Virus record (IMG/VR): IMGVR_UViG_3300017991_003073
DNA from: an uncultured virus (IMG/VR IMGVR_UViG_3300017991_003073)
Taxonomy: Duplodnaviria > Heunggongvirae > Uroviricota > Caudoviricetes
Direction: 5' to 3' (one strand)
Length of the DNA stretch: 64,000 bases
Part shown: positions 1 through 64,000 of the stretch, one piece after another
Layout: each line of letters starts with the position of its first letter
Numbering within the stretch: the stretch's first letter is position 1
Translations under genes and position numbers: made by a program
Notes under the pieces: generated by a model
What the model saw: the letters and a program-made list of their open reading frames with translations, nothing else
What the model was told of the DNA's origin: nothing
The model's database searches: none

Positions 1-158
1 CTGGTCGTACTCGTCCCACCCGCATCGACGTTCTTCGGTACTTTCACGGGGAAGCCCACACTCCTCGCACTCGCTTCCAGCGGGGCTGACCTCCCCATCG
101 GGGGACACTTCCCAATCCCCATCCCCGCCTTGCGGCGGGGATTCCAGGTGCGAAACTA

Positions 159-398
159 CTACTTGATGCGGACATGCCCCTCCCACGCGGGGACCAGGGC
201 GTCTACCTGGTCCCCGCACCCGTCGAATTGAATCGAAACCACCGTGTCGGCGTCGATCACCATCACGGCTTTGTTGAGGTCGTCCGGCAGGGACGCCTCA
301 TCGGGCGTCCCCAAGATATCGACCGGGTGGGACGCCCCTGGGGCGTCGTCGCCCTCGAACCAGTACCAGCGGCGGCGGACAAGGGTGGAATTGGACAT
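159..398 (-). CDS. hypothetical protein (79 aa)
   Basis: ORF track; lies in a run of small acidic minus-strand ORFs. Confidence 0.55.
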   Translation of the reverse strand: MSNSTLVRRRWYWFEGDDAPGASHPVDILGTPDEASLPDDLNKAVMVIDADTVVSIQFDGCGDQVDALVPAWEGHVRIK

Positions 399-493
399 GA
401 TAGTGCCTTTCAGGCTGCGGGGCTGGCCCCTAGGGAAAACGAACGAACAGATAGAAGCCTCCGGGCGGGGCTTGTAGTTAATGGAGGGTAGAC

Positions 494-736
494 CTAGGAA
501 AACTCTACATCCGAGATTTCATCACCCAGGAGGGGCGATCCGTTCCAGGGATCGAAATCGCTTTCCGGGTCTGGATCCTCGTACAGCGTGTACGATGGCG
601 TGTCGAACGGGCTGCTGCGGTCTACCACACGCTCCACGATCCCCGCGTCCGGGGCGTAGGCGTATGACACCACTTGTATCTGTCCCTGGCACTCGGGTGG
701 GACATGGAAGGTCAGTTCAGAGATATCGATTTTCAT
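494..736 (-). CDS. hypothetical protein (80 aa)
   Basis: ORF with purine-rich RBS (GAAGGGGAAG); acidic, protein-like composition. Confidence 0.7.
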   Translation of the reverse strand: MKIDISELTFHVPPECQGQIQVVSYAYAPDAGIVERVVDRSSPFDTPSYTLYEDPDPESDFDPWNGSPLLGDEISDVEFS

Positions 737-754
737 CGTCTTCCCCCTTCAGGA

Positions 755-1366
755 TTAAGGTTGCCGATGCGCTTCCTGGTCAGGCCAGGATTGCAGCCGA
801 TCCGGGTGAGGCGGCGTATGCGGGTTGCGTTTCGCGAGGCACAACCTACAGAAGTAGGCCCCAAAATCGCCCGGAACCTCTACCCAGTAGACTTCGTCCT
901 CATCATAGGGGACGGCGTGATGCAGCGTCCGGGTTGTTGTGCCACACCCTGCACAGGCGCTCACCGCCTGCGCCTTCAGAACCGGGCAACAGCAAGAGCC
1001 GAACGTCGCAGTGCAAGGCCCCCAAGCAACGTGTGTGCGGACCATCTCTCCGAGAGCGATCTCACGGCCACAGGCCTCGCAAAGAGTTGTGTCGCCGTCT
1101 TCGTGTTGCTCCAGCCTCTCGATGATGCCGATCTCCTCTACTTCTAGCGATTCGGTATCGCTAAGCAGACTGTGGGACCTCTCCGTACTGTCGAGATCCT
1201 CTTCGATCTCTGCGTAGAGAAGGTCGCAGTCCTTGTAAGCGGCTTGAAAAGCCTCCCAGGTGAGGAACCGCTGGTCTTCTACCTTCGCCTCGGAAATGTC
1301 GATCTCACCGGTAGCACACCGAACCCCAGAACGCAGGGTTACATGTAAGGCATTGTTTGGTTGCAT
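755..1366 (-). CDS. hypothetical protein with Cys-rich Zn-binding motifs
   Basis: CEAC, CAGC and CRLC pairs; GGAG upstream of ATG. Confidence 0.7.
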   Translation of the reverse strand: MQPNNALHVTLRSGVRCATGEIDISEAKVEDQRFLTWEAFQAAYKDCDLLYAEIEEDLDSTERSHSLLSDTESLEVEEIGIIERLEQHEDGDTTLCEACGREIALGEMVRTHVAWGPCTATFGSCCCPVLKAQAVSACAGCGTTTRTLHHAVPYDEDEVYWVEVPGDFGAYFCRLCLAKRNPHTPPHPDRLQSWPDQEAHRQP

Positions 1367-1384
1367 AGTTGGTTCTCTCCATCC

Positions 1385-1792
1385 TTATCCGAGAAGGATT
1401 TGTGCGGCCTTCAAAACACCGGCTCTGGCGATCTCTTCCGAGGTCATCTTGGCCCCTACTGGATCCCAGGATTCGTCGTTCTCCCAATCCCAGCCCAGGT
1501 TGTGATGGAGGATTTCGAAGATGCGGTTCTCCGCGTCACAAGCATCGTCATCGGCCTCCACTTCGCTAGCCAACTGGAGGATGGCCCCAAGGATCAGGTA
1601 GGGATTCTCCGGCTTACGCTGCGAGGCCCAATCGTGACGATAGGTCGCCAACGACGGGGCGTGGATCTCTGCGAGGCAGTGTTCGCACCGCCAGACGATC
1701 CATTGGCAGTCTCCGCTTGTGTAACGGCCCACCTCTTTGCAGACGCCGTTGCACTCAGATTCGACAAGGTGGTTATGGGTAACGTCGCTCAT
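1385..1792 (-). CDS. hypothetical protein (start re-chosen at MSDVTHNHL)
   Basis: Part of ORF 1385..1912. The ATG at 1792 follows the conserved leader element. Contains CEHC. Confidence 0.65.
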   Translation of the reverse strand: MSDVTHNHLVESECNGVCKEVGRYTSGDCQWIVWRCEHCLAEIHAPSLATYRHDWASQRKPENPYLILGAILQLASEVEADDDACDAENRIFEILHHNLGWDWENDESWDPVGAKMTSEEIARAGVLKAAQILLG

Positions 1793-1794
1793 AC

Positions 1795-1857
1795 CGCATC
1801 TTTCGTTGCTCCCTAAACCGGCCTCCGGGTCACTGGGGAGCATCAGGCTCCGGAGGC
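1795..1857 (-). ncRNA. putative structured cis-regulatory RNA leader (pseudoknot), copy 1
   Basis: Stem GCCUCCGG/CCGGAGGC; loop GCUCCC is complementary to downstream GGGAGC; homologous to 2106..2170. Confidence 0.55.
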
Positions 1858-1925
1858 TTACGCAACTGCGTAGAAAACGCAGTGTCCCCGACCTTCGCCC
1901 TCCGGAGACCATAAGGGACTTATAG

Positions 1926-2105
1926 CTACAGCCACTCCGGCGGGACGCGCTTCATGCGAGCCACACGGGCTTCGTAGCACTCCAGGCAGAGGAAGGTACC
2001 TTCCCAGCATTCCCAATCGTCGGACGCACCATCCGCACCGCAGTCTTCGCAGCGGTGCGTTTCCGTCTGGGCCTTCAACACCAGCTTCGGCATTGCCGTT
2101 TCCAT
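1926..2105 (-). CDS. small Zn-finger protein (59 aa, below the ORF-track cutoff)
   Basis: Manual translation METAMPKLVLKAQTETHRCEDCG...FLCLECYEARVARMKRVPPEWL; RBS GAGGAG. Confidence 0.75.
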   Translation of the reverse strand: METAMPKLVLKAQTETHRCEDCGADGASDDWECWEGTFLCLECYEARVARMKRVPPEWL

Positions 2106-2170
2106 CGCATCTCTCCTCGTTGCGCCCTTGTGGGCCTTCGGAGTCGCTGGGGCGCTCAGGCATCCGAAGG
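2106..2170 (-). ncRNA. putative structured cis-regulatory RNA leader (pseudoknot), copy 2
   Basis: Stem CCUUCGGA/UCCGAAGG; loop GCGCCC is complementary to downstream GGGCGC; compensatory changes versus copy 1. Confidence 0.55.
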
Positions 2171-2190
2171 TCGAGCCAATCGGCTCACCC

Positions 2191-2207
2191 TATATAGTGG
2201 TGTATCC
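2191..2207 (-). promoter_or_regulatory. shared promoter-like motif TAC(A/G)(C/T)CACTATA
   Basis: Minus strand GGATACACCACTATATA; recurs upstream of at least 7 genes. Confidence 0.6.
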
Positions 2208-2261
2208 GCAGACTCCTGACAGGATCGACGTTTTTCTCAGATTTTTTTTTCTCTGGCTCTG

Positions 2262-2843
2262 CTAGGCCCCAACAGGAGGGGCCTTCGCAAGGTCTAGGGC
2301 CTCCAGCACGTCCCACAGGCTGGATTCCTCTTCGTAGGCTAGGGACAGCGCAGCCTCGAAGTCCCTTGTCGAAGAGGAACAGAGCCCCCTCTGGACGATA
2401 TCTGCCAAAGCCTCCGGATCTCGGTCGAAGCAGTCCGGCCCCATAACACACGCCAGCACAACTACGACGGTACTCCGACCTACCATGATCGGTCCCAGGT
2501 TCGCTTGGAGGATCGTCTTCCAACCCAAACGGCTAGCGGCTTCTGCGACGACCTCCGTGGCGACTTCGCGCTTGCCCCGGATCTCTGGGTGATACCAGTA
2601 GACCAGTGCCTCCATGAGCGGCCTCAGGTCGGAAGGTGTCCCCCGGAACACCGACCGGTCACGGCAGTTCAGTACGTTGGTGCGGACCTGAATCTCTGTA
2701 GGCGACGTGATGGACGGAGTCCCTCCATACCCCAGTTCATACACCACCATCTGGAGAACGGCATCGAAAGGTGTTTCCTCCCGCGACACCATCAGTTCCT
2801 CGGGACCGCCGTTGGAACGGAAATACTGTACAGTAACGGACAT
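2262..2843 (-). CDS. hypothetical protein (193 aa)
   Basis: ORF track; tiles the minus-strand cluster. Confidence 0.75.
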   Translation of the reverse strand: MSVTVQYFRSNGGPEELMVSREETPFDAVLQMVVYELGYGGTPSITSPTEIQVRTNVLNCRDRSVFRGTPSDLRPLMEALVYWYHPEIRGKREVATEVVAEAASRLGWKTILQANLGPIMVGRSTVVVVLACVMGPDCFDRDPEALADIVQRGLCSSSTRDFEAALSLAYEEESSLWDVLEALDLAKAPPVGA

Positions 2844-2879
2844 CAGCGACTCTTCAGGTAGAGGAGTTGAACAGGGAAG

Positions 2880-3182
2880 CTACTCATACGAGTGCGAAGT
2901 CTCTTGCCCGGAGAGGAGGCGCACGAGATCTTCCTGGTACTCCCGCATTTCCAGGAGGACACGCTGCGCGGCCTCTGCCGTCTCCCGTACCTCGGGATCT
3001 TCCGAGGCCTGGAGAGTGGCCCTAACAGACTCCCACTCCAAGGTAAGCACCTCGAAGAACCGAGTCTTGGCTTTGTCGATAGCATCACAGATCGCCAAGG
3101 ACCTTGCCGCGTTCTGCTGGTCCTTGAGTGCTACGGGCATGATGTCGATCACCCGCGTATCGCCGTTTCCGTTGTCGCTCAT
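2880..3182 (-). CDS. hypothetical helical protein (start re-chosen at MSDNGNG)
   Basis: Part of ORF 2880..3260; GGAG upstream of the ATG at 3182; promoter motif at 3236. Confidence 0.7.
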   Translation of the reverse strand: MSDNGNGDTRVIDIMPVALKDQQNAARSLAICDAIDKAKTRFFEVLTLEWESVRATLQASEDPEVRETAEAAQRVLLEMREYQEDLVRLLSGQETSHSYE

Positions 3183-3235
3183 GGGTAGGGCTCCATGTTC
3201 GAGGACTCGCGCCGAGGAAGTCCCGGCGCACCCTC

Positions 3236-3260
3236 TATATAGTGACGTATCCTCGGACAT
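3236..3260 (-). promoter_or_regulatory. shared promoter-like motif
   Basis: Minus strand ATGTCCGAGGATACGTCACTATATA; nearly identical to 5737..5760. Confidence 0.6.
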
Positions 3261-3292
3261 CTGCCCAATCGCGCACTTTTTCTTTCGAGCCC

Positions 3293-3703
3293 CTACGATC
3301 TTGGTCCGTTGATACAGACAGCAAGCTGCTCCTCGGAGATCACCCCACTAGAAAACAACGCAGTGTATCGCTCTACTGCGTTCACCCACCGGACCGCACA
3401 CTCGTCTCGTAGCCGTCCCGCTGCTTTCCAACCGATAACGTGGTACACCAGCATTGCACTGGTGAGGATCAAAGCCGGGAGCCTCAGAGCAACCCCTGAC
3501 ACAGATCCTGCAAACATCACCACGGACCACAAGTTGTAAGCCGATAAAGCACCGAAGAGCCCAACGAATATCATTGCAGAGGACCGGCTTTTTGTGAGCC
3601 GTACCATCAGGTGCCGGAGCATAAACGGCTGTTGGAATTGAGTATCCCGAACCAGCTTCGCAAGGCCTTCCAGCCGCGCATGTCGCAAGAACCAGCGAAC
3701 CAT
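3293..3703 (-). CDS. hypothetical membrane protein
   Basis: Two hydrophobic segments (AMIFVGLFGALSAYNLWSVVMFA; LPALILTSAMLVYHVIGW). Confidence 0.7.
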   Translation of the reverse strand: MVRWFLRHARLEGLAKLVRDTQFQQPFMLRHLMVRLTKSRSSAMIFVGLFGALSAYNLWSVVMFAGSVSGVALRLPALILTSAMLVYHVIGWKAAGRLRDECAVRWVNAVERYTALFSSGVISEEQLAVCINGPRS

Positions 3704-3715
3704 CCGCCCCTCCCG

Positions 3716-3913
3716 TTAGTAGTTCGGCATGAAGTAGAACCGGAAACCGTTACGTCGAAGGGCGCTGAAGTCTCTGGCCACCTCTTCTCCGAATGCCTCC
3801 CCTAAAAGGCTAGGGTCAATGGAAGCTGCTTTGGTTTGGGTGATCTGATGTCCCCAACTCACTTTCGAAGGTTTCGAGAGCCTCCCGTAGGGTGGCGATT
3901 TCACGGAGGCCAT
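3716..3913 (-). CDS. hypothetical protein (65 aa)
   Basis: ORF track; promoter motif at 3978..3992 upstream. Confidence 0.55.
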   Translation of the reverse strand: MASVKSPPYGRLSKPSKVSWGHQITQTKAASIDPSLLGEAFGEEVARDFSALRRNGFRFYFMPNY

Positions 3914-4020
3914 AGGTGTATACCGTGGAGTCGATAAAACAAGAGGGGCCGAGACTACTGGTCCTTCCGAGAAGGTCGTATAGTGGTGTAGCTCAGATGG
4001 ATCCTGACCTGGAGGATACT

Positions 4021-4485
4021 ATGGAAGAGCGTAAGGCCTTTGTGGATGTCATTGCCATCCTGCGGACTCTGAACCTCGTTTACCACCACGCCCATATCCA
4101 AGCGGATGGCCCGAACTTCGCTGGGGACCACGCCTTGCTCCAGAGGCTTTACCTGGGGGAAGGTGAAGACAACTGCTGCGGCCCAATCCTGGAGATCGAT
4201 GGTGTGATGGAACGGTTGCAGGGTATCTACCCTGAACACCCCTTGGCCCCTCGGGAAGTAGCAGAGGGCGTGAATGCCACTATCGGCAAACGCAAGTTCG
4301 GGGCTGGCGTCGAGAGCTACCTTCGCTTCCTGCTGGGCCTTGAACTTAGGTTGCAGGAGCGGCTCGGGGAGGCGATTCGCCTTTTCGAGCAGGAGGTCCC
4401 CAACCCCGGCGTAGCGAACCTCTTCCAGACCCTTGCGGACAACCATCAGGTGAACCTCTACCTCCTCCAACAGAGGCTGACCTAG
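4021..4485 (+). CDS. Dps/ferritin-like four-helix protein
   Basis: YHHAHIQADGPNFAGDHALLQRLY and IDGVMER resemble the Dps HW..G..F...H..F..LY and D..AER motifs; GGAGG at 4011. Confidence 0.75.
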   Translation: MEERKAFVDVIAILRTLNLVYHHAHIQADGPNFAGDHALLQRLYLGEGEDNCCGPILEIDGVMERLQGIYPEHPLAPREVAEGVNATIGKRKFGAGVESYLRFLLGLELRLQERLGEAIRLFEQEVPNPGVANLFQTLADNHQVNLYLLQQRLT

Positions 4486-5468
4486 AGGTCGAGGCGGATC
4501 ACCCGGTCGATGAACGCACCGTCAGTGCCCCGGTAGTGAGGCGCAATCCAGATCCACTTGCGGAGGCTGTGCTTCGGGCCGTGGGCTTGGCTCCGATAGT
4601 GCCCTCGAACGCGGACACGGTGGTCTAGTTTACGGCCTGCGCGGCGTTCCCTTTCCGCTACCTCTTCGTGGGAGAGGTACCGAGTACGAGATCCCAGGTG
4701 GACATAGTTGAGCCACCGAGGAGGCCTCTCTTTCTTCCCCTTCTTCTTCGGAGGCTTCTGAAAGTCCGTACGGACCGCGTCTACCTTCTCACCGGTTGTG
4801 AGGTAGACCAAGAGCGTCTGGAGGAGAGCGCGTCTTGCCTCTACCTCTTCCATCTCGCTCGGGGTACTGAAAGCTGGGGCATCACCGTCGAGCGATCCGT
4901 ACCACGATTCGTAGTAGAAACCGTCGTCACGAGGGGAGGGCCTCCGCCCTCGCTGAGCCATCTGCTCGAACACCTTGCGCCGGGATCCAGTGCCAGTGGC
5001 GAACTGGTGCCAGAGAACCAAGTCCGGGCGCTGCATATCCATCCACACAGGCATCCGCGACCACTTCTCCACAGCCGTTGGCGGGAAGTACTCTACGGTC
5101 CATAGAACGAACCGCTGGTAGGTAGCGGCGTACGTCTCCTCACCGTTGGGCCAACGAACCAGGATAGCCCCTTCCGGTAGCATGAGATCGCAGTCGTCCA
5201 ATCCGCGTGGAGGCTCCGTTTCAAGCATGGCCTGGTAAAGGGCATCGGCCACGACATACCGAGCCACCGGCAGATCCTGAGTCCCGCGAAACGCTCCGCA
5301 TGAGATGAACGTGTTCAGCATCGCGAGGTTCGTGTTTACGGCCCGATGCGGATCCTCGGTTTCGTAAGCCGCGTGGTGAACGGCCAGCTGCTGCTCGACG
5401 GACTGTCCAGCGAAAGCGGCCTCTAACCGTTCGTGTAGGAACCGGATTGGTTGCTGCTTGCTGCCCAT
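4482..5468 (-). CDS. conserved phage protein with basic C-terminal VRGHxRxQxxG...WIxPHxxG motif
   Basis: HRVRVRGHYRSQAHGPKHSLRKWIWIAPHYRG; RBS AGGAG. Confidence 0.75.
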   Translation of the reverse strand: MGSKQQPIRFLHERLEAAFAGQSVEQQLAVHHAAYETEDPHRAVNTNLAMLNTFISCGAFRGTQDLPVARYVVADALYQAMLETEPPRGLDDCDLMLPEGAILVRWPNGEETYAATYQRFVLWTVEYFPPTAVEKWSRMPVWMDMQRPDLVLWHQFATGTGSRRKVFEQMAQRGRRPSPRDDGFYYESWYGSLDGDAPAFSTPSEMEEVEARRALLQTLLVYLTTGEKVDAVRTDFQKPPKKKGKKERPPRWLNYVHLGSRTRYLSHEEVAERERRAGRKLDHRVRVRGHYRSQAHGPKHSLRKWIWIAPHYRGTDGAFIDRVIRLDL

Positions 5469-5477
5469 ATACTGCTC

Positions 5478-5688
5478 CTACCGTGCTGGGATGACACCCA
5501 CATCATCCGTGACAAGGGCCAACTGATCGTTGGTCCACATCACGTCCTGGTTCAATGCTTCCAAATGGACCTCGAAATGGTCTTCCCTACACTCTGTGAC
5601 CTTGGGCTCCTGCGGGAGCCACAAAATGAGGGAATCGCTCTACGGCGCGTTTGAGGTAGATACGCTCACCTACGGGCGGATGATCCAT
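5478..5688 (-). pseudogene. small gene apparently broken by a 1-nt frameshift
   Basis: MDHPPVGERIYLKRAVERFPHFVAPAGA... in one frame. ...VTECREDHFEVHLEALNQDV...IPAR* in the next frame ends right at the RBS of the downstream gene. Confidence 0.5.
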
Positions 5689-5736
5689 GTCCTTTTTCTC
5701 CAGGTAAGGCCAACCGATACAGGATCGGTACTCTCT

Positions 5737-5760
5737 GTATAGTGGTGTATCCTCGGACAT
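5737..5760 (-). promoter_or_regulatory. shared promoter-like motif
   Basis: Minus strand ATGTCCGAGGATACACCACTATAC. Confidence 0.6.
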
Positions 5761-5787
5761 TTAGCTATTCCAGCGCAAAATCCTCAT

Positions 5788-5830
5788 AAAAAAAAGGGAG
5801 ACCCGGAACCGAATGGCTCCGGGCCTCCCC
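5788..5830 (-). terminator. rho-independent terminator
   Basis: GC hairpin (GGGAGGCCCGGAGCC...GGUUCCGGGUCUCCC) followed by U8 on the minus strand. Confidence 0.8.
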
Positions 5831-5861
5831 CGCTCTGGCCGACATGGTGGCGGGTCGGCAG

Positions 5862-6581
5862 CTAGAAGGGCGGATCCTCGTCCCCGTCCTCAGCGAACAC
5901 CTCCAGGCCTTCCCCTTCAGCAGGAGCGGCCTCGGCCTTCTCGGAGGGCGCGGGCTTCGGCTTCGCGGGCTCTTTGTCCGTCACACCGGGGATATACAGG
6001 TCCCCGAGATCCGGCAGATCCCCGATGATCTCGTCTCCGATGGCTTCGTTACGGGTGGACTGTCCGTACTGCTCGATGGCGTCCTTGATAGGCTTGCCCA
6101 TCCACTCCTCGGGTTCCATCCCGATTTCCTTCGGAGGGAAGGCAATCCCTGCGTCGGGGCTCACCAACTGCCCGAAACCGCCCGGTTCGTCCGGTGGTGC
6201 GAAGCAGATGTTGAAAGCCTTGCCCACGAGGTACTTCTCAATGGCATTCACCACCGCCTCGCGTTTCTTGTCGTCCTCGAACTGGGCAGCAGCCTTGCGG
6301 ACGATCACGTAGAGATCGTCCCGTAGCTTGCGCCAGCTTTCGTCGCCTGCCTTCCGAGCCGTGAGGTAGTTGTACACAGCCATCGGGCTCTTGATGATGG
6401 CGACGAGGAGATGGAGGCCACCGGAGAAGTACTTGTCCCCCGTCGAGGTGCGTTCATTTACGAAGCACCCCCACGACAGCACGTCCCCCACCTCGTCCAC
6501 GAAACGAAGGCGGATGAACGGGATCTTCTTCTCGCGGCTGACCTCGACACTCGCGGCAACACAAAGTGCGACCCGCCACAT
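5862..6581 (-). CDS. putative single-stranded DNA-binding protein
   Basis: Beta-rich N-terminus, flexible Pro/Ala/Glu linker and acidic tail ending EDGDEDPPF (compare the SSB tail DDDIPF); has its own promoter motif and terminator. Confidence 0.5.
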   Translation of the reverse strand: MWRVALCVAASVEVSREKKIPFIRLRFVDEVGDVLSWGCFVNERTSTGDKYFSGGLHLLVAIIKSPMAVYNYLTARKAGDESWRKLRDDLYVIVRKAAAQFEDDKKREAVVNAIEKYLVGKAFNICFAPPDEPGGFGQLVSPDAGIAFPPKEIGMEPEEWMGKPIKDAIEQYGQSTRNEAIGDEIIGDLPDLGDLYIPGVTDKEPAKPKPAPSEKAEAAPAEGEGLEVFAEDGDEDPPF

Positions 6582-6666
6582 AGGTCTCTCTCCTTCTCAA
6601 ACAGGTACAGAGGGTACGGACCGAAAACAATTCTCGTGTCGGAGGGTCCGTCTCCGAGCGCGGTAC

Positions 6667-6683
6667 CCTATCCAGTGACGTAG
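6667..6683 (-). promoter_or_regulatory. shared promoter-like motif (variant)
   Basis: Minus strand CTACGTCACTGGATAGG; identical 17-mer on the plus strand at 31588..31604. Confidence 0.55.
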
Positions 6684-6780
6684 ATGTCACACACGGGGAT
6701 ATGCGGATTTTTTTTTCTTCACCAAATGCACAAGGCCCGGAGGACCCGGACCTTGATGTGGGGAATCCTGTCAGCAGCTG

Positions 6781-9096
6781 CTACTCGAAGTCATCGAAAA
6801 GACCAGGGAAGTTGCTTCCTTCCTTCGGTCCCGCCGTTGTTGGGCGGCGGCGAGGTGTAGGCACCTCGAAAGGATCATCCTCGTCTTCGTCCCACGGCAA
6901 GGTGGGGTGGACAGCCGCAGGGGCAGATCTTCTACGGGTACGAGGTTTGGGCTTCGCCGTGGCTCCCTTGCGTTTCGCAATGCCCCTCGGGCGCGTACCC
7001 TTCTTCCGCCGATACCCGGACACCGTCTCAGCACCCAGAGCCTGCACGACGCGAGCGTCGATCTCGTAGTCGAAGATTTCGTTGCTAGAGAGCCATCCCA
7101 AAGCGAGGTCGAGGCCCGCTTCGATGGCATCCTCCTCGGTTGTATAAGGCCCATCGTCCGAGACGAGGGAGTCCACGAACGCCCCAGTAGTAGAGTCGAT
7201 GATCGCGCTCAAGTAGTACCCATCCGGTCCGAGGACGACGGAGTAGTACACCACGTCATCTTCATCCCCTACGGAGTAGGCTTCGTCCACATCCACTTCC
7301 GCAATCACTGCCGGACCCGCAGCCGTAGCTGGGGTGTAGGCCGGACATGGAGCCTGGGACACGCCCTCCAAGTCGAGACCAGCGCACCGCACGTCCGCTT
7401 CCTGAGGTGTACGGCCTCCGGCTTTGACGATCTCACTGCTGAGGATGTTCTGCTGGATGGTCCGCACGACGGCGTACCATTCCCCTTCCGCTTTCCCGTC
7501 CTCACCTGTCCGCTTCATGCGGTGCTTGCCCTCGGTGATGAAAGGTTGGAGACGAGCAAGCGAAGCCTTCTTGATTGAGGCCTTGGCGGAGAGAGGGTAT
7601 TGGATGGCAGCCAATTCCTCGGCGCGATCCATAGCGAGATCAGCGATGTGCCGACGCGCCTCATAGTACCGGTCGTTGCTGGCGTGAAGCCAACCGGCCA
7701 GCGTCTCGTATCCACAGCCTTCGTTCCATCCCCCAGGAGGCAGTGCCCCCACGGTATCGAAGGCCTGGGTGAAGTCCCTGGATCCACGTACAGGCTGCCC
7801 GTCCTCGAATACATCGACGCTAACGCGAGGTATCCTCCGGCCTACCGAGCCATTGTCGATCTTCTCGACCTCATCACGGCCAATAGCCTTGCCGGGGTAC
7901 TGGTCCCATTCCACATAAACGAGTCGCTTAGCCGGGTCTGGGTAGATCGACCGGCCTCTGGCACCTGCGATGGCCCGTACGATGCCCTCCGCCCCTTCAG
8001 GGATCCCGCTCAGGATCATCGCCGCTGGACTCACCACCCTTACTCGATCCCCCTCTTTGAAAGACTTTCCGCTTACCGTTTTCTTACCCTTCGCCTTCTT
8101 CGACTTCGCCTTCTTCTTCTTACCCATGGGACCGCTGACCGTATCGATCTCCTCCTCAGGGATGGTCCCGTCTTCGATGTTCTCCTGCAACGCTTCGCGG
8201 AGGTCGTCAGTGGACTCCGAGTCGTAGACTGCGAAACCCCACCGCTCCAGGATTTCCTGGATCTCGGCTCGGTCTAGCCAGTTGAGGCGGGAGGCGAGCG
8301 TCCCTCCGGACACCGTCTTCTTGCCCTTCTTCGTGGCTCCAGGCCGTCTGCCCTTCTTGCGCTTCACCTTCTTGGTGGAAACCGTTCCTGTAGCCTTCGA
8401 GGCCTTCTTCGCCTTCGCCTTCTTCTTCGTCCTGGGCTTTGCGCTGGCAGTCTTCTTGGCAGTGGACTTCTTCTTCTTCCTGGCTTTAGCCTTAGCCTTC
8501 GGCTTCGTCTTGCCCGAGGAGAAAGCCTCGTCACCTTCGGTCATCACACGATTGACCGCTTCCCAAGAGAACTCCACCGACTCCCCTGGATCCTCCAGCT
8601 GCGAGACATGAGCGAAGCCCTGCTTGCGCCCCTGGATCTTCGCCGGAACCCCATCGAGGGTACATTCGGCTCCGGCCCAAAGGTCCGCAAGTTTCTCCTT
8701 CGCGGTCTTCGGCTTCGCTGCTCCGGTGGTTTTGGCTCTGGTTTTGGGCTTGGGCTTAGCTTTGGGCTTGGAGCCCCCACTATTCTTCGGCTTCGCCTTC
8801 TTCTTGGGCTTGTTGCCTTTGACCGTCGCGGGCACCGAAGCCAGCTTCGTCCGCGTAGCTACCACGGGACTGCTCTTCTTCCACGCCCCCCGGATCTGTG
8901 TGTCGGTCATAGGCGACTTGGCCCACACCAAGAACCGCCCGTCCGGACCCCCCGCATCGGACACCACCGCCCGGACGTAGAAATGAGGATAGTCCGGCAG
9001 CTTCTGGGCGCTCTTGACCGCCGTGACCTCACGAGCCAACGCAGCTGCCGTACTGCGGTCGTGCCGCCCTGGGATGTAGTGGGTCCAAATCTTCAT
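6781..9096 (-). CDS. Lys-rich multidomain protein, putative virion polyprotein (771 aa)
   Basis: H1-like K/A/P tracts alternate with small globular domains, including an SH3/KOW-like FKEGDRVRV...VYVEWD. TVSG occurs 4 times, with related motifs at junctions. Confidence 0.85.
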   Translation of the reverse strand: MKIWTHYIPGRHDRSTAAALAREVTAVKSAQKLPDYPHFYVRAVVSDAGGPDGRFLVWAKSPMTDTQIRGAWKKSSPVVATRTKLASVPATVKGNKPKKKAKPKNSGGSKPKAKPKPKTRAKTTGAAKPKTAKEKLADLWAGAECTLDGVPAKIQGRKQGFAHVSQLEDPGESVEFSWEAVNRVMTEGDEAFSSGKTKPKAKAKARKKKKSTAKKTASAKPRTKKKAKAKKASKATGTVSTKKVKRKKGRRPGATKKGKKTVSGGTLASRLNWLDRAEIQEILERWGFAVYDSESTDDLREALQENIEDGTIPEEEIDTVSGPMGKKKKAKSKKAKGKKTVSGKSFKEGDRVRVVSPAAMILSGIPEGAEGIVRAIAGARGRSIYPDPAKRLVYVEWDQYPGKAIGRDEVEKIDNGSVGRRIPRVSVDVFEDGQPVRGSRDFTQAFDTVGALPPGGWNEGCGYETLAGWLHASNDRYYEARRHIADLAMDRAEELAAIQYPLSAKASIKKASLARLQPFITEGKHRMKRTGEDGKAEGEWYAVVRTIQQNILSSEIVKAGGRTPQEADVRCAGLDLEGVSQAPCPAYTPATAAGPAVIAEVDVDEAYSVGDEDDVVYYSVVLGPDGYYLSAIIDSTTGAFVDSLVSDDGPYTTEEDAIEAGLDLALGWLSSNEIFDYEIDARVVQALGAETVSGYRRKKGTRPRGIAKRKGATAKPKPRTRRRSAPAAVHPTLPWDEDEDDPFEVPTPRRRPTTAGPKEGSNFPGLFDDFE

Positions 9097-9151
9097 CGCA
9101 GATCTCCTGGTAGAAGGACGTTCTGGTGCCCTAGATTACCGTCCCTGCGAA

Positions 9152-9472
9152 TCAGTGGCCAGGGGGTGATACCCGGTTTACATCCGCTTTGCACCCACGC
9201 GCTACAACCCTCCGCCGGAGGGAAGGAGTGGGAGGCATACGCAGGAGATACAGAATAGCCTGGAGCGCCCGTACCGAGGACGGACTCGGTGTTCGGCTAC
9301 CGTTGTTCCAATGTGCGAAGGTATGGTAGTTGATGCCGGTGAGTTCGGAGAGAGTCTGGTACAACCGGGCCTTGGTTGGGCTGCTAGTTTCCTGCCGCAG
9401 TTGCTCCAATAGGTCACGAACATCGACCTCTTCGTCGGGGAACACCTTCTCTTTCAGGTCCCGCAGTCGCAT
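9152..9472 (-). CDS. XRE/Cro-family helix-turn-helix regulator
   Basis: LSELTGINYHTFAHWNNGSRTPS; GGAGG RBS at 9482..9486; start re-chosen at MRLRDLK. Confidence 0.75.
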   Translation of the reverse strand: MRLRDLKEKVFPDEEVDVRDLLEQLRQETSSPTKARLYQTLSELTGINYHTFAHWNNGSRTPSPSSVRALQAILYLLRMPPTPSLRRRVVARGCKADVNRVSPPGH

Positions 9473-9486
9473 GTCCGAAAACCTCC

Positions 9487-9511
9487 AAAACTGAAAAACT
9501 TTTGCAGTTTC
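9487..9511. promoter_or_regulatory. 25-bp palindromic operator-like site, copy 1
   Basis: AAAACTG AAAAA C TTTTG CAGTTTC, abutting the RBS of the HTH gene. Confidence 0.7.
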
Positions 9512-9512
9512 G

Positions 9513-11387
9513 CTAGTACCAGATACGACGGGCTCCCAGAGGGCTATCACCGCTAACCTCCTGCGAATCCAGAGGTTGTACTCCTTGGAAGCTACGGTGC
9601 TGTCGTGCCCGACCTTCGGCCTCCTTACGCAGGCTCTGGATCACCTTCGCCTCGGCAGCCCCTTCCCGATCCGCTTCCGCGAACGTGGCTACCTCAACAG
9701 GGAGCAAACCCTTCCGGAGCGCCATCCAAGCAGGCTCCAGGTAGTAGATCTCGGCTTGGCTGGGGCGACACACCGTGTCCGGCATAGGCGAACCGCGACG
9801 ACGCCCTCGGATCATGTTACGGGTAAGGAGATACGGCGAGTACGCGAGGTCATCCCAGATTCGATTTGGGGGAGCCCCGGCTCGGTCGAGATCTTGGACC
9901 GCGAACCCATCTACGATACCCATAGCCATTCGGTACCGCGTCTCGTCGGCCTTCGAGGGAACCGAGACGCCACCCGCACGGTTCACAGAGGTCAGCACGA
10001 ACACCCGGTGCTTCTGCGCCGACCCTGGAACCACTACTTCCAGGCTCACTACGATGTAGTCGCCCTCGCGAAGGCCGCGCCCCACAGTCCTTTTGTTGGG
10101 GTCTCGACCCAGCAACCGATTAACGAGATCGAGCCCAGTAGTATTGGTCCTGGTACGCCCATCCTCAGCGTTGAAGTACCACAACTGCACTGAGGTCAGC
10201 CTACCCAATGGTTGGGGCGAACCCCAATCCGCACCACGCTGCTCGGGCTTGCTCAAATCGAAAGGTGAATCGAACAACGCATGGGAGGCCACCGCTACGA
10301 TCATCCGCTCTTCCAACGCAGGCCCCGGTGGAAGGTTGAAGAGGTAGGGCACATTCGGCCTGTTGCCGTTTCGCGGAAGAGCCCCGTACTCCTGCATAAG
10401 ATCGACGCCAGCCTTACCCGAGACCTCGTTGACGAGTGCAGCCCTGCCTGCAAGCCGCGTTAGAGCCGCCTTGGCCTCAGGGTTCTCCTGTGCCAACGAG
10501 ATCATGGCATCGATACCAGGATTTGTAATACCCAGCTTCCGCAATTCAGTGGTTAGCCTTCCGAGCCCAACTGGCAGGTCGTCCACAGGTCGTTCCGAGA
10601 TCCGACTAACCCCAACAGGAGGGGCCTGGGGTCGGGGGACGGCCTTGCGAGCAGGTTGACTGATACCGACGCCTGGACCAAGTCGCCGGGCGACGGTCGC
10701 CACCTCCGGCGATGCGATGGATTGACGCTCCTGCTTCGCCCTCCTCACATCTTCAGGCTCTGCCTCTCCGTGGAAGATGCCGTCAGGTGGTTCGGGTTCC
10801 TCAGGTTCTGGAGAATCTCCTGCATCCGCCGAAGCAGTCGTTGCAGACTCTCCGGACGATCCTTCTTCCTGGTCCTCATCGCCACCACCGCTTGAATCAG
10901 CTTCACCATCGTCGCCGTCTTCTTCCTCCCCATCATCTCCGTCATCTCGATCCGCACCCCCAAAGGGATCGCCTTCGTTCCACTCAACATCATCGTCCCC
11001 GCCTGAGTCGTCGGTATCACCATCGTCGCCATCCTCTACAGAGCCCTCGTCATCTTCGTCCGCGTCCGGTTCTTCACTATCCTCGACCTCTACTTCAACT
11101 CCCGAAACTTCCCCGCTCTCCTCCTCCTCCTCTGTCGTTCGAGGGTGGGCGGTTCGAGGTTCGAGTGGGGGTCCGAGGGGATCCTCTTCGTCATCGGAAC
11201 CGACCCCATAGAAGTCTTCGTTTCTGGGTTCAAACAACCCAGGCTGCGCCCCTCCAGTTGAGAGACGCGGCCTCTGGGGTTGTGCAGCAGCTTTCCCTGC
11301 GTTTGGTCTGGTTCCACTTCCCCGTCGAACGCCACGGGCTGGCGCATCCTGGTCTTGCCAGGGGAACCTGCCTTCACCGTCTGTCAT
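9513..11387 (-). CDS. hypothetical protein with very acidic disordered N-half (624 aa)
   Basis: ORF; D/E tract; globular C-half; EVSG occurs 3 times. Confidence 0.85.
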   Translation of the reverse strand: MTDGEGRFPWQDQDAPARGVRRGSGTRPNAGKAAAQPQRPRLSTGGAQPGLFEPRNEDFYGVGSDDEEDPLGPPLEPRTAHPRTTEEEEESGEVSGVEVEVEDSEEPDADEDDEGSVEDGDDGDTDDSGGDDDVEWNEGDPFGGADRDDGDDGEEEDGDDGEADSSGGGDEDQEEGSSGESATTASADAGDSPEPEEPEPPDGIFHGEAEPEDVRRAKQERQSIASPEVATVARRLGPGVGISQPARKAVPRPQAPPVGVSRISERPVDDLPVGLGRLTTELRKLGITNPGIDAMISLAQENPEAKAALTRLAGRAALVNEVSGKAGVDLMQEYGALPRNGNRPNVPYLFNLPPGPALEERMIVAVASHALFDSPFDLSKPEQRGADWGSPQPLGRLTSVQLWYFNAEDGRTRTNTTGLDLVNRLLGRDPNKRTVGRGLREGDYIVVSLEVVVPGSAQKHRVFVLTSVNRAGGVSVPSKADETRYRMAMGIVDGFAVQDLDRAGAPPNRIWDDLAYSPYLLTRNMIRGRRRGSPMPDTVCRPSQAEIYYLEPAWMALRKGLLPVEVATFAEADREGAAEAKVIQSLRKEAEGRARQHRSFQGVQPLDSQEVSGDSPLGARRIWY

Positions 11388-11404
11388 GGTGTCTCCCTAC
11401 GAGG

Positions 11405-12373
11405 CTACATTCCGAAGCCGGTGAACCGTCCGTCCACACTGTTCGGGGTAGGGGCCTGCCCCGCGTGTTGGCCCTCGTAGTGCTTCCCGAAGGGAACACC
11501 GCCTACGAGTTGGCGTTGGTCGGTCCCCTGCGCTTGGAACGCATTGGGATGGTCGTGTTGCGATCCGTACCGGGGTTGGGCCTGGACGCCCATGTCAGTG
11601 ATGACGCCCGTGGTGCCGATAGCACCCGAATCATCCACCTGACCAATGGTCTTCATGGATCCGGGGTGTCCGAACACGGGCTTCGGAGGCTCGTGGTTGG
11701 TACGGCCTCCTACTGGCGGTGGCATCGTCAGCATCTGGACGTTGGGGTCCAGTTGCGGAGGCAAACCACCCGTAGCATCGGGCTGGGCCTCTTCGCCCTG
11801 CGGTGCCCCTGCAACACCCTGGGGCACCGGCATTGGCTGTTGTTGAGCCTGCTGCTGCGGAGCGTACTGCGGCGGAGCCTGCTGGGGCGGAGCCTGCTGG
11901 GGCATCGGCTGAGGCATCGGGGGAGCCGCTACCGCCGGAGCCTGTTGTGCAGCCTGGGCTTGGGCAGCGGCCTGAGCCTGGGCCGCAGCGGCCTGCGCTT
12001 GCTGCGCCTGCTGGGCAGCTGCCATCATCTGCTGGTATTGGGCTACCGGCATCACTCCTACCTGCCCATTAGGGTACTGCACCTGGACCATCTGCTGTTG
12101 CGGTGGTGCGGGTGCTGGGGCAGGCATGGGCACCTGCGGCATCGGTGCGGCCATACGCGGCATCTGCTGTGGCATCTGTGGCATCTGCGGCATCGCCTGT
12201 TGTGGCGGAGCCATTCCTTGCTGTGTGATACCCCCTGGACCCATCACCAGACCCCCACCTGAAGGGTCGCGGCGACGGCCACGGTGTTGAACACGGGCAC
12301 TGAACTGCTGCCCGCCCGTGGTTCCCATGTGCTGCTGCCCGAAGACGGGCCGTCCTGATCCTGGTTGACTCAT
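11405..12373 (-). CDS. Pro/Gln/Met-rich low-complexity protein (322 aa)
   Basis: ORF co-directional with the operon; PQM/PQQ repeats. Confidence 0.8.
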   Translation of the reverse strand: MSQPGSGRPVFGQQHMGTTGGQQFSARVQHRGRRRDPSGGGLVMGPGGITQQGMAPPQQAMPQMPQMPQQMPRMAAPMPQVPMPAPAPAPPQQQMVQVQYPNGQVGVMPVAQYQQMMAAAQQAQQAQAAAAQAQAAAQAQAAQQAPAVAAPPMPQPMPQQAPPQQAPPQYAPQQQAQQQPMPVPQGVAGAPQGEEAQPDATGGLPPQLDPNVQMLTMPPPVGGRTNHEPPKPVFGHPGSMKTIGQVDDSGAIGTTGVITDMGVQAQPRYGSQHDHPNAFQAQGTDQRQLVGGVPFGKHYEGQHAGQAPTPNSVDGRFTGFGM

Positions 12374-12417
12374 AGTTCCGTTTTGGGTCTGTGACGCCCT
12401 AACGGACGCCGGTTCAA

Positions 12418-14184
12418 CTACGGGCGGCGAACTGCTCGCAGGGGACTACCACCACCGTACTTCAGTGGTGCCCCCGAGGTCAGGAGAGCAGCGGCCAGGG
12501 AAGCGTCATCGACGCTAACTGGCTCGAACTCTCCTGTAAGGAATTGGTTGGAGATGGACTGGATGCCCCGTGCAGCCTGCCGAAGGTTCCCCAGCTTAGT
12601 ACTGAGTTCGGGGGTGAATCCGTCCAGTTCCTCGAACTCTTTCTTGAAAGTGGTCCCGAATTGGCGCGAGTCCCGGCGAAGGCTCTGCATCCCGTCGCGG
12701 AGGTCGGCCAGGACATCCATCGCCTGCCGATCCTGCGCGGAAGGGAAGTACATACCCCCTTCACCCTGATCGGTCAGTTCTCCTGGGAGAGGTACCGAAT
12801 CGGGAGACGGGGGAATCTCCTCCGGGAGCGAAGGGATCGTGTCCTCCGGAGCGGGTGGTGTCATCGGAGAGGTCATCGCTGGGGCGGGCAGGTCCGTGGG
12901 CATGGGTGTCGAAGTAGGCGGAGCGCCTCCCATCCGCGCATCGTGCATGGCCTTCAGCTGTTCGAGAGAGTGCGGGGCCTGAACACCTCCGAAACCCCCG
13001 AACTGCCCCACCGTCTCATCGATCTCCACACCGAGGGCATCCTCATCGATGACGTAGCCGCCCGTCGTCTGCTTCAACGGGAAGTCGTCCACGACGACAG
13101 GGCCACCAGCGGTCCAGCGGTGACGAGAAATGATCGCAGAACGTCCGGGGTAGTAGCAGTAGACCGTATACGGCCATCCCCGCTTCCGGTCCGGTCTCCC
13201 CGTCATACGAAGCTGTCCACCTCGGGCCTCGCACCCCATAAGATCCTTCGGAATGCAGACCTTCGCGCCACTGGAGTACTCCTTGTATACCCCGGTCGGG
13301 CATACGAAGCCTTGAGGCTTCTGCGCGGCCTTGATCTGGTAGCAGTAGGACGCCGTACCCGGTAGAGGGTAGACCTCGTACTGAGAGGGCGGATAGTTGT
13401 TCCAAGGACCGTTCTGCGGGCCTTGCCCTGCCGAGGGAGTCCACACCCTGAACCCAGAGCGGCACTGTTGAGTCGGCTGCACCGGCCCAGCGGCCCGCAC
13501 CTTGGCAGCGAGGTTTTGGAGGAACGTCGTATATTTCTGGTACGCCTCTTGCTGCGGCTTCCCAGCCAACATCCCTGCCCACTTGTAGAGGTACTGCTTA
13601 ACCTTCTGGACGATGGGGTGGCTCTGGAAGTTGCTCTGGTTGACGAGACGACCGTAGGTCGGAGTCGCCAAGTTCAGGGTCTGCTGGATGATCGAGTCCA
13701 CGTTGGGGACCACAGGCAATGTGATAAGTGACTCAGGGGCACCTCGGTCATGCCAGCGAACCCCCGCAGCGTGGAGGTTGTGGTTCCCTGGCCCGAACCA
13801 CCGATACGAGTCGGTGTAGTTCCGCCCCCGGAAAGCTAGTACCTGCGTGTTCGCGGGCACCAACATGTAGCTCCACTCATTCCGGTAACGTCCTGTATCC
13901 GGCACCTTACCGGTGAACTTTCCGATCCCTCCACCGTGGATCAATCGACTCGGAGCCGGATGCTTGTGCTTCAGGAGCGTGATTGTGCCAGGAGTACGGT
14001 TCAACGCAGACAAGGCTTGATCCAAGGCCTGCGTCAGGCGGCTCTGCTCAGCTTGGCCGATAGCCGTTGCTGCGAAATCCGTCGTAGTGGTCGGTTGGAC
14101 CATCGACGGTGGGTTCTGGGACACGATCCCCTGGCCGACCGTGGGAGCCTTTGCAGCCAATGATCCGTTTGTTCTGAAGTCCAT
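12418..14184 (-). CDS. hypothetical putative virion protein (588 aa)
   Basis: ORF with GGAG RBS; Cys-containing central domain; PTVG, TTGG and ETVG motifs. Confidence 0.85.
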   Translation of the reverse strand: MDFRTNGSLAAKAPTVGQGIVSQNPPSMVQPTTTTDFAATAIGQAEQSRLTQALDQALSALNRTPGTITLLKHKHPAPSRLIHGGGIGKFTGKVPDTGRYRNEWSYMLVPANTQVLAFRGRNYTDSYRWFGPGNHNLHAAGVRWHDRGAPESLITLPVVPNVDSIIQQTLNLATPTYGRLVNQSNFQSHPIVQKVKQYLYKWAGMLAGKPQQEAYQKYTTFLQNLAAKVRAAGPVQPTQQCRSGFRVWTPSAGQGPQNGPWNNYPPSQYEVYPLPGTASYCYQIKAAQKPQGFVCPTGVYKEYSSGAKVCIPKDLMGCEARGGQLRMTGRPDRKRGWPYTVYCYYPGRSAIISRHRWTAGGPVVVDDFPLKQTTGGYVIDEDALGVEIDETVGQFGGFGGVQAPHSLEQLKAMHDARMGGAPPTSTPMPTDLPAPAMTSPMTPPAPEDTIPSLPEEIPPSPDSVPLPGELTDQGEGGMYFPSAQDRQAMDVLADLRDGMQSLRRDSRQFGTTFKKEFEELDGFTPELSTKLGNLRQAARGIQSISNQFLTGEFEPVSVDDASLAAALLTSGAPLKYGGGSPLRAVRRP

Positions 14185-14278
14185 GTTTTTCTCCGAGGCG
14201 TAAGGGCCGTAGGACTGAATCTACGAGTTGGTCCGAGTATCGTAACCTTGCGCCTCACCCTCCACAAGACGCCGAGGG

Positions 14279-14920
14279 TCACCCGGTATTCTGCTGTTGC
14301 AAGGCCGTTCGAACTGCTTGCAACCGCTGCTGTGCGTTCGACAAGTTTTCCTGGATCTGGTCAACGACAGTGGGTGAGAACTCGTACCCCCGCAGCGCCG
14401 AGTAGTGCGTTTCCAGCATCTTCTGCGCCCACCCTAACACGGCGGCTTGGGCGTTCCCCAATTCCAGTTGTTGCTGGATTCGGTTCAGATCCGCCGACAG
14501 GCTCATCTGCTGCTGCTGGATCTTCAGAACCTGGGTATTGATAGTCCCGATCCGTTGTTCGAGCATCGTCACGCTTTGCATGGCCTGGGTAGCCACGACC
14601 AAAGCAGGGTTCGGTGCTGATTCTGGAGAAGGGGACTTGGCCCCGCCCACCGAAAACACAGGCCGGACTGACGATGGGGAAGGGGGCGCTGACTTAGGTT
14701 GAGAAACTGGAACAGGACTGGAAGGCGGAGGCGTTGCAGGCGAGGACTTGACCTCCGGGGCTTCTTCCACCTCCTCCCCCAGTTGCATCGTTACCGTGCG
14801 TTGTACCCCCCACGGAGGTGGGGAAACCTCCGGAGGCTCGGGCTCCTCAACAAGAGGGGCTCCTCCTATTGGGGCTTCGTCTTCCGCGTCGAGCGGAATA
14901 GAGATTGTCCGTGTTCTCAC
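14279..14920 (-). CDS. Pro-rich/coiled-coil protein (GTG start re-chosen)
   Basis: AAGGAGG upstream of the GTG at 14920 removes the overlap with the upstream gene; Gln-rich heptads at the C-terminus. Confidence 0.75.
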   Translation of the reverse strand: MRTRTISIPLDAEDEAPIGGAPLVEEPEPPEVSPPPWGVQRTVTMQLGEEVEEAPEVKSSPATPPPSSPVPVSQPKSAPPSPSSVRPVFSVGGAKSPSPESAPNPALVVATQAMQSVTMLEQRIGTINTQVLKIQQQQMSLSADLNRIQQQLELGNAQAAVLGWAQKMLETHYSALRGYEFSPTVVDQIQENLSNAQQRLQAVRTALQQQNTG

Positions 14921-14936
14921 CGCAGGGACCTCCTTC

Positions 14937-15530
14937 TTAGACAGGCGCGTTGGGCGTGTCCTTGCGATCCACTTCCATGCGGAATACTGGATCAGCGCGG
15001 AGAAGCATCTGAACCACCACCGTATCAGTTGCCAGGAGGGTGGAGTTCGGATCTGTGTTGTCGATGAGTACACCCAGTTGTTCCCCGCCATCGAGGTCTA
15101 CGTAGTAGTACTCACCGGGCATCGGCATACCTGGACAGCCCTGGATCGAGAAGATCGGGACGTTATCCAGCATCAAGAAGAAGACGACCCCTGCGAGGCG
15201 GTTGATGACAGCCTGCCAATCAAGGTAGTTGCCGTCCACGTCGATGATGTGCGTTCCGATGGAGATCTGGTTCCCCGGCTTCTGTGCGAAGCCCAGGTTG
15301 ACCGTATCTAGTGTCCCAGGAGCTACCCGGACACGACGGCGGAACGAGTCGGAATAGTAGACATCCCGGATACCTGCTGGCGACGGATCCTGCCCCCCGC
15401 GTAGCCTCTGAGGGTAGGGGCCGAGGGGTGGATACAGCTTCGTCCCCGGAGCCGGTGTCCGTTGGATGGTGCAGCGGTCGAAGAGGCCGCGATGCTGGAT
15501 CTCGAAGATGGAGTAGACGCTGTAGGACAT
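14937..15530 (-). CDS. beta-rich putative structural protein (197 aa)
   Basis: AGGAG RBS; alternating hydrophobic strands; downstream of the capsid candidate. Confidence 0.8.
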   Translation of the reverse strand: MSYSVYSIFEIQHRGLFDRCTIQRTPAPGTKLYPPLGPYPQRLRGGQDPSPAGIRDVYYSDSFRRRVRVAPGTLDTVNLGFAQKPGNQISIGTHIIDVDGNYLDWQAVINRLAGVVFFLMLDNVPIFSIQGCPGMPMPGEYYYVDLDGGEQLGVLIDNTDPNSTLLATDTVVVQMLLRADPVFRMEVDRKDTPNAPV

Positions 15531-15538
15531 GGTCGCTC

Positions 15539-16543
15539 CTAGAGGCCGTACGATCCGCCTTCGATCTCGAAGGCACCGATGGCGTCACCCTGTTCAACAT
15601 CGAGGACCAGTGGTTGGAGCAACTCAACTTCAACGTTGGTACCCCCGACCACCAGCATTGGGGCTGCCAGTCGCCCTCCACGGGACCGGTGGAAGAGTCG
15701 TGCCGGGATGTAGTCGTCGTTCAAGCGAATGCCTCCCTGCCATCCGATGCGGGTGTACAGGTGCTGCTGCCCCGAGTACAGCAGCGTGTCTACGATACTT
15801 GGGTGACGCCGACGTAGTGGGATGTTCGAGATGTTGGGCTGCCCGAAAACACCTGGGCCGGTGCCACCGGGACACACCAGAGGCCCGGTGATCTCCGAGA
15901 CAATACGGATGGGTTCCGTAGTCGAGTCCACAGGGTAGGGTGGTGGGAAGGTGTACACCATACGCCCGAAGAGTCCAGCGAACAAGTAGACCGTGGTATC
16001 CGGAGCGAATCGGTCACACTTGTTCCGGATGATGGTCAGCTTACCCGCCTGTCCTGCGGGGAGGCCCTGATGGACCGACATCACCCTCCAGTCGTTGCGC
16101 TGGATGACATGGGTCCGGAAGATATGGTCCCCGGCGAAATCGAAGACGCAGGTGAAGTTGTAGCCCTCTTCTGCCCCAATGAACGGTGGGGGTCCGGAAA
16201 GCGTCCCCACTTCGTCGCTGAAGACACCGTGGTCGGGGTCAGCCCAGATCAAGGGGTAGTCCGGGGCTTCATCTTCGGTACCCAAGACCGCCAACATGAG
16301 GTAAATGCCCTGCCAGATAAATGGCCCGTGTTGGCCTCGGGGAATCTGGAAGGGGATCTCGATCTCACACGGGTCCGGGATTGGTGTCGCTTTCGGAACG
16401 ATGAGGTCGGCAGGGTTGTCAGGCTCCCGGAAAATCGGAATGATCTTCGGGTACTCCACCCGCGTCGGATCCAGGCTTGTGCCTGCTTGGTTGGAAGGCG
16501 GAGGGGCTGCTGGACTGGGCGGCGAGTTCGGGTTTCTGGGCAT
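15539..16543 (-). CDS. beta-rich putative minor structural protein (334 aa)
   Basis: GAGG RBS; Pro/Gly/aromatic, beta-rich composition. Confidence 0.8.
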   Translation of the reverse strand: MPRNPNSPPSPAAPPPSNQAGTSLDPTRVEYPKIIPIFREPDNPADLIVPKATPIPDPCEIEIPFQIPRGQHGPFIWQGIYLMLAVLGTEDEAPDYPLIWADPDHGVFSDEVGTLSGPPPFIGAEEGYNFTCVFDFAGDHIFRTHVIQRNDWRVMSVHQGLPAGQAGKLTIIRNKCDRFAPDTTVYLFAGLFGRMVYTFPPPYPVDSTTEPIRIVSEITGPLVCPGGTGPGVFGQPNISNIPLRRRHPSIVDTLLYSGQQHLYTRIGWQGGIRLNDDYIPARLFHRSRGGRLAAPMLVVGGTNVEVELLQPLVLDVEQGDAIGAFEIEGGSYGL

Positions 16544-16610
16544 GACATCCTCACCTAAAGGAAGTGGCAGTCAAGTAGGGCTGGCGAAATCATAACTGAT
16601 TCGAGCCCAA

Positions 16611-16650
16611 GGGAAAACCCCGCCCACGTCAGACGTGAGCGGGGCTTCCC
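16611..16650 (-). terminator. rho-independent terminator after the capsid candidate
   Basis: Minus strand CCCCGCUCACGU...ACGUGGGCGGGG-UUUUCCC. Confidence 0.75.
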
Positions 16651-16682
16651 TCAAGCGGCGTTACGCAGCCTGGAACAAAGGC

Positions 16683-17522
16683 CTAGCGGCCCATGTACGC
16701 CGCGCCGGGGACGTTCCCGAGCGTGGTGTTCTGCTCCAGGAGGATGGTGACCACGCCCGTCCAGATGAAGGTCTGGTCGGCGGCACCAGCGCCCGTGTCG
16801 AAGTTCCACGCCCCGCCGTTCGAGGCACGACTCGGGACCGCGATGGTCACCGGGTACTGGCTGCTCTCGGGCAGGTAGATCTCGATGGGAGCCGGGGCGT
16901 GGCTGTGCGTCGGCTCCATGCGCGGAGCGACGTAGTAGATGCTGGCGTGGCCGGCGGGCAGCGAGGTGTCACCCGCATCGACGGTCCAGTAGGAGTCGAT
17001 CCCGCCCGTGTTCTTGATCGCGCTCGCGATGGGAATCACGGTGGGGAAGGGCTGGTTCTCGATGGTCACCGCGCCCGACAGCAGCGCCCCGAAGGACGTA
17101 GCGTAGGACTCCAGCGCCGCCGTGATCTCCACGGCCTCGAACGCATTCGCGCCGTAGGCGTCGAAGGCGATGGTCACGTCACGCACGACCGCGAAGGTCT
17201 GCGCGTCCGTGACGAGGGTGAAGGATCCAGCACCGGGGACACCCCCGGCATCGGGACCTGCGACCAGATCGGCGGCGAAGTCCGAGACGATCTCCGTGCC
17301 CGTGTCGGCCACGAAGAACGCCCCGTTGACGACCTCGAAGACGCGCTTCGTGATCTGGAGCGAGTTGTTGGGATCCGGGCACGGAGGGGCCTGGAACATC
17401 TGGATGGCCGGGACCGGGCAGTTCGGGTTGCCCGCGTACACCTGCGGAGCGGCCATCGGCGGAGGGGGAACGGCAGCCATGGGAGCGGCCTGCCCGACGT
17501 TCATGGGGAAGAGTCCCTGCAT
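16683..17522 (-). CDS. candidate major capsid protein (279 aa; possibly jelly-roll)
   Basis: Very strong G/C third-position codon bias by eye, strong AGGAG RBS, dedicated terminator and beta-rich A/G/T/V composition. Fold not verified. Confidence 0.55.
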   Translation of the reverse strand: MQGLFPMNVGQAAPMAAVPPPPMAAPQVYAGNPNCPVPAIQMFQAPPCPDPNNSLQITKRVFEVVNGAFFVADTGTEIVSDFAADLVAGPDAGGVPGAGSFTLVTDAQTFAVVRDVTIAFDAYGANAFEAVEITAALESYATSFGALLSGAVTIENQPFPTVIPIASAIKNTGGIDSYWTVDAGDTSLPAGHASIYYVAPRMEPTHSHAPAPIEIYLPESSQYPVTIAVPSRASNGGAWNFDTGAGAADQTFIWTGVVTILLEQNTTLGNVPGAAYMGR

Positions 17523-17595
17523 GATTCTCTCTCCTGTGGGATTGAGTTTCGCAACTGGTGAATCGAACGGAAAATCTATCTCAAACCTTCAACGA

Positions 17596-19317
17596 CTAGT
17601 AGCCGCCGAAGTAGGTGGAGAAGAGCCCGCTGACCGTGGCCTGGAGGGCGTTGGCCTCGGCAGGAGCGGTGTGGACGTACCCCGAGCAGACGAGCCCGAT
17701 GGACGGAGCCTCACCCTGCGAGGTGCCGACCGGAGCGCCAGACACCAGGAAGTTGTTCCCGTTGTACATGCTGGCACCGGAGACAGCGGACGCGGACGGG
17801 GCCGAGATGTTCGGCGGCACCTGGGCACCCCAGGCAGTCACCTGATCGCCACCGTAGCCCCAGGTGTGGCCGTTGTTGCTGATGTAGTTCAGCAGGAAGG
17901 CCGTGGTGACTTCGGAGGGCGACCACCCCTTGTTGTTGCTGGCGATCCAGTGCGCCCACGGATACAGGGTATCGAGGTCGAGGGCACGGCCCTGAGCGGT
18001 TTCGACGGTCACTTCCTCGACGGAAGGTGCGGGTAGCATGACCGTCTCGCCCGTCCGAGCATCCTCCACCGCGATCTCCTCAGACACCGGAACAGGTGCC
18101 TGCATCGCCGGTTGCATCGCCGGTTGCATCGCGGGCTGCATCGCGGGCTGCATCGCCGGTTCCATCGCCGCAGGAGCCCCTGCACCCAACCCTGCAATCA
18201 GGGCGCGGGCGACGACGCCGTAGGTCTTGGCTTCCGACAGGGCTGCGATGGCACGATAGAGGTCGCCGTTGTCGAGGTGGTACTGCACCATCTCTAGCGG
18301 GACGCTCATCGACGCCAAGTGCTTGGCAGCGGAGTCGTAAACCTGCTCCTGCTCGTAGTTAAAAGGGCCTTGGATCCCGTCTAGCGCGGCGTCCAGGGAA
18401 GCCTTCTCATCCTGCAACGACTTCAAGACAGCGCCGGTCTCGTCCGTGGAGTAGGGCGGCATACCTTGCACGTCTTCCCCTTCCTCCATGGGCAGGCCAT
18501 CCGGCAGCGCACCGCCGTCTCCCTGCTGGTTCGCCAGCTGGTTCGCCTGAGCCAAGGCTGCTGCCGGGGCCGCAGTACCAAACACCTGCGGGAGCCCCAT
18601 CAGGGACTTGTCGCCAGCGATGTACTGCCCGACGCCCTGCTCCGGCTTGATGACACCGAAGTACCCGAGGAGGTTCGTCAGTCCGGCGAGACCGAACATC
18701 GAAACCGCCCCGTCCTTCATGTCGGCCAGGAAGGGCTTCTGGATGCGGTTGGCAGGCAGGAAGCGGTACGCGAGGTACGCCCCGGCCAGTGAGGTGATGA
18801 CCTTGGTGAGGCTCGCCCGCTTCGCCATGTTCTGGCCAGCGGCGGGTTTCATCACGGCGTCGAGTCCCTTCGCGACGAAGTCGGACAGGACCCCACCGGC
18901 AGCGTTGGCGGCGAGCATCCCGACGCCCCGCGAACCGGCGCGGACGACTTCCTTCGAGAAGAACTGCTTCAGCGCGAGGCCCTGCATGGGGCCTTGGCCC
19001 GTGGTCGCGGGCTTACGCCCTGCGCCACGACGCCCCTGGACCGGGCGGCGGGCACCCGTGGTCCGAGGCGGCTGGACCATTACCTTGACGGACTTTGTTC
19101 CGGCCACGGTAGTCTCCTTCTTGCTTCTGGGTTTCGGCTTGGAGCCTGTGGATCCCCCCGAAGTCGTCCGAGCCGTCGTTGCCTTCTTCGCCCCAGGCCT
19201 CGACCCCTTCTTGCGAGAGGGGCGAGAACCGGAGGTTGACTTCGGCTTCGACTTTTTGGCTTTGGCTTTCTTCGAGGAGGTACTCCGCTGGCCCCCAGCC
19301 ACGGTGATCTGCTTCAT
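17596..19317 (-). CDS. probably highly expressed Lys-rich, membrane-associated virion protein (573 aa)
   Basis: GGAGG RBS before MKQITVAG; basic N-terminus; three hydrophobic helices; biased codons; many xVxG/xTxG motifs. Confidence 0.8.
   Translation of the reverse strand: MKQITVAGGQRSTSSKKAKAKKSKPKSTSGSRPSRKKGSRPGAKKATTARTTSGGSTGSKPKPRSKKETTVAGTKSVKVMVQPPRTTGARRPVQGRRGAGRKPATTGQGPMQGLALKQFFSKEVVRAGSRGVGMLAANAAGGVLSDFVAKGLDAVMKPAAGQNMAKRASLTKVITSLAGAYLAYRFLPANRIQKPFLADMKDGAVSMFGLAGLTNLLGYFGVIKPEQGVGQYIAGDKSLMGLPQVFGTAAPAAALAQANQLANQQGDGGALPDGLPMEEGEDVQGMPPYSTDETGAVLKSLQDEKASLDAALDGIQGPFNYEQEQVYDSAAKHLASMSVPLEMVQYHLDNGDLYRAIAALSEAKTYGVVARALIAGLGAGAPAAMEPAMQPAMQPAMQPAMQPAMQAPVPVSEEIAVEDARTGETVMLPAPSVEEVTVETAQGRALDLDTLYPWAHWIASNNKGWSPSEVTTAFLLNYISNNGHTWGYGGDQVTAWGAQVPPNISAPSASAVSGASMYNGNNFLVSGAPVGTSQGEAPSIGLVCSGYVHTAPAEANALQATVSGLFSTYFGGY
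18098..18170 (-). repeat. 12-bp coding tandem repeat (PAME/PAMQ, about 6 units)
   Basis: TGCATCGC(C/G)GG(T/C) units. Confidence 0.9.
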
Positions 19318-19391
19318 TTCGACCTCCGCTCCTCTATGACCCCTAAGAGGCTTCGAGGGCAACGGCACACAAAAACGAACGGTAACAAGTG

Positions 19392-21581
19392 CTACGCAGC
19401 GAGGTGGCGACAACTCTCCTTTGCTAGTGCGACGAGTACCGGAGTTCCTACGCTAGTCCCCGACGATGAGATCCTATCGGCCCGAAGGGATCCCTCGACG
19501 GTTGGATTGAACGGAGCGCAAGCGCCGGTAGACGAACAATACTCACCGTAGGACCGTCCCACAGCGAGCGCATTGGCAGGGGACATTCCGCTTACCAGTG
19601 CTGCCTGCTGAGTCGCCCCAACAACAGCCTGGACCGGAACCCCACCAACACGTTTCACGGACCTAGCAACCGCTGGTGCGCCCACCAGCGAGGCTAAGAT
19701 CTTCTTGAGGGTATCGTTCCCTTCGGGACGCATCGCCCCGGCCATCTCCTGGAGATTGGCCAACAGGGAAGCGAAATCGAACTCACCGGTCTTAGCAGCC
19801 TTTTCTGCGACAGGAGCCGCAGCGGCTTGGAGGATGTCCGGTATACCCTTGGCGTTTCCGCCCAAAGCGTCGAGCAGACCTCCGTCGCCTCCGAACAGCG
19901 CAGCGATGGCTTCCGTGCCCTTCCCGGCGCTCTCTTTCTTGGCGACGATCTCGATCTCTTCGCCCGCTTCCGCCAAGGCTCCTTCGCCTTCTCCGAGGAT
20001 CTTCCCGAGAACTTCCATCAGACCCCCGGAAGAACCAGAATCTCCTAACACCTTCGAGACGATGCTGCCCAGGTTGTCTGCTTTGCCTCCTAGGACAGAA
20101 GAGCCGAGTTTTCCGATGATATCAGCTATACCACCCCCCTCGGCGGAACCACCCCCACCAAGAAGACTCGGAGCGATCTTGGATAGCATGGGTAGGATCG
20201 AACCACCTGCGGCACCCAAGCTACCTAGGAGAGGAGCAGCAGCCCCGCCGGTCACAGCGGTCAAAGCAATCCCCGCCAAAGCAGGCCAGTTGTCCTTGAG
20301 GAATGACCCTGCGCCCTTGGCGAACTTCTTCAGGCCCTTGGTGATGCCCAGCTTCTTATCCAGTTGCTTCAGCTTCTTCACCGCACCCTTGGCGTTCCGC
20401 TCTACGAACTTGCCTACTGGCTTGATGACTTTCTTGTGGACGAACTTGGCCGCACTCTTCACGGCATTACCAACGCCCTTCAACGCTCCGCCGATGGCCT
20501 TCTTCGCCTTCTTGAACAGCTTCCCGAGGAAGCCAACTTCGCCGGGGTGGCCGCAACCCGTAGCGTCGAGAATCGGCCCAGCCACAACCTGGGTACCGTC
20601 TTTGAAGGTGATAATCTCGAACCCCCGCACCTTCAACTCGCGCTCCAGAGCCGCTCGGTTGGCTTCGATGATCGACTTAACTCCTGGGAACCCTTGCTCC
20701 ACCGCCATCACTTCGGCTAGCGAAGCGATCTGGCTCTGAGTCATGGACTGCGAGACCTTCGGCCCATGGACGGCATTGTTGTAGCGCCACCCTGGAGCAA
20801 AGCAATTCGGGTTCTCGGTCGCCGCATCGAATAGCCCATTGAGCCTCGAAGCAATACACCGACGTAGCTTGTAGTTGGGCATCGTTTCTGGCGTCCAGAG
20901 GAGCCAGAAAAGACGGCGTGGTTGGGTGTGGGGTCGGAACCAACGGGGGTCGCAGCTGTTGTACCCCGGCAACGGGCCACAGGAACGGATCGGGCGACAC
21001 GGCTTCGGGGGCCAGCATGGACCGGACGTGGTCGGCACCTCGCCCTTCTGCTGGAGGTACTGGATCACGGCTTCCGTGCCCCGCTTCGGATCCACCAGCA
21101 TTGCCTCGATCAGACTCTCCTCGGTCGCCTTCGGACCGTAGACGCTACGCGGGCGATACGTCCCCGAGAAGATCGGAGGCCGATCCGGCACGTAGTTTTC
21201 CCCAAGGTAGCCCTGAGCATCGCACTCGCAGTCCGCACCGACCGTCGAGCCTCCGCAGGTGCAGCCGTGACCATGACGCGCCCAACCCGGCTTCGGAGGC
21301 ACGGGCATCCGCTCATCGGAAGCACGACAGAACGCTGGGATGGTGCAGCTATCATACCCCATTGGGGGATTGTAGTACGGCAGGCTGACCGGAGGGATGA
21401 GCGTCCCCGGATTGTACGCCTGGGGATACGCAGGTGGGCAAGGCACCCCCGCCGTAGCAGGACGCTTCTGACCCACCGGAAGAGGCGCGGTAACCGGAGG
21501 CCCCGCGACCAGCTTCAAGCTATGGTTGATCTGGTCGTGGAGTTCCAGTGGTGTACCCGAGGTGTATTGGTCGGTTCTCAT
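19392..21581 (-). CDS. putative virion protein with cationic amphipathic helix and Gly-rich hydrophobic region (729 aa)
   Basis: GFLGKLFKKAKKAIGGALKGVG... followed by WPALAGIALTAVTGGAAAPLLG. Confidence 0.8.
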   Translation of the reverse strand: MRTDQYTSGTPLELHDQINHSLKLVAGPPVTAPLPVGQKRPATAGVPCPPAYPQAYNPGTLIPPVSLPYYNPPMGYDSCTIPAFCRASDERMPVPPKPGWARHGHGCTCGGSTVGADCECDAQGYLGENYVPDRPPIFSGTYRPRSVYGPKATEESLIEAMLVDPKRGTEAVIQYLQQKGEVPTTSGPCWPPKPCRPIRSCGPLPGYNSCDPRWFRPHTQPRRLFWLLWTPETMPNYKLRRCIASRLNGLFDAATENPNCFAPGWRYNNAVHGPKVSQSMTQSQIASLAEVMAVEQGFPGVKSIIEANRAALERELKVRGFEIITFKDGTQVVAGPILDATGCGHPGEVGFLGKLFKKAKKAIGGALKGVGNAVKSAAKFVHKKVIKPVGKFVERNAKGAVKKLKQLDKKLGITKGLKKFAKGAGSFLKDNWPALAGIALTAVTGGAAAPLLGSLGAAGGSILPMLSKIAPSLLGGGGSAEGGGIADIIGKLGSSVLGGKADNLGSIVSKVLGDSGSSGGLMEVLGKILGEGEGALAEAGEEIEIVAKKESAGKGTEAIAALFGGDGGLLDALGGNAKGIPDILQAAAAPVAEKAAKTGEFDFASLLANLQEMAGAMRPEGNDTLKKILASLVGAPAVARSVKRVGGVPVQAVVGATQQAALVSGMSPANALAVGRSYGEYCSSTGACAPFNPTVEGSLRADRISSSGTSVGTPVLVALAKESCRHLAA

Positions 21582-23107
21582 ACCTTGCTCCTGGGGAGGA
21601 ATCCGGCTACCGACGAACGGCCACGGATACGGGGCAGAACAGGAAGTCCCGCAGCTGTCCCGTACCGACGCCGTTGTTCGTCAAGGTAGATCTTGTAGGT
21701 CTGAGGCTGGGAAGGGACGAAGTCCTGGAAGTTCGATCCCCGGTCCATCTCCTGCCCCCACGGGAGCGGCGACGATACGTCGTAGATTCGCCGCATCCCG
21801 TTCTGGAGCATGATGAACGGGTAAACGTGGAACTTGTCCGTTTCCCCTGGGTTGCCTGCCAGACGCACCCCAGTGCGAAGGCCACATGACTCCGCTAACG
21901 CCATGAAACACGCAGTCAGGTCGTCGCAATCGTACTTCTGGACCCCTGGGTAGTAAGTGTGTGTCAGGAACATCCGCAGAGGCGTGGCTGTCTCTTCCAC
22001 ACCCACGGTCTCTTCTGCGTAGGCAAAGATCGTCCTCACCGTATTTGCCAGGAGTTCCGCCAACTGCACTGGGTCAGTAGGCCAGACCCCTCCTGTTTGG
22101 GCTGTCACCGCATCCCGAGCGATGGCCCGGAATATATACCCGTACCGCTGGGCGTACAGGGCAGTCATGTAAGCGATGATCGAGCCTGTGGCGTAGGGTC
22201 CAAGGTTCTCCGCCACAGCACCCTTGGCCCGAGGGAAGTGCTGCTTGGCGAGGAAAGGCGAATGGAGATCGTCGGGAATGTGTTCCGCTTCCTTCCGCAG
22301 CCACTCGAACCACTGCGGAATGGGGCGGATCTTCGGACGGTCCCAGAAGCGCGACCCTTGGGTTCTCCCGGACCCCACGAGGTGCCCTCGAATCGGGAGC
22401 CGACCAATAGCCTTCGGAGCGCGTCCATAGTCGCGTCCCTTGGGTACACCCTTGGTAGCGTGGGCCTGGAAATGCTGGCGGTTTGTCCCTTTAGGAGCGA
22501 CCCCCAACTGATCCGAGGTGAGATCCACCGGGAACCAGTTATTCGAGTCGGGATCTAACTGACACTCCGCGTACGCCCGGTAGCTACCGTTCTGTTGGAC
22601 GATCACGAACCGAGTTGGGATACCCATAGCCTCTACGAGCATCAGGTAGAACAGCGTGGCCTCGTCGTCGGAAAGTGTGTCAAGGCCCTGGTACACCGTC
22701 TCCACGAGGACTCGAAGCGGATTGCGCCATTCTCCCGGTTGATCGCCAGTCAAGATCCGGTAGTTGCCTTGGACGATCCGAGCCAGGGCTAACACCGCAG
22801 GTTGGCGGTATTGCAACGCTGGCCGTGTCTCCCGCACCCCTGCATTGTGCAGCAACGCCGAAGCAACCCAACGGAAGACCATCAGGGTCTTCTTGTAAAG
22901 GTTTGCCATATCCACGGCCATCTTCCCTGCCACGTCAGGCCGGAAGGAGCCCGGAAGCTGTTGCTGTTGTTGCAGGCGAAGTTCCCCGTCGCGCAAGGTA
23001 ATGTCCGGTACGAACCGCTCATCGATATTGAGCAATTCAAGTTCGACCCACGGAGCCGCTACGCCCCGGAGATCTACACTACCTGTACTCGGTCGGAGAT
23101 TCGTCAT
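21578..23107 (-). CDS. tandem transglutaminase-like (papain-fold) protein, putative maturation protease
   Basis: The C-terminal domain YDCDDLTACFMALAESCG...FHVYP...IYD gives a Cys-His-Asp triad. The N-terminal copy (SDDEATLFYLMLVEAMGIPTRFV...RAYAE...WFPVD) lacks Cys and His. Confidence 0.75.
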   Translation of the reverse strand: MTNLRPSTGSVDLRGVAAPWVELELLNIDERFVPDITLRDGELRLQQQQQLPGSFRPDVAGKMAVDMANLYKKTLMVFRWVASALLHNAGVRETRPALQYRQPAVLALARIVQGNYRILTGDQPGEWRNPLRVLVETVYQGLDTLSDDEATLFYLMLVEAMGIPTRFVIVQQNGSYRAYAECQLDPDSNNWFPVDLTSDQLGVAPKGTNRQHFQAHATKGVPKGRDYGRAPKAIGRLPIRGHLVGSGRTQGSRFWDRPKIRPIPQWFEWLRKEAEHIPDDLHSPFLAKQHFPRAKGAVAENLGPYATGSIIAYMTALYAQRYGYIFRAIARDAVTAQTGGVWPTDPVQLAELLANTVRTIFAYAEETVGVEETATPLRMFLTHTYYPGVQKYDCDDLTACFMALAESCGLRTGVRLAGNPGETDKFHVYPFIMLQNGMRRIYDVSSPLPWGQEMDRGSNFQDFVPSQPQTYKIYLDEQRRRYGTAAGLPVLPRIRGRSSVAGFLPRSKV

Positions 23108-23113
23108 GGTGAT

Positions 23114-24487
23114 CTAGCTGGTTGGAGGAGGCCCCCACTCCTGAATGGTCTCAGCAAGGAGTTCCTTCACTTCGGTTTCGATGTCTGCAAGGTCCACGAT
23201 GAACAGGCGCTGATGCTCCGGTAGCGCAGCCATGCACAGATCGGCAAACCGGCCAGGGTACATGGACATCATAGCCAAGGTCTCTCGACCCCCTGGAAGA
23301 TGACGGTCCGCGAGGTCCCCGAAGTTGCGTTTGGCATCGTCAAGGGCGCTGTCAAGGTTTCCGCTCTTGAATCCCTTGAACAGCAGGTTGAAAAGGTGGG
23401 AGGCGAAGGGTTCCATCTCCCGGACAGCCCGCTCGGGGATGACATTGTTCTCCCCCGCCTCCACAGGTCCCGGTGCGTAAGGCTGGGCAGGCCCTACGGG
23501 ACGTTTTTGCGGTTGCACTGCGGTTGGGGATCCTGGCTGGAACAGCACCGACTGGAAAGGATCATCGATGGCAGGCCCAGACACCCCGGCCCCAGTTGGC
23601 TCTTGCAACACTCCCGAAGGATGTGCCCGCCGCCCAGTGATCTCCTCCCGAACCATGCCTCCAAGGCCTGCGAAAGGATCTTGCCCTTGCGAAGCCGCAC
23701 CGTCCCCTTCGTTCAGTGCCGAGGGTCCACGGTCGAGTACCTTCTCAATCAGCTTCAGGGCCATGTTACCCCAATCAGGACCGGAATCACTGTCCTGCTG
23801 CCGTCTCTCCAGGTCCGCGACCCTGGCGTTGAGCATGTCGCGTTCTTCTTGGGTGCGCGAAAGTTGGCTCGCTAGCCAATCCATGGCGACGTAGGACCCG
23901 TCGCTCATACGGACCAGATTGCTAGAGCCTACAGGTCCACCAACGGAACCACCGGAAGCGATCCCATCTGCCCCCTGCTCCAGGTTCTGAACGAACTTGT
24001 CCACCGAGCGGCGCATCGACGTTTCAAAAGCCCCTGTAACCCGCTGCTGGAGATCCTTCCCGAAGAGGCTTCCGAAGGGGTTCTGCGCTTCTCCGGTGTC
24101 CTCGTCGTCCTCTTCGTCATCCAGGCACTCTACTTGGACCACCGTCTCTGCGATGTCGTAGTGAGTCATCGGATCACGGGCCAAGACGGAGTAAAACTCT
24201 CCAGGATTGATCTTCGGATCATCGACCTTGTTCGACATGAAGGCAGTGATATCCGCCGCATCCCTGTCCTGTTCCAGCGGATCCCAGTTGAAGGAACCCT
24301 TCCACCGGTTAGGATCACGCTCGAAGCGTACCCAAGGATCCTTAGAGGCCTTCTTCTGCCCTACCGCTCGCACAGCGTAGGCAAAGAGTTGCACACCGTC
24401 GCCTTCGTTCACATTGCCTAGGTGCTGACACACCAGCGAGGTGAACTCGACAGGATCCACAACCGGGACTGATTCGTACTCGCCCAT
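23114..24487 (-). CDS. hypothetical protein, first gene of the structural run (457 aa)
   Basis: GGAG RBS; central coiled coil. Confidence 0.85.
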   Translation of the reverse strand: MGEYESVPVVDPVEFTSLVCQHLGNVNEGDGVQLFAYAVRAVGQKKASKDPWVRFERDPNRWKGSFNWDPLEQDRDAADITAFMSNKVDDPKINPGEFYSVLARDPMTHYDIAETVVQVECLDDEEDDEDTGEAQNPFGSLFGKDLQQRVTGAFETSMRRSVDKFVQNLEQGADGIASGGSVGGPVGSSNLVRMSDGSYVAMDWLASQLSRTQEERDMLNARVADLERRQQDSDSGPDWGNMALKLIEKVLDRGPSALNEGDGAASQGQDPFAGLGGMVREEITGRRAHPSGVLQEPTGAGVSGPAIDDPFQSVLFQPGSPTAVQPQKRPVGPAQPYAPGPVEAGENNVIPERAVREMEPFASHLFNLLFKGFKSGNLDSALDDAKRNFGDLADRHLPGGRETLAMMSMYPGRFADLCMAALPEHQRLFIVDLADIETEVKELLAETIQEWGPPPTS

Positions 24488-24804
24488 TCAGGTCGCTCCT
24501 CCCCATCTGGGAGGCTTCGTACGGCGGGTCAGCTGGGAAAAAACTCTTCTTCGATACTGAGTCTAAACCCTATTCCCACAAGGCGCAACGAAGCCTCTTC
24601 CTTGGATATGGACACTGACATGTCCGGCATTTCGCTATTCTGGCTAATTCAGATCCTGGACGTAAACCAAAAATCCCTTTACTCTTAAAGCGTTCCGGGC
24701 AGGTGCCCTAAAAAACAGATTACCTCCCTGACACATACCCGTACAACTGCATGAGTCCTGAAATCGCAATCTTTCTGAGGTTCATGGCACTGAAATCCTC
24801 AAAA

Positions 24805-26361
24805 CTACGTCCGAGAGCGTATCACAACGGGTGGTGGGACGCTCTTCAAAAGGCGCTGAGCCACGGTGCTGAGGTCACTACTGGCAACACTGTCTCGAAG
24901 TCGCAGTACCAAGGTGTACGCCAGGAGTCTCCCTACGGTCGGGGAGTCTACGCAAGCCAGTTCGATACCCCCTCCGAGCATGTGAATCCACTTCCAAGCG
25001 AGGTCCGAACGGCCCCCAACAGCGATAGCGAAGTCCACGGGACGGAGAGAAGTCTGCTTCGAGCGCCACTCTCCGTTCACCAAGCAGTGCGTTGTGGCTT
25101 CGTTATCCTGATAAACCCGTGCCGCCCACTGGCCAGCAGGTGTTTCTCCGAGCGTCACCCGAATCTGCTCCCCATCCTTCTCCAGGGTGAAGTCGTGCGC
25201 CTTGGTCGCAGTGAACCGGAATGTCGGCTGGGCCATGTCCCTAGCAGTGTCGAGAGACGCATCGGCAGAAGAAGTCACACGAAGATCTGGTCGGATGATG
25301 AGATCGTGTTCCTCGAAACGCAGTTCCATCAGGTCCCAGAGTTGGGTCGAGAAGCGTTCGAGGTTGCCAGTGAAGTCCTGGACCATGCAATCGGCCTTCA
25401 GACCCCAATCCGGCTTTCCGCCCTCACCGTAGATAGGCCGCAATCCTCTCCCGATGCCTTGGATGTAGGGAATCGGAGACGTGGATTCACGCAAGACCAC
25501 AACACGAGCCACCTGCTGAACATCCACACCCTCGGTAAGCAGGTTGATTGCCACGATGGCCGTCTCGTTGTTCTCCAGCTGCTGCAACATCCGGCGGCGA
25601 GCAGTCTTCTCCGTGTTCTCGTGCATGGCCTGAGTGGGAAGACCGTGACGGGTGAAATACATCTCGATCCGCAGAGCAGCAGCCAACGTCGGTGCCATGA
25701 TAACGGTGGGCCGCTCACGGTTCGGGTCGTACTTCATCACCTTATCGAAGATGTCCGGCAACTGCTCCTTGACGAGGCTCTCACAGGCTCGGTCCTGCTG
25801 CCTATCACCAGTGAGCCCGGAGCGAAGAGCCCCCATGGTCTCCTTGATGAAGAAGAACGGAGCGAGGTACCGCTGCCGGATCGCACGAAGGATCGTGATA
25901 GCCTCATGCCGCCGCTGGAAGAACGACAACCACTCCGGACTTTCCTGCACGGTCCCCCTCAACGGTGTGGCGGTGAAGGCTGCAACGGGGCAGTTCGCCT
26001 CCAGAAGCATCTGCCACGTCGGGGCCAGGAGCCTGTGCCCCTCGTCTATAATCAGGTACTCCGCCGCCCGAACCTTCCCACTCGCAAGCCGGTTTGTGTA
26101 CGTCGTAGGGGTCCAGAGCATCCCCCTAGTACTGATCCCCAGTCGGTCGGCCTTCTTCTTCAGATCATCGATGATGACGTTGCGGACGGTCACCATGATA
26201 GGCGTGAGCCCCATATCAAGGGCAATCTCCAGCAAAGGGAGTTCCATCAGGGACTTCCCCGTACCCGTGGGCGAGGCCACCAACAGGTTGTCCCCGGCCA
26301 GCAAAGCCTCCTCCCCCCTCTTGATCGTCTGGCGTTGGAACGGGTGTAGTACGTAGGACAT
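24805..26361 (-). CDS. superfamily 2 DNA helicase (DEAD/DEAH-like, ResIII type)
   Basis: Q motif LHPFQ, SPTGTGKS, IIDEGH, TATP, LTEGVDV and YIQGIGRGLR; start re-chosen at MSYVL. Confidence 0.92.
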   Translation of the reverse strand: MSYVLHPFQRQTIKRGEEALLAGDNLLVASPTGTGKSLMELPLLEIALDMGLTPIMVTVRNVIIDDLKKKADRLGISTRGMLWTPTTYTNRLASGKVRAAEYLIIDEGHRLLAPTWQMLLEANCPVAAFTATPLRGTVQESPEWLSFFQRRHEAITILRAIRQRYLAPFFFIKETMGALRSGLTGDRQQDRACESLVKEQLPDIFDKVMKYDPNRERPTVIMAPTLAAALRIEMYFTRHGLPTQAMHENTEKTARRRMLQQLENNETAIVAINLLTEGVDVQQVARVVVLRESTSPIPYIQGIGRGLRPIYGEGGKPDWGLKADCMVQDFTGNLERFSTQLWDLMELRFEEHDLIIRPDLRVTSSADASLDTARDMAQPTFRFTATKAHDFTLEKDGEQIRVTLGETPAGQWAARVYQDNEATTHCLVNGEWRSKQTSLRPVDFAIAVGGRSDLAWKWIHMLGGGIELACVDSPTVGRLLAYTLVLRLRDSVASSDLSTVAQRLLKSVPPPVVIRSRT

Positions 26362-26374
26362 AAAGGTCTCCGCG

Positions 26375-26884
26375 ATGTCTGAAGAGTTTAACGCTTCACT
26401 CCGATGGGCCGAGCTAATGAAGCATGGTGTCACCCCTACATGGTTCTACCTGGAGGAGTGGTTGACGAAGAGTGGGGTAGACACGACAGCGATGGGTCTC
26501 CTGAAAGACAAGAGGAGGAAGATCTCCGAGACCACCCGCTTCATGTACTGGCGTATGGCAGTGGTGCAGGACACCAGCTGCTGGTCCACGTCGGAGATGC
26601 GCCGAAGGATCGCAGACAGCCTAAGCCTCAGGTGCTTCGTGCGCGTGGATCCCGATGAGATCCTGTACCGCAGCACCAGCATCGACAAGTACTTCCGCCA
26701 CTACATTGCTCCTCTAAGCCGTGCCCTGGTCTACAGTGCTGAGATCTGGGAGGAAACAAAGCGACACACCACGTTCCCGCTCACCAAGGCCGTGCAGACT
26801 TGGCTGGCGTGGATGGACCAATGGGCCAAGCAGTCGAGGGTGGAGCCTTTCCTCCTGGTACATCGAGGCCTCACCCTAGCCTAG
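26375..26884 (+). CDS. hypothetical protein resembling the IS5/InsH N-terminal (DUF772-like) helical domain
   Basis: WRMAVVQDTSCWSTSEMRRRIADSLSLRCFVRVDPDEILYRSTSIDKYFR; no DDE domain. Confidence 0.5.
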   Translation: MSEEFNASLRWAELMKHGVTPTWFYLEEWLTKSGVDTTAMGLLKDKRRKISETTRFMYWRMAVVQDTSCWSTSEMRRRIADSLSLRCFVRVDPDEILYRSTSIDKYFRHYIAPLSRALVYSAEIWEETKRHTTFPLTKAVQTWLAWMDQWAKQSRVEPFLLVHRGLTLA

Positions 26885-28012
26885 GACCATCGCTCGATTG
26901 CGGCTGAGAGCCGCAAACACATACTCCTCCGCTTCGCCCATCGACTCGAACTGAAGCAGGGAGTCGCGATCCATCCGATACTCCCGTGGCAGCCAAGACT
27001 GCTCCCGCCGAAGCGTCTTCATCATCCGCTCGCGTCCTACACCTCCCTTCGGGAGCAAAGCCGTGTAGCAGTGGATCCCAGCACTGGTAGGTACAACCTC
27101 CAGAGGCAGGTTCCACCAGACCCCCAGGACCGCTGGAACCCCCAGGGCTTTCAGAACCATCAGGTCCAGCGGGTTCTCTACGGCAAAGCGAACCAGGAAG
27201 ATCGGGAGTGTTCCCGAGACCCGCGATTTCCCCGCCAACTCCGCTCCCGTGAATAGCTGAGGTTTGCCCACTGTGTCTCTGAAGTACTCCAAGGTACGGC
27301 CACACACGACCATCAAGGCTCCGTAGGATCCCGGACGACAAACCACGTAGGCCGCGAGGTCTGCAACTTCGACCACCTCGACCGGGAACGATAGCGGCAC
27401 AGGCTTTCCATCGGGAGTGAGCCAATACCGCCGGAGGCGCTTCCCAAGCCTCTGCATCCACGTCTTCCATTGATCCTTATCGGCAATGCTCCACACAGGT
27501 AAGGCCCCTTCAGGATCACGTTCGCCAGCTGGAGTCCGATACCCCCACCACTTCGGGTCTACCCAGAACGGCCCCACCCCTCCAACACGGTCGAACCCTT
27601 CGAACACCTTCGCATCGGTCAGGGCCTGCGTGTCACCTCGAAAGGTAGGGTTAATCGCGAAGCCCATACCCTGGAGTTTGTGGATCTCGTAAGCAGCGTG
27701 AGGGACCATCGAACCCTTACCCTGCCGCCGCCATCCCCTGACATAGCAGTAGAGATCCATCGCATTGCCATGAGCCCCACACCCCAATCCGTAACACTGA
27801 AAGCGTGGCCCCTTCCTACCTACGGTGTAGAGGTGACACGATCCGCCATCGGCCTCTGAGTCCTGGTGGAAGGGACAGACGACTCTCCACGCAGCTTGGG
27901 TCTCGCGAACAGGGTGCATACCCAGTGCTGTTGCTAACGCCACTATATCTGCGGAGTGAGCAACCCGCAGTAGTTCCTCGGAAGGCAGGAACGCTACTAC
28001 CCTTTGGCCCAT
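26876..28012 (-). CDS. DnaG-type primase-like protein with CHC2 zinc finger and degenerate Toprim domain
   Basis: VCPFHQD...FQCYGLGCGAHGNAMD; Toprim-like FAVENPLD; second DxD motif absent. Start uncertain (28012, 28036 or further upstream). Confidence 0.75.
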   Translation of the reverse strand: MGQRVVAFLPSEELLRVAHSADIVALATALGMHPVRETQAAWRVVCPFHQDSEADGGSCHLYTVGRKGPRFQCYGLGCGAHGNAMDLYCYVRGWRRQGKGSMVPHAAYEIHKLQGMGFAINPTFRGDTQALTDAKVFEGFDRVGGVGPFWVDPKWWGYRTPAGERDPEGALPVWSIADKDQWKTWMQRLGKRLRRYWLTPDGKPVPLSFPVEVVEVADLAAYVVCRPGSYGALMVVCGRTLEYFRDTVGKPQLFTGAELAGKSRVSGTLPIFLVRFAVENPLDLMVLKALGVPAVLGVWWNLPLEVVPTSAGIHCYTALLPKGGVGRERMMKTLRREQSWLPREYRMDRDSLLQFESMGEAEEYVFAALSRNRAMVLG

Positions 28013-29447
28013 GCCCGATACTCCGTCCTGGGACATACTCATCAAGGACCCGGCCCATAGCATTCGCTGGTACCGGCAGCCCTATCAGAGATCCTCGTCA
28101 GCCGTGGCTTCCTTCCGGGTCTACTGCCCGTACCACCCTAAAGTGGTCGAGGCGATCCGGGGCAGTAGGATGGGAGGAACCACCGGAATCCCCTTCTGCA
28201 CTAAGAAGTTCAGTGATTTGGACAAGGCTTGGATCCTCTCCCCCACCTCCCGAAACCGTAAAACTTTTTCACTTTTGGAGGTCGAGACCATCGAGGCGAA
28301 TCTACGGGAAATCGCCTCTAAGTGGGGACCAGTACTAGCTTTATCGGAGAAACCACCCGATACCGGGTGGGATATCGGGAACACCCTCGGCGTGGACCCG
28401 CACTACTCCGGCACGGTCGAAGGGTTTGGGGCGCTCCACACCTTTCACGGAGGGCAGTGGCTTGGACTGCGCTCCTTGAATCAAAACGGGAGGGGGGTCT
28501 ATATCCCTGTCGAAGCCTGGGCCTTCGACTGGCGCGACATGCCGGAGGAAGAGGATGAGCCACCGGATTGGCCTCAGGACGCCAGGGCTCCCAACGCTTT
28601 CCTCGGCATCAACCAGTCGGGGATGGGTGTCTTCACCAAGTGCCCGTACCTGTACTTCTGCAACAAGGTGCTGAAGCTGGCGCTGCCTATCAACCGCATG
28701 ATGCTCATCGGCACTGCGGCCCATGCTGGAGCGGAGACGCTCCATATCGAGATGATGGAGAAGGGCTACGTTGACGGCACCAGCCTTGAGAAGGCCATCG
28801 ACGCCTGCTTCGAGATCACCAACCTCAGCCCGGAACTGAAGAAGCTGGACCAGAAGCCAAGGGAAGACGACAAGGTCGAGTTCCAACGGTTCGCCAGTGG
28901 GATGGTCACGCACTACCACGCCCTGCTACTGGATGAGCCTATCCAGATCCTCGGCACCGAACGGAAAGTAGCGGCTCCAGTAGGACTGTCCTTCACCTAC
29001 GACGAACGGACGATCCCGGTTCACTTCTTCGGCACCCTGGACCTCAACTACGACCTGAACTCCGGAGAGACCGTGGTCTCGGACATCAAAACCACCATCG
29101 GCAGGCCCCCATCGGCGGTTGCGCGAGTCCTGACCTACATGCGCCAGCTAGGGCTGTACTCCCTGCTCGCCAAACTGGTCTGGAAGCAGCAGCCCAGGTT
29201 CTCGGAGATCCGCGACCTCAACCCCTTCGAGGGGCCGCGTGTCACCCGCATCCCGATAGCCCCTCTCCTTCAGCAGGCCGTCCCACGGATCCGCAACACC
29301 ACGAAGCAGATGATCTACTCCTTCCGAGAGGGGTATTGGCCCCGCCGAACGGGGATCCACTGCAAAACCTGCCCGATACGAGTAGGGTGCCTACTCTCCT
29401 ATATCGGCCAGATCGAAGTTTCAGCCATGGCAGGATCAAGCCAATGA
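28011..29447 (+). CDS. PD-(D/E)XK nuclease (RecB/AddB/Cas4-like) with Fe-S cysteines
   Basis: CPYLYF, GTAAH, TERK, GTLDL, VSDIKT, QLGLY and CKTCPIRVGC. Confidence 0.88.
   Translation: MPDTPSWDILIKDPAHSIRWYRQPYQRSSSAVASFRVYCPYHPKVVEAIRGSRMGGTTGIPFCTKKFSDLDKAWILSPTSRNRKTFSLLEVETIEANLREIASKWGPVLALSEKPPDTGWDIGNTLGVDPHYSGTVEGFGALHTFHGGQWLGLRSLNQNGRGVYIPVEAWAFDWRDMPEEEDEPPDWPQDARAPNAFLGINQSGMGVFTKCPYLYFCNKVLKLALPINRMMLIGTAAHAGAETLHIEMMEKGYVDGTSLEKAIDACFEITNLSPELKKLDQKPREDDKVEFQRFASGMVTHYHALLLDEPIQILGTERKVAAPVGLSFTYDERTIPVHFFGTLDLNYDLNSGETVVSDIKTTIGRPPSAVARVLTYMRQLGLYSLLAKLVWKQQPRFSEIRDLNPFEGPRVTRIPIAPLLQQAVPRIRNTTKQMIYSFREGYWPRRTGIHCKTCPIRVGCLLSYIGQIEVSAMAGSSQ
28252..28276. promoter_or_regulatory. 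25-bp palindromic operator-like site, copy 2 (intragenic)
   Basis: GAAACCG TAAAA C TTTTT CACTTTT; 26/30 identical to the reverse complement of 9482..9511. Confidence 0.6.
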
Positions 29448-30304
29448 ATCCGAAGCTACTAAGCGCACTGGGACTTACCGATTACGACGCGGAGGTGTTG
29501 GAGCAACTCGGCTCCACTCGTCCCGATCTGTTTGCCATCTTCGAGGCGAAGCTGCGTTTCTTCGAAGACGACCAGACGGGAGCCGGAATCATCAGCCCGA
29601 CTATGACATGGGATGTCCTCCCGCCGGGATTGCTCTACCGTGAAAGGGTCTGGCTGGAAGGCAAGCGTCATATCCGTGGCCTCACCCCGGAGACCAGAGC
29701 CACGCTCCCAGACCTACCAGAGGGTGTGTGGGCGATCTTGGAGGGGGGCCGCGCCCTGATCCTACCCGAGACTCTCCGTTGGGAAACCCGAATCGCGGAC
29801 AAACGGGTCACGAACGGGTTCCTGGAGAACGCCCTCATCCAAGGCCGCAGCGGTGATCCGCTCACCGTCGCAGAGAGCGCCTTCGAGAAGTGCATCTTCG
29901 TACACTGCATGTTTCGCAACCTCGCCTTCGAGGAGGTGGACTTCCTCTCCAGCCGCTTCCAGCAATGCACCTTCCAGGACTGCACGTTCACACGGTGCCA
30001 CTTCGCCCATACCACCTGGGGAGATCCCGACGACATGGCGTGGGGCCTCCACAACTTCCTCCAGGGAACTGTCACAACCACTGAGTGCGACTTCGCCCAC
30101 TCACGGGGCTTCGGCCTCGCTGTGTTCATCCCGGAGTACCTGCGCCCGGTGGTTGAGAGGGTGCGGCAAGAGTACTTCGAGGATCGGATCATCGTGGTCG
30201 ATGGGGTCAGGAAGAGAGAGCCGAAACGCAGTGCGAAGAAGTCGATGTGGTGGGGCCACCAACTGCTGGCGAAACTGCATGGGAATCACGGTGCGGAGGG
30301 ATAG
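29444..30304 (+). CDS. pentapeptide-repeat protein
   Basis: SAFEK CIFVH CMFRN LAFEE VDFLS SRFQQ CTFQD CTFTR CHFAH; ATGA overlap with the nuclease stop codon. Confidence 0.8.
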   Translation: MNPKLLSALGLTDYDAEVLEQLGSTRPDLFAIFEAKLRFFEDDQTGAGIISPTMTWDVLPPGLLYRERVWLEGKRHIRGLTPETRATLPDLPEGVWAILEGGRALILPETLRWETRIADKRVTNGFLENALIQGRSGDPLTVAESAFEKCIFVHCMFRNLAFEEVDFLSSRFQQCTFQDCTFTRCHFAHTTWGDPDDMAWGLHNFLQGTVTTTECDFAHSRGFGLAVFIPEYLRPVVERVRQEYFEDRIIVVDGVRKREPKRSAKKSMWWGHQLLAKLHGNHGAEG

Positions 30305-30467
30305 CTACGGGCATTTTAACAACCAGTATTTGCCTACACCGTTTCGACATCCGGCAATACGAGGTGATCGCTTTTCGCAGATTTTCCTTACACCAACGAA
30401 CTCCAGTATCTTCGGGGCTTTCAAGCGGATGTGCGGTTCATCTTCGGCGGCAGGGCACAGAAAAGTA

Positions 30468-30496
30468 TTGACAGGTCCCGCCCTCGTTTGTAGCCT
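30468..30496 (+). promoter_or_regulatory. sigma70-type promoter
   Basis: TTGACA-17 bp-TAGCCT. Confidence 0.6.
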
Positions 30497-30617
30497 TATA
30501 GGCCCCGGTGCCGGGGATGGAAACGCACGAAGGGTTCTTATAAGGATGCTTCCTGTACCTGTCAGAGGCGGTTCCCCTCTCTAAGTTGGTGATTTCCCAC
30601 CCTTGAACCAACGCTCC

Positions 30618-30789
30618 ACGTACGTCGTGCGTCACCCACACCGTGATGGGTCTTCGGCGGTCGCTCTGACATTTCGAAAAAATATTTCTCCAGCTACGTA
30701 CGACGTACGACGCTCACACCTTAATTGGCTACGTACGTCGCACGTCGCTCAGTCCGTGTTTCCCTTGCGCGTCGTGCGTCACTCATACC
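30618..30789 (+). repeat. iteron-like 25-bp direct repeats x4 (candidate origin)
   Basis: Copies at 30618, 30696, 30731 and 30765; consensus ACGTACGTCGTRCGTCRCTCACACC; in the largest non-coding gap. Confidence 0.7.
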
Positions 30790-31051
30790 GTAATAGCTTC
30801 CTCCGTCGCACGGGTGGTCACCGCCATACGTCCCACGCCCATTGTGCGAGCCTGCCCACATCCCGCCACCCTGGTATGAGCCCCCAGGGATCCCACCCAA
30901 CACCGCTCCTAGCGACCCACCAACAGCAGGACGACTCGGTGGCCACCCCGCGACGGTAGGCATCAACGGACTAAGACTCCGCCCCTCTTGTTTTGTTTCG
31001 TTGAAGTGAACTGGTGGCCGTCGATCCCCCGAACCCCTGAACCCCGAGAGG

Positions 31052-31564
31052 ATGGTGATGGCTAGGAAATACGCACAGGGGACCTCGGTTTCCCCCGAAC
31101 GGAGCCGTGCCCAGATCGAACGGAACCTGAAGAGGTACGGCGCAGATCATTTCGCCTACAGAAGCGAAACACATCCGGACGGGAGCGAGACGGTCCACAT
31201 CGGATTCCGCTACCATGGATTCCGCTACCAATCTTGGTCTGTGCGTTTCGTTCTACCTCTACCGTCGCCGGACGAGGACGAGATCCGCCTCACCCCCGGC
31301 GGCTCGGAACGAGCCGCAAAGCCTCGCGAGGCCGCACACACCGCTGAAATCCGACGCCGCTGGAGATCCCTGTGCATGGCTATCCAGGCCAAGCTGAAGG
31401 TCGTAGAGACAGGGATATCGACCTTTGAGCAGGAGTTCCTAGCCCATACGATCATCCCCCAAGGACCCGCCAAAGGCCAAACCGTCGCTCAGTGGGCAAT
31501 CCCTCAACTGGACAGTCTCTGCAAAAGCGGAAGCCTGCCGCCGCTGCTCCCACATCACGACTAG
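31052..31564 (+). CDS. conserved phage hypothetical protein
   Basis: YAQGTSVSPERSRAQIE...RRWRSL...IQAKL...GISTFEQEFLAH, a pattern common in phage proteins. Confidence 0.8.
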   Translation: MVMARKYAQGTSVSPERSRAQIERNLKRYGADHFAYRSETHPDGSETVHIGFRYHGFRYQSWSVRFVLPLPSPDEDEIRLTPGGSERAAKPREAAHTAEIRRRWRSLCMAIQAKLKVVETGISTFEQEFLAHTIIPQGPAKGQTVAQWAIPQLDSLCKSGSLPPLLPHHD

Positions 31565-31587
31565 GACTGACCCCTCTTGTTTTATTG

Positions 31588-31604
31588 CTACGTCACTGGA
31601 TAGG
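31588..31604 (+). promoter_or_regulatory. shared promoter-like motif upstream of pyrE
   Basis: CTACGTCACTGGATAGG, identical to the motif at 6667..6683 (minus strand). Confidence 0.55.
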
Positions 31605-31727
31605 CAACGATCTTGCCCACGGGCGGAGTCCCTGGATGAACCTTGTTGGTAGATTCCGGGTTTGGAGGCCATAAATCGCGTACCGGGGGATTTTACTCCA
31701 ACCGCCCGTGGGCTCCCACTTTCAGCT

Positions 31728-32444
31728 ATGGGGAAAAACATGGACCGCATCGACCCGATCTCGATCATGCTCGAACTGGGGGCTTTGCAACTGGGTACGT
31801 TCACCCTCAAATCCGGAAGGGAGTCGCCCTACTTCTTCAACATCGGAGAGGTGAACGAAGGGCGGGGGATGGTGACCCTTGCCAACCTCTTTGCGGTTTC
31901 GATTCGGCGGCTCGTGGTCGCGAAGACGGATCCTAAGATGCAGGAGCCTTCGATCATCTTCGGGCCTGCGTACAAGGGCATCCCCTTGGCCGTGGCAACG
32001 GCGATGGCTCTGGCTGAGGATGCGCCTTTCCATCGGTGGCAGAATACCATTCGGTGGTCCTCCGACCGGAAGGAGGAGAAGAAGCACGGAGAGAAGGCGA
32101 AGTTCCTCGGGGCGACTCCGACTGCGGACGATGTGGTGGTCATCGTGGATGATGTCATCACGACGGGGCAGACCAAGATCGAGGCCCTCCAGAAGGTCAC
32201 GGATACTGGGGCTACGGTGGCTGGCGTGGTGGTGGCCCTCGACCGGATGGAGCGGGGTGGCGACGAGAAGGACGCTGTCCAGGACTTCGAAACGGCGACG
32301 GGTGTTCCGGTCTTCTCCCTCGCTACGGTGAAGGATCTTGCGGCTCTTCTGGAGGAGCAGAATCCCGATAGCTACAAGGCCTTACAAGACTACCTCATGC
32401 GATTCGGCTCGAAGCGTTTCTTCGATCTAGACAGCGCCACTTAA
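31728..32444 (+). CDS. pyrE: orotate phosphoribosyltransferase
   Basis: GTFTLKSGRESPYFFN, FGPAYKGIPLA, RKEEKKHGE and PRPP motif VIVDDVITTG; start uncertain. Confidence 0.95.
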   Translation: MGKNMDRIDPISIMLELGALQLGTFTLKSGRESPYFFNIGEVNEGRGMVTLANLFAVSIRRLVVAKTDPKMQEPSIIFGPAYKGIPLAVATAMALAEDAPFHRWQNTIRWSSDRKEEKKHGEKAKFLGATPTADDVVVIVDDVITTGQTKIEALQKVTDTGATVAGVVVALDRMERGGDEKDAVQDFETATGVPVFSLATVKDLAALLEEQNPDSYKALQDYLMRFGSKRFFDLDSAT

Positions 32445-32471
32445 CGGATCGGCAGCGCAGTACCCCTGGTT

Positions 32472-32505
32472 GAGGGCGGGTCGCGAGGCTCGCCCTCGTT
32501 GTTTT
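32472..32505 (+). terminator. terminator-like hairpin between pyrE and pyrF
   Basis: GAGGGCGGG...CTCGCCCTC followed by GTTGTTTT. Confidence 0.5.
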
Positions 32506-32518
32506 AAGGAGGAATGGG

Positions 32519-33274
32519 ATGGACCTGAAGAACAGAATCGTCGTTGCCTTGGATGGGATCTCGGCGGCGGCTGCGGCAAAGCTGGTGACTCTGCTGAGCC
32601 CTCTCGTTTGGGGGTTCAAGATGAACGACTTGTTCCTTGATCCCCTGGGGCCTGCACTAGCCAGGATCATCGTCCAGTCGAAGGCGAAGCTGTGGCTTGA
32701 TCTGAAGCTACATGACATCCCGAACACCGTTAAGAACCAGCTGAATCGGCTCGCGAACTACATGCCTTCACTGGTGACGGTACACGCATCAGGAGGGATC
32801 GGGATGCTTACGGCGGCTTGCGAAGCGGCTCGGGACACCCGAAAGAGTCTGCATTACACGGATGTTGGGGAAGTTCCGGAGTTAGGGATCCTGGCTGTAT
32901 CGGTGCTGACCTCCCTGAGCGCCGAGGAATGCGAGAAGATCTACGGCAGCGTCCCTGCGGAGAAGGTTCCGATGTTCGCTACCTTGGCAAGGGATGCGGG
33001 TGTTTGGGGTGCGGTCTGCTCAGGGCACGAGGCTCGACAGGTGCGGGATCTAGGCCTACGGCCTGTCGTCCCAGGGATCCGCCCAGAGTGGTTCCTCGCG
33101 GAACAGAACGTGTCTCAGGACGATCAGAAGCGGGTGGTGACCCCGTGTAAGGCCTTGGACTTCGGGGCGGAACTGCTGGTCATCGGAAGGCCTATCGTGA
33201 AGAGCGAGGACCCGCTAGTGGCCGTGGAGCGGACGATCTCCGAACTGGAGGACAACTACGGCGTTGCCGACTGA
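32519..33274 (+). CDS. pyrF: orotidine-5'-phosphate decarboxylase
   Basis: IVVALD, LDLKLHDIPNTV, TVHASGG, VLTS, PGIRP, DDQKRVVTP and VIGRPI. Confidence 0.96.
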   Translation: MDLKNRIVVALDGISAAAAAKLVTLLSPLVWGFKMNDLFLDPLGPALARIIVQSKAKLWLDLKLHDIPNTVKNQLNRLANYMPSLVTVHASGGIGMLTAACEAARDTRKSLHYTDVGEVPELGILAVSVLTSLSAEECEKIYGSVPAEKVPMFATLARDAGVWGAVCSGHEARQVRDLGLRPVVPGIRPEWFLAEQNVSQDDQKRVVTPCKALDFGAELLVIGRPIVKSEDPLVAVERTISELEDNYGVAD

Positions 33275-33340
33275 TCGTTGGGTGGCTAGGATAGGCTTTC
33301 CCCTAAGACAGCCCAGCCCTTTGCAGTGAGAATGAAAACG

Positions 33341-33703
33341 ATGGCGAATAAGGTGTTTGTAGGAGGCCTTGCTTGGGCGTGTGACGACGACGCGCTGCGC
33401 GAGGCTTTTGAGGATGGGATCGGGTGCCAAGTGCTTTCCGCAAAGGTCATCACTGACCGTGAATCCGGCAAGTCACGCGGCTTCGGTTTCGTTACGTTCA
33501 AGTCCCCTGGGGATGCCCAACAGGCTATCGAAGGGATGGACGGTCAGGAGATCCTGGGGCGCACCATCCGGGTATCCGAAGCCATCGAGAAGCAGGGCTC
33601 CAATGTCGGAGGAGGCCGGAGGTCGGACGGGAACAGTGGGAGGGGCGACCACCCAATGAAGCGGTCTAACAAGAAGGGGCGTCGGCGCGACGACGAATAC
33701 TAG
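33341..33703 (+). CDS. RRM (RNP-1) RNA-binding protein
   Basis: RNP2 VFVGGL; DRESGKSRGFGFVTF (RNP1); Gly/Arg-rich tail. Confidence 0.95.
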   Translation: MANKVFVGGLAWACDDDALREAFEDGIGCQVLSAKVITDRESGKSRGFGFVTFKSPGDAQQAIEGMDGQEILGRTIRVSEAIEKQGSNVGGGRRSDGNSGRGDHPMKRSNKKGRRRDDEY

Positions 33704-33726
33704 TAGGTTGCGAAGGAGTCGAAGTA

Positions 33727-33767
33727 AGAGAGGGGCGGTTCACACAGGATACGCCCCTCTCTCGTTT
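33727..33767. terminator. hairpin between convergent genes
   Basis: AGAGAGGGGCG...CGCCCCTCTCT. Confidence 0.6.
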
Positions 33768-33780
33768 CGGATGAAGGCGG

Positions 33781-35373
33781 TTACGGAGTGAGATCGCTGA
33801 TGATGGTCTTGGCTGCTCCTCCGCCGATGGCCCCAGTTGCCTTGATGGAATGATTGGTGACACCATCCACAGGCAAGGTTCCGCCTGCGGTGTACGTCCC
33901 GACGAACTCGGTGAGGTACATACCCGCACGTCCCAATTCAGGATCTGAGATTGAGCCTCCGGAAGGAGTAAACCCGTCGCGGAAATTGCAGCGGATGATC
34001 CGGTTCCACCATTGGACTTGGACGTGACCTCCTTGCGAGCCATAGGGAAGGCCGAACAGGCACTCGTGGGCGTATATGAGTCGCATTGAGGGTGCGTTGA
34101 TGACCAGCGACTCGGTGGGGGTAGTCGGGGGTACGGGAACGGGGTTTATTCGTCCGCATTGGATTCGGTCGATGTACGTGTTGATACCAGCCCCGACTGC
34201 GCTAGAGCCGTCGATACCTCTTGCTAGACGAACATTGGTGAGTGCCAGTTCGTTTGTGCCAGCGGCTCCGAGCAGCGTAGGGATCAGAGAACCACTAACG
34301 AACCATTCGCTCCCATAGGCATTGTGAATGGTTGCACCGGCTCCTATAGGTGCTAGTGCTGGCCCTAGGATAAGCGTCGGACGTTGCTTGTCCGGAACCA
34401 ACTCTAGAGCATCGTCCAGGTTCCAGGTGATGTTCCGGGGTGTTGCGGAGTCGTACCAGTTTTGCGAGCCGTCGCCTAATACAACAGGCCCCATGGCAAG
34501 CAGTTGGATAAGCCTACCCGCAGGCACAACTAGATCTTCGTCATAGACTCCAGTGGCGACGATAACGATGAACCGTCTCACAAAGTCTGCGGGATCCGCA
34601 GGTATACCTATCGTATCCAGAGCCCCCTGGATGGTGACGAAGGGTGTATTGAGATCAGCGTCGTCAGCGGCTCCAGGCGATCCCGGACCTACGAAAAGGA
34701 TCTCCGGGAACGTGAAGATCCCTCCCCCGCCACCGCTTCCTCCGGCTACCTCATCGATGGCATCCTGGACGTTGGCGGCGACAAGGCCACTACCGGAGTT
34801 GTCGTAGGCCAGTGCCGTTGCACTGCCCGGTCCAAGGTTGATCCAGTTCGTGGACCCGTCACCGATCCACAGGAACTCATCCCCTGGCTGGAAGGTCTGG
34901 GGCGGGGCGACGGTGTTGTCCGTCACCGGGGTCGGGTTGCCGACTGGGCAGCGGTAGACCCATCCTTCGATGCGCTCGTCTGGCACTGGGATCGAGGTGA
35001 AGTCCCCATCTACGGTGATGACGCCCTTGATCTGGGCCGGATTGTCCAAGGAGATCTTGGTCCGGAGCGTCCTCCAGGTCGTCCCGTTCCAGTAGATGAT
35101 GTCCCCGTTCTCGAAGTCTAGGGCGGTCACCGGGTCGGTGACAGCAGCTGTGACTTCATAGAGATCACCTACCTCTGGAGACTCCGGAAAGTCAGCAGCG
35201 GCCCCAATCTCCGAGAACCGCCGAAGCGAGCCTTGGGTACGGTCTGAAATGCCTTCGAATACTCGCCGTGTCCACTGTGGGAAACCGCCCTGGGGATTCC
35301 TTTGGTTGACATCGTTCGCGCCGAGAGGACGGGGGTTGCGGATAAGGCGTTGGAGTTCCAGGTAGTTGAGCAT
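33781..35373 (-). CDS. putative spike/fibre protein (530 aa)
   Basis: GDIIYWNGTTW and YDNSGSGLVAANVQDAIDEV fibre-type motifs; PFVTIQGALD...VATGVYDE pectin-lyase-like beta-helix start. Confidence 0.75.
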   Translation of the reverse strand: MLNYLELQRLIRNPRPLGANDVNQRNPQGGFPQWTRRVFEGISDRTQGSLRRFSEIGAAADFPESPEVGDLYEVTAAVTDPVTALDFENGDIIYWNGTTWRTLRTKISLDNPAQIKGVITVDGDFTSIPVPDERIEGWVYRCPVGNPTPVTDNTVAPPQTFQPGDEFLWIGDGSTNWINLGPGSATALAYDNSGSGLVAANVQDAIDEVAGGSGGGGGIFTFPEILFVGPGSPGAADDADLNTPFVTIQGALDTIGIPADPADFVRRFIVIVATGVYDEDLVVPAGRLIQLLAMGPVVLGDGSQNWYDSATPRNITWNLDDALELVPDKQRPTLILGPALAPIGAGATIHNAYGSEWFVSGSLIPTLLGAAGTNELALTNVRLARGIDGSSAVGAGINTYIDRIQCGRINPVPVPPTTPTESLVINAPSMRLIYAHECLFGLPYGSQGGHVQVQWWNRIIRCNFRDGFTPSGGSISDPELGRAGMYLTEFVGTYTAGGTLPVDGVTNHSIKATGAIGGGAAKTIISDLTP

Positions 35374-35377
35374 TGGG

Positions 35378-36448
35378 TTACCTCAGTCTCAGGGTGAAGA
35401 CCCGGTTGTCGGGTCCAAACTGGCGATTGCCTACGTAGAGATAATCTCCGGCAGCGGCGATGCCGAAGAAGTAGTCCGTCCCAGTGGTCTCGATGATCTT
35501 CAGTAGCCGTACATTCAAGGGATCTGCAAGGGACCACACTCGAAGCAGCCGTCCGTTGGCCCCTGTCGAGAATGTACTAGTGAGCAGAACGTTGCCGTTG
35601 AACTCCAGATTCGACTCATCGCCGTTGTTGAAGCATGGTAGGGACTGCACCAGGGTAGGGGTTGTTGGATCGGTGCAGTCAATCACATAGAGCAGGTTCG
35701 TTCCGTTTCGAGCGAGGACGTAAGCGATCTGCTTGCGGACGAGTATGCGTCGGACGTTGCCTCCCAAACCCGCTAAGGTACCCAGTAGTGTCGGGGTGGT
35801 TGGGTCACTAACATCGATCACTCGTAACGACCCTTCGGTGAAGGACGTAGCGTAGCCGTAGCCCCCTTCAATTGCCGCATCAGCATACGCCGTCCCGTCG
35901 ATCAGGCTCCCAATGATTGTCATGGTTGCTTGATCGATTACGCGAAAGCCTGTGCCTCCATTGGTTGTAGCGGCGACGATAAGAGTGGCGTCCTCGTTGA
36001 CATCGAAGCCGAAGGGCTGAGCGCCACAATTCGCGGTTGCGATTTGCACTGGTGCGGCAGGGTCAGATACGTCGTACTTCCGTACCCGACTCCCCGAACT
36101 GGTGCAGATCCACGCTAGCCCCATATCCGTACGAGCCCTCACTTTGTAGGGGAGAGGAGATATCCCGGCGAAGATCTCTCCAATAATCTCCGGCTCTGCG
36201 GGGTCCGCTAAAGAAGCAACATGGAAACCCCAAGGGTTGCCAAATGCCACGAAGTACAGGAAGCCACGGTCTGCGTATAGCGCAGAAGGACGGATCCGAG
36301 GAGCAAGCCCACTGGTTGCCGATGAAACAACAGGAGGGGCCTCAAAGAGGTTGATGGAGGAGGTCATCTCCGGGCGGAGGATGTCTCCTTTGCGGAGACC
36401 TCTCGGGAAAGCTGCGGTAGGGGGAGGAGGGAAGGTGAAGTCGCCCAC
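35378..36448 (-). CDS. LVIVD-repeat beta-propeller protein (356 aa)
   Basis: Repeats YDVSDPAAP, LRVIDVSDPTTP, LYVIDCTDPTTP and VWSLADP. Confidence 0.85.
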   Translation of the reverse strand: MGDFTFPPPPTAAFPRGLRKGDILRPEMTSSINLFEAPPVVSSATSGLAPRIRPSALYADRGFLYFVAFGNPWGFHVASLADPAEPEIIGEIFAGISPLPYKVRARTDMGLAWICTSSGSRVRKYDVSDPAAPVQIATANCGAQPFGFDVNEDATLIVAATTNGGTGFRVIDQATMTIIGSLIDGTAYADAAIEGGYGYATSFTEGSLRVIDVSDPTTPTLLGTLAGLGGNVRRILVRKQIAYVLARNGTNLLYVIDCTDPTTPTLVQSLPCFNNGDESNLEFNGNVLLTSTFSTGANGRLLRVWSLADPLNVRLLKIIETTGTDYFFGIAAAGDYLYVGNRQFGPDNRVFTLRLR

Positions 36449-37053
36449 TAGACCGCCCTTTGCCCTGCGCGACCATAGGCCTCCACAGCAATCGTGCCGT
36501 CGAAGGTACTGCCCACGTCGTTGTTGCGAATACGTCCCCAGAGGTAGGCCTGTTGGCTATCCAAAGAGCCTTGCATGAGCCCTAACACGGCTGCTCGGTA
36601 GACCACCGGCCCGTCAGTGGCTTCGATGATGTTCGGGGCCAGGAACTGTAGGCCAGGGTCGTTGACATCGTAGGTGCCAGCGTCACGGTTGGCTTCCGTG
36701 TCGTACAGCGCCACATCGAAGGCGGAGATCCCTGGGCCGGGGTTGATATCGCTGATCTCCAGAGTCAGCGCATTCATCTCCACGAACGTCGATGGGATGG
36801 GGACAACAAAGCTGGATTCACCACCGCCTGCTGGGACATCCTCACCTGCGGGAGAGGTACTGGAGAGTCCGATACTGGGAGGATCGGCCACCCCTGAAAC
36901 GAGGTTGGTGAGCAGCCGGAGGCAGCGTACGACCCAACCTGGAAACCCCCCTCTTGTTTGGCGTTTCGAGGACGGAGCCGGAGCCACGTCGTTCTGGTTA
37001 AGGGGATCGGGCTTCCGGAGGAGGCCTTTGAGTTGGGTTAGATGGTCGGCCAT
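36448..37053 (-). CDS. putative virion surface protein (201 aa)
   Basis: Shares an N-terminal motif with neighbouring spike genes; beta-rich C-terminus. Confidence 0.75.
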   Translation of the reverse strand: MADHLTQLKGLLRKPDPLNQNDVAPAPSSKRQTRGGFPGWVVRCLRLLTNLVSGVADPPSIGLSSTSPAGEDVPAGGGESSFVVPIPSTFVEMNALTLEISDINPGPGISAFDVALYDTEANRDAGTYDVNDPGLQFLAPNIIEATDGPVVYRAAVLGLMQGSLDSQQAYLWGRIRNNDVGSTFDGTIAVEAYGRAGQRAV

Positions 37054-37088
37054 GTTGGTTGGTTCCGTGGTCGGCCATGGTTAGGCGA

Positions 37089-38201
37089 CTAAATGATGAT
37101 GGAGGCCGATACCGTAGCGTCAACCAGCTGACCGTTGAGTGGCCCCGATTGGGACAACACTAACTGCAAAGTCTCTCCGGCGAGCAGAGGAACGAGGACA
37201 GTCCCGATGGATGTCCCTTGGTCTTCGCCTCCAAAGTTGCCTGTGGTTATGCGAGATTCCGGCAGTAGGAGTGCGCCATTCTTAAGCAGCTGAGCAGTAC
37301 AGTTCCAAGTGGGGGCTCCGAGCGATTGGATGGAGAACCAGTACGATATGCGGTAAAGCCCTTGTACTTTCGCTTGGATTAGAGTGGGACTTCCGGCATC
37401 CCAGTCGAGGATTTCGTCGTTCTGCTCTTGGAAGAGGGTGTCGAAAGGAACAGGCGTACCGGGGGCAGGGAAGTTGGCGGCTGCCCAAGCCGTTGTGCGT
37501 CCCACCTGGATGTAGACCTCTTGACGGCCTATGGAGCCCCATCCTCCACCACCAACAACTCCGATCTGGATCACGTCACCGATGCTCGGCAACTCGACCT
37601 TGGTGTGGCCTTGGGGGAAAGTGTCAGGACCGGTTAGCTGAATGGTGAGCGAGTTTCCACCACCGAAGTGCCAGATGTAATACTCTCGGATGGAAGGTGA
37701 GGCAGGTACCGAAGAGGCGAGGGGTAGCGTCACCACGGTCGGACCTGCTGTGGTGTCTACTGCAACAACGCAGTCCGTATCGACGTTCAGGGGTACCGAG
37801 GCTCCGCCTCCGACACTGCGGAGCGGGAGACGCCGAGGAGGGAGGAAGATCTGGTCGATGGCGTCCTGAACGTTGGTCGCTGCGAGCAGTGTGCTGCTGT
37901 TGTCGTAGCCGATACCCTTCGCGAGGCCTGGGCCGAGGTTGACCCAGTTGGTACCTCCCGTAACCCAGAAGAACTCGTCCCCTGGCTGGAAGGTCTGGGG
38001 AGGGGCGACTGTGTTGTCGGTGACTGGCGTTGGGTTCCCGGCGGGACAGCGGTACGTCCAGCCGTTCTCCCTTTCGGCAGGAGTGGGGATCGCTAAGAAA
38101 TCAGCGTCCGCTGTGATGACACCCTTTATCTCAAGGGCTTGTGCGGCTACCAAAGCGGCTTCGACGGCTTCCTGAACGAATGCTGCGTCACGGTGGGACA
38201 T
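37089..38201 (-). CDS. putative fibre protein with C1q/BclA-like head (370 aa)
   Basis: N-domain paralogous to part of 33781..35373; C-terminal VPFD...GLYRISY...LLKNG...LVPLLAGETLQL. Confidence 0.75.
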   Translation of the reverse strand: MSHRDAAFVQEAVEAALVAAQALEIKGVITADADFLAIPTPAERENGWTYRCPAGNPTPVTDNTVAPPQTFQPGDEFFWVTGGTNWVNLGPGLAKGIGYDNSSTLLAATNVQDAIDQIFLPPRRLPLRSVGGGASVPLNVDTDCVVAVDTTAGPTVVTLPLASSVPASPSIREYYIWHFGGGNSLTIQLTGPDTFPQGHTKVELPSIGDVIQIGVVGGGGWGSIGRQEVYIQVGRTTAWAAANFPAPGTPVPFDTLFQEQNDEILDWDAGSPTLIQAKVQGLYRISYWFSIQSLGAPTWNCTAQLLKNGALLLPESRITTGNFGGEDQGTSIGTVLVPLLAGETLQLVLSQSGPLNGQLVDATVSASIII

Positions 38202-38222
38202 CGTGCATCTCCGAAAGGTTTC

Positions 38223-38696
38223 TTAGAGGACGTACCACTCGCCGCTGAAGCCGAGGGTTGGGAGGGTTTGGTACTGGACCGTCAAGGTCTGAGTGGCCTG
38301 ACCATCGATGGTGTCCGTGCCGTTTGCAGCCACCGACACGGTATCGAAGGTGGCTCCAGTACCCTTGTTCTTGACCGTGACCTTCAACCTCCCTGTGTTC
38401 GGTAGCGCCGGGAGGTTGACTGTGCAAGGGCTTCCAGGTGCGGTCTCGCAGAGGATCAGGCTGTCTCCTGCCGAGGCGTTGTAGGTAGCCCCTGCGGCTA
38501 CGGTAACCACATTGCCCTGGTCTCCTGCCTGGGTCAGCAATGACACGATGCTTTGGATGAGCAGCTGTGCCCAACGAACGAACCCGCTTCGGGTGGGCCT
38601 GCGGCCCGTGGTCTGCGGAGCCACTTCGGATTCCCCTAGGGGAGGTGCGTCAGCAGCCCGCGCTACGATCTGTTCAAGGGTAAGCGGTGTGGTCAT
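38223..38696 (-). CDS. putative virion surface protein (157 aa)
   Basis: TVNLPA...VTVKN...GTDTIDG...WYVL fibre-type module; shared N-terminal motif. Confidence 0.75.
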   Translation of the reverse strand: MTTPLTLEQIVARAADAPPLGESEVAPQTTGRRPTRSGFVRWAQLLIQSIVSLLTQAGDQGNVVTVAAGATYNASAGDSLILCETAPGSPCTVNLPALPNTGRLKVTVKNKGTGATFDTVSVAANGTDTIDGQATQTLTVQYQTLPTLGFSGEWYVL

Positions 38697-38854
38697 CTAC
38701 GGGGTCCTTGTTGGGTGGTTATCAAAAGGTCGTGAGGCGTATTCTAAGGTGGATACCTTTGCATTGGAATATCCATATAGGGGTGTTAGCCTTGACACCA
38801 CGAGTAAACTAGATCGCAGTGTTCGAGTGCTTTCGTTTCCCCTGGAGGATACCT

Positions 38855-39922
38855 ATGACGACTGAACAAGACATCAACGCTCTGATCGAGAAGTTGACCA
38901 AGGGCAAAATCTCCCTCTCTCGCGGGGATCTCAACCCGCAGCCGACGGCTGGCGGTGGACTCCAAGCCCTGAAGAGGCTGATGCTCCAGAATGCGACCCT
39001 GCTGAAGGAAGTGGAGGCGGCAGCAGCCAAGGTGCCGGATACGGTGACCCCTGGCATCGACGCGAATACCCTCATACTGGCGCACCTCAACAGCATTGTC
39101 GCGGGATCAACACCGGATCGCTATCTCAACTCGGTGGACGAGGACAATCCGGAGGTCCCACCCATCGACAACACCGATGGGGACCAGACGCGGTTGGACC
39201 TCAACCGCCGCCACTTCGGGAAGGGCTCGGTCTTCTTCCCCAGCGACGAGTATGTCTTAGTCAACAACGGAGCCTGGATTCAGGCGAACCTCGCCGGTCT
39301 CGATGACTTCACCATCGAGTTCTGGATGACCAAGCTGATGAACAACATTCCAGGCCCCGGTGGTAGCCTCGTAGATCCCGACTTGGAGGATATCGCGTAC
39401 TTGGGTCTCTACGACAGCACCTCCCTCGGCGGGGCTCTGAATGCTTTTAAGGGGATCTTCCTAGTCGAATCCTCTGCTCAGCCAGGGCCGAACCTGCCGG
39501 ACGGTTTGACATTGCTCTATGGTGATGGGGCCTTAGGTCAAATCTCCTACCAACAGATCTGGCCCCGGCACTTGTGGTGGTACCATCTCGTTGTCCAGAA
39601 GAACGGCCCGGACATCCGGATCTTCATCAACGGAGAGCCGACTGCGCCAGCGACGACCGCTACCCAAAACATCGCCACGCTCGACACCCTTCACATCGGG
39701 CACGTCCCAGCGTTCGCCCCCTTCGTGGACAGTGTCGGTGCCCCGATGGGCGAGCGGTTCTTCTCCGGCTGGATCGATGAGGTGCGGATCAGCAACGTCG
39801 CCCGGTATCCGGTGACTGGGTTCACTTCCCCTAACTACCCGTGGGCGAAGAAAGCGATCACCTACCAGACCGACGATGGCATCTACATCGCTTCGGGGCA
39901 GTACTTCCAGGATCTCCCATAG
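38855..39922 (+). CDS. LamG/concanavalin A-like domain protein
   Basis: DFTIEFW, WYHLVV, IFING, LHIG and FSGWIDEVRISNVARY; GGAGG RBS before MTTEQD. Confidence 0.88.
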   Translation: MTTEQDINALIEKLTKGKISLSRGDLNPQPTAGGGLQALKRLMLQNATLLKEVEAAAAKVPDTVTPGIDANTLILAHLNSIVAGSTPDRYLNSVDEDNPEVPPIDNTDGDQTRLDLNRRHFGKGSVFFPSDEYVLVNNGAWIQANLAGLDDFTIEFWMTKLMNNIPGPGGSLVDPDLEDIAYLGLYDSTSLGGALNAFKGIFLVESSAQPGPNLPDGLTLLYGDGALGQISYQQIWPRHLWWYHLVVQKNGPDIRIFINGEPTAPATTATQNIATLDTLHIGHVPAFAPFVDSVGAPMGERFFSGWIDEVRISNVARYPVTGFTSPNYPWAKKAITYQTDDGIYIASGQYFQDLP

Positions 39923-39942
39923 CCCGTAGCCACAGCTACGGT

Positions 39943-40491
39943 CTACATAGAGGGGGCCGGGGCGCGAGTCCCGGCCTCTCCTTTTTGAAAAACTTTTTCA
40001 GTTTCGAGGATCCAACCCAGAGGGGTGATGTCCTCCTCGGGCTCGGTGAGAACGTCCAGAGTCACCCGTTGCCCTGCTAGCTGTGCGTTCCAGACTACCC
40101 AGGGCTCCTCCAGCCCTTCGTGGGTCCACCCTTCAAGAATCTGGCTCCGCTCGATCTTGCTCCCCTCCAGCGTCTCCTTGTGATCCTCATAGAGACACCT
40201 CCACGTCCACAGCATCAGGCCTGTAACGGGGCGTTCCCAGTCCAGATGAACGCGCCCCACCTCTTCGAGGGTAACCAACAGGAGGGGCTGTTCGATCCCC
40301 CTTCTACGCCACTCCAGTTTGATGCGGAGTGACCGAGGTACCCAGGCACCTTCTACGAAAGGGGACGGCTCCAGGAGAACGGATCCCATGCGTTCCCTGG
40401 TATCGCGGCCTGTCAGGCTTTCGGCCACGATCTCGATAGATTCATCGCCCTGCCGGATCGAGAACAGGACATCGACACGCTCTAAATGCAC
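39943..40491 (-). CDS. hypothetical protein (GTG start re-chosen)
   Basis: Part of ORF 39943..40629; AGGAGG upstream of the GTG at about 40491. Confidence 0.6.
   Translation of the reverse strand: MHLERVDVLFSIRQGDESIEIVAESLTGRDTRERMGSVLLEPSPFVEGAWVPRSLRIKLEWRRRGIEQPLLLVTLEEVGRVHLDWERPVTGLMLWTWRCLYEDHKETLEGSKIERSQILEGWTHEGLEEPWVVWNAQLAGQRVTLDVLTEPEEDITPLGWILETEKVFQKGEAGTRAPAPSM
39949..39986 (+). terminator. terminator after the LamG gene
   Basis: AGGGGGCCGGG...CCCGGCCTCTCC followed by TTTTT. Confidence 0.55.
39981..40005. promoter_or_regulatory. 25-bp palindromic operator-like site, copy 3
   Basis: CTTTTTG AAAAA C TTTTT CAGTTTC. Confidence 0.5.
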
Positions 40492-40585
40492 AGCCCCCTC
40501 CTGTTGCGGGTTTCCGGTTTCTGATGGAGAATGTGGCGTAGCAAGATTAGACCGAGCGTTGGTCAATACCATAGAAAGCAGAGCC

Positions 40586-41308
40586 ATGAACTGGACGGAG
40601 TACGCATTCGACACCGAGGCCGAGGCCAATGCTTTCCGGCAAGGAATCGAGTTCGAGCGCGAGGAGGTCCCTACGATTCAGGTCGAGTATCGGGACGATG
40701 CTGGGGAGTGGGTGGTGATGGTGGCTGAGGTCGCTACGGTCCAGGGGGACTGGGAGGACGATGAAGAACCTGAGTGGGAGCCTCAGGACGACGACATATT
40801 CATCCCTTGGAACAGCAGACCAGAGGTGTACGAGGCCTATTACATCAGGAAGCCGATTGCGGAAGCTGAAGACTTCGATTCGCTTCTCGCTGAGATCAAG
40901 TCTTGGATGGAGAAGAGCCAGTACTGGCCGAATGTGTGGGCGGAAGGGGAGCGCGGCGGATACGACCTCGTGAACCTGGAGACGGGTGAGTACATGTTCT
41001 ACCATCCCGGAGTGGGCGGCCCGACTGTGGGGATGGAGCCAGGGATGACTGCTGATGGTGAGGTGAGTACCGACCCCAACGACTGGCCGTCAGAAAACGA
41101 GATCGAGGAGATCTTCCGCAAGGGTCCAGAGTTCCAGGGGATGCTGGACCCCACTCGCGTCGAGGTGTTTTGGGAGCATGACCAGTACTGGATCCGGATC
41201 GAGGACGAGGGATATGACGCGAACGATAGCCTCGCGACCCGGACTTTCTCCGTGGTCGCTGCCGATCCTGGTGTCGAGAACTCCGGCATCGACTTCGAGG
41301 AGGTTTAG
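40586..41308 (+). CDS. acidic three-module protein (start re-chosen at MNWTEY)
   Basis: Three small acidic domains joined at ATVQG and PTVG. Confidence 0.8.
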   Translation: MNWTEYAFDTEAEANAFRQGIEFEREEVPTIQVEYRDDAGEWVVMVAEVATVQGDWEDDEEPEWEPQDDDIFIPWNSRPEVYEAYYIRKPIAEAEDFDSLLAEIKSWMEKSQYWPNVWAEGERGGYDLVNLETGEYMFYHPGVGGPTVGMEPGMTADGEVSTDPNDWPSENEIEEIFRKGPEFQGMLDPTRVEVFWEHDQYWIRIEDEGYDANDSLATRTFSVVAADPGVENSGIDFEEV

Positions 41309-41374
41309 GTCACCTGGGCGTCTTGTTCGGCGGTTCGGGCGGAGTGCCTAGGTCTATGAGCCTGCTCGTGTGCT

Positions 41375-42745
41375 TTACTCCCCGAGAGCGGCTTCGAGTA
41401 GGAGGTCCCCGTCGCTGAATGCCCCGGCATACATGGACTCGTAGAGCCATACCGCTTGGGCAACCTCCAGCGGCTTCATACCCTTGAGCCACGTCATCCC
41501 TCGTTCCTTGCTGCTGGGGAGAGCCAAAGCATCGCGGATAGCAGTGTCAAACTTCGCCGCCGATAGGCCAGCTTCACTCCTCGCTTCCCGGAACTTCTCT
41601 TGGATGGTGTCTCCGATGAAGGTCCACTGCTGGATTGGGTGGTTGGGATCGTCGAGGTTCTGGAGGAACGCTTCGGCCCAGTCGAGGCGGTTGTCGATGT
41701 ACCTTTGAAGGTCTTCGGCCTCGATCTCTTCCGGTGGGATTGGCTCCCCAGTGTCAGGGTCTTGGAGGGCGACGAAGGCACGGAGGAAACCCGTAGCAGC
41801 GCCTGCGATGTCGGCAGTGTACAGGGCCGCGTCTACCGCTAACTCAGCTATGGTATCGGACCCTTGCTCATGCCACGCCCGGAACTGGTAGGGCCGGATA
41901 TGCCCTATGATGCTGCTGAAGTTGACCCGGTAGGAGCCGTCGAGGAGCGACTCGATGGAGGGGGCTTTCAGAACAAGGTCGTGGATGTGGTTGGCCTCGT
42001 AGTTTTCGGTCCAGTCAGGGCTGTAACCCGCAACAGCCTCGGCTAGATCCTTCAGCCACTCTCGAACGGCATCAGGGTAAGGTTCGATGTACTTGGAGGT
42101 GGGGGCGAGTGTTTGCTGTCCTTCGGCGTTGAAGGCTTCTACGAACACAGGGTCGAGCATCTCCGCGAGGAAGCTGGGGTTCTTCCCGTAGCGGAGCCTT
42201 CCCTTCAGCTGGCTCTCGAAGATCTGGTGGATCGCGTTGAGTCGTTCAACCACAGGGCCGACCATTTCATCGATCTCGTTTACGTAGACGGAACCTACAG
42301 AACCGCCGGTCACCCCTTTCTTGGCGCACTCTGGGCCGATGCCCCGTTCGATGGACTCGGGTGTTGTAAGCCGCCGACCGCAACGCATACACTTCGCTTC
42401 GCCCAGTAGCCGGTAGCCCTTCTTGTGGAGAGCGGCCTCTTCGCGGAACTGCGCGAGGGACAGGAGCGTTTTCGCGGCCTTGGGGTAGAACCCAGAGTCG
42501 GTGTCCCGGTACTTCTTCCAGACGTAGATCTCCCGGCCATCCTTGCTCATAAACCCAAACGGTGTCCAGTCGTCCGAGTTGTTCGGCCCCGTGAGCATGT
42601 AAACCACACGCTGGCCCGGAGCGAACTTGGACTTCTTTGGTTGGGTCTGGACCTTGAAGGTACGATGGCCTCCCTTCGGGGATTCGATGGTCCAGATCCC
42701 GTTGAGGAGACCGAACTCTTCGGTCCAAGCGATAGGTTGTGTCAT
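41375..42745 (-). CDS. DUF6011-like Zn-binding domain protein with C-terminal helical extension
   Basis: CMRCGRRLTTPESIERGIGPECAKK. Confidence 0.8.
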   Translation of the reverse strand: MTQPIAWTEEFGLLNGIWTIESPKGGHRTFKVQTQPKKSKFAPGQRVVYMLTGPNNSDDWTPFGFMSKDGREIYVWKKYRDTDSGFYPKAAKTLLSLAQFREEAALHKKGYRLLGEAKCMRCGRRLTTPESIERGIGPECAKKGVTGGSVGSVYVNEIDEMVGPVVERLNAIHQIFESQLKGRLRYGKNPSFLAEMLDPVFVEAFNAEGQQTLAPTSKYIEPYPDAVREWLKDLAEAVAGYSPDWTENYEANHIHDLVLKAPSIESLLDGSYRVNFSSIIGHIRPYQFRAWHEQGSDTIAELAVDAALYTADIAGAATGFLRAFVALQDPDTGEPIPPEEIEAEDLQRYIDNRLDWAEAFLQNLDDPNHPIQQWTFIGDTIQEKFREARSEAGLSAAKFDTAIRDALALPSSKERGMTWLKGMKPLEVAQAVWLYESMYAGAFSDGDLLLEAALGE

Positions 42746-42863
42746 GGTTAGGCTCTACGGTCTACGGGACGGCTTCGGCCACCCAAGTGTTCCCGATGGG
42801 CGCGGTGGTCTGGACCCACTTCCAGTTGGACCTCCAGGAGGTCCGTGAGGTCTTGGAGTGTGG

Positions 42864-43910
42864 TCATTGTCGATTGGCCCAACTTTTTTCGGTAAAGACT
42901 TCTACCCGGTGCTGACGATTCTGGGTGTATTCCACTACGATCTTCGTTTTCGCCTTACTACGGCCCCCTGCGTCGTACGGCTCGACGCTAGCAACCTCCC
43001 ACACCTTGCCGCCTTTCGTCACAAAAGTATCACCTACGACCGGCTGTTCCTTCTCGTATAGTTTTTTGATCGTCGGTGGGTTGATCTTTCCGCCGCGTAG
43101 TTGGCGGCGTTTTGGTTGCCTCCGGCCCCCAGAGCCACTGACAGTCATTTCACCGGGAGGCAGTTTCAGCTTCTCTACTTCACGGCAAGCGGATAGAAGC
43201 ACGTAGTTGATGGCCTCTTTACCCATTCGGGAGGGCATCTTACGAACGCGCTCTTCCCAGTCGGTGGCGACGTTGTTATGTCCCAACTCACGCAGTCGCT
43301 GGCTGGCTGATAACAACGCCTCGCGGAGGTGTTTAACGGTCTTGATGTTACCGAAAGTCCCGATTGAATCGCGTAGCTTCGGTAGACGTTTTGTGCCGCT
43401 GACTTCGAGGGAGGCTGGGTCCGTGTACTGGCCGTCGAGGCGCTCCCCGTTCATGTCGATGGGGTAGCCGTTCTCGTCGGCTTGGAAGGTCATGTCGATG
43501 GTTTTGGGGTCGAGAGAGTCCACCCACATGTCGTTCAAGTAGTACAGGGTGTACCCGTCTGAAGTTTGGAACGTGGGGATCTGGGAGTGGAAGCCAGCGG
43601 TGGTCCGCTTGCCAGCACATAGATCACGGACAACCGACGCCAGTTTGTCGGCGTAGATGTCTTCCATTTCGGCCATGGTCACCCTGTCGTAGGACCCTCG
43701 TTTGATCCGAAACAACTCCACGTCGTAGAGGTCCCTGGGGTTCAACGTGATGGTGATGAACCGCATTGGCCCACCGCCCACTTTATAGGTCATGCTCTTC
43801 GCATTGTAGGTGTGGGCTTGCGCCCCGCACGAAGGAAGAGCCCAGAAGTCCGCATGGACGATCTGTTGGTGGATGGTGTTCGCAACGGTGGGGTCGGTAG
43901 TCTTAGCCAT
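42864..43910 (-). CDS. four-module protein (348 aa)
   Basis: Modules separated by TTAG, EVSG and TVSG; the first has ITLNPRDLYDVEL...DIYADKL, typical of small phage proteins. Confidence 0.8.
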   Translation of the reverse strand: MAKTTDPTVANTIHQQIVHADFWALPSCGAQAHTYNAKSMTYKVGGGPMRFITITLNPRDLYDVELFRIKRGSYDRVTMAEMEDIYADKLASVVRDLCAGKRTTAGFHSQIPTFQTSDGYTLYYLNDMWVDSLDPKTIDMTFQADENGYPIDMNGERLDGQYTDPASLEVSGTKRLPKLRDSIGTFGNIKTVKHLREALLSASQRLRELGHNNVATDWEERVRKMPSRMGKEAINYVLLSACREVEKLKLPPGEMTVSGSGGRRQPKRRQLRGGKINPPTIKKLYEKEQPVVGDTFVTKGGKVWEVASVEPYDAGGRSKAKTKIVVEYTQNRQHRVEVFTEKSWANRQ

Positions 43911-43916
43911 GGCGTT

Positions 43917-45077
43917 TTAGTAGCTGAAGAGGCGGCGAGAACCGCCAGAGGTGGTGAAAGGTAACTTGCGTGTAGGAGAGAAAGCGCAGGTGACCAACGC
44001 GGTCTTGGTGCCGGGGATGATCTCTACCGTCAGCTGACCTTTCTCATGCAGTCTATCGAGGAATGCCATCCCCTCTTCGCCAATTCCAACAGCTACGAAC
44101 TGTCGTAACCCATACCCTTGGAGAAGCCGACACCAGAGGCGTAGTAGGAACGTGCCGTACCCTCTGTGCCTCTCGGAAGCCGAAATGAAAACCAGGACGG
44201 GCTCGAAGAGGGAGCCGCTGTCGTAGTGTTGGACCTGGATGTAGCCTGCAAGTTGGCCCTGGAAATCGACCTCGCCCTCGTCCCAGAAGAAAGAAGGGAC
44301 CTCGATCTTCAGCGTCACCGGATCCACGGCGGGTGTGAGAGATCCCATGGTCCCGATGCGAACTACCATCTTCTGGCCCCACCCAGGCCCTTTGCTGAGC
44401 AATTCGATAGGGGTCCGATCCTCAACCCACTGGTAGGACATGTCCGGAGCGAAGAGTGGGCGGAATGGGGGTTTGGACAAGGACACCAGACGATCATCCC
44501 GCTTCGGGATCATGGTCGCGATGTTGGGGATCCCTTTCAGGTGGTCGAGGGTGTCCTGGTAGAGTGCCCCATACCTATCCTCAGCAGCAGGATCCCCAAG
44601 GGCGTATTGTGCAGCGATTTCCCGGCCTTCGGGGTAGCGGTACTCCGTTAGCTTCCCTGCGTGTTCCTCCAGCAGCTTTGCCTGAGCCTTGGCTGTGGCC
44701 TTGGCCTTGGCTTTCTTCTTCTTCGCCGTGGTCTTCTTTGCCTGCGCCTCTACCTGCTCTTTCTGCTCGGTCGTGCCGTGGCTAGCCGCTAACTTGATGA
44801 GATCAGCGGCGTACCCAATCATGGGGTGGCTGCCTAGTTTGACCCACCGTGACGCCGAACCCTTCGTGAATATCTGGATGTTCCGCGCCGTGAACTTGAT
44901 CCGGCGCTTGCCTTTGTCGTACGACCCCCAACGGTTCTTCTCGTACCCGAGTTGCCGGAGGTACCACTGAAGGAACGACTCAGCCTGTGCCCCCGAAGGG
45001 CGTTTATGGACGATCCCTCGCCTCGAAGCCTCTTCGAGGATCGCCACAGCTTCTTCGGCAGGCAACTCGGCAGACAT
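43917..45077 (-). CDS. protein with C-terminal GNAT acetyltransferase-like domain
   Basis: LVFISASERHRGYGTFLL (motif A, RxxGxG) and EEGMAFL. Confidence 0.6.
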   Translation of the reverse strand: MSAELPAEEAVAILEEASRRGIVHKRPSGAQAESFLQWYLRQLGYEKNRWGSYDKGKRRIKFTARNIQIFTKGSASRWVKLGSHPMIGYAADLIKLAASHGTTEQKEQVEAQAKKTTAKKKKAKAKATAKAQAKLLEEHAGKLTEYRYPEGREIAAQYALGDPAAEDRYGALYQDTLDHLKGIPNIATMIPKRDDRLVSLSKPPFRPLFAPDMSYQWVEDRTPIELLSKGPGWGQKMVVRIGTMGSLTPAVDPVTLKIEVPSFFWDEGEVDFQGQLAGYIQVQHYDSGSLFEPVLVFISASERHRGYGTFLLRLWCRLLQGYGLRQFVAVGIGEEGMAFLDRLHEKGQLTVEIIPGTKTALVTCAFSPTRKLPFTTSGGSRRLFSY

Positions 45078-45080
45078 AGG

Positions 45081-47726
45081 CTATGGACCCTCGCTCGGGC
45101 TCGGTGGCTTGCGGATGAACTTCGCAGGGATCAGAACAGAATCTCCGATGGCTCCATAGATGCTGCCTCCACCCGCCGACCCTGCACCTCTGTGAGTGTG
45201 GGGACGGGTGGATGCCATGATGGCTGACCCGAACACGAGACCGCCCCCTCCTGTTTGAGGCCGGTCTGACAACGATGAAGCCGGTACCGTATCCTGCGGA
45301 GCCTTGGCGAGGTCGGCTTTGGGCTTCGGCTTGGTTTTGTCGGCGGTTTCACGAGTAGTGGGCCGGATACTCGCAGGAGGCCGCTTCGATAGATCAGCCG
45401 AAGGAGTGGTTGTCGGGCGAGGTGGTGGTGTGAACCGCGACACGGACGCATCGCTGGGTGCGGTATGCGGCTTCGTAGTGATGTCCGCAGGTTGTTGCTG
45501 TTGTTGTTGCTTCTGCACCGCGTCTTTCAAGTCCGTGAGCAAGGACTGGGCGTCTCTCGTAAACATCGTAGCGTCTACTGAGGTATCGGTTTCTACAGAG
45601 CGATCCGACAGCGGTGAGGTAAGATTCTCCGGTCTGGAGTCTTCCACCTGGGGAGGCATGATTGTCGGAGGCCCCGACCTCGGGCGGCGTAGGAAGTCGC
45701 TGATGGGACTCGGCTGCTGGGATGGGCGTTGGACCCTGTCCGAAGGCACTGAGTCGTCCGGCATGATTGTCGGAGGTCCCGACCTCGGGCGGCGTAGGAA
45801 GTCGCTGATCGGGCTCGCTTCGTCTCGATCCCGAGGCAATAGATGCGGGAACGCAGAAGGGCGAGTCGCATCCTGCGTTGCGTCCGTGCGTTGGGAAGGG
45901 GTCGCAGGACGAATCAGGTCGGAAGGTACCGTATCCGTTGGAGCCGGACGCATGATCCGGTCATCGAAGACGATCTCCCCTGGCTTCGGCTCAGGGCGAG
46001 GCGTTGTATCAGTGCCTGGGCGTACTGCCGGTCGTTGCGAAATCGTGTCTGTAGGAGCGATGGCAGACGGTCGAGGTGTTGTGTCGGTACCTGGACGTAC
46101 TGCTGGGCGTTGCGAAATCGTGTCCGTAGGAGCGATGGCAGACGGTCGAGGTGTTGTGTCGGTACCTGGACGTACTGCTGGGCGTTGTGAGATCGTGTCC
46201 GTAGGCGCAACTGCCGATGGGGGACGTTGTGACACCCGAGGGGTAACTGTCCTCGCGCTAGGGGGAGAAATGGTCTCACCTGGAGAGGGAGGCGTCACCA
46301 CGATCCGGTCGTCGGGCGTACGGAGTTCTTCGATAGGGGGTAGTTCCTCTTGCTCCTTGGGCTCCGGCCTCCGTGTGATCGGGGTCTTGATCTTGGGGGT
46401 GTCGCGGGTAGGTGGAGTCTTCGTCGGAGGGATATCCTTCCAAGGCGGAATGTCTTCCCATGGCGGGGTGGTGGTCGGAGGCACTACTGGTGGACCACCC
46501 TTTCCCGGCGGCATGTAGGGTGTAGATGGGATCGGAGGGGTTTCCGCTGGAGGCTCGAAGAAGAACTCCATCTCGTAGGGGCACGGGCACTGTACGTCGA
46601 TGGAGAGGATGTCGAAGTAGTCGCGAGGTAGGTCGATCACCCGGCGGAAGCCGAGTGCCCCTACGAAGTCGTTCGGATAGTCGAAGACCTCGTTGAAGAG
46701 GGCCAGGGAGGGCCGCGACTCCATCCACGACACCGCTTGCGCCCCGAACCGTTTCGCGAGACCCTGGCGTAGGCCGGACTTGCCGTACTTCTTGGCAAAG
46801 GAGGCGAGCAAAATGGCACTGAGGAACACCTCGGTGCGGATGAAGCCGGAAGGGCCATCGCCACGGAAGGCGTTGATGATGGGTTGGAGTGGGCGGTAGG
46901 CATCCAGTCCCCCCAGATTCCAGACGGGGAGATCGGGTTCGATGGAGGGCTGGGGGCTAACCTCACGCATCCAAGCCACCGCCGCCGCACGAGCCTGCTC
47001 CACGAGAGCAACGAAGCGGACCACCTGGGCATGGAGGTTGGTGCAAGAAGGCGGGTGGTACAGCGACCAAGGCTCAGGTGGTGCGATACCCATCGCAACA
47101 AGGTAGCGCAGGGCCTCGGTAGGGAACTGGTGCCAGATCCGCCTCACCTCTTTGATCGCGAACCCTTTCACCAGAGGCTCTTCAGCTTCGAGTAGTTGCT
47201 CCTCTTCCATCAGCGCCGGTACACCGGCTCGACTTGCGGTCTGCTGATAGACCACTGGGAAGGTGTCCCGGAAGTCCCTCTCGATAGCGGCGACAGAGGG
47301 CAGGCCCCCTGTACGAAGAACGCGCTTCAAGATAGGCAGCGGGAGGGGTTTCTGGGGAGCCTTCTCCAACGTCCGGATGAATCGTCCTGCCAGGGAGTTC
47401 CCGCTGTCGTAGATGTTGTAGACCACCTGGAGGTAGGTTAGATCCAGGAGGAACTGTGCGGCCCGCCACTCGGTGCGATACTCGCCCTGGCGAATGGGTC
47501 GCATGTCGTCGGCCTTAGGGCGGTAGCCGTACAGTACCTCAAACAGATCCGGCTTCGCCAGAGCCAGCTGCACCAGCCGCACCAAGGAACTGGGGAACAC
47601 AATCCCCTTCGCTTGACTCAGACCGGACAGCGCCGAAACGAAGCCGTTGTATTCACTCTTGAAGTTACTCGGCACAGGGCCGGATACCGCGTTGATCTTC
47701 ATGGTCGAATCCTGCGTAAGGAGCAT
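45081..47726 (-). CDS. large protein with helical N-half and Pro/Thr-rich repeat C-half (881 aa)
   Basis: ORF; AGGAG RBS; internal repeats. Confidence 0.85.
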   Translation of the reverse strand: MLLTQDSTMKINAVSGPVPSNFKSEYNGFVSALSGLSQAKGIVFPSSLVRLVQLALAKPDLFEVLYGYRPKADDMRPIRQGEYRTEWRAAQFLLDLTYLQVVYNIYDSGNSLAGRFIRTLEKAPQKPLPLPILKRVLRTGGLPSVAAIERDFRDTFPVVYQQTASRAGVPALMEEEQLLEAEEPLVKGFAIKEVRRIWHQFPTEALRYLVAMGIAPPEPWSLYHPPSCTNLHAQVVRFVALVEQARAAAVAWMREVSPQPSIEPDLPVWNLGGLDAYRPLQPIINAFRGDGPSGFIRTEVFLSAILLASFAKKYGKSGLRQGLAKRFGAQAVSWMESRPSLALFNEVFDYPNDFVGALGFRRVIDLPRDYFDILSIDVQCPCPYEMEFFFEPPAETPPIPSTPYMPPGKGGPPVVPPTTTPPWEDIPPWKDIPPTKTPPTRDTPKIKTPITRRPEPKEQEELPPIEELRTPDDRIVVTPPSPGETISPPSARTVTPRVSQRPPSAVAPTDTISQRPAVRPGTDTTPRPSAIAPTDTISQRPAVRPGTDTTPRPSAIAPTDTISQRPAVRPGTDTTPRPEPKPGEIVFDDRIMRPAPTDTVPSDLIRPATPSQRTDATQDATRPSAFPHLLPRDRDEASPISDFLRRPRSGPPTIMPDDSVPSDRVQRPSQQPSPISDFLRRPRSGPPTIMPPQVEDSRPENLTSPLSDRSVETDTSVDATMFTRDAQSLLTDLKDAVQKQQQQQQPADITTKPHTAPSDASVSRFTPPPRPTTTPSADLSKRPPASIRPTTRETADKTKPKPKADLAKAPQDTVPASSLSDRPQTGGGGLVFGSAIMASTRPHTHRGAGSAGGGSIYGAIGDSVLIPAKFIRKPPSPSEGP
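45655..45814 (-). repeat. two copies of a coding repeat of about 55 bp (SPISDFLRRPRSGPPTIMP)
   Basis: Copies start at 45655 and 45760. Confidence 0.9.
45997..46221 (-). repeat. 75-bp coding tandem repeat x3 (PSAIAPTDTISQRPAVRPGTDTTPR)
   Basis: Units start at 45997, 46072 and 46147. Confidence 0.95.
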
Positions 47727-47802
47727 GTCGTGGCTCCTAGAAGCCTACACGCGGGTTCAAGTCTCCGCTAGACCTCGGCACCCACTCCTATGCTCCAGAT
47801 CC

Positions 47803-47829
47803 CGAAACTGAAAAACTTTTGCAGTTTCG
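47803..47829. promoter_or_regulatory. 25-bp palindromic operator-like site, copy 4
   Basis: C GAAACTG AAAAA C TTTTG CAGTTTC G, between divergent genes. Confidence 0.7.
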
Positions 47830-47928
47830 CGCTCCCGGTGGATGCCCCCTTCAGTCTAGCCCACACCTTCCCTGAGGGCTAAGATCGCATTGCTATCGCT
47901 AGTGTGTAACGCTGCACGGAGAAAAGGG

Positions 47929-49122
47929 ATGCCCTTGCTCTACCTCGACAATAACGCCACCACCCGCGTCGATGATCGCGTGGTGCGGGCCATGATCCCG
48001 TACTTCACTGAGATCTATGGGAACCCTTCGTCTGCTCACTACCTGGGATCCCTTGCCAAGGAAGGTGTGGAGCGGGCGCGGAAAGCTGTGGCTAGCTTCC
48101 TCGGATGCTTTCCGGAGGAGGTGACGTTCACGTCAGGAGGAACCGAAGGCGACAACGCAGTCCTGCACAGCGTCAAGGTTTGCCAGCCCCAACGGCGTCA
48201 CATCGTAGTCTCGTCTTTGGAACACCCTGCCGTCGCCCGGAAAACGGAGTGTATGTGTCACTTCGATGGCTTCGAAGCTACTCCGGTAGAACCCAACCGA
48301 CGTGGGGTCATCACGCCTGAGGCGATACAGAAGGCCATGCGCCCGAACACGGCGCTGGTGTCGGTGATGCTCGCCAACAACGAGACCGGCGTGGTCAACC
48401 CTGTAGCAGACATTGCAAAGGTGGCCAAAACAGGAGGAGCCCTCCTGCATGTTGATGGTACCCAGGCTGTGGGTAAGATCCCGATCAACTTCCGAAAGCT
48501 AGGGGCCGACTACTTCGTCTTCGCAGGCCACAAGTTCCACGGACTGAAGGGGGTTGGGGCAGTCCTTGTGAAGCGTGGCGTGTGCTTCAGTCCGTTGATG
48601 GTAGGAGGCTCACAGGAGGGCAACCGGCGCGGTGGCACCGAGAACGTCCCTGGCATCGTAGGCCTGGGAGCCGCGTGTGGGTTCGGGGAAGAGGCGCTGC
48701 CGGTGATGGCTTCACAAGTGCGGGCGCTTCGGGATGCGCTCCAGGAGGAGATCGTCCAGACCTTCCGCGACGGGGTCTTCGTTGTGGGCGATCTCGCTCC
48801 CCGGACTCCGAACACACTGCTGCTCGCCTTCAAGAACACCCACGGTAGGTTGGTGCAGGACTACCTGAGCGAGCGAGGTGTGTGCGTTGGCACTGGGTCC
48901 GCGTGTTCCTGCCTCGCGGCGATGTCACCATCCGCCACAGTCAAGGCGATGGGCGTCCCCGAACCCTACCGTATGGGCATTGTCCGGATCAGCCTCTCGA
49001 AGTACCAATCCCCTGCGTATGGCGGAAACCCTGCGGATCTTGGGGTGGTGGTCCAACTACTGAAGCGGGCGCGTCTCGACGGGGCGCTCGGAGCCTGGGC
49101 TCCGGAAAAGGCGATGCGATAG
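47929..49122 (+). CDS. iscS: cysteine desulfurase (IscS/NifS group I, PLP-dependent)
   Basis: YLDNNATT, YGNPSS, FTSGGTE, EHPAV, MLANNETG, HVDGTQAVGK, GHKFHG, RGGTENV and catalytic GSAC. Confidence 0.93.
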   Translation: MPLLYLDNNATTRVDDRVVRAMIPYFTEIYGNPSSAHYLGSLAKEGVERARKAVASFLGCFPEEVTFTSGGTEGDNAVLHSVKVCQPQRRHIVVSSLEHPAVARKTECMCHFDGFEATPVEPNRRGVITPEAIQKAMRPNTALVSVMLANNETGVVNPVADIAKVAKTGGALLHVDGTQAVGKIPINFRKLGADYFVFAGHKFHGLKGVGAVLVKRGVCFSPLMVGGSQEGNRRGGTENVPGIVGLGAACGFGEEALPVMASQVRALRDALQEEIVQTFRDGVFVVGDLAPRTPNTLLLAFKNTHGRLVQDYLSERGVCVGTGSACSCLAAMSPSATVKAMGVPEPYRMGIVRISLSKYQSPAYGGNPADLGVVVQLLKRARLDGALGAWAPEKAMR

Positions 49123-49123
49123 G

Positions 49124-49345
49124 CTACCCCGACCAGGATTCGGTGTACCCCAGCAGCTTGGCGATTCGGTCCCCTAACTTCTTGAGTTGGTCGTCTACGA
49201 GCGCCTTCTCACGTTCGGTGAGTTCGATGTCCCCTGCTATATCCTTCTCCGTCCAGTAGCCTCGGGCTACTGCCACTGCGTCAGCCAGTATGTACTGGGC
49301 GAGACGTTTGGGGGTGTTCATCTCGGGGTCGTTAGGGAAAGCCAC
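49124..49345 (-). CDS. hypothetical protein (73 aa)
   Basis: GAGGAGG RBS; GTG start. Confidence 0.75.
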   Translation of the reverse strand: MAFPNDPEMNTPKRLAQYILADAVAVARGYWTEKDIAGDIELTEREKALVDDQLKKLGDRIAKLLGYTESWSG

Positions 49346-49364
49346 CTGAGCCTCCTCTTGTTGG

Positions 49365-52300
49365 TTAGCCTTCGTCGCTCGGTTCTTCAGGGCCAGAGGT
49401 AGATAGCCCGAGCAATAGGAGGGGGGCTAGTAACAGCAACCCCGCTCCAGGGCTAGCTGCTGGGGGTGGGGCGGTTTTTGGAGGCGCGATCTCCAACTGC
49501 TGCCAACCTCCTGGAGGGACAGGTCGGTTTCCTGATACCTGTGTCCAGACCTCCTTCACTACGTCGGGGTAGTTCGACGGCACGACGAAGGGTGCGACGA
49601 GGTTCGGTGGCACTTCGTAGAGTTCACCCTCGTAGGGGAGCCGAGACCGTTCTGTACTCCAAGCACCGGGCATCCGACCCAGGAACTGAGAACTCTCGAA
49701 GATCGGGATCTGACGAACGCCCTCCCAGTCCAGGCTTTCTGGAAGCGCCCCTTCGTAATAGGCCCATACGTTCTGGACGCTACTACTGCTGCGGAAGTTA
49801 GGCCGGATCACAAACAGGAGGTTGGTGAGACCGGTGTACCCGATACCGGTGGCTTGGCGTTCCGCTGCCATACGGAAGCGGAGGTCTGCTCGATTGATCT
49901 CGGTGTATTCGTACCCTGCTGGAATGTTTCTGCGGAAGTTGAAGTACTGGTCGTATTTCGCCTTCAGATTCGCAAGGGCTTGGGTGTAGTTGAGACGACC
50001 TATGTTCCCTTCGCAGGCCTCCCTAGCGGAGCCTGTAAGGGTGTGCGGGATCTCCCAGCGGAAACGGTCAGGATCTTCAGATGTAGGTACACCAGCTAGT
50101 ACGTGGCGGCGGATGTAGGGCAGCGCACCCCACTGTTCTGCCCAAGCTACCCAGGCTTGGATCCCTTCTTCTCGGGACGGCGGAGGCGGGACGACTCGGA
50201 ATCCTTCGCCTGCTGGAGGAACGACCCAGGCCTCGACCGTGGTGGTATCAGGAACGGCTCCTTCTGCTGGATCCCAGGTGATGATGGTCCGCGTCTCCCC
50301 TGGATACTTCCGGATCATCCACAAAGCGGCGTTGCGCGGTAGTGCTGGAGGTACGAATAGCACAGGGGTGTGGCTATCCGGGGTGAAGTCGCTCACTCCT
50401 CCCCATCCGTAGGCACGAGTCCGTACTGCGAAAAGCTGTCCGAGGCCTCCGTACTGAGGGATTGGGTAGGCCTCTCGACGCCCCAATTCAGGAGTAGGCC
50501 TATCCTGGAGGGCAATGGGTTCCCCTGCGGGGCTCTCACCGTAGAAACTGGACGCTGTGCAGGCGTAACGACTAGAGGCAGCTTCGTCGGGACTCCCTGA
50601 GTTGGAGTTCGCTAGGGAGTTGTACTTCAGGACGCTGATACCGATAGCACGTTGTGGGATGTCCCAGGCGATCTGGGCGTCGTATCCTTCTCCAGGTCGT
50701 CCTTTGACAAGGGTTGCAGAGAGATCGGGTGGAGAGGTAGGTGGGGGTGGTTGGGTGGCTGCGTGGTTGGCTGCCGGGTTAGGATCCGCAAACTGACCTA
50801 GCGGTTCGGGTAGGTGATAGAGAACACTGGAAGTCTTCCGAACACTAGGTATCACCTGGATTTCGTAGACATGGTCCGGCGAGGAAAGACGGCCTGCCAA
50901 TACCAGGAAGTAGGTGTCGTTTCCAATCTCAGACCGATAGAGCCGTCCAGGTTCTAGAGGCCGGGGACTACTCGGATCGGTGCCCGTTCGAGGATCGACG
51001 GATGGTGCGTTCGGTTGAACTTCGGGGAGGCGGTAGCGTTGGGTCCTGAAGGTTGATGCTCGTCTGCTGTACCCCGGCGTAGGCCGTCGTGGGCCAAGGT
51101 CACGGGTCCTGACCTCAAAGGCGTCGATCTTGCTCGTGTCAGGGGTGGGGACCTTCCACTGAGCGAGGACATACTGCTGGGAGATCTTGGTGCGAAGACC
51201 ACCGTCGATGGCAAAGGGGTTCAGACTCCCGGTTATGGTTAGTCGAGGAACCCCTGGTGGCGCGGGTACTGTGAGGTCAGACCGTGGGCCGAGAACCCGT
51301 CGAGAGCCGGACTCGACGTAGGGTATCAGGTGGTACTCCCCGTACTGGAACCACGCTTCTTCCGTGGCTGAGGTCCCTTCGACAGGAACCGGAACTTCTC
51401 GGGTGTCTTCGGTTCGCGTCACACGGTAACGGACCGGGAGGTAGGCAGAGTCTGCTGCTTTCCAACGCAAGCGGACACCGAAGCGAGAGGTCTGGATGGA
51501 CTGCCCTTGCACCCTCTCGGTTAGGCCGTCCACCACTGCCCGCAGGGTTGTTCCTCCAGGAGGGGTGTACCCTTGGTAAGTGGAATCACTAACGACCGGA
51601 GTGGGTGGTGATACGTAGGCGTTCCCGGATCCTGAGTCTACGAAGACCCTGCGGAGCGAGTAGCCGTATATCGCGCCATGCTCCAGGCCTTGGTTGATGG
51701 TGTCCGTGGCCTCGACATCCGGATACTCACCCCAGCTGAGTTCCCATGGATCTCCGAAGGCTTCCCCTAGGGGCTGGGATTCGAGTACGTTCCCAGCAGT
51801 GTCCCGTTTGTGTCGGGTCACTCGATACCGTACTTCCCCGTGGTTTTCTCCGACGAACCCTTGAATCTGTTGGAGCCATTGCGTGGGGTTGTTCTGGTAC
51901 TCGATGTAGAGGTCGGCTATGTACCGCTGATAGCTGGGGTCTAGGTAGAGAAAGCGGACCCTCTTCTCCGTGTCCCCGAGCATGACAAACATCCGTTTCA
52001 GGGATACTTGTGGCGAGCCGGGGTTAGGGCGGTAGTGGGGCAGGGCGTTGTAGAGGGGTCGGAGCGGTGGGGGGAGGTGTTGTAGGGCTTGCTCTTCTAG
52101 GGCGTCTTCTAGACGAGGTGCTGGTTGGTGGTACCGCCCAAGAATGTTGGCGACGAGGTAGTCTCCACGGTTGATGCGGAATCCAAGCGGGACCTCTACT
52201 CGGGAGACGGTGGGTGCTTCAGGTGCTTCCGGTGTGGCACGGTTGATTGCCTCACCCGGTAGGAAGGTGAAGTTGACCAGGAAAGTCAGGGCGTTCCTGG

Positions 52301-53300
52301 CTACCTCTGTGGTCGAAGGATTTCGCTCTCCGTAGGGGCCACTCGAAGCTGTGTATGGGGTATCCGCAAGGAGGTTGTACACCGCATGGAGAACGAAGTC
52401 GGCTACTTTCGGATCGTACCCTTCGATCCACTCGACCACCGGTTGAATGATCCGGCTTTCTTCCGGGACGTTTGGATCTTCGTAGGAAGCGCGGGCCTCC
52501 GGCGAATGCAAGGCTTGTTGCAGCACGTCTATGGCAGCATTACCCATCTGCCGAAGGATGGCGCTGGCGAGACTCCGGGGAGAGTTATCGAGGAGAAGGT
52601 CGTCCCCAGAGGCGTATATCCATCGGTGGCTAAGGCGCTCGATAGCTACCCATCGCATGTCTTCCAGGTACAGGCTCCGGAACCCTCTCCAACGGGCTTC
52701 GGAAACTCCGGCAAACCGTGCCCGGAAGGGCCGTTCAGCTTCCCACTGACGCATCGCTTCGCGATACGCAGCCGCATTGCGGAGATTGGTCTGTCGGATC
52801 TGGGCTTCGCGGGTAGCCCGTTCTTCAGGGGTGTACGCGCCCGCAGGCAGAGTAACGAGTTCCGGTCGTCGCGGCTCAGATGTACTTAGATACCGCTCCC
52901 CAAACACTTCGTTGGTGGCTTGTTCGGCCAGCTGTGATGCTCGTCTCCCTACTCCGCTAGCCCCTTCACCTGGAACATCGACATACCCATGATCGAGGTA
53001 GTCTTTCAGGTCCCCTAACACCCGTGAAGCTGGTAGGGCCTCCTCGGGGCGCATGAAGTGAGCCCCCCACATTTGCAGGCTACCATCCGGGGCGATCCAT
53101 TCAGGCCAAACGCCGTCAAAGAAACCGCGCCTACCGAACCACCGGTAGAAGTTGTACATGCCCCGGATGTTCACCGGCAGATCTACTCGTGCTTCCCATC
53201 CGTAGTTCGGGATAGCAAGTGTGACCCGTCGAAGCATAGTCGCCTCGGTTTCCGGGTAGACGGCAATCTGGTGCGGTAGTGTGGTCGGGGTATCCGGCAT
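49365..53300 (-). CDS. 1311-aa protein with fibronectin-III-like beta modules and a C-terminal membrane anchor
   Basis: Repeated VRLRW/LAQW/QIAW/IITW...Y-x-V patterns; terminal GAGLLLLAPLLLLGLS. Confidence 0.75.
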   Translation of the reverse strand: MPDTPTTLPHQIAVYPETEATMLRRVTLAIPNYGWEARVDLPVNIRGMYNFYRWFGRRGFFDGVWPEWIAPDGSLQMWGAHFMRPEEALPASRVLGDLKDYLDHGYVDVPGEGASGVGRRASQLAEQATNEVFGERYLSTSEPRRPELVTLPAGAYTPEERATREAQIRQTNLRNAAAYREAMRQWEAERPFRARFAGVSEARWRGFRSLYLEDMRWVAIERLSHRWIYASGDDLLLDNSPRSLASAILRQMGNAAIDVLQQALHSPEARASYEDPNVPEESRIIQPVVEWIEGYDPKVADFVLHAVYNLLADTPYTASSGPYGERNPSTTEVARNALTFLVNFTFLPGEAINRATPEAPEAPTVSRVEVPLGFRINRGDYLVANILGRYHQPAPRLEDALEEQALQHLPPPLRPLYNALPHYRPNPGSPQVSLKRMFVMLGDTEKRVRFLYLDPSYQRYIADLYIEYQNNPTQWLQQIQGFVGENHGEVRYRVTRHKRDTAGNVLESQPLGEAFGDPWELSWGEYPDVEATDTINQGLEHGAIYGYSLRRVFVDSGSGNAYVSPPTPVVSDSTYQGYTPPGGTTLRAVVDGLTERVQGQSIQTSRFGVRLRWKAADSAYLPVRYRVTRTEDTREVPVPVEGTSATEEAWFQYGEYHLIPYVESGSRRVLGPRSDLTVPAPPGVPRLTITGSLNPFAIDGGLRTKISQQYVLAQWKVPTPDTSKIDAFEVRTRDLGPRRPTPGYSRRASTFRTQRYRLPEVQPNAPSVDPRTGTDPSSPRPLEPGRLYRSEIGNDTYFLVLAGRLSSPDHVYEIQVIPSVRKTSSVLYHLPEPLGQFADPNPAANHAATQPPPPTSPPDLSATLVKGRPGEGYDAQIAWDIPQRAIGISVLKYNSLANSNSGSPDEAASSRYACTASSFYGESPAGEPIALQDRPTPELGRREAYPIPQYGGLGQLFAVRTRAYGWGGVSDFTPDSHTPVLFVPPALPRNAALWMIRKYPGETRTIITWDPAEGAVPDTTTVEAWVVPPAGEGFRVVPPPPSREEGIQAWVAWAEQWGALPYIRRHVLAGVPTSEDPDRFRWEIPHTLTGSAREACEGNIGRLNYTQALANLKAKYDQYFNFRRNIPAGYEYTEINRADLRFRMAAERQATGIGYTGLTNLLFVIRPNFRSSSSVQNVWAYYEGALPESLDWEGVRQIPIFESSQFLGRMPGAWSTERSRLPYEGELYEVPPNLVAPFVVPSNYPDVVKEVWTQVSGNRPVPPGGWQQLEIAPPKTAPPPAASPGAGLLLLAPLLLLGLSTSGPEEPSDEG

Positions 53301-53411
53301 GACATCTTCCGAGAGACGGCTTTGGTGCCCCCTATAATGACGCGGCCCCCGTCTGGGGTCCAGACGAGGGCCTTGTCCTCTCCGTTTCGGCGGTCGGGAG
53401 TCAAGTTGAGG

Positions 53412-53780
53412 CTAGCGCCCCTTCTTGAACATTCCGGCGGCGAGGTAGCCGACGAGGCCACCCAGCAACAGGGTACCGAAGTTCATCCCCCCACCCTGTT
53501 GCGCTTGCTGACCGACGACGCGGCCACCGGCCACGAGAGTCGGGTCCAGCACCACGCGACCAGTGGTCAACGAGGGCTGCTTACGCGGGTTGCAGGAGAC
53601 GAACGATCCCCCCTGGTAGACCTTGGTGACACCGTCTTCGCCCACTCGCGAACCCATCATGCCCTCGGGGACACGACAGATGGGGCTCGACCCCGGAGTG
53701 GAACCTTGGTACGCCTTTGCGGGGCGCGTCCGGCGACGGGCACCCACGGTCTCGCCGGGCATTGGCGGCATGACGCTCAT
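53412..53780 (-). CDS. small membrane-anchored protein (start re-chosen at MSVMPP)
   Basis: AGGAG RBS; C-terminal GTLLLGGLVGYLAAGMFKK; several xVG/xxQG motifs. Confidence 0.75.
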   Translation of the reverse strand: MSVMPPMPGETVGARRRTRPAKAYQGSTPGSSPICRVPEGMMGSRVGEDGVTKVYQGGSFVSCNPRKQPSLTTGRVVLDPTLVAGGRVVGQQAQQGGGMNFGTLLLGGLVGYLAAGMFKKGR

Positions 53781-53896
53781 GTGAGTTACTCCTTCTCGGA
53801 CCAGGAACGGAGAGTTGCCGCGATGTGCGTAGCGCGGACTTGGGCCGATGGGGGGATGGTAGCTCGAAGAAAAAGCCGTTGTCCATACCCTAGAGG

Positions 53897-55300
53897 TCAC
53901 GAAAGCCGCTCAGAAAAAATCTTTGTCGATACCTGGGGCTCAACTCCTGCCAGGATTTTCCTCAGCCCTTGGCAGAATACCCCCTGAACCAGGGAGGTTT
54001 CAGAAGGGTCCATGTCCAGTAACACCTCGTCGTGAGCCAGTAGTACCGGCTTCCAGGCCCGGTTTTTCTGGATGAGATCGAGACACCCTACGACCACCGA
54101 GTCGATGACCGGTGCTTGGAGATGGACCGCTGCAATGGATCGGCCCGTCCCTTTTCCCTTCCAACGCCTTCCGTGGTACGAGACCGCAGGCCGTTGGGCA
54201 CCTGCTTGGAGGTCGAGATCACGACGCCACCGATCCAAGGGGAACCGCTTGACCAAGGTGCGATAGATCTGACCTTCTTGGGAAGGACCGAGGCCTACCG
54301 CATCCCGGAGTCCTTCCTGCACTTTCTGATGCGTAGCGAGGTAGGCATACTGGAAGAACATCGCCTTGGTCACCTCTCGCGAAGGTTCGGCCCCAGCTAC
54401 CGACTGAATGATCTCGGTATTCTCTGCGTGTACGTCTCTACCTTCATGGAGCATGTCCCATAGCACCCTTCCACGCTCGTCTTCGGGGTACCTATGCTTC
54501 CACGCTAAAGCCAGTGAACACACCTCTGCGCCTCGGAGGTCTAGACTAACGAAGCTGTTACCTTCCGAAGGTATCAGCAATCCACGCGGTGCCTCTGGGT
54601 CGTTGCTGTGGTCGAACCCCTGCACCTGTGGATTCTCGGCCATCAGCCGTGCCGTCCCCAACCGCCGGTACGTTGGATGGATCCGACCATCATTTCGCAA
54701 AGCCTCAGCTACAGCCTCACGAGATCTGGTCCACCGTGTGGGAGCCCCTCCTGTTGGGGCCATCCGTAGTCGTGTGATGTCTACTGCAACCCCGTTCCAC
54801 GTTACTTGGAGAGCGATGGCGTTGCCTAGGGTCTCCAAGGGGAGTGCGTAGGGGTACACCTTACGAGCAAGGGACGTGGCCTCGTGCTTCACTGGAGTGT
54901 AGGCCCGGACCCGTGCGAACATGCCTTCCCCTGCGGATAGGGTTTTGGCTGGATCGAGGTATAGCTTCTGGGTGATGATATTTGGATTGACCGGGGCTGC
55001 TAAGCGGTTCAAGTCTTCGAGCGAGACGACGTTCCCGGTGCGTAGATGGTCAAGTAGGGCCGGAAGACATGGTAGGTCGTGCCAGAGGGCAACGGCGATC
55101 ACCTTTGCCCAGTCGAGCGTAAACAAGAGGGGGGATCTCTCTCGGAGTTGCGTGGCTAGGGTGTTGAGCCCTCTCACCCCAGCGTAGCGACGTGTCCCTT
55201 TACAGGAATGAACCCGTATCCCTGCGACAACTTCGGGGGCCGGTGGTAGACTCCAATCGTGCGGATCGAACTCAACTATGGCAGCAGCTGTATGACTCAT
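53897..55300 (-). CDS. family A DNA polymerase-like protein, short and divergent
   Basis: DGRIHPTY, GTARLMAENPQVQ, motif A SLDLRGAEV, DVHAENT, motif B REVTKAMFFQYAY and motif C LAHDEV. Confidence 0.85.
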   Translation of the reverse strand: MSHTAAAIVEFDPHDWSLPPAPEVVAGIRVHSCKGTRRYAGVRGLNTLATQLRERSPLLFTLDWAKVIAVALWHDLPCLPALLDHLRTGNVVSLEDLNRLAAPVNPNIITQKLYLDPAKTLSAGEGMFARVRAYTPVKHEATSLARKVYPYALPLETLGNAIALQVTWNGVAVDITRLRMAPTGGAPTRWTRSREAVAEALRNDGRIHPTYRRLGTARLMAENPQVQGFDHSNDPEAPRGLLIPSEGNSFVSLDLRGAEVCSLALAWKHRYPEDERGRVLWDMLHEGRDVHAENTEIIQSVAGAEPSREVTKAMFFQYAYLATHQKVQEGLRDAVGLGPSQEGQIYRTLVKRFPLDRWRRDLDLQAGAQRPAVSYHGRRWKGKGTGRSIAAVHLQAPVIDSVVVGCLDLIQKNRAWKPVLLAHDEVLLDMDPSETSLVQGVFCQGLRKILAGVEPQVSTKIFSERLS

Positions 55301-56158
55301 AAGCGCGAACACACGAAGGATGAGGTCCGGAAATGCTTGCGGGTTCTCGGTGCTGAGAAGGCCGGGGACTTAGATCAAGTGAAGTACGCCTATCGTGTGC
55401 TTGCGAAGCAGTACCACCCTGATCGGTCGAAGGCAGCGGATGCAGAAGAGAGGTTCAAGGAAATCAACGAAGCGCACCGAGTGGTGTTAGAGTGGGTAAG
55501 AGAACAGGGTGGGGAATTGCCTTTGGAGGAACCAGAACGCGATATCTTCGATTGGGGAGAGGGGGCGGAGAGGGATTTCATTCGAGATCTAGTGGGGCGG
55601 GGACGAGGGCGAGTGTCGTCTCGGAAGAAGGTTGTGCAGGTGGATCTCCAAGACATCTTCGGGGAGTTCGTCGCAGGGGCTGTGTTCTTGGGAGGGGTCC
55701 TTTTCAAGAACGTGGTCCAGGAAGTTCGGCGTTCTGCGGAAGTGCGTCCGGTTGGGGTACCACCGAAGTCGAGTCCTATGAACTCTGCGAAGATCGAACC
55801 TAAAGGTAAACGACCGCATCCTGTTGGGCGTGTGGGTAGAAGTGGTGTGAATGGTGATGCGGCGGTAGGTCCCGTTCCCGCAGCAGCTGTTCGTAACAGG
55901 CAGCATCAACAACGGCCCTCTGCTGGTGTCCGCTTGCACCCGGTCTACCCGGCCTTTCGTGTTAAGGCCCAGGAGTACCGGCAGTTTGTGAAACGGATCC
56001 AGGAGAACCGTTTGGTAGAGTCCTCGATCCAGGGTGAGATCTGGACCCTGGACGGCAAGAAATCTATGGGCGGCACCTTCCAGGCTAGTCTAGCGCCCAA
56101 TGGGCAGATCCTGTATATTCACGGCAGTCCGTATCAGATAAAGGTTGTCCCAGCATGA
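55292..56158 (+). CDS. DnaJ (J-domain) protein
   Basis: VKYAYRVLAKQYHPDRS...AEERFKEINEAHRV, with intact HPD. Confidence 0.9.
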   Translation: MTHKREHTKDEVRKCLRVLGAEKAGDLDQVKYAYRVLAKQYHPDRSKAADAEERFKEINEAHRVVLEWVREQGGELPLEEPERDIFDWGEGAERDFIRDLVGRGRGRVSSRKKVVQVDLQDIFGEFVAGAVFLGGVLFKNVVQEVRRSAEVRPVGVPPKSSPMNSAKIEPKGKRPHPVGRVGRSGVNGDAAVGPVPAAAVRNRQHQQRPSAGVRLHPVYPAFRVKAQEYRQFVKRIQENRLVESSIQGEIWTLDGKKSMGGTFQASLAPNGQILYIHGSPYQIKVVPA

Positions 56159-56721
56159 GCATTCCTCCACCGACCATAGGCGTCACGCGAAGCATCTTCC
56201 GCCCAGGGCGTTGTGGTGTTGCTAGGGCCGGAAATGTGGGATCTCCGGTAGTACGGAGTCGCGTGGTTGGGGCCTCTCCCCAAACCGACTCCCCCTACGT
56301 TCCGCCATCGCCCTCATCGGTACGGGATCTGCAAAACCTCGTGCGACAGCAGCACGAGGAGGTGCTACGGGGAATCGTGGGCCTCCACGACGAGCATGAT
56401 GACACCCAGCTGGGGTTGGCGCGAGTTGAGGAGAGGGTTGGTGAGAAGAAGACCTTCCTCCAGGAACTGATGCGTGATTTCCTCAAATCTGGTGCGACGG
56501 TCGCCGCGAGCGTGATCGTGACGTTCATGGTGCAGCGGATGATCGCAAAGCGCCGGGAGGATGAGGAGGCGAGAGGTGGAGGTGGAGGAGACGACGGCGA
56601 GGATGAAGAAGCGGGTATGGCTGAGGCTTCTGCTACTGCGATGAACCTAGCAGCTGCCTCCGCATCCACTTCGGGCTACGACCCGGACTACGACGACTTC
56701 GAGGACGGGTGGGAAGAATAA
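56155..56721 (+). CDS. hypothetical membrane protein with acidic tail
   Basis: ATGA overlap with the DnaJ gene; one hydrophobic helix. Confidence 0.75.
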   Translation: MSIPPPTIGVTRSIFRPGRCGVARAGNVGSPVVRSRVVGASPQTDSPYVPPSPSSVRDLQNLVRQQHEEVLRGIVGLHDEHDDTQLGLARVEERVGEKKTFLQELMRDFLKSGATVAASVIVTFMVQRMIAKRREDEEARGGGGGDDGEDEEAGMAEASATAMNLAAASASTSGYDPDYDDFEDGWEE

Positions 56722-56750
56722 TCGGATTTTTCCGTTATTAGGGTATTGAC

Positions 56751-56779
56751 TTGAACTAACCCGGTACCAGGGCTACTAT
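56751..56779 (+). promoter_or_regulatory. sigma70-type promoter
   Basis: TTGAAC-17 bp-TACTAT, with an AT-rich upstream region. Confidence 0.55.
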
Positions 56780-56821
56780 TAAGTAAGCCCGCTCGGGATT
56801 TCCCGGTTACGGAAGGTCCGA

Positions 56822-57043
56822 ATGCCCGAGAATAAACCACCACAGAAAGGCAAGAACGTCGTCGCCCGTCGCGCATGGCTGGAGACGCACTTCACGTTCG
56901 TATGCCCTAACTGTGAGCAGGAGAACGAGAGTGTGGCGTTAGGTTCACCCACGGCTACGGTTGGGCGTTGCTGTAAGTGCGGACAGGTGGTTCATATCCG
57001 CCAAGCGATGCCGAAAGTAGGTACACGCCCAGTGGCGGGGTAG
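56822..57043 (+). CDS. small Zn-ribbon protein
   Basis: CPNC...CCKC. Confidence 0.75.
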   Translation: MPENKPPQKGKNVVARRAWLETHFTFVCPNCEQENESVALGSPTATVGRCCKCGQVVHIRQAMPKVGTRPVAG

Positions 57044-57072
57044 TGCGCCAGCCGATTCGAGGGGATAGGATT

Positions 57073-57100
57073 GGAGCGTCTCTGGCGCTCCTTTTTCTTT
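57073..57100 (+). terminator. rho-independent terminator
   Basis: GGAGCGTC...GGCGCTCC followed by TTTTTCTTT. Confidence 0.75.
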
Positions 57101-57112
57101 GCGGAGGTCGAT

Positions 57113-57664
57113 ATGAACTCCCAGTTCCACCCGTTGTGCTACCCGTACTCTGCTGAGTACAACTCCGCCCCTTACGAGGGTATGGCGAGCAACCGGCTAC
57201 CACTGGTCCCCTCGAATGCTCCGAGCCGATACGGGCGCACCGTGCCGCCTAAAATCGGGATCAACACCGCGTTCCCGATGGTCCCGGAGCGTGAGAGCCC
57301 GATGGTGTTCACTCCCCGTGCCCGGTGCATCGTCGCTAAGGCAGAGGCCTTGCGTGACATGTTCGCCAAAGCCCTAGCAGCGCGGATGCGGGTGGATGGT
57401 GGTGTCTCTTCGATGATCGGGTCCTTCTACTTAATGGCAGCGAACATGGCCTCGGAGGTCTCATCGCTGTACGGGTTTGCCTCGGAAGGCGAGATGATCC
57501 GCAAACTCCAGATGGCCGCGTACAAGGCGGGGCAGGGGCGGAAGTATGGACTCGCCCCAGGACGTGGACCGGCCTCCGTAGCAGAGGTAATCGTCTCGGC
57601 TGCGATTGCACAATCGAAAGCGTGGTTCGGAGAGTTGCCTCGACGCTACTGGACCATCGACTAG
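57113..57664 (+). CDS. hypothetical protein (start re-chosen at MNSQFH)
   Basis: GGAGG RBS. Confidence 0.75.
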   Translation: MNSQFHPLCYPYSAEYNSAPYEGMASNRLPLVPSNAPSRYGRTVPPKIGINTAFPMVPERESPMVFTPRARCIVAKAEALRDMFAKALAARMRVDGGVSSMIGSFYLMAANMASEVSSLYGFASEGEMIRKLQMAAYKAGQGRKYGLAPGRGPASVAEVIVSAAIAQSKAWFGELPRRYWTID

Positions 57665-58506
57665 CCGGTCCCGCGATCCAGTGGGCGGAAATTGGGGGCG
57701 CTACTGTCGCGGAGCCATTCCGGGACGGGAGCGCCTCCCCCTTTGGCCCGTTCGATCTTGCTCGGGTCGGGGTAGCACACGCTGGAGGGGGAGATCATCA
57801 GGAGGCTCTCGGGCACAGAGATCTTGCGACCTTTCCCGCACTTCGCCTCCCCCTTCGGCGGCAGGTACGCCCAGGCCTCTTGCACCACGAGATCGATCCC
57901 AGCTACTCGTTTACCCATCGCGCAGGGCATCGTTGAGCGAGGGACGGTTTGGTCACACTCGTGGGGGATCTCCGGGAGGACGACGGTGGCCGTACAGCCC
58001 TCGTAGGACAACGTCTTGATGGGGATGACGCTATCGCCCGTGAACTTGGTAAGGCTCAACTCCTCCGCCGAGGGCTTGCGCCCGAGCATGAAGTCCAGGT
58101 CGAGGAAGTTGTAGGTGACTCGCAGTTCTCCTCGGACATTGTCGTCCACCTGCCTCTCGATCCAGTAGGAGAGCAACACCCGTAGTCTCGCTAACTCTTC
58201 GCGGCGGAAGCGGAGGCCCCACTGCTTCGCAGGTTCGCCGTTCCTGCGTCTGCGGTTAGGGATAGGCTGGTCCAACAACATCCCGGCTAGCTGTATCAAC
58301 TCGAAGGCTCGTTGGATGGAACCGCGCCCGTGCTTCCGTAACGACCACCCGCGCTGGACGCCTCGCAGTAGATCGGCCTCCACTAGCCAAGCCGCTTGGT
58401 TCTCGAAGATGATTTTCTCGGAGTAGCCACCCTTAGTTTGGTAGCTGCGGATCATGGGGAGGCCGGATGGGATGACCATGTACGCGGACGTTACGCTACT
58501 GTCCAT
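57661..58506 (-). CDS. hypothetical protein (281 aa)
   Basis: Longest ORF in the interval; convergent 4-bp overlap with the neighbouring gene. Confidence 0.7.
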   Translation of the reverse strand: MDSSVTSAYMVIPSGLPMIRSYQTKGGYSEKIIFENQAAWLVEADLLRGVQRGWSLRKHGRGSIQRAFELIQLAGMLLDQPIPNRRRRNGEPAKQWGLRFRREELARLRVLLSYWIERQVDDNVRGELRVTYNFLDLDFMLGRKPSAEELSLTKFTGDSVIPIKTLSYEGCTATVVLPEIPHECDQTVPRSTMPCAMGKRVAGIDLVVQEAWAYLPPKGEAKCGKGRKISVPESLLMISPSSVCYPDPSKIERAKGGGAPVPEWLRDSSAPNFRPLDRGTG

Positions 58507-58670
58507 AGGTTGGTGCCACCATGTAGATACAGAGCAAAGAAGCGGGAGTTCAAAACGCGGGTAGCTGCCGATGATACTCCTGGGGCTTAGCTGGGGTCAA
58601 GGATCGGCAAGGGGGTCCGAGGGTCCATCAAGAAGGTGTAGTGAGGCAGGTGTTCGTGGGTGTGAGGTTC

Positions 58671-58695
58671 GAAACCGGAAAACTTTTTCACTTCT
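58671..58695. promoter_or_regulatory. 25-bp palindromic operator-like site, copy 5
   Basis: GAAACCG GAAAA C TTTTT CACTTCT, between divergent genes. Confidence 0.55.
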
Positions 58696-58779
58696 CTATC
58701 TGTCAGGATTTCGGAGGTTGTACCTTTCCTCGCGCAGAAAAAGTTCCATTTTTGCGGTTTATGGATGCTTTTGGACATT

Positions 58780-58793
58780 CTACGTCACTATAT
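58780..58793 (+). promoter_or_regulatory. shared promoter-like motif
   Basis: CTACGTCACTATAT, about 60 bp upstream of the DUF932-like gene. Confidence 0.6.
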
Positions 58794-58854
58794 TGGATAT
58801 CGGGCTCGCTGGGAGCCTGAATCTGACCATTCTTACTGCGGAGGAATGAGAGAG

Positions 58855-60081
58855 ATGACTGAGAACGTACCTGCTGCCCGAAGACTCACCCGATACCCTA
58901 AGGAGATGGTGCGAGCCGCGATGCAAAGGGCCACCGAGGTAATGGCGAATCGCATCGATGCCGTGGTGCCCTTGGGGTGGTGCGCTGTGACGACCATCCC
59001 AACACCGACGCCCAGTACGGAACAGAACCCCGAGGGCAAGGAACTGGCAGTCCAGTTCGACCTGTCGCGGGACTTGAGCGGCGTCTTCACAGACACGTCC
59101 CTCCACGACCGGATCTTCCGGCTCACCACGAAGGGTCTTCGGGACATCCTCAACCCTGAGGGGACCGTCAGCGTCGGGGTCTCGCACCACGACAATCAGG
59201 TCAAGACAGGACGGCTCGATCTGCTGGCGGAGTACCTGACCCAGCTGTTTCGACACTCCAGTTTGCGGGATCGGCTGCGGCTCTTCCGGGGAGTGGACAA
59301 CGTCCCTCGCGGAGACTTCGACGCGACCGGGGCCATCCGTTCGGTCAACTCAACGGCCTACCTTCGGATCGATACCGCCGACATCCTGGAGATCGTTATG
59401 GGTAAGGTTGAGGAGAAAGGCCTCGACATCCTCAACTTCCGCTACACCGATTTCGGTGAGCATATGAGCATGTACGTCGTGGATCCCAACCTCAGCTTTT
59501 CGCTGGAGGGTCGGAAGGATGATGGGGCAGGGGGTCTTCACCACGGGCTTTGTCGGATCTCCGCGTCGGAGACCGGGCAGGGGTCGATCCGCGTCGAGCC
59601 GGGGGTGCTGACAGGGGCCTGTGTGAACGGTCAGGTCTTCACGTCCTTCTTCAAGCGCAAGTACCACGTCACTGGTCACGCCGACGAAATGGGAATCTGG
59701 GCCGAGGACACGCAGCAGCAGCGCGTTCGCACCGTCCTCATGGAGGTCCGGGACATGATCGCCTCCAGCTTCTCCGACGAGACCTTCATCGGGTTCGCTA
59801 ACCGGATTCGGGAGGCCGCTGGCGAAGAGATCTCCGAGAAGCAGGCCAAGCGGATCCTCAAGGTGGAGTTGGGCAAACACGACGCCACCAAGGGCAAGGA
59901 AACCATGGAAGCGATGCTGAACCGCTTCATGGGGCAGTTCAGTGCCAAGCCGCAGCAGACTCGTTACGACCTCGCCCAGGTCGTCAACGGGGACCGTGAG
60001 TACGACGCCGACACCGACCTCGCTACGGTGCTGGAGGACATCTCCGGTACGATCCTGATGCAGGGCTCGCGCACGGAGTAG
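58855..60081 (+). CDS. DUF932-like phage/plasmid protein
   Basis: IRSVNSTAYLRID and ISASETGQGSIRVEPGVLTGACVNG...H pattern; GGAGG RBS. Confidence 0.7.
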   Translation: MTENVPAARRLTRYPKEMVRAAMQRATEVMANRIDAVVPLGWCAVTTIPTPTPSTEQNPEGKELAVQFDLSRDLSGVFTDTSLHDRIFRLTTKGLRDILNPEGTVSVGVSHHDNQVKTGRLDLLAEYLTQLFRHSSLRDRLRLFRGVDNVPRGDFDATGAIRSVNSTAYLRIDTADILEIVMGKVEEKGLDILNFRYTDFGEHMSMYVVDPNLSFSLEGRKDDGAGGLHHGLCRISASETGQGSIRVEPGVLTGACVNGQVFTSFFKRKYHVTGHADEMGIWAEDTQQQRVRTVLMEVRDMIASSFSDETFIGFANRIREAAGEEISEKQAKRILKVELGKHDATKGKETMEAMLNRFMGQFSAKPQQTRYDLAQVVNGDREYDADTDLATVLEDISGTILMQGSRTE

Positions 60082-60085
60082 GGGT

Positions 60086-60325
60086 ATGAACTTCCACGAA
60101 GGTGACCGTGTGGCCTACTCAGTCGGCTGGCTCCGTTCGGTCATGGCTACTACAGGTGAACTGCCCTTCCGTCGTGGGACCGTGGTCGGGGAAGAGCAAC
60201 CAATCGCCCCTAGTGCCCCGAATGTTGTTCGTGTCCGCTGGGATGACAAGCCCGACGATCCAAAATTGGTTCTGGTGACCAACCTAGCCCATCCCGGCCT
60301 GAATACCGATTTCTGTAGCTGCTAA
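60086..60325 (+). CDS. small SH3/KOW-like protein
   Basis: FHEGDRVAY...RGTVV...VRVRWDD. Confidence 0.75.
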   Translation: MNFHEGDRVAYSVGWLRSVMATTGELPFRRGTVVGEEQPIAPSAPNVVRVRWDDKPDDPKLVLVTNLAHPGLNTDFCSC

Positions 60326-60339
60326 CCCTGGAGAACACC

Positions 60340-60543
60340 ATGTCCACAGAGCAAGAGGCGACCGAAGATCGCCTGTTCCTGCAAGAGATCATCAATGATC
60401 TGGAAAAGAATGGCTACGTGCGTGGAGGAAAGGCGCAGACCATGTTGCGCGACTGGTCTGCAACCCTTCGCAGCAAAGCCCCACGGACTCGCGGTAAGCT
60501 GAAACGGGTCCACGCCGAATTGGTGGGCCGCGAACTGTATTAG
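60340..60543 (+). CDS. hypothetical protein (67 aa)
   Basis: GGAG RBS; followed by a terminator. Confidence 0.75.
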   Translation: MSTEQEATEDRLFLQEIINDLEKNGYVRGGKAQTMLRDWSATLRSKAPRTRGKLKRVHAELVGRELY

Positions 60544-60560
60544 GGAACTAACATTTCTTG

Positions 60561-60604
60561 GGAGCCCTCCTGCGTCACGATATGCTGGAGGGCTCCTCTT
60601 GTTT
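60561..60604 (+). terminator. rho-independent terminator
   Basis: GGAGCCCTCC...GGAGGGCTCC followed by TCTTGTTT. Confidence 0.7.
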
Positions 60605-60645
60605 CGAGCCTCTGTTTCCCGCGTCCTGAGCGAAAGGCACCACCG

Positions 60646-63348
60646 ATGCGATTTGAGAGATGTTTCGCCCTTCAAGGGGATCCAATGGATGCGATCCAGT
60701 GGGTCCAGGCCACCGCGACTATCCAAGGGCCGGACGGCAAGACCATCTTCCAACAGGAGGGGGTGGAGGTCCCCGCCGACTGGAGCCAACAAGCAATCGA
60801 CACCGTAGCCTCCAAGTACTTCCGGGGGGCCTTGGATACGGAAGAGCGTGAGACTTCCGTACGCGGTCTCATTGGCCGGGTGGTGGACACTATCGCTACC
60901 TGGGCGAAGGAGGATGGCTACTTCGATGACGACGACGGCGTGTCGCTCGCGAACTTCCATGCGGACCTGAAGTGGCTGATCGTCCATCAATACGCGACGT
61001 TCAATAGCCCTGTGTGGTTCAACGTCGGCTTCTCCGACCACCCTCAAGGCTCGGCTTGCTTTATCCTATCGGTGGACGACACGATGGAGTCGATCCTCGA
61101 CCTTGCGAAGACCGAAGGGCTTATCTTCCGGGATGGGTCGGGGTGCGGCACCAACCTCAGCACCCTTCGGAGTACTCACGACCGGTTGAGCGGAGGTGGT
61201 CGTCCTTCGGGGCCGGTGAGTTTTATGAAGGGCTATGACGCCTTCGCGGGAGTTATCAAAAGTGGTGGCAAGGTGCGGCGGGCGGCGAAGATGCAGATCC
61301 TCGACGTGGACCATCCCGACATCGTGGAGTTCATCGAGGCCAAGGCGCTAGAAGAACGAAAGGCTCACGCGCTGGCAGCGGCAGGCTTCTCGGCCAACAT
61401 GGACGGGGAAGCGTACGGTTCGGTGTTCTTCCAAAATGCTAATCTCAGCGTCCGGGCGTCGGATGCCTTCATGGAAGCAGTGGAGCAAGATGGGGACTGG
61501 GATCTTCGACTTGTTCTCAATGGCCGGGACGTGGTCGAGACGATCAAGGCTCGGGAACTCCTCCGCCGCATCGCTACGGGAACGCATACCTGCGGGGATC
61601 CGGGGATGTTGTTCGGGGATAACATCAACCGCTGGAACCCGATGGCGCAGGAAGGATCGGTCATTCGGGCCAGTAATCCGTGTGGAGAGTTTCTCTGTGT
61701 GGACAACTCAGCATGTAACTTGGCTTCTCTGAACCTCCTCCGGTTCTGGGATAGGGCCAAGGGATTTGCGGTGTCGCAGTTCAAGAACGCAGTGCGTATC
61801 TTCATCACCGCGATGGATGCCATCGTCCACCGCGCCAAGTACCCTACACCGGAGGTAACGGCCAACTCACACCGGTATCGCCCGTTGGGCCTCGGGTACG
61901 CGAATCTAGGGGCACTCCTGATGGCGGCGGGGACGCCCTACGACTCCGACGCCGGTCGCACCCTGGCGGCGAACGTTACGAGTCTCCTGACGGCGGAGGC
62001 TTATCTCACCTCTGCGGGCATCGCTTCGGATCGTGGTCCGTGCGAAGCGTGGGCTCCGAATCGGCAGTCGATGCGGGACGTAATCGCTCGACACCAGCAA
62101 GCGTCTACGAAGCTGGTCACCGCTCCCATTCCGAACGGAGACGAACTAGGGGAGGCCCAAGGCGGCAGCTGGGATCGTGTTCTCGCCTACGCAGACAAGG
62201 AAGACTGCGATGGGTTCGCTAACCTCCAAACGAGTCTGCTGGCTCCTACTGGGACTGTAGCCTTTATGATGGACTGCGATACCACTGGCATCGAGCCTGA
62301 AATCGCTCTGGTCCGTCGTAAGGATTTAGCAGGCGGGGGGACGATGATCCTCTCGAACCGTACGGTGGTAGTGGGGCTGGAGGCCCTGGGATACACCCCT
62401 ACCGAGATCGAGGGGATCACCAAACACCTGGAACTGCTCAAGACCATCGAGGGGGCTCCAGGTCTGCGCCCCGAACACGAAGCCGTTTTCGACTGTGCCT
62501 TCAAGCCCCTGAACGGTAAGCGGTTCATCCGTCCTTCGGGGCACATTGGGATGATGGCGGCAGTCCAGCCTTTCCTCTCCATGGGGATCAGCAAGACCGT
62601 CAACATGCCGCGAGAGGCTACTGTCGAGGACATCGAGAAGACTTACATCGATGCCTGGGAGAGGGGGCTCAAGGCTGTGGCCATCTACCGCGACGGTTCC
62701 AAGGTCACGCAAGCCGTTACCGCTGCTGGGAAGGTGGATCGTACCGGCCCAAACTATGGTCCTCCTAAGATGCCTGAGCGGCACCGACTGGCGACGAAGC
62801 GTCGGAGCGAGACGCACAAGTTCCAGATCGCCAACCATGAAGGGTATGCCACTATCGGTTTCTACCCCAACGGGAAGGTCGCCGAGATCTTCCTCAAGAT
62901 GGCTAAGGAGGGATCTACGGTGTCGGGGTTCCTCGACTCCTTTGCTACGGCGATGTCGATGATGCTCCAGTCGGGCATCCCCATCGAGGTGCTAATCCGG
63001 AAGTTCGCGTTCAGTCGGTTCGAGCCTGCTGGACGGTCCACCGATACGCGGGTGGGATACGCACGAAGCCCCATCGATTACATCATGCGGTACATCGACC
63101 ATGAGTACTACGGAGGGACCGTGATTAACCCTGAGGTGAATGGGGGGAGGCACGACACAGGGGTTTTCGACCAGAAGGAAGTGGAGGCCAAACTGAAAGG
63201 GATGCTCAGTAAGGAAGGTCCGCAGGCTTTAGCAGGTATTGTCGAGGTCCACGACACTAAGCCCTGCTCCAAATGCGGTGACATTGCTATCCGCGTCGGG
63301 CGGTGCTACCGCTGCCTCTCCTGTAAGACCAGCGACGGCTGCGATTAG
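60646..63348 (+). CDS. nrdJ: class II (adenosylcobalamin-dependent) ribonucleotide reductase with TSCPD domain
   Basis: FNSPVWFNVG, SACFI, RRAAKM, ASNPCGE, ACNLASLNL, APTGT, ISKTVN and YRDGSK; C-terminal TSCPD-like domain and CxxC..CxxC. Confidence 0.96.
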   Translation: MRFERCFALQGDPMDAIQWVQATATIQGPDGKTIFQQEGVEVPADWSQQAIDTVASKYFRGALDTEERETSVRGLIGRVVDTIATWAKEDGYFDDDDGVSLANFHADLKWLIVHQYATFNSPVWFNVGFSDHPQGSACFILSVDDTMESILDLAKTEGLIFRDGSGCGTNLSTLRSTHDRLSGGGRPSGPVSFMKGYDAFAGVIKSGGKVRRAAKMQILDVDHPDIVEFIEAKALEERKAHALAAAGFSANMDGEAYGSVFFQNANLSVRASDAFMEAVEQDGDWDLRLVLNGRDVVETIKARELLRRIATGTHTCGDPGMLFGDNINRWNPMAQEGSVIRASNPCGEFLCVDNSACNLASLNLLRFWDRAKGFAVSQFKNAVRIFITAMDAIVHRAKYPTPEVTANSHRYRPLGLGYANLGALLMAAGTPYDSDAGRTLAANVTSLLTAEAYLTSAGIASDRGPCEAWAPNRQSMRDVIARHQQASTKLVTAPIPNGDELGEAQGGSWDRVLAYADKEDCDGFANLQTSLLAPTGTVAFMMDCDTTGIEPEIALVRRKDLAGGGTMILSNRTVVVGLEALGYTPTEIEGITKHLELLKTIEGAPGLRPEHEAVFDCAFKPLNGKRFIRPSGHIGMMAAVQPFLSMGISKTVNMPREATVEDIEKTYIDAWERGLKAVAIYRDGSKVTQAVTAAGKVDRTGPNYGPPKMPERHRLATKRRSETHKFQIANHEGYATIGFYPNGKVAEIFLKMAKEGSTVSGFLDSFATAMSMMLQSGIPIEVLIRKFAFSRFEPAGRSTDTRVGYARSPIDYIMRYIDHEYYGGTVINPEVNGGRHDTGVFDQKEVEAKLKGMLSKEGPQALAGIVEVHDTKPCSKCGDIAIRVGRCYRCLSCKTSDGCD

Positions 63349-63391
63349 TGCTTGACGGTTACTTGATCGACTAACCATCCGAGCCACTAGA

Positions 63392-63428
63392 AGGGCGTTG
63401 GGAGCCGATCCTGACGCCCCTCTTGTTT
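63392..63428 (+). terminator. terminator after nrdJ
   Basis: AGGGCGTTGGGA...TCCTGACGCCCC followed by TCTTGTTT. Confidence 0.6.
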
Positions 63429-63489
63429 GATGGTTACTTGATCGGGTTTACTGAAGGCCCTACCAATCTCTTACCCAAGGAGTGAAGTG

Positions 63490-64000
63490 ATGAGCGAATC
63501 GGAACAGAAGCCTGAGCCCACCTACCTGGAGATGGCGAAGCGTCTTGTCGCTGGAGAAACCGTCGAAGCCCAGGGTCTGTTTTGGAAACTCAAGGGGAGT
63601 CACAAGGCCCTGTCCCTTCACCGATCTCCGGATGCCTTGGCCAGCTACGAAGTGGAAGCGTTGTGTTGGGCGGGGTGGATCGAGGGACATGGGCCAGAGG
63701 ATCCGAACTACCTTTTCCTCAACTACACCGTCTTCAAAGAGGAGCAGGACACCCACCGAGGATTTGATTTCTGGCACGGGGTCGGGTCGGCTCTAGTACT
63801 GGTGCTGTACTTGTTGGAACAGCAGGAAGAGATGCCGCAGCTACCGTGGCTCAAGACCAAGAACGCAGAGCCCTTGCGACGGTTGAAGTCTTCCTTCACC
63901 TCCTACACGCGGTATGATGAAGGCGAGATCGAACCGTGGATCGAGTCGGGATCAGCAGTTCCTCTAGGGGACCACCACAAGCACCCGGAGGTCCGCAAGA
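63490..64000 (+). CDS. hypothetical protein, truncated by the window end
   Basis: AGGAG RBS; MSESEQKPEPTYLEMAKR... stays open to the window edge. Confidence 0.7.
   Translation, partial: MSESEQKPEPTYLEMAKRLVAGETVEAQGLFWKLKGSHKALSLHRSPDALASYEVEALCWAGWIEGHGPEDPNYLFLNYTVFKEEQDTHRGFDFWHGVGSALVLVLYLLEQQEEMPQLPWLKTKNAEPLRRLKSSFTSYTRYDEGEIEPWIESGSAVPLGDHHKHPEVRK

Follow-up and report, generated by a model that had tools for sequence, protein, structure and literature searches.

A compact pseudoknotted RNA leader precedes four unrelated orphan genes in one rare lineage of what looks like a large unclassified phage. Two copies of this leader, A and B, lie on the minus strand of the 64,000-nt stretch of DNA analysed here (the window), and two more, C and D, occur in the two close strains that, together with the window, make up the known range of the motif. 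Comparison of the copies shows that both predicted helices are kept while their sequences change freely, and this supports a covarying pseudoknotted RNA leader without a known class. The motif is a real and apparently undescribed RNA family of a broad, known kind, the pseudoknotted mRNA leader. As to its role, we tentatively prefer a cis-acting translation-initiation element, predicted to serve as a protein operator or as a 30S/S1 docking site.

The window encodes helicase, primase-type zinc finger, exonuclease, DNA polymerase A, class II ribonucleotide reductase and fibre-type domains along with many orphans; no capsid or terminase gene was identified in it, so that its phage nature is presumptive. 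Proteins identical to those of the window occur on contigs of up to 122 kb, and the 13 sequencing runs found for it were all DNA, from sediment, seawater or aquaculture metagenomes; six of these runs may be its source. The window also carries host-like metabolic genes on the plus strand (31662-33274, 47890-49122, 55259-56158 and 60646-63348): a phosphoribosyltransferase beside OMP decarboxylase, a class V aminotransferase (cysteine desulfurase-like), a DnaJ-domain gene and the class II ribonucleotide reductase. The motif itself sits among small, co-oriented orphan genes with a four-copy promoter-like box, a neighbourhood that would be typical of an early region.

The cores of copy A (1857-1807) and copy B (2170-2122) are both present in the window sequence and read as proposed in a preliminary description, that is, as a duplicated minus-strand leader; the core pattern matched twice in the window and never in 100 shuffles. 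In copy A, P1 (1857-1850/1828-1821) encloses AGC, P2 (CUG 1846-1844 / CAG 1835-1833) with the loop AUGCUCCC, and UGAC, and is followed by a 7-nt linker. The loop (1843-1836) pairs with the strand GGGAGCA at 1813-1807, so that the loop-to-tail pairing exists as described and, at 7 bp, is one pair longer than claimed. Copy B has the corresponding parts: P1 (2170-2163/2142-2135), UGC, P2, the loop AGCGCCC (2156-2150), CGAC, a 7-nt linker and the pairing strand GGGCGC (2127-2122). A relaxed descriptor and a covariance model yielded no third copy in the 64-kb window (next best score, 14 bits). A “decayed copy” at 454-396, plausible by eye, was rejected, since 1123 of 5000 shuffles were equally good. 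A read-through ORF across copy A (1912-1385) was also rejected; it is not conserved in one of the close strains (L159).

To find further copies we scanned metagenomes with a pattern that carried no constraint on P1 pairing. Three of the 42 loci recovered had an 8-bp P1 together with a 6-bp pseudoknot, and the other 39 had at most four consecutive P1 pairs; because this pattern needed GCAAC, which is absent in C and D, further copies may have been missed. A third contig (L164) equals the window where checked and was not counted as independent. The two informative strains, L145 and L159, are 99% and about 95% identical to the window, respectively, over shared stretches. L159 carries A, B and the new copy C (1333-1280, minus strand), which lies 17 nt past the stop codon of the A gene and precedes a gene of at least 421 aa that is missing from the window at that site. 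L145 carries A and the new copy D (1612-1562, minus strand) ahead of a 192-aa gene, on a segment replaced by other DNA in the window. The window has no copy at either site. Copy D was first selected by a structure descriptor, and a structure-free link to copy A is provided by blastn (78% identity over 68 nt, E 6e-8). Where L145 has copy D, the gene behind it and the 5' part of the gene after that, the window has a 79-aa ORF and a GC-rich hairpin (123-454, minus strand); this following gene is apparently truncated in the window.

The known copies vary little between strains. Copy A is unchanged in L145 and has one added base, at the unpaired 5' end of the loop, in L159; copy B is identical in L159. 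Contigs of the X12 run show the added loop base of A and a loose end resembling the start of C. The element AACGA, previously included in the motif, is common to A and B only; C and D do not have it, and we rejected it as a conserved element.

All four paralogues share one register, in the order 8-bp P1, W-G-C, CUG, loop, CAG, Y-G-W-C, P1', linker and pseudoknot strand. The loop (7-10 nt) starts with A, the linker (7-9 nt) ends in A, and the pseudoknot strand (6-8 nt) pairs with the 3' part of the loop, giving a core of 49-54 nt across copies. Stem 2 measures 7 bp in A, 6 bp in B, 8 bp in C and 6 bp in D. Loop 1 is 1 nt in A, B and D and 2 nt in C and in the L159 allele of A, with no base between the stems; this geometry is that of CPK1 as defined in the available text of PMC11262651, which is a structural class and not a function.

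Standard pairs occupy 32 of 32 P1 cells and 24 of 24 cells of the six core pseudoknot pairs. Copies A and D differ by five double and no single changes in 14 pairs. When 10 changes were placed at random, all pairs were kept in 112 of 400,000 trials (G-U allowed), and the analytic chance of five Watson-Crick doubles is about 6e-7. Between A and B, a conservative count gives two double changes, one in P1 and one in the pseudoknot, as well as a paired one-base shift (analytic chance of two such doubles, about 5e-4). Considering P1 and pseudoknot columns together, 9 of the 14 contain a double change and a tenth contains C-G to U-G. In copy C the pseudoknot is lengthened to 8 bp and a further pair has gone from U-A to G-C; C also carries one wobble, C-G to U-G. 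Over the whole alignment 95.5% of the cells are paired, a value reached by none of 500 shuffles, the sequences being related. In this alignment MAFFT mis-registered the pseudoknot of D (the three unpaired cells), and its register gives the P1 of B four doubles; the counts relied on here are those of the four-paralogue register and the conservative two doubles for A and B. The covariation of basal stem and loop-tail pairing first noticed between A and B is thus upheld, and it is stronger with four paralogues; lack of covariation in homologues had been named as one observation that would speak against the motif, and paralogues C and D keep both helices. The four natural variants amount to ready-made compensatory mutants of a compact fold that has no Rfam family.

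Folding energies were less distinctive. Hairpins range from -13 to -19 kcal/mol and pseudoknot duplexes from -10 to -16 kcal/mol, and single-sequence folding is only mildly better than that of shuffles (z -1.1 to -2.1); because these z-scores are unremarkable, the case is built on covariation and not on energy. In a pseudoknot-free model, in sequence context, P1 forms for A, B and D; for C the pair probability of P1 is 0.0 and the pseudoknot helix wins.

The bases invariant in all four paralogues are the central GC-CUG-A / CAG-Y-G-W-C zone and the last A of the linker, an invariance that is weakly tested because there are only four paralogues from one lineage. One way to draw the central bases is as a 5-bp helix from which W, Y and W, exactly the variable positions, protrude as three single-base bulges; this drawing is 1-1.3 kcal/mol better than an open loop. 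The linker would have to span about 13 bp with its 7-9 nt, so that the fold probably requires a bend at the internal loop or partial opening of P1.

Such a bend or opening would also be in keeping with the xrRNA-LT elements of plant viruses, and it could be speculated that the leader is a protein-independent roadblock to 5'-to-3' exoribonucleases. The pseudoknot and short linker would then ring the 5' strand, upstream RNA would be trimmed, and the outcome would be a stable monocistronic message with an intact RBS. The order of elements agrees with xrRNA-LT as given in the available text of PMC7668246 (P1, an internal loop with a conserved G, P2 and a loop-to-3'-tail pseudoknot); the topology and the conserved J1/2 G are both found here, the G of W-G-C being invariant in 4 of 4 paralogues. 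Like the dianthovirus and polerovirus elements, which can sit upstream of start codons, the leader is about 50 nt long; it ends just outside the RBS, and the hairpins that follow promoter-like boxes suggest that 5'-end protection matters in the region. However, according to the accessible parts of PMC7668246 and PMC6299227 the class needs L2B and AGY. L2B, between pseudoknot strand and P2, is absent here, since the strand abuts CAG in 4 of 4 copies, and the linkers end in UUA, CAA, UUA and UCA rather than AGY. P1 and the pseudoknot are longer than in xrRNA-LT, the latter measuring 6-8 bp as opposed to 4-5 bp. A 5' hairpin already stands before copy B, some 20 nt from the presumed start, a roadblock would depend on a putative RNase J in the host, and resistance is only predicted for this DNA phage-like element; no xrRNA in a DNA phage was found in the accessible parts of the literature searched. 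We therefore consider an exoribonuclease roadblock unlikely. If the leader were xrRNA-like, it would be the first natural exonuclease block in a DNA phage, with a topology convergent with that of plant-virus xrRNA-LT.

A second possibility that would need RNA alone is a new small self-cleaving ribozyme, predicted to cut an early polycistronic RNA and to leave a defined 5' end before each RBS. The size of 49-54 nt, the pseudoknot, the multi-copy intergenic placement within a phage-like genome and the invariant internal-loop zone are features typical of small ribozymes. RNA viruses with ribozymes just upstream of start codons have been reported as well (PMC13725137, available text). Nevertheless, the ribozyme models of Rfam, searched at E up to 10, overlap none of the copies, and the core patterns of hammerhead, twister, pistol and hairpin ribozymes are absent in 7 of 7 copies. 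HDV-like and theta ribozymes have a nested double pseudoknot, in which the 5' strand of P2 comes between P1 and P3, and a catalytic C in J4/2. A loose HDV-like J4/2 pattern matches only the two B copies, and the leader lacks this strand order: its pseudoknot strand is in the apical loop and there is one pseudoknot only. In addition, most of the invariant bases can be drawn as base pairs, and a ribozyme has no need of constant spacing to a start codon. We regard self-cleavage as rather unlikely.

Taken jointly, as a single predicted RNA-alone function, the two possibilities, an xrRNA-like block in a DNA phage and a self-cleaving ribozyme of about 50 nt that would form a new class, have an appreciable, though minority, chance of being correct. 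In that case the leader would act as a transferable unit that provides early-gene cassettes, as they are shuffled, with a 5' end that is defined and stable and lies by the RBS. Either activity, the blocking of RNase J or self-cleavage, would make it a phage RNA of a new kind, and synthetic biology could gain a candidate insulator part from it.

The position of the leader relative to its genes points in another direction. The distance from P1' to the predicted start codon is 28 nt in A and 29 nt in B, C and D (29 nt also in the L159 allele of A), taking the predicted starts and not the alternatives at +41 in B and +26 in C. This distance is constant even though linker, pseudoknot and spacer differ in length and sequence; the purine-rich spacer from pseudoknot to start is 14-16 nt. 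The element is in sense orientation in all four paralogues. In B, C and D the pseudoknot is followed by an SD after 0-4 nt. For the gene behind B this is the SD-like GAGGAG (2111-2118, minus strand), which comes directly 3' of the pseudoknot without overlapping it; the SD of A is weak. The preliminary description had placed the leader just before two RBS and start codons, and this holds for both start codons but not fully for the RBS, as A has only this weak SD outside the pseudoknot.

The upstream context, in contrast, varies freely: a promoter-like box about 20 nt away in B, a stop codon 17 nt away in C and a shared extension in A and D. It is because of the fixed start spacing, set against this varying context, that we prefer a translation-initiation role, and for the same reason, of the three roles suggested earlier, translational control through protein or ribosome binding is the best fit. 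The constant spacing could partly reflect common descent, or it could be the shortest distance at which a stable structure spares the RBS; read in either way it would fit the rival explanations too. For a translation-initiation element, the fold would border the 30S footprint on the 5' side, with the invariant bulged zone as a recognition surface. A putative phage or host protein, or S1/30S itself, would bind this zone, and binding would turn translation of unrelated early genes down or up together. The most likely direction, as a guess, would be coordinate shut-off of early genes by a bound protein.

The four downstream genes are unrelated orphans without a metabolic theme. Behind A is a 135-aa orphan (1385-1792, minus strand; ATG at 1792) whose product belongs to no family and has one relative, the L159 allele (90% identity). 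Behind B is a Cys-rich (CxxC...CxxC) orphan of 59 aa (1926-2105, minus strand; ATG at 2105), with only sub-threshold zinc-finger-type matches; in L159 it has 137 aa (1893-2306), the difference being an in-frame block of about 80 codons near the start. Short upstream ORFs start 21 nt past P1' in A (window 1799-1773, minus strand) and D. Those of L159 A (MRP) and L145 D (MEP) end in a stop that overlaps the main start codon, while the ORF of window A has 8 codons and no overlap; these short ORFs may be due to chance.

Precedents for an operator or initiation element exist. A pseudoknot in a phage mRNA leader acts as the gene 32 operator (PMC3014915, available text), the T2 version has CPK1 geometry (available text of PMC11262651), and in bacteria, too, initiation can be driven by leader pseudoknots (PMC11228461, available text). 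Like the T4 and T2 gene 32 elements, the leader described here is a phage leader pseudoknot with a loop 1 of 1-2 nt (A here) and a 6-7-bp stem 2 stacked on stem 1. In contrast, its stem 1 is long and interrupted, and it stands before four genes, none recognisable as SSB. The gene 32 operator also lies 67 nt upstream and has an A+U-rich tract, whereas the present element ends 14-16 nt before the start and has no such tract; by SSB gene, distance (~67 nt) and tract, it is not a gene 32 operator. The pseudoknots of tisB/timP and rpsO are likewise bacterial 5'UTR elements acting on initiation via S1/30S or a bound protein. They differ in being single-locus elements of other architecture that work through an occluded SD (tisB, timP) or autoregulation (rpsO), and the SD is open here in three of four copies. 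One point argues against the operator reading: known operator pseudoknots serve one cognate gene, and here there are four unrelated genes. A 2010 review considered the gene 32 pseudoknot possibly the only viral one in translational autoregulation (PMC3014915, available text). A multi-gene operator would extend translational control by pseudoknots to coordinate control of early genes.

A further reading is a metabolite- or ion-sensing riboswitch, in which a ligand would stabilise the pseudoknot and alter access to the RBS. The compact pseudoknot with its invariant internal-loop zone is of a suitable kind, a competing fold that pairs the SD is predicted for B, and in A the pseudoknot strand GGGAG could act as SD for the short upstream ORF. 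However, none of the other copies conserves this alternative fold of B, and we rejected an SD-sequestering switch for this reason. The riboswitch reading fits poorly because the genes are unrelated orphans with no metabolic theme, because no terminator-like site lies close by, and because three copies (B, C and D) have their SD beyond the pseudoknot. There was also no copy in 185,579 species genomes scanned with one pattern. Overall, ligand sensing is highly improbable.

Additional elements flank the copies. An extension of about 70 nt 5' of copy A (1859-1928, minus strand) contains a TARCTAYAAG box, overlapping dyads and a predicted 5-bp hairpin (1872-1859) abutting P1; by alignment it is common to A and D and is not shared by B or C. 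Its hairpin shows a U-A to C-G double change in L159. The TARCTAYAAG box, which with a hairpin opens the A/D-type extension, lies at window 1928-1919 and 480-471 (minus strand) and at L145 1676; at 480 the window retains the box, but the place of copy D in L145 is taken by another leader and gene.

About 20 nt upstream of B lies the promoter-like repeat GGATACACCACTATA (2193-2207, minus strand), for which there were six matches at three or fewer mismatches against 0.5 expected; its role as a promoter is presumed. The four-copy box (G)GATACACCACTATA, which is not of the sigma-70 type, occurs at 2193-2207, 3238-3252, 3979-3993 and 5738-5752 (minus strand), with a hairpin within about 10 nt 3' of it in three copies by folding and in the fourth by eye. 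Between the box and B is a 5-bp hairpin, GAGCC/GGCUC (2173-2186, minus strand). As similar hairpins follow other promoter-like boxes, we did not assign it to the motif; it is probably the 5'-terminal hairpin of the transcript. Positions 1-6500 contain no sigma-70-like site, and neither A nor B has a terminator-like site.

Another possibility is that the conserved element is DNA, or is passive: a single-stranded DNA fold or recombination substrate, PeSL- or attC-like, that travels with cassettes and in which the “compensation” would arise from inverted-repeat correction instead of selection on RNA. Template switching can homogenise inverted repeats such as P1, and DNA folding energies are alike on both strands. 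The genes behind copies C and D are strain-specific and belong to a hyper-variable region, a setting also described for PeSLs (PMC2839356, available text), and, like the PeSLs of the T4-type phages RB49 and phi1, the leader is repeated before orphan genes in a strain-variable early region. On the other hand, two crossed helices both covary, all four paralogues are sense-oriented at a fixed distance from the start codon, and the sole wobble, that of copy C, reads as G-U on the mRNA strand alone. PeSLs have a simple stem-loop and the element described here has a covarying pseudoknot, with no sigma-70 promoter or terminator inside. The attC core site GTTRRRY is absent on the sense strand from the surroundings of all 7 copies. 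Crossovers within flanking copies that add or remove genes, as in PeSLs, were not seen: in the only two events available, the strain junctions are outside the core, upstream of P1 by 17 nt for C and by 32 nt for D, and there is no chimeric copy. An explanation at the DNA level is thus very unlikely.

Searches for relatives and for an earlier description agree with the previous claim that the leader belongs to no known class. With Rfam 15 there was no match at the gathering score in the 64 kb, and no family overlaps A or B at E up to 10; L159 and L145 gave only opposite-strand, sub-threshold matches (PhotoRC-I, E 1.4; TBFV SL6, E 6.1). In viral contigs, successive core patterns gave at least 120, 3, 1, 6, 15 and 2 matches, and none of the matches listed has both helices. 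The scan of species genomes returned 14 loci that all fail P1, the best scoring 24 bits as compared to 62-81 bits for the training copies of the covariance model; three Bathyarchaeia loci among them are without both helices. As the pattern scans require the central bases to be kept, they do not show absence outside the lineage. By blastn, GenBank phages and plasmids gave short chance matches only. Searches via proteins found no related phage in the viral contigs and no close GenBank phage, and a 437-kb viral record with a weak 34-aa protein match has no copy by model search (best E 4.9). We found no description of the motif in the literature searched. PMC10690425 reports 10,000 viral candidate RNAs; four 10-11-nt core words are absent from seven of its supplement files, and a prior listing elsewhere in its supplement is possible.

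Further features of the early region were recorded. A strong terminator-like hairpin with a U-tract (5831-5794, minus strand), just upstream of the first promoter-like box, marks the start of the early block. A 771-aa orphan (6781-9096, minus strand) has no Pfam or PHROG family and combines long Lys/Ala-rich, histone-H1-like tracts with an acidic C-terminal part, and a 189-aa ORF (3916-4485, plus strand) has a weak ferritin-like match below the cut-off (E 0.007). About 2.3 kb upstream of the motif, in the same early region, lies a gene for a 328-aa AcrVA2-like protein (4482-5468, minus strand; PF26125), assigned by an Atlas feature score of 0.98 and by structure matches; a 48% relative (P0003) is encoded on metagenome contigs. 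AcrVA2 triggers translation-dependent destruction of mRNA, according to the available text of bioRxiv 10.1101/2022.11.29.518452.

Follow-up and report, generated by a model that had tools for sequence, protein, structure and literature searches.

Many proteins encoded in the 64-kb window (the whole stretch of DNA that was analyzed, about half of a 110- to 122-kb contig) carry a short peptide that ends in glycine and is typically Thr-Val-Ser-Gly. The question raised by this locus is what this peptide does and which protein reads it. We find that the four-residue tag is genuine and selected at the peptide level. By analogy with known systems, it is most likely a putative trimming signal for particle ripening, in a virus that is apparently undescribed, large, apparently tailless, and bacterial. 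An adenovirus-like maturation by a LapG-like enzyme is, in our judgment, the probable explanation.

A selected tag and its wording

We compared the 59 curated window genes (19,712 aa) with 1,000 local 30-aa shuffles. TVSG occurs 7 times (0.47 expected), [TE]VSG 11 times (0.93 expected), VSG 24 times (8.2 expected), and the pattern of the initial annotation, [TEAP][VT][SAQ]G, 30 times (13.0 expected); 0 of 1,000 shuffles was as high in any of the four cases. In a scan of all k-mers, VSG is the top 3-mer (-log10 p of 5.5 against a null maximum of 4.8 over 100 sets) and TVSG the top 4-mer (6.5 against 6.4), a first rank that answers the objection of a post hoc choice. The excess of [TE]VSG persists without gene 6781 (7 versus 0.87), and the tag excess also holds when the richest genes are dropped or when it is counted per protein. 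The TVSG positions first reported (7015, 8068, 8131, 8305, 17626, and 43134) are exact, as are the three EVSG copies in 9513..11387. Across the 11 TVSG/EVSG sites, Val and Gly are each encoded by every one of their four codons, and Ser six times by AGY and five times by TCN. This variety confirms that conservation is at the peptide rather than the codon level; the constraint therefore acts on the peptide, and a DNA-level origin of the tag is ruled out. Separately, an 11-bp DNA repeat encodes TGG in three genes and never TVSG.

The consensus can be refined to (T/E/S)-(V/T/A)-(S/A/G)-G, with an additional short (T)VG form. The glycine is needed, with observed/expected (O/E) ratios of 13.7 for TV[SA]G and 0.8 for TV[SA] without Gly, and TA[SA]G, a class that overlaps the LapG site, reaches 5.2. 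The Gln that had been admitted at position 3 shows no enrichment (TV[^SAG]G, 7 versus 5.1). For the short TVG form, the window by itself gives no significant excess (12 versus 7.9); the support comes from relatives.

These relatives, whose enzyme is 44 to 49% identical, were tested with the pattern fixed beforehand on the window. The initial pattern occurs 14 times versus 3.6 in L004 and 10 times versus 1.95 in L003 (0 of 1,000 shuffles as high in both), and 5 times versus 2.2 in L005 (65 of 1,000 shuffles). In L005 the strict tag T[VT][SA]G shows little excess (1 versus 0.42), and only TVG and V[SA]G stand out. Across the three relatives, 12 of 19 cluster proteins carry a strict site, versus 2.2 expected. 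The helicase of L004 also holds two (0.10 expected; 4 of 1,000 shuffles). In L003 and L004, TTSG copies spaced 12 residues apart suggest tandem duplication.

The excess seen in the whole gene set is absent from the 13 window genes of known function (2 versus 2.7), in line with the expected contrast between virion-type ORFs, enzymes, and shuffles; the background matches reported in NrdJ and PyrE are there. The tag is not enriched in 7 fiber- or spike-like genes, and five unrelated GC-rich phage records show no excess (pooled O/E, 0.4 to 1.1). The tag is concentrated in a putative morphogenesis cluster and in cargo-like genes (Table 1). When each gene was tested with the broad pattern against 2,000 shuffles of its own, only 6781, 42864, 12418, 9513, 17596, and 40586 were individually above chance. 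The list of tagged genes first drawn up is too long: 11405, 23114, 43917, 45081, 53412, and 41375 are at background (220 to 1,128 shuffles reaching the observed count) and 19392 is borderline.

Table 1. Coordinates of the tagged genes, the candidate enzyme, and associated sites. The last column gives the number of shuffles, out of 2,000, that reached the observed tag count.
Feature	Position	Strand	Remarks	Shuffles
Cargo-like protein, 771 aa	6781..9096	-	Basic N-terminal part; modules of 15-144 aa; 9 sites	0
624-aa protein	9513..11387	-	EVSG x3 bracket an acidic part and a folded part	42
Conserved putative morphogenesis operon	11405..24487	-	457, enzyme, 729, 605, 279, 334, 197, 213, 588, 322 aa
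Cluster protein, 588 aa	12418..14184	-	TVG(Q) x2, TAGG, TTGG	34
Single jelly-roll protein, 279 aa	16683..17522	-	Probable major capsid protein; low-confidence leader
NVG(Q) in capsid-protein leader	17493..17501	-	Leader conservation
Basic-leader protein (605-aa gene)	17596..19413	-	Probable Met start 19317	47
729-aa protein	19392..21581	-	EVG (20532-20540) directly before long amphipathic helix	124
Candidate maturation enzyme, 509 aa	21578..23107	-	Two transglutaminase-like domains
Tags on enzyme tail	21602..21658	-	TAAG (484-487), SVAG (499-502)
Catalytic triad codons	21779..21928	-	C394 21926-21928; H427 21827-21829; D443 21779-21781
Acidic three-module protein, 240 aa	40586..41308	+	TVQG and TVG	63
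456-aa protein	41375..42745	-	N-module (DUF6011) ends at GSVG, residues 148-151 (42293-42304)
Four-module protein, 348 aa	42864..43910	-	TTAG (103), EVSG (169), TVSG (256)	16

Tagged proteins of the cluster and the cargo-like genes

The order of the putative morphogenesis operon is identical in L004, and L003 and L005, as far as they are covered, follow it up to the 605- and 279-aa genes. Its most conserved gene encodes the 279-aa protein (33 matches, 31 aligned), for which the AlphaFold2 model proposes an all-beta core at residues 54 to 272. The fold matches are middling: the SPV1 capsid protein scores Z 6.0 and P23-77 VP17 Z 5.1 (rmsd 4.9, 110 aligned, level with unrelated folds), and nucleoplasmins tie with them. 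With all structural matches below Z 8, the modeled fold suggests that this is the probable major capsid protein. Aligned with VP17 and VP4 by hhalign, it shows no sequence likeness (probability, 0.1 to 0.2%), and Atlas searches yielded nothing usable for this protein or for the 334-aa one. In 29 leaders from nonindependent homologues, otherwise unalignable, xVG is present in 28 and VG[QMN] in 26 (2.9 in shuffled leaders); the sole leader without xVG carries TTGG twice.

The 605-aa protein has a Lys/Arg-rich N terminus with 3 tags, followed by hydrophobic helices. All four orthologues hold 31 to 43 Lys and Arg residues within their first 105 aa, as well as 4 to 6 tag-like words, and the C-terminal TVSG (17626-17637) aligns as TVSG/TVGG/TISG. 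A profile search with this alignment found nothing further, so the comparison rests on four sequences. In 4 of 4 orthologues of the 729-aa protein, EVG, TTGG, TTDG, or TTG (the last in L002) precedes a helix whose hydrophobic moment ranks among the top 3%. TVG thus has TTGG, TTG, and EVG as alternatives at one position. The L004 orthologue of the 588-aa protein carries TVAG and TVG near its start.

Among the cargo-like genes, 6781 is the richest, with 1.35 sites expected for the 9 that separate its modules (TVSG four times, SVG twice, TAAG, TTAG, and TVG); these modules have no significant family match. Module 1 of gene 42864 matches phrog_9437 (profile positions 2 to 88 of 98), and the extent of this match would place the end of a stand-alone homologue near residue 104. 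Similarly, stand-alone DUF6011 genes from three phages end 6 to 7 residues beyond the match, which corresponds to residue 148 or 149 of gene 41375. Tags therefore lie at the ends of stand-alone phage homologues in both testable modules. Most of the cargo modules match no family. No family match was obtained for gene 40586 and no shorter homologue was found for 42864; searches for phage matches to 42864, 6781 (whole, and residues 265 to 594), and 40586 found none, and no peptidase family was found in the cargo-like genes or their segments.

Flanks of the tag are more disorder promoting than those of other glycines (TOP-IDP, 0.18 versus 0.10; p=1e-4; 46 sites). Together with the domain ends, this agrees with the proposal that the tags occupy linkers or sit near termini, whereas some short matches fall inside folds, such as ETVG at residues 366 to 369 of the enzyme, within a folded domain.

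The candidate enzyme and readings of the tag

The description of 21578..23107 as a transglutaminase-like protein is borne out by Pfam, fold matches, and a catalytic triad. PF01841 matches above cut-off at residues 104 to 195, and 5 of 12 family members match it. The first transglutaminase-like domain lacks conserved Cys and His, while the second carries D393-C394-D-D, H427, and D443; the Cys394-His427-Asp443 triad, in this order and in the second domain only, is invariant in 12 of 12 aligned sequences. In the AlphaFold2 model (pLDDT 79), both domains match members of the transglutaminase superfamily (Z 8 to 9.8). Matches to the enzyme include factor XIII (Z 9.8), TG3 (Z 9.4), and LapG (Z 7.9, rmsd 5.3, 151 aligned); the top-ranked ones are cross-linking transglutaminases (Z 9.3 to 9.8), above LapG. 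Foldseek gave no match at E 0.001, a sequence search of the PDB none, and PF06035 (BTLCP) matched 0 of 12 family members at E up to 1; adenain-like folds are absent from the matches listed in the fold searches. Residues 483 to 509 fall below pLDDT 50, and both tail tags come directly after the last helix. Among nonindependent homologues, [VA]AG is found in 12 of 16 tails, otherwise unalignable (1.1 in shuffles), and the tag in 6 of 13 leaders, so that the enzyme bears it at both ends.

LapG is a Cys-dependent protease that cuts [T/A/P]AA[G/V] between the alanines; a calcium-binding motif adjoins its active site. LapG/DvhG (BTLCP, PF06035) and the viral protein have in common the transglutaminase-like fold and the Cys-His-Asp triad. 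Moreover, the small-residue site of LapG overlaps the viral tag, and TAAG is present on the tail of the viral enzyme. By this analogy, we infer that 21578..23107 is the candidate enzyme that would cut at the tag. Since LapG has the same fold and cuts within its site, proteolysis is favored and the cut may fall inside the tag. Cleavage between Val and Ser of T-V-S-G and between Val and Gly of T-V-G is favored by this comparison, with about an even chance of being right. Cleavage after the Gly, as the initial annotation supposed, is a weaker candidate: in 7 of 46 sites the residue next to the Gly is Pro, a poor fit with a cut there. A cut before the Gly would also rank below the two favored positions.

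Internal virion proteins would then be made as precursors with the tag in flexible linkers, and the co-encoded, packaged transglutaminase-fold cysteine enzyme would act during maturation. Cuts at the tag would trim the leader of the capsid protein, chop the basic DNA-binding leaders, free the amphipathic, membrane-active helix, clip the enzyme's own tail, and separate the fused cargo proteins into the small domains from which they arose. In this scheme, we infer that the tagged proteins reside in the virion and are cleaved, that this enzyme does the cutting, and what roles its products have.

The strongest competitor, which we regard as unlikely, is an uncut docking or packaging signal that loads proteins into the particle once recognized by the inner face of the capsid, by a scaffold, or by the inactive first domain of the enzyme. 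The tag is indeed found on cargo-like and internal proteins and not enriched in the fiber-like ones, the enzyme keeps a conserved noncatalytic domain, and it is tagged at both ends. However, one tag would be enough for loading, yet 3 to 9 copies lie between modules; strict small residues with a Gly look like a scissile site, and tags stand at the ends of ancestral domains and directly in front of an amphipathic helix.

Cleavage by another protease, whether a viral one whose gene lies in the half of the genome beyond the window or a LapG-like enzyme of the host, appears improbable. Only 64 kb of the contig was seen, and TAAG is a known LapG site, but the candidate gene comes second in the operon of each of the three relatives whose context is available, and its product keeps the triad and itself carries the tag; LapG, moreover, is periplasmic, while viral assembly is presumably cytoplasmic. 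Slightly more improbable still, the enzyme could be a cross-linking transglutaminase or other acyltransferase, the tag marking modification or cross-link sites that stabilize the particle. This would suit the best fold matches (factor XIII, TG3, and TG2), the Gln that comes next to VG in 22 of the 29 first matches in capsid leaders, and the Lys or Arg within 4 residues downstream of 19 of 46 tag sites; still, most tags have neither Gln nor Lys, position 3 shows no enrichment for Gln, and the rank of a fold says nothing of reaction type. Chance, amino-acid bias, a beta-turn preference, or local duplication without common function is very improbable and already largely refuted: background matches occur in NrdJ, PyrE, and the L004 helicase and some copies are tandem repeats, but the excess beats the all-k-mer null, is missing from the five control phages, and outlasts removal of the richest genes and per-protein counting, and the tag is kept across homologues with unalignable flanks.

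Maturation by proteolysis in known systems

The processing of many virion proteins by adenovirus, I7, pS273R, or gp21 proteases had been put forward as precedent for maturation at the tag. The layout of the substrates is adenovirus-like, but LapG is closer for the enzyme and its site. The African swine fever virus pS273R, poxvirus I7, and T4 gp21 are parallel maturation proteases. Adenain processes IIIa, VI, VII, VIII, mu, and TP at (M/I/L)XGX-G and (M/I/L)XGG-X; adenovirus thus relies on one viral Cys protease and a short Gly-containing consensus in two forms, as may be the case here. Among its substrates are the precursors of basic core proteins and a protein whose amphipathic helix is membrane active, a layout that the proteins studied here would fit. 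In contrast, the words enriched here are T/E-V/T/A-S/A/G-G, and adenovirus has a eukaryotic host and a double jelly-roll capsid. Adenain belongs to a different enzyme family, with His before Cys in the catalytic order, unlike the Cys-His-Asp order of the viral enzyme.

LapG differs in other respects. It is periplasmic, single domain, and LapD controlled, and it cuts one site in a large adhesin, whereas the viral enzyme has two tandem domains without a PF06035 match, and its predicted sites number in the dozens, spread over unrelated proteins. Neither LapD nor large RTX adhesin families were found in 55 window ORFs or in the neighbors of L003 to L005.

Polyvalent proteins are fusions of unrelated small domains for which packaging and proteolytic release have been proposed; they mostly embed their own zincin-like peptidase, and transglutaminase is absent from the main text of their description (PMC5512222). 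The likeness would lie in the fused small domains, one module each of 42864 and 41375 matching stand-alone phage proteins, and the difference in the separate enzyme and explicit linker tag found here.

For the capsid, the comparison is with Singelaviria, a realm defined by the single jelly-roll fold, with Helvetiavirae (P23-77, SH1), and with SPV1; the structural likeness is weak. As for the internal membrane of such particles, the window shows hydrophobic and amphipathic segments. The genomes of P23-77 and SH1 are 17 and 31 kb, versus 110 kb or more here; these two show no tag enrichment, and the P23-77, SH1, and SPV1 records hold no protease annotation. No packaging ATPase was found in the window, about half of the contig, and no HK97 capsid, terminase, or portal was matched in the 55 and 46 ORFs that represent part of the genome.

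Many-protein, sequence-specific maturation typifies adenoviruses and the large DNA viruses of eukaryotes, where another enzyme family performs it. If adenovirus-like maturation by a LapG-like enzyme is correct, a tailless bacterial virus with a transglutaminase-fold enzyme would represent a convergent solution; a class of viral transglutaminase-like genes would thereby gain a function, and virion maturation would be tied to the chemistry of LapG adhesin release. The tag would also predict the virion proteome and domain boundaries in a barely annotated virus group. In a search of mainly the open literature, no account of maturation by a transglutaminase-fold enzyme in viruses of this kind came up. 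More tentatively, we propose that very large bacterial viruses with a single jelly roll, of 110 to perhaps over 300 kb, make up an undescribed lineage in which a LapG-like enzyme and its site form a particle-wide processing code. The code would mature capsid, core, and membrane-penetration proteins, and would double as a modular linker stringing captured small phage genes into packaged polyproteins, freed as separate effectors on infection.

No relatives were found in viral-contig and genome-contig collections, and none of the RNA data sets among the matches listed carried the sequence. Four runs compared with 6700-11500 contained variants at under 90 to 99% likeness, with 435 differences.

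A conserved Gly-ended tag in flexible regions of a defined set of proteins

The initial annotation had proposed that many proteins of this virus share a short Gly-ended peptide, typically TVSG, and every tag coordinate that it quoted is exact. The codons vary between copies, both Ser codon boxes included. Across 59 curated window genes, with expectations from 1,000 local shuffles, we found the predicted excess: TVSG occurs 7 times (0.47 expected), [TE]VSG 11 times (0.93), T[VT][SA]G 16 times (2.2), and VSG 24 times (8.2), no shuffle reaching as high. In an unbiased k-mer scan, VSG was the top 3-mer and TVSG the top 4-mer, both scoring higher than any of 100 null sets, TVSG narrowly. With each protein counted once, 10 of 59 are tagged versus 3.8 expected (7 of 2,000 shuffles). 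Five control records with automatic gene calls (P23-77, SH1, and 49-50 kb each of RSL1, phiCbK, and Mx8) showed no tag excess (pooled observed/expected ratio [O/E], 0.4 to 1.1); the same method gives an O/E of 13 for [TE]VSG in the window.

When the genes are grouped, by divisions drawn after the tag matches were known, T[VT][SA]G is in excess in eight cargo-like genes (8 versus 0.37) and in the ten-gene putative morphogenesis cluster at 11405..24487 (5 versus 0.54), and not in seven fibre-like genes (1 versus 0.61) or the other 34 (2 versus 0.72). Six genes listed earlier as tag bearers (11405, 23114, 43917, 45081, 53412, and 41375) are individually at background. The shared tag is confirmed, with a narrower consensus and a shorter gene list.

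In a pool of 18 window genes and 19 orthologues, which are mutually non-independent, the O/E was 13.7 for TV[SA]G, 13.1 for EVSG, 11.5 for TT[SA]G, 10.3 for TTGG, 6.1 for TVGG, 5.2 for TA[SA]G, 3.1 for S[VT][SA]G, and 2.9 for TVG. No enrichment was seen in this pool for tag words minus the final Gly, for Ile or Leu at position 2, or for a large residue at position 3. Around 46 strict sites, the flanking residues are more disorder-promoting than around 1,216 other Gly positions, and Pro directly follows the Gly in 7 of the 46. The tag is a conserved peptide that lies in flexible parts of a defined set of proteins.

Its proposed location at domain ends holds in both testable cases. In gene 42864, the first module covers nearly all of phrog_9437, with TTAG coming after it. 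In gene 41375, the first module has stand-alone counterparts in three phages, and these genes terminate at the position corresponding to residue 148-149; the window carries GSVG there (residues 148-151). The other cargo modules gave matches only at E 0.01 or worse. The tag-ended cargo-like protein at 43917-45077 has a C-terminal GNAT-like domain (E 0.008, below the cut-off).

Three relatives, L003, L004, and L005, share the gene order helicase, 457-aa gene, enzyme, 729-aa gene, 605-aa gene, and then, where covered, the 279-aa gene; their transglutaminase-fold enzymes are 47%, 49%, and 44% identical to that of the window. The broader pattern [TEAP][VT][SAQ]G occurs in their cluster proteins 10 (L003; 1.95 expected), 14 (L004; 3.6 expected), and 5 times (L005; 2.2 expected), as matched by 0, 0, and 65 of 1,000 shuffles. 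L005 is enriched in TVG (7 versus 1.3) and V[SA]G (12 versus 3.4; 0 of 1,000 each). After removal of the repeat-rich 605-aa orthologue, L003 and L004 remain significant (1 and 3 of 2,000), whereas L005 does not (187 of 2,000). As counter-evidence, the L004 helicase carries two strict sites. In L005, the helicase (3006-6161) contains two Hint domains and a LAGLIDADG domain (inteins), and a patatin phospholipase and an RRXRR gene (14459-16120) follow the capsid-like gene.

The transglutaminase-fold enzyme and the position of the proposed cut

At the 50% cluster level, the 509-aa enzyme (21578..23107) has 13 relatives, and those looked up have no product name. It consists of two tandem transglutaminase-like domains. 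In the first, no Cys or His is invariant; in the second, DCDD (C394), H427, and D443 are kept by all 12 aligned sequences. Structure matches include factor XIII (Z 9.8; rmsd 3.7; 159 aligned), the putative protease 3kd4 (Z 9.7), TG3, TG2, PNGase, PeiP, and LapG (Z 7.9), while Foldseek gave no match at E 0.001. The fold thus does not decide between proteolysis and cross-linking. The enzyme itself bears the tag: its disordered tail (residues 483-509) contains TAAG and SVAG, [VA]AG is found in 12 of 16 homologue tails (1.1 in shuffles), and TVG or TVAG is found in 6 of 13 leaders (0.27 in shuffles).

A conserved tag in flexible positions, together with a cluster-linked, tag-bearing enzyme with an intact triad, partly supports the interpretation offered earlier, for which the gene list was too long. 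We lean toward cleavage of the tag by this enzyme. The tagged proteins would be packaged and cut at the tag, and the products would take on separate roles. The cut was originally placed after the Gly, which is possible. LapG, a Cys-dependent transglutaminase-like protease, offers another register: its product starts with AGP, so that it cuts TA|AG (PMC3032545), and its site is given as [T/A/P]AA[G/V] in parts of 10.1101/198937 and 10.1101/2020.05.11.089839, DvhG cleaving likewise in an excerpt of PMC13090378. A LapG-like register would unify long and short tags as T-V|(S/A/G), and Pro after the Gly would be no obstacle. The viral enzyme has a LapG-like fold and putative site, yet lacks the LapG-family profile and partners.

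Candidate substrates and known systems

The 279-aa protein (16683..17522) is the best conserved of the cluster (53% identity to L004 and L005) and has a single jelly-roll fold. Because it matches viral capsids only moderately, and nucleoplasmins equally well, it is only probably the major capsid protein. Although the leader is variable in both length and sequence, xVG occurs in 28 of 29 leaders (two leaderless fragments omitted), the sole exception carrying TTGG twice. Enzyme and capsid homologues have longest contigs of equal sizes (329,333, 24,338, and 6,836), which suggests that the two genes co-occur more widely. Two homologues of the 279-aa protein, P0047 and P0030, come from contigs of 618,894 and 329,333 bases, which may be genomes of great size or may hold integrated copies.

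In 4 of 4 orthologues, the N terminus of the 605-aa protein is rich in Lys/Arg and bears several tags, and the C-terminal tag is kept as TVSG, TVGG, or TISG. In all four 729-aa orthologues, an amphipathic helix (top 3% hydrophobic moment) comes after a tag-like word; EVG at this spot becomes TTG in the close relative L002. According to PMC3386624, the adenovirus protease processes precursors of both capsid and core at two Gly motifs, and the N terminus of protein VI forms an amphipathic helix. The logic proposed here is the same, but the enzyme differs, the viral protein not conforming to that family. The fused cargo genes recall the polyvalent proteins described in part of PMC5512222.

The words "transglutaminase" and "protease" are absent from the main text of PMC5894146 on prokaryotic double jelly-roll viruses, the available portion of a papain-like review (PMC10318531) describes no such system, and our literature search found no description of transglutaminase-fold maturation in such viruses. 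Singelaviria, a realm to which the virus could belong, is defined in PMC12714852.

Genome setting and DNA repeats

The window is densely packed (60% GC) and makes up about half of the genome, the same DNA being found on contigs of 110-122 kb. The corresponding runs are metagenomes labeled sediment, seawater, or aquaculture (13 rows, 6 possible sources). Besides the enzymes in the table, the window encodes NrdJ, an SF2 helicase, a DnaG zinc finger, a PD-(D/E)XK nuclease, and a DnaJ protein; most remaining genes have no family. The scanned open reading frames (55 in Pfam, 46 in PHROGs) yielded no terminase, portal, or HK97 capsid. Bacterial-type enzymes and AGGAG-like words upstream of genes suggest a bacterial host.

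The word CCCCTCYTGTT has 16 copies, 8 per strand, versus 0.09 expected (2271-63427). Because its 13 intragenic copies differ in frame and orientation, it is a DNA-level site, possibly for protein binding or packaging. It is found in L001 (a further match) and L002 and is absent from L003 to L005. Two copies of the AT-rich element (9485 and 47802) agree at 97% across 29 nt and stand upstream of the two cargo-like gene runs; the element is a possible promoter or operator. The second family lies near small-gene and replication regions and is a possible early promoter. At 471 aa, the PolA-like protein is smaller than expected of a family A polymerase. The fibre-like genes 33781 and 37089 have a 167-nt repeat in common (73% alike).

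Repeats and selected genes of the window
Feature	Coordinates	Remark
CCCCTCYTGTT, examples	22087, 30982, 31571, 36329, 40277, 45245, 54745	
Near-palindromic AT-rich element, core AAASTGAAAAASTTTT	9485-9513, 47802-47830, 28250-28278, 39979-40007, 58669-58697	
Second repeat family, core TATATAGTG / ACGTCACT	2179-2213, 3224-3258, 5724-5758, 6667-6698, 31573-31604, 58779-58808	
pyrE and pyrF, adjacent	31662-33274	virus-like genome
NifS/IscS-like desulfurase	47890-49122	
Bacterial RRM protein	33326-33703	
PolA-like protein, 471 aa	53897-55312	below Pfam cut-off
Fibre/spike-like genes (LVIVD propeller, BclA_C, LamG)	33781-39922 and 49365-53300

Follow-up and report, generated by a model that had tools for sequence, protein, structure and literature searches.

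Here we describe a 771-amino-acid open reading frame (ORF) of an uncultured virus, found within a window of 64,000 nucleotides (the whole stretch of DNA that was analysed), in which small protein modules are separated by a short glycine-terminated tag. The tag stands at borders that are defined by homologues, the modules have short single-domain relatives in other proteins, and in related viruses the same tag is enriched on the block of structural genes, which also contains a Cys-His-Asp enzyme. We consider it reasonably probable that the product is a precursor of the virion core, from which cutting by the enzyme of the block would release small cargo proteins along with basic peptides that compact DNA.

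A polyprotein of small modules and basic tracts

Only one full-length homologue of the ORF was found, which is 95% identical, and a search for relatives in viral_contigs and genome_contigs returned none. Whole-protein scans against Pfam, PHROG and NCBIfam gave no match (Pfam 0 families at E<=0.01), nor did atlas feature searches, and no internal peptidase was detected in the chain. The preliminary description had called the protein histone-H1-like, which is apt for its composition, since four Lys/Ala/Pro-rich basic tracts contain neither Asp nor Glu (Table 1), but not for any family assignment: the Pfam linker-histone and Hc1/Hc2 profiles matched neither the whole protein nor its segments, the segment scans giving weak matches only. 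It had also called the stretch leading up to TVSG261 a Lys-rich region, in which such tracts are indeed present but module A was overlooked.

Table 1. Positions in the window of the polyprotein, its parts and the other genes discussed; all lie on the (-) strand.
Feature	Residues	Positions	Remarks
Small gene upstream of the polyprotein		9152..9550	Homologue in L007 (E 2.6e-8) likewise stands before a Lys-rich gene
AGGAG, ribosome-binding-site-like		9104..9108	7 nt upstream of the ATG of the 771-aa ORF
771-aa ORF, motif-punctuated polyprotein		6781..9096	K+R 137, D+E 102
N-terminal segment	1-76	8869..9096	No relative identified; outside the region used in the domain-relative search
Basic tract 1	77-127	8716..8868	16 K/R, 0 D/E; ends in a degenerate TTG
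Module A	128-191	8524..8715	Core 133-186; 71-aa single-domain relative, 58% identity
Basic tract 2	196-260	8317..8511	33 K/R, 0 D/E
TVSG	261-264	8305..8316	Module border
Module B	265-318	8143..8304	Acidic; 29 domain matches, 19/29 short proteins
TVSG	319-322	8131..8142	Module border
Basic tract 3	323-339	8080..8130	10 K/R, 0 D/E
TVSG	340-343	8068..8079	Module border; reads TGGG in the 95% homologue
Module C	344-416	7849..8067	Probably SH3-like; 13 domain matches, 3/13 short proteins
SVG	417-419	7840..7848	Probable border
28-aa spacer	420-447	7756..7839	
TVG	448-450	7747..7755	Border common to relatives of helical module D
Module D	451-590	7327..7746	All-helical; 7 proteins carry 11 copies, most of them flanked by tags
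TAAG	591-594	7315..7326	Border between helical module D and acidic module E
Module E	595-690	7027..7314	Core 597-675; 23 D/E, 1 K/R; 102 domain matches, 52/102 short
TVSG	691-694	7015..7026	Border
Basic tract 4	695-724	6925..7014	15 K/R, 0 D/E
TTAG	753-756	6829..6840	Followed by a 15-aa terminal peptide
Single-jelly-roll protein, capsid candidate		16683..17522	N-terminal xVG tag
Structural-block protein		17596..19317	Basic, tag-bearing N-terminus
Candidate membrane-penetration precursor		19392..21581	Tag-like site right before an amphipathic helix
Transglutaminase-fold enzyme, candidate maturation protease		21578..23107	C394/H427/D443 invariant in 5/5 aligned homologues

The modules were defined by their homologues, independently of the motif, and a relative was counted as short if its length was at most 1.5x that of the domain. 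By sequence comparison the chain holds five predicted small domains, four with cores in residues 262-696 and one at 133-186, and separate searches of the segments gave short relatives for all five, which bears out the earlier proposal of modular cargo. Among 30 module relatives there was a single PHROG match. Module A also resembles, weakly, the 65-aa gp141 of Rhodococcus phage Trina, and its flanks carry only degenerate TTG and SSG. Module C is probably SH3-like: Pfam SH3_12 matched weakly in 4 of 8 aligned members (best E 0.017) though not in the polyprotein's own copy, and comparison of the alignment with PDB sequences gave no useful match. When modelled alone, module D folds (pLDDT 80, pTM 0.75), and the low-confidence ends of the model coincide with the tags; 2 of its 11 domain matches are short proteins, and fold searches returned no structural match (best Foldseek E 1.8; best Z 4.3). 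Module E resembles, in the atlas search, hypothetical proteins of 75-78 aa at TM 0.56-0.59, which is below the threshold for naming. The two strongly acidic modules have net charges of -12 and -22, and from charge alone one might guess that they are DNA-mimic counter-defence proteins.

The tag and the borders it marks

Exact TVSG occurs four times in the ORF, where 0.02 copies are expected (none of 20,000 shuffles reached four), and the wider pattern [TS]V[SA]?G occurs seven times against 0.74 expected (again 0 of 20,000 shuffles). No Lys-free 4-mer of four different residues reached four copies in 5,000 shuffles of the ORF. Plain VG was rejected as the motif, with 3 copies against 4.9 expected and thus no enrichment. 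The four TVSG copies differ in their codons, Ser being written both TCC and AGC, so the tag is a protein-level signal, and a DNA-level repeat or recombination cassette can be rejected for the same reason.

All nine motifs quoted in the preliminary description are present, and for most of them its parsing stands. Within residues 262-696, seven of eight motifs fall outside the homologue-defined cores even though the cores occupy 76% of that region (P=3e-4), and at seven of eight borders the core starts or ends 3-8 residues from the motif, the distance at the eighth being 19. The same description had named homologous domains that span the motifs as the observation that would speak against it. Such domains do span YSVG608, which lies within module E, downstream of the TAAG591 after which that module begins: 96 of 103 nearby matches run across it, and at this position the acidic-domain family reads Y-[VLI]-G, with G in 84 of 102. 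We therefore reject YSVG608 as a border, as well as TTG636, which lies inside the conserved acidic domain. At SVG417, 2 of 13 module C matches continue weakly past the motif. Similarity between the spacer at 420-447 and the stretch after the SH3-like domain in P0111 and P0141 was not significant (3915 and 381 of 5000 shuffles), and for that reason we grade SVG417 as a probable rather than a certain border.

Module D tends to be tagged in other proteins as well. Among its copies elsewhere a motif lies upstream in 9 of 10 and downstream in 7 of 11, and the seven carriers together hold 26 motifs against 2.3 expected. P0027 has three tandem copies with every border tagged, and P0100 joins module D, DUF5661 and PolX in one chain with tags between them. 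For relatives of modules B, C and E, upstream flanking tags were found in 0/13, 1/12 and 0/67.

The structural block and its candidate protease

In five related loci TVG ranks first among the enriched 3-mers of the structural genes (39 against 8.9 expected, with orthologues to be counted as related rather than independent), while in a set of 27 genes of G000, for enzymes and other proteins, [TS]V[SA]?G is not in excess (8 against 6.2). Exact TVSG occurs twice in this enzyme set (0.1 expected), and seven non-structural control proteins from related loci show a mild excess of the tag (5 against 2.4). Within the block, the L011 homologue of the basic structural protein has a long K/R tract with four TVG interruptions, and among six orthologues of gene 19392, four have the tag-like site ahead of a helix whose hydrophobic moment is in the top 3%. 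The capsid candidate carries xVG near the N-terminus in 22 of 24 homologues. Its model (pLDDT 73) has as best viral structural match the capsid protein of Sulfolobus polyhedral virus 1 (SPV1; Portogloboviridae), PDB 6oj0 (Foldseek E 1.7e-3, prob 0.98); the comparison with 6oj0 (VIA) gave Z 7.5 and rmsd 3.8 over 132 aligned residues, and a nucleoplasmin-like match reached Z 9.0. With moderate confidence, on the strength of these matches, we regard the product as a capsid protein, and it may be the major one. The SPV1 genome is roughly 20 kb, whereas the related virus records here are 110-619 kb, and we know of no tag or processing system in SPV1.

No terminase, portal or tail match was found among the 39 and 29 proteins scanned from the partial genome, and a jelly-roll protein is present instead. 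A scan with a Walker-A pattern for an FtsK-HerA packaging ATPase gave 0 candidates in this partial genome, by a pattern that also missed the helicase's own motif. Searches of GenBank phages returned no relatives of polyprotein residues 262-696 or of the capsid candidate. The source is probably a giant, tailless bacterial virus. In the literature covered, which included few subscription papers, we found no published description of the virus group or of Gly-motif core ripening in prokaryotic jelly-roll viruses.

The polyprotein gene forms the edge of the block, adjoining gene 5862-6581, whose product has an acidic C-terminal tail. It is missing from the corresponding slot of L011, and in the L007 relative that slot holds a simple Lys-rich gene, which suggests that an ancestral condensing protein acquired the cargo by insertion. 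This orthology is based on position and composition, the similarity between the polyprotein N-terminus and the L007 Lys-rich protein not being significant (3183/5000 shuffles).

In the core-precursor reading that we prefer, the basic tracts of the uncut chain would bind and compact the viral DNA, and the chain would thereby be co-packaged. During particle maturation the transglutaminase-fold enzyme would cut after the Gly of the tag. This would loosen the core in the manner of adenovirus pVII and mu, and domains of 6-16 kDa would be freed to enter the next host with the genome. Condensation by the Lys-rich pieces and proteolytic release had already been suggested in the preliminary description, and both are plausible. 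Several observations count against the tag as a cut site: it is degenerate, TVSG340 has become TGGG in the close homologue, and two proteins end on a tag-like sequence (VVG in G000 64536-66521, TTG in P0027) with nothing left to remove. YSVG608 and TTG636, lying within a conserved domain, would need protection from cutting. Another protease may also exist, because the genome is incomplete (71.7 kb out of at least 110 kb).

The enzyme's sole Pfam match is Transglut_core (E 1.8e-6), and no PDB sequence matched it. It could thus be imagined as a transpeptidase or transglutaminase that cleaves at the Gly of the tag and links the resulting piece to a lysine in another virion protein, the Lys-rich tracts serving as acceptors and the joining cross-linking the core or shell. 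The abundance of lysines beside the tags would suit such a role, as would protein ends that fit a C-terminal-Gly conjugation signal, but most microbial proteins with this fold are hydrolases and cross-linking would immobilise modules that are free proteins elsewhere, so that we hold this to be very improbable. Somewhat less remote, though still quite unlikely in our judgement, is a non-virion, intracellular DNA-binding scaffold made by fusion of neighbouring small genes, in which the tags are linkers or relics of a Lys-rich ancestor. Such an origin would agree with the place of the gene at the edge of the block, beside a gene for an acid-tailed protein, with its absence from L011 and with the one altered tag; against it, tags flank modules whose outside relatives lack them, the tags are written with different codons, the 95% homologue keeps the eight other quoted sites as they are, and in five loci it is the structural block that bears the tag.

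The unlikely alternative to which we give the most weight keeps the protein in the virion but leaves it whole: the tag would be an address that docks on an assembly factor or on the inner face of the capsid, and the chain, once packaged, would be delivered as beads on a string. Tag-like extreme C-termini and back-to-back clusters of tags, as at residues 188-199 of G000 64536-66521, would agree with an address, and among polyvalent proteins the N4 virion RNAP, ArdC and TraC1 are described as travelling unprocessed (PMC5512222). However, modules and short basic peptides are tagged on both sides, which is beyond what an address needs; tags near the N-terminus of the capsid candidate and right before an amphipathic helix occupy typical positions of propeptide removal; and the block encodes a conserved Cys-His-Asp enzyme.

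Known systems and implications

That core polyproteins ripen by proteolysis at Gly motifs is textbook knowledge for adenoviruses, poxviruses and African swine fever virus (ASFV). In ASFV pp220/pp62 (Gly-Gly-X) and the poxvirus core precursors (Ala-Gly-X), a viral cysteine protease cuts after Gly to give several virion proteins, much as proposed here, although these are eukaryotic double-jelly-roll viruses with another protease family, and their products are fixed and conserved rather than swappable domains. In adenoviruses the cysteine protease AVP acts on Gly motifs of pVI, pVII and mu, the precursors being the stronger DNA condensers (PMC4246237). The proposed likeness extends to basic DNA-condensing precursors in a tailless virion, Gly motifs on many virion proteins, and a single cysteine protease with a membrane-active protein among its substrates (PMC4246237). 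AVP recognises (M/I/L)XGG|X or (M/I/L)XGX|G (PMC4246237), as against [TS]V[SA]?G here, and adenain consensus sites are absent from the polyprotein borders, which read TVSG, SVG, TVG and TAAG. The enzyme here is of the transglutaminase fold and did not match adenain in the sequence searches. In addition, the virus has a prokaryotic host and a capsid candidate with one jelly roll, and adenovirus precursors carry no strings of captured domains.

Polyvalent proteins likewise combine several unrelated domains per chain (2-15) that are also found alone, and packaging, delivery and proteolytic release have been proposed for them (PMC5512222); the five modules with short relatives have this organisation. 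As described there, such proteins come mostly from portal-terminase phages and T4SS elements, and their enzymatic domains are catalogued ones, often accompanied in the chain by a zincin peptidase (PMC5512222), whereas the polyprotein matched no catalogued domain (zincin peptidase, ART, MuF and others gave no match in Pfam, NCBIfam or PHROG) and instead has interleaved, putatively condensing basic tracts and an explicit tag repeated at its borders. Proteins like histone H1 or chlamydial Hc1, with Lys/Ala-rich tracts and a proposed role in genome compaction, have also been reported in the jumbo 'moraphages', which are tailed phages (PMC12619734). The polyprotein differs from these in matching no profile and in tracts that are short, broken up by acidic domains and bounded by tags.

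More speculatively, and with rather less confidence than in the core-precursor reading itself, we suggest that one short tag might be a universal load-and-release code in undescribed giant single-jelly-roll prokaryotic viruses, with the core as a swappable effector cassette. Small genes captured between tags would be packaged and then freed by the transglutaminase-fold protease, the carrier being the genome-condensing protein or another chain (with PolX, a methyltransferase or tandem helical domains). If the proposal is true, it names the enzyme, predicts where it cuts and supplies the substrates, together with a sequence rule for spotting virion-delivered proteins across the whole lineage, and five unannotated small-protein families become likely early-acting cargo. 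A condensing protein could then turn into a modular delivery vehicle, with a single gene serving both genome compaction and the delivery of captured mini-proteins.

Tag repeats and modules of the 771-residue chain

In the basic chain encoded leftward in the window, the sequence Thr-Val-Ser-Gly occurs at residues 261, 319, 340 and 691, four copies against 0.02 expected and reached in none of 20,000 shuffles, so the repeats reported in the preliminary description are real. The broader tag, [TS]V[SA]?G, is present seven times against 0.74 expected, while plain VG shows no enrichment in the chain. To guard against choosing TVSG after the fact, we also counted any lysine-free tetramer of four different residues, and none reached four copies in 5,000 shuffles. 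The TVSG copies are spelled with differing codons (serine as both TCC and AGC), and selection therefore acts at the protein level. Four basic tracts hold 16, 33, 10 and 15 lysines and arginines and no acidic residue. Since the chain matches no profile in Pfam, PHROG or NCBIfam, the label histone-H1-like survives as a statement about composition only. The sole full-length homologue shares 95% identity and alters one of the nine quoted motif sites (TVSG340 to TGGG).

Coordinates and relatives of the tagged chains and their modules (B to E: counts among the matches listed; short, at most 1.5 times the domain)
Feature	Position	Strand	Details
Target ORF	6781-9096	-	771 aa; AGGAG 7 nt upstream
Module A	residues 133-186		71-aa relative, 58%, E 8.9e-9 (separate search)
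Module B	residues 267-318		29 hits, 19 short
Module C	residues 346-415		13 hits, 3 short
Module D	residues 456-586		11 copies in 7 proteins, 2 short
Module E	residues 597-675		102 hits, 52 short
Second tagged chain	64536-66521 of contig G000:C1 (L016:2537-4522)	+	661 aa; just outside the window

A phmmer search with residues 262-696 found 294 proteins at E<=0.001; re-aligning the 150 listed, plus one from a separate search, gave 155 domain hits, whose coverage separates into blocks B, C, D and E. Contig ends can shorten metagenomic proteins, and the short relatives were checked for a methionine start, present among the matches listed in 18 of 19 for B, 3 of 3 for C, 2 of 2 for D and 51 of 52 for E; small stand-alone homologues of the segments exist. 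Module A, a fifth module, lies in what had been counted as a Lys-rich region; it weakly matches gp141 of Rhodococcus phage Trina (65 aa, E 0.08), or at 1e-9 when a profile of two sequences is run on a small local set. Module D alone is predicted to fold (pLDDT 80, pTM 0.75, from 7 sequences) with low-confidence ends, and structure searches with this model gave no match.

The cores, with limits chosen from hit medians (by inspection for module C), make up 76% of residues 259-696; seven of eight motifs lie outside them (binomial P 3e-4), and at seven of eight edges the motif is 3-8 residues away. Counting as a crossing any hit that extends at least 8 residues beyond a site on each side, we found among the matches listed that TVSG is crossed by 2 of 28 hits at 261, 2 of 34 at 319, 6 of 13 at 340 and 1 of 30 at 691, SVG417 by 2 of 13, TVG448 by 2 of 12 and TAAG591 by 8 of 105, as against 96 of 103 at SVG608. 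Alignments of 16 proteins were inspected, 13 of which cross some site besides SVG608. The inspected crossings at 261, 319, 340, 591 (three of its eight) and 691 are run-ons of low identity, one at TVG448 arises because the crossing protein itself has the tag, and at SVG417 two proteins continue with a weak, non-significant resemblance. At 608, the module E family has Y-[VLI]-G within the domain (glycine in 84 of 102 among the matches listed), and YSVG is therefore not a border. The tag pattern is real, and the proposed parsing at glycine motifs largely holds, with this one border corrected.

The tag in relatives and in structural genes

Among the matches listed, the tag lies upstream of the relatives' domain in 0 of 13 for B, 1 of 12 for C and 0 of 67 for E, and downstream in 1 of 15, 0 of 11 and 0 of 81, while module D copies adjoin one upstream in 9 of 10 and downstream in 7 of 11, their seven carriers holding 26 tags against 2.3 expected. 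P0027 has module D three times in tandem with every edge tagged, and in P0100 tags separate D, DUF5661 and a PolX polymerase within one chain. Judged from sequence, the tag follows the lineage and not the cargo; in the simplest history, modules would have been taken from a pool of small genes, gaining tags upon insertion. Copies of modules B and C are found in further long proteins as well (P0118, P0119, P0124, P0129, P0111 and P0141). By eye and in raw counts, these seem punctuated by other short motifs, x-Asn-Pro or Lys/Arg-x-Ala-Ala/Ser, a hint that other lineages may have a tag of their own.

The second tagged chain matches the phosphorothioation-associated methyltransferase TIGR04096 at residues 10-178. 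Clustered tags follow at 188-199, then TVGG at 347 and an XF1762-family domain at 472-610, and the chain ends in VVG-stop. Four further genes at 40319-45077 have small domains strung at tag-like sites; there, phrog_20259/DUF6011 stops at 145, before SVG149, and phrog_9437 at 93, before TTAG103.

Structural genes contain [TS]V[SA]?G 12 times against 5.0 expected in the window (target excluded) and, in related metagenome loci, 12 against 4.9 (L003), 15 against 5.6 (L007), 12 against 2.9 (L008) and 22 against 4.7 (L011), the five sets being orthologues and their counts not independent. An unbiased 3-mer count over these sets puts TVG at the top (39 against 8.9), VAG third and VSG fourth. There is no excess in 27 enzyme and other genes of the contig (8 against 6.2), and a mild one in seven control proteins taken from the loci (5 against 2.4). 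In gene 19392-21581, EVG350 precedes an amphipathic helix rich in lysine; a tag-like site stands directly before the aligned helix in six of six orthologues (one is TTD-G), and the hydrophobic moment is in the top 3% for four of six, making the helix a candidate membrane-penetration peptide.

Gene 16683-17522 has 24 homologues, 22 of them with xVG inside the first 23 residues, and a predicted all-beta fold. Foldseek ranks Sulfolobus polyhedral virus 1 (SPV1; E 1.7e-3) highest for this model, and in a wide structure search nucleoplasmin-like jelly rolls reached Z 9.0 (rmsd 2.7, 90 aligned) while SPV1 scored Z 7.5 (rmsd 3.8, 132 aligned); with moderate confidence, it would be a single-jelly-roll capsid protein. 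The window covers the leading 64 kb of a contig of 71.7 kb, and a public record of 110 kb contains an identical capsid-candidate sequence. Thirteen related metagenome loci were found, the longer ones with the gene block in common. The L011 record spans 618,894 bp, and much of the structural block has homologues on it; a further capsid homologue is on a 329-kb contig. These are very large genomes for a candidate single-jelly-roll virus. For both the free-standing module D protein P0030 and the capsid homologue P0008 the longest contig is given as 329,333 bp, and the two therefore probably belong to one related virus. The window also has host-like metabolic genes (31662-33274, 47890-49122, 3916-4485 and 60646-63348), among them a cysteine-desulfurase-type aminotransferase, a ferritin-like protein and a class II ribonucleotide reductase; two we take to be like pyrE and pyrF.

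The target's slot was compared in L007 and L011, L003 and L008 stopping short of it. L007 has there a plain 345-aa protein with 135 lysines and arginines and tags near the C-terminus only; in L011 no gene fills the slot, and the homologue of gene 17596 has a long K/R tract that contains TVG four times. A basic tagged component therefore recurs in the lineage in varying form, the putative orthology of the 771-aa chain to the L007 gene resting on position and composition.

Possible processing of a putative core precursor

The enzyme encoded at 21578-23107 matches Transglut_core, with C394, H427 and D443 invariant in five of five; in the window, L007 and L008 it has an extra N-terminal transglutaminase-like domain without the catalytic Cys, and in L010 and L011 the active domain only. 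We consider it most likely, with moderate confidence, that the 771-aa chain is a core precursor, DNA-bound, co-packaged and cut after the tag glycine by this neighbouring enzyme. The chain, of net charge about +35, would use its basic tracts to bind DNA and be packaged with it; cutting would then yield basic peptides of net +22, +33, +10 and +11 and free modules of 6.6-15.6 kDa, two strongly acidic, if further cuts occur at the degenerate sites 125 and 195. According to PMC4246237, the adenovirus pVII and mu precursors condense DNA more than their products do, and cutting primes uncoating. Polyvalent proteins (PMC5512222) offer a precedent for multi-domain cargo delivered cut or uncut.

The tag might instead be an address with no cutting, which we regard as unlikely even though two proteins have it at their end; an address and a cut site may coincide, as in the T4 capsid-targeting sequence. 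Less likely still is a non-virion fusion protein in which the tags are relics, a reading against which the tag excess in the structural genes speaks, and transpeptidation by the enzyme seems improbable.

A literature search, largely without subscription journals, found no published account of the virus group or the tag; H1-like genes are reported in jumbo phages (PMC12619734). The 771-aa gene adds evidence that free-standing small proteins may be captured between tags within a putative condensing protein.
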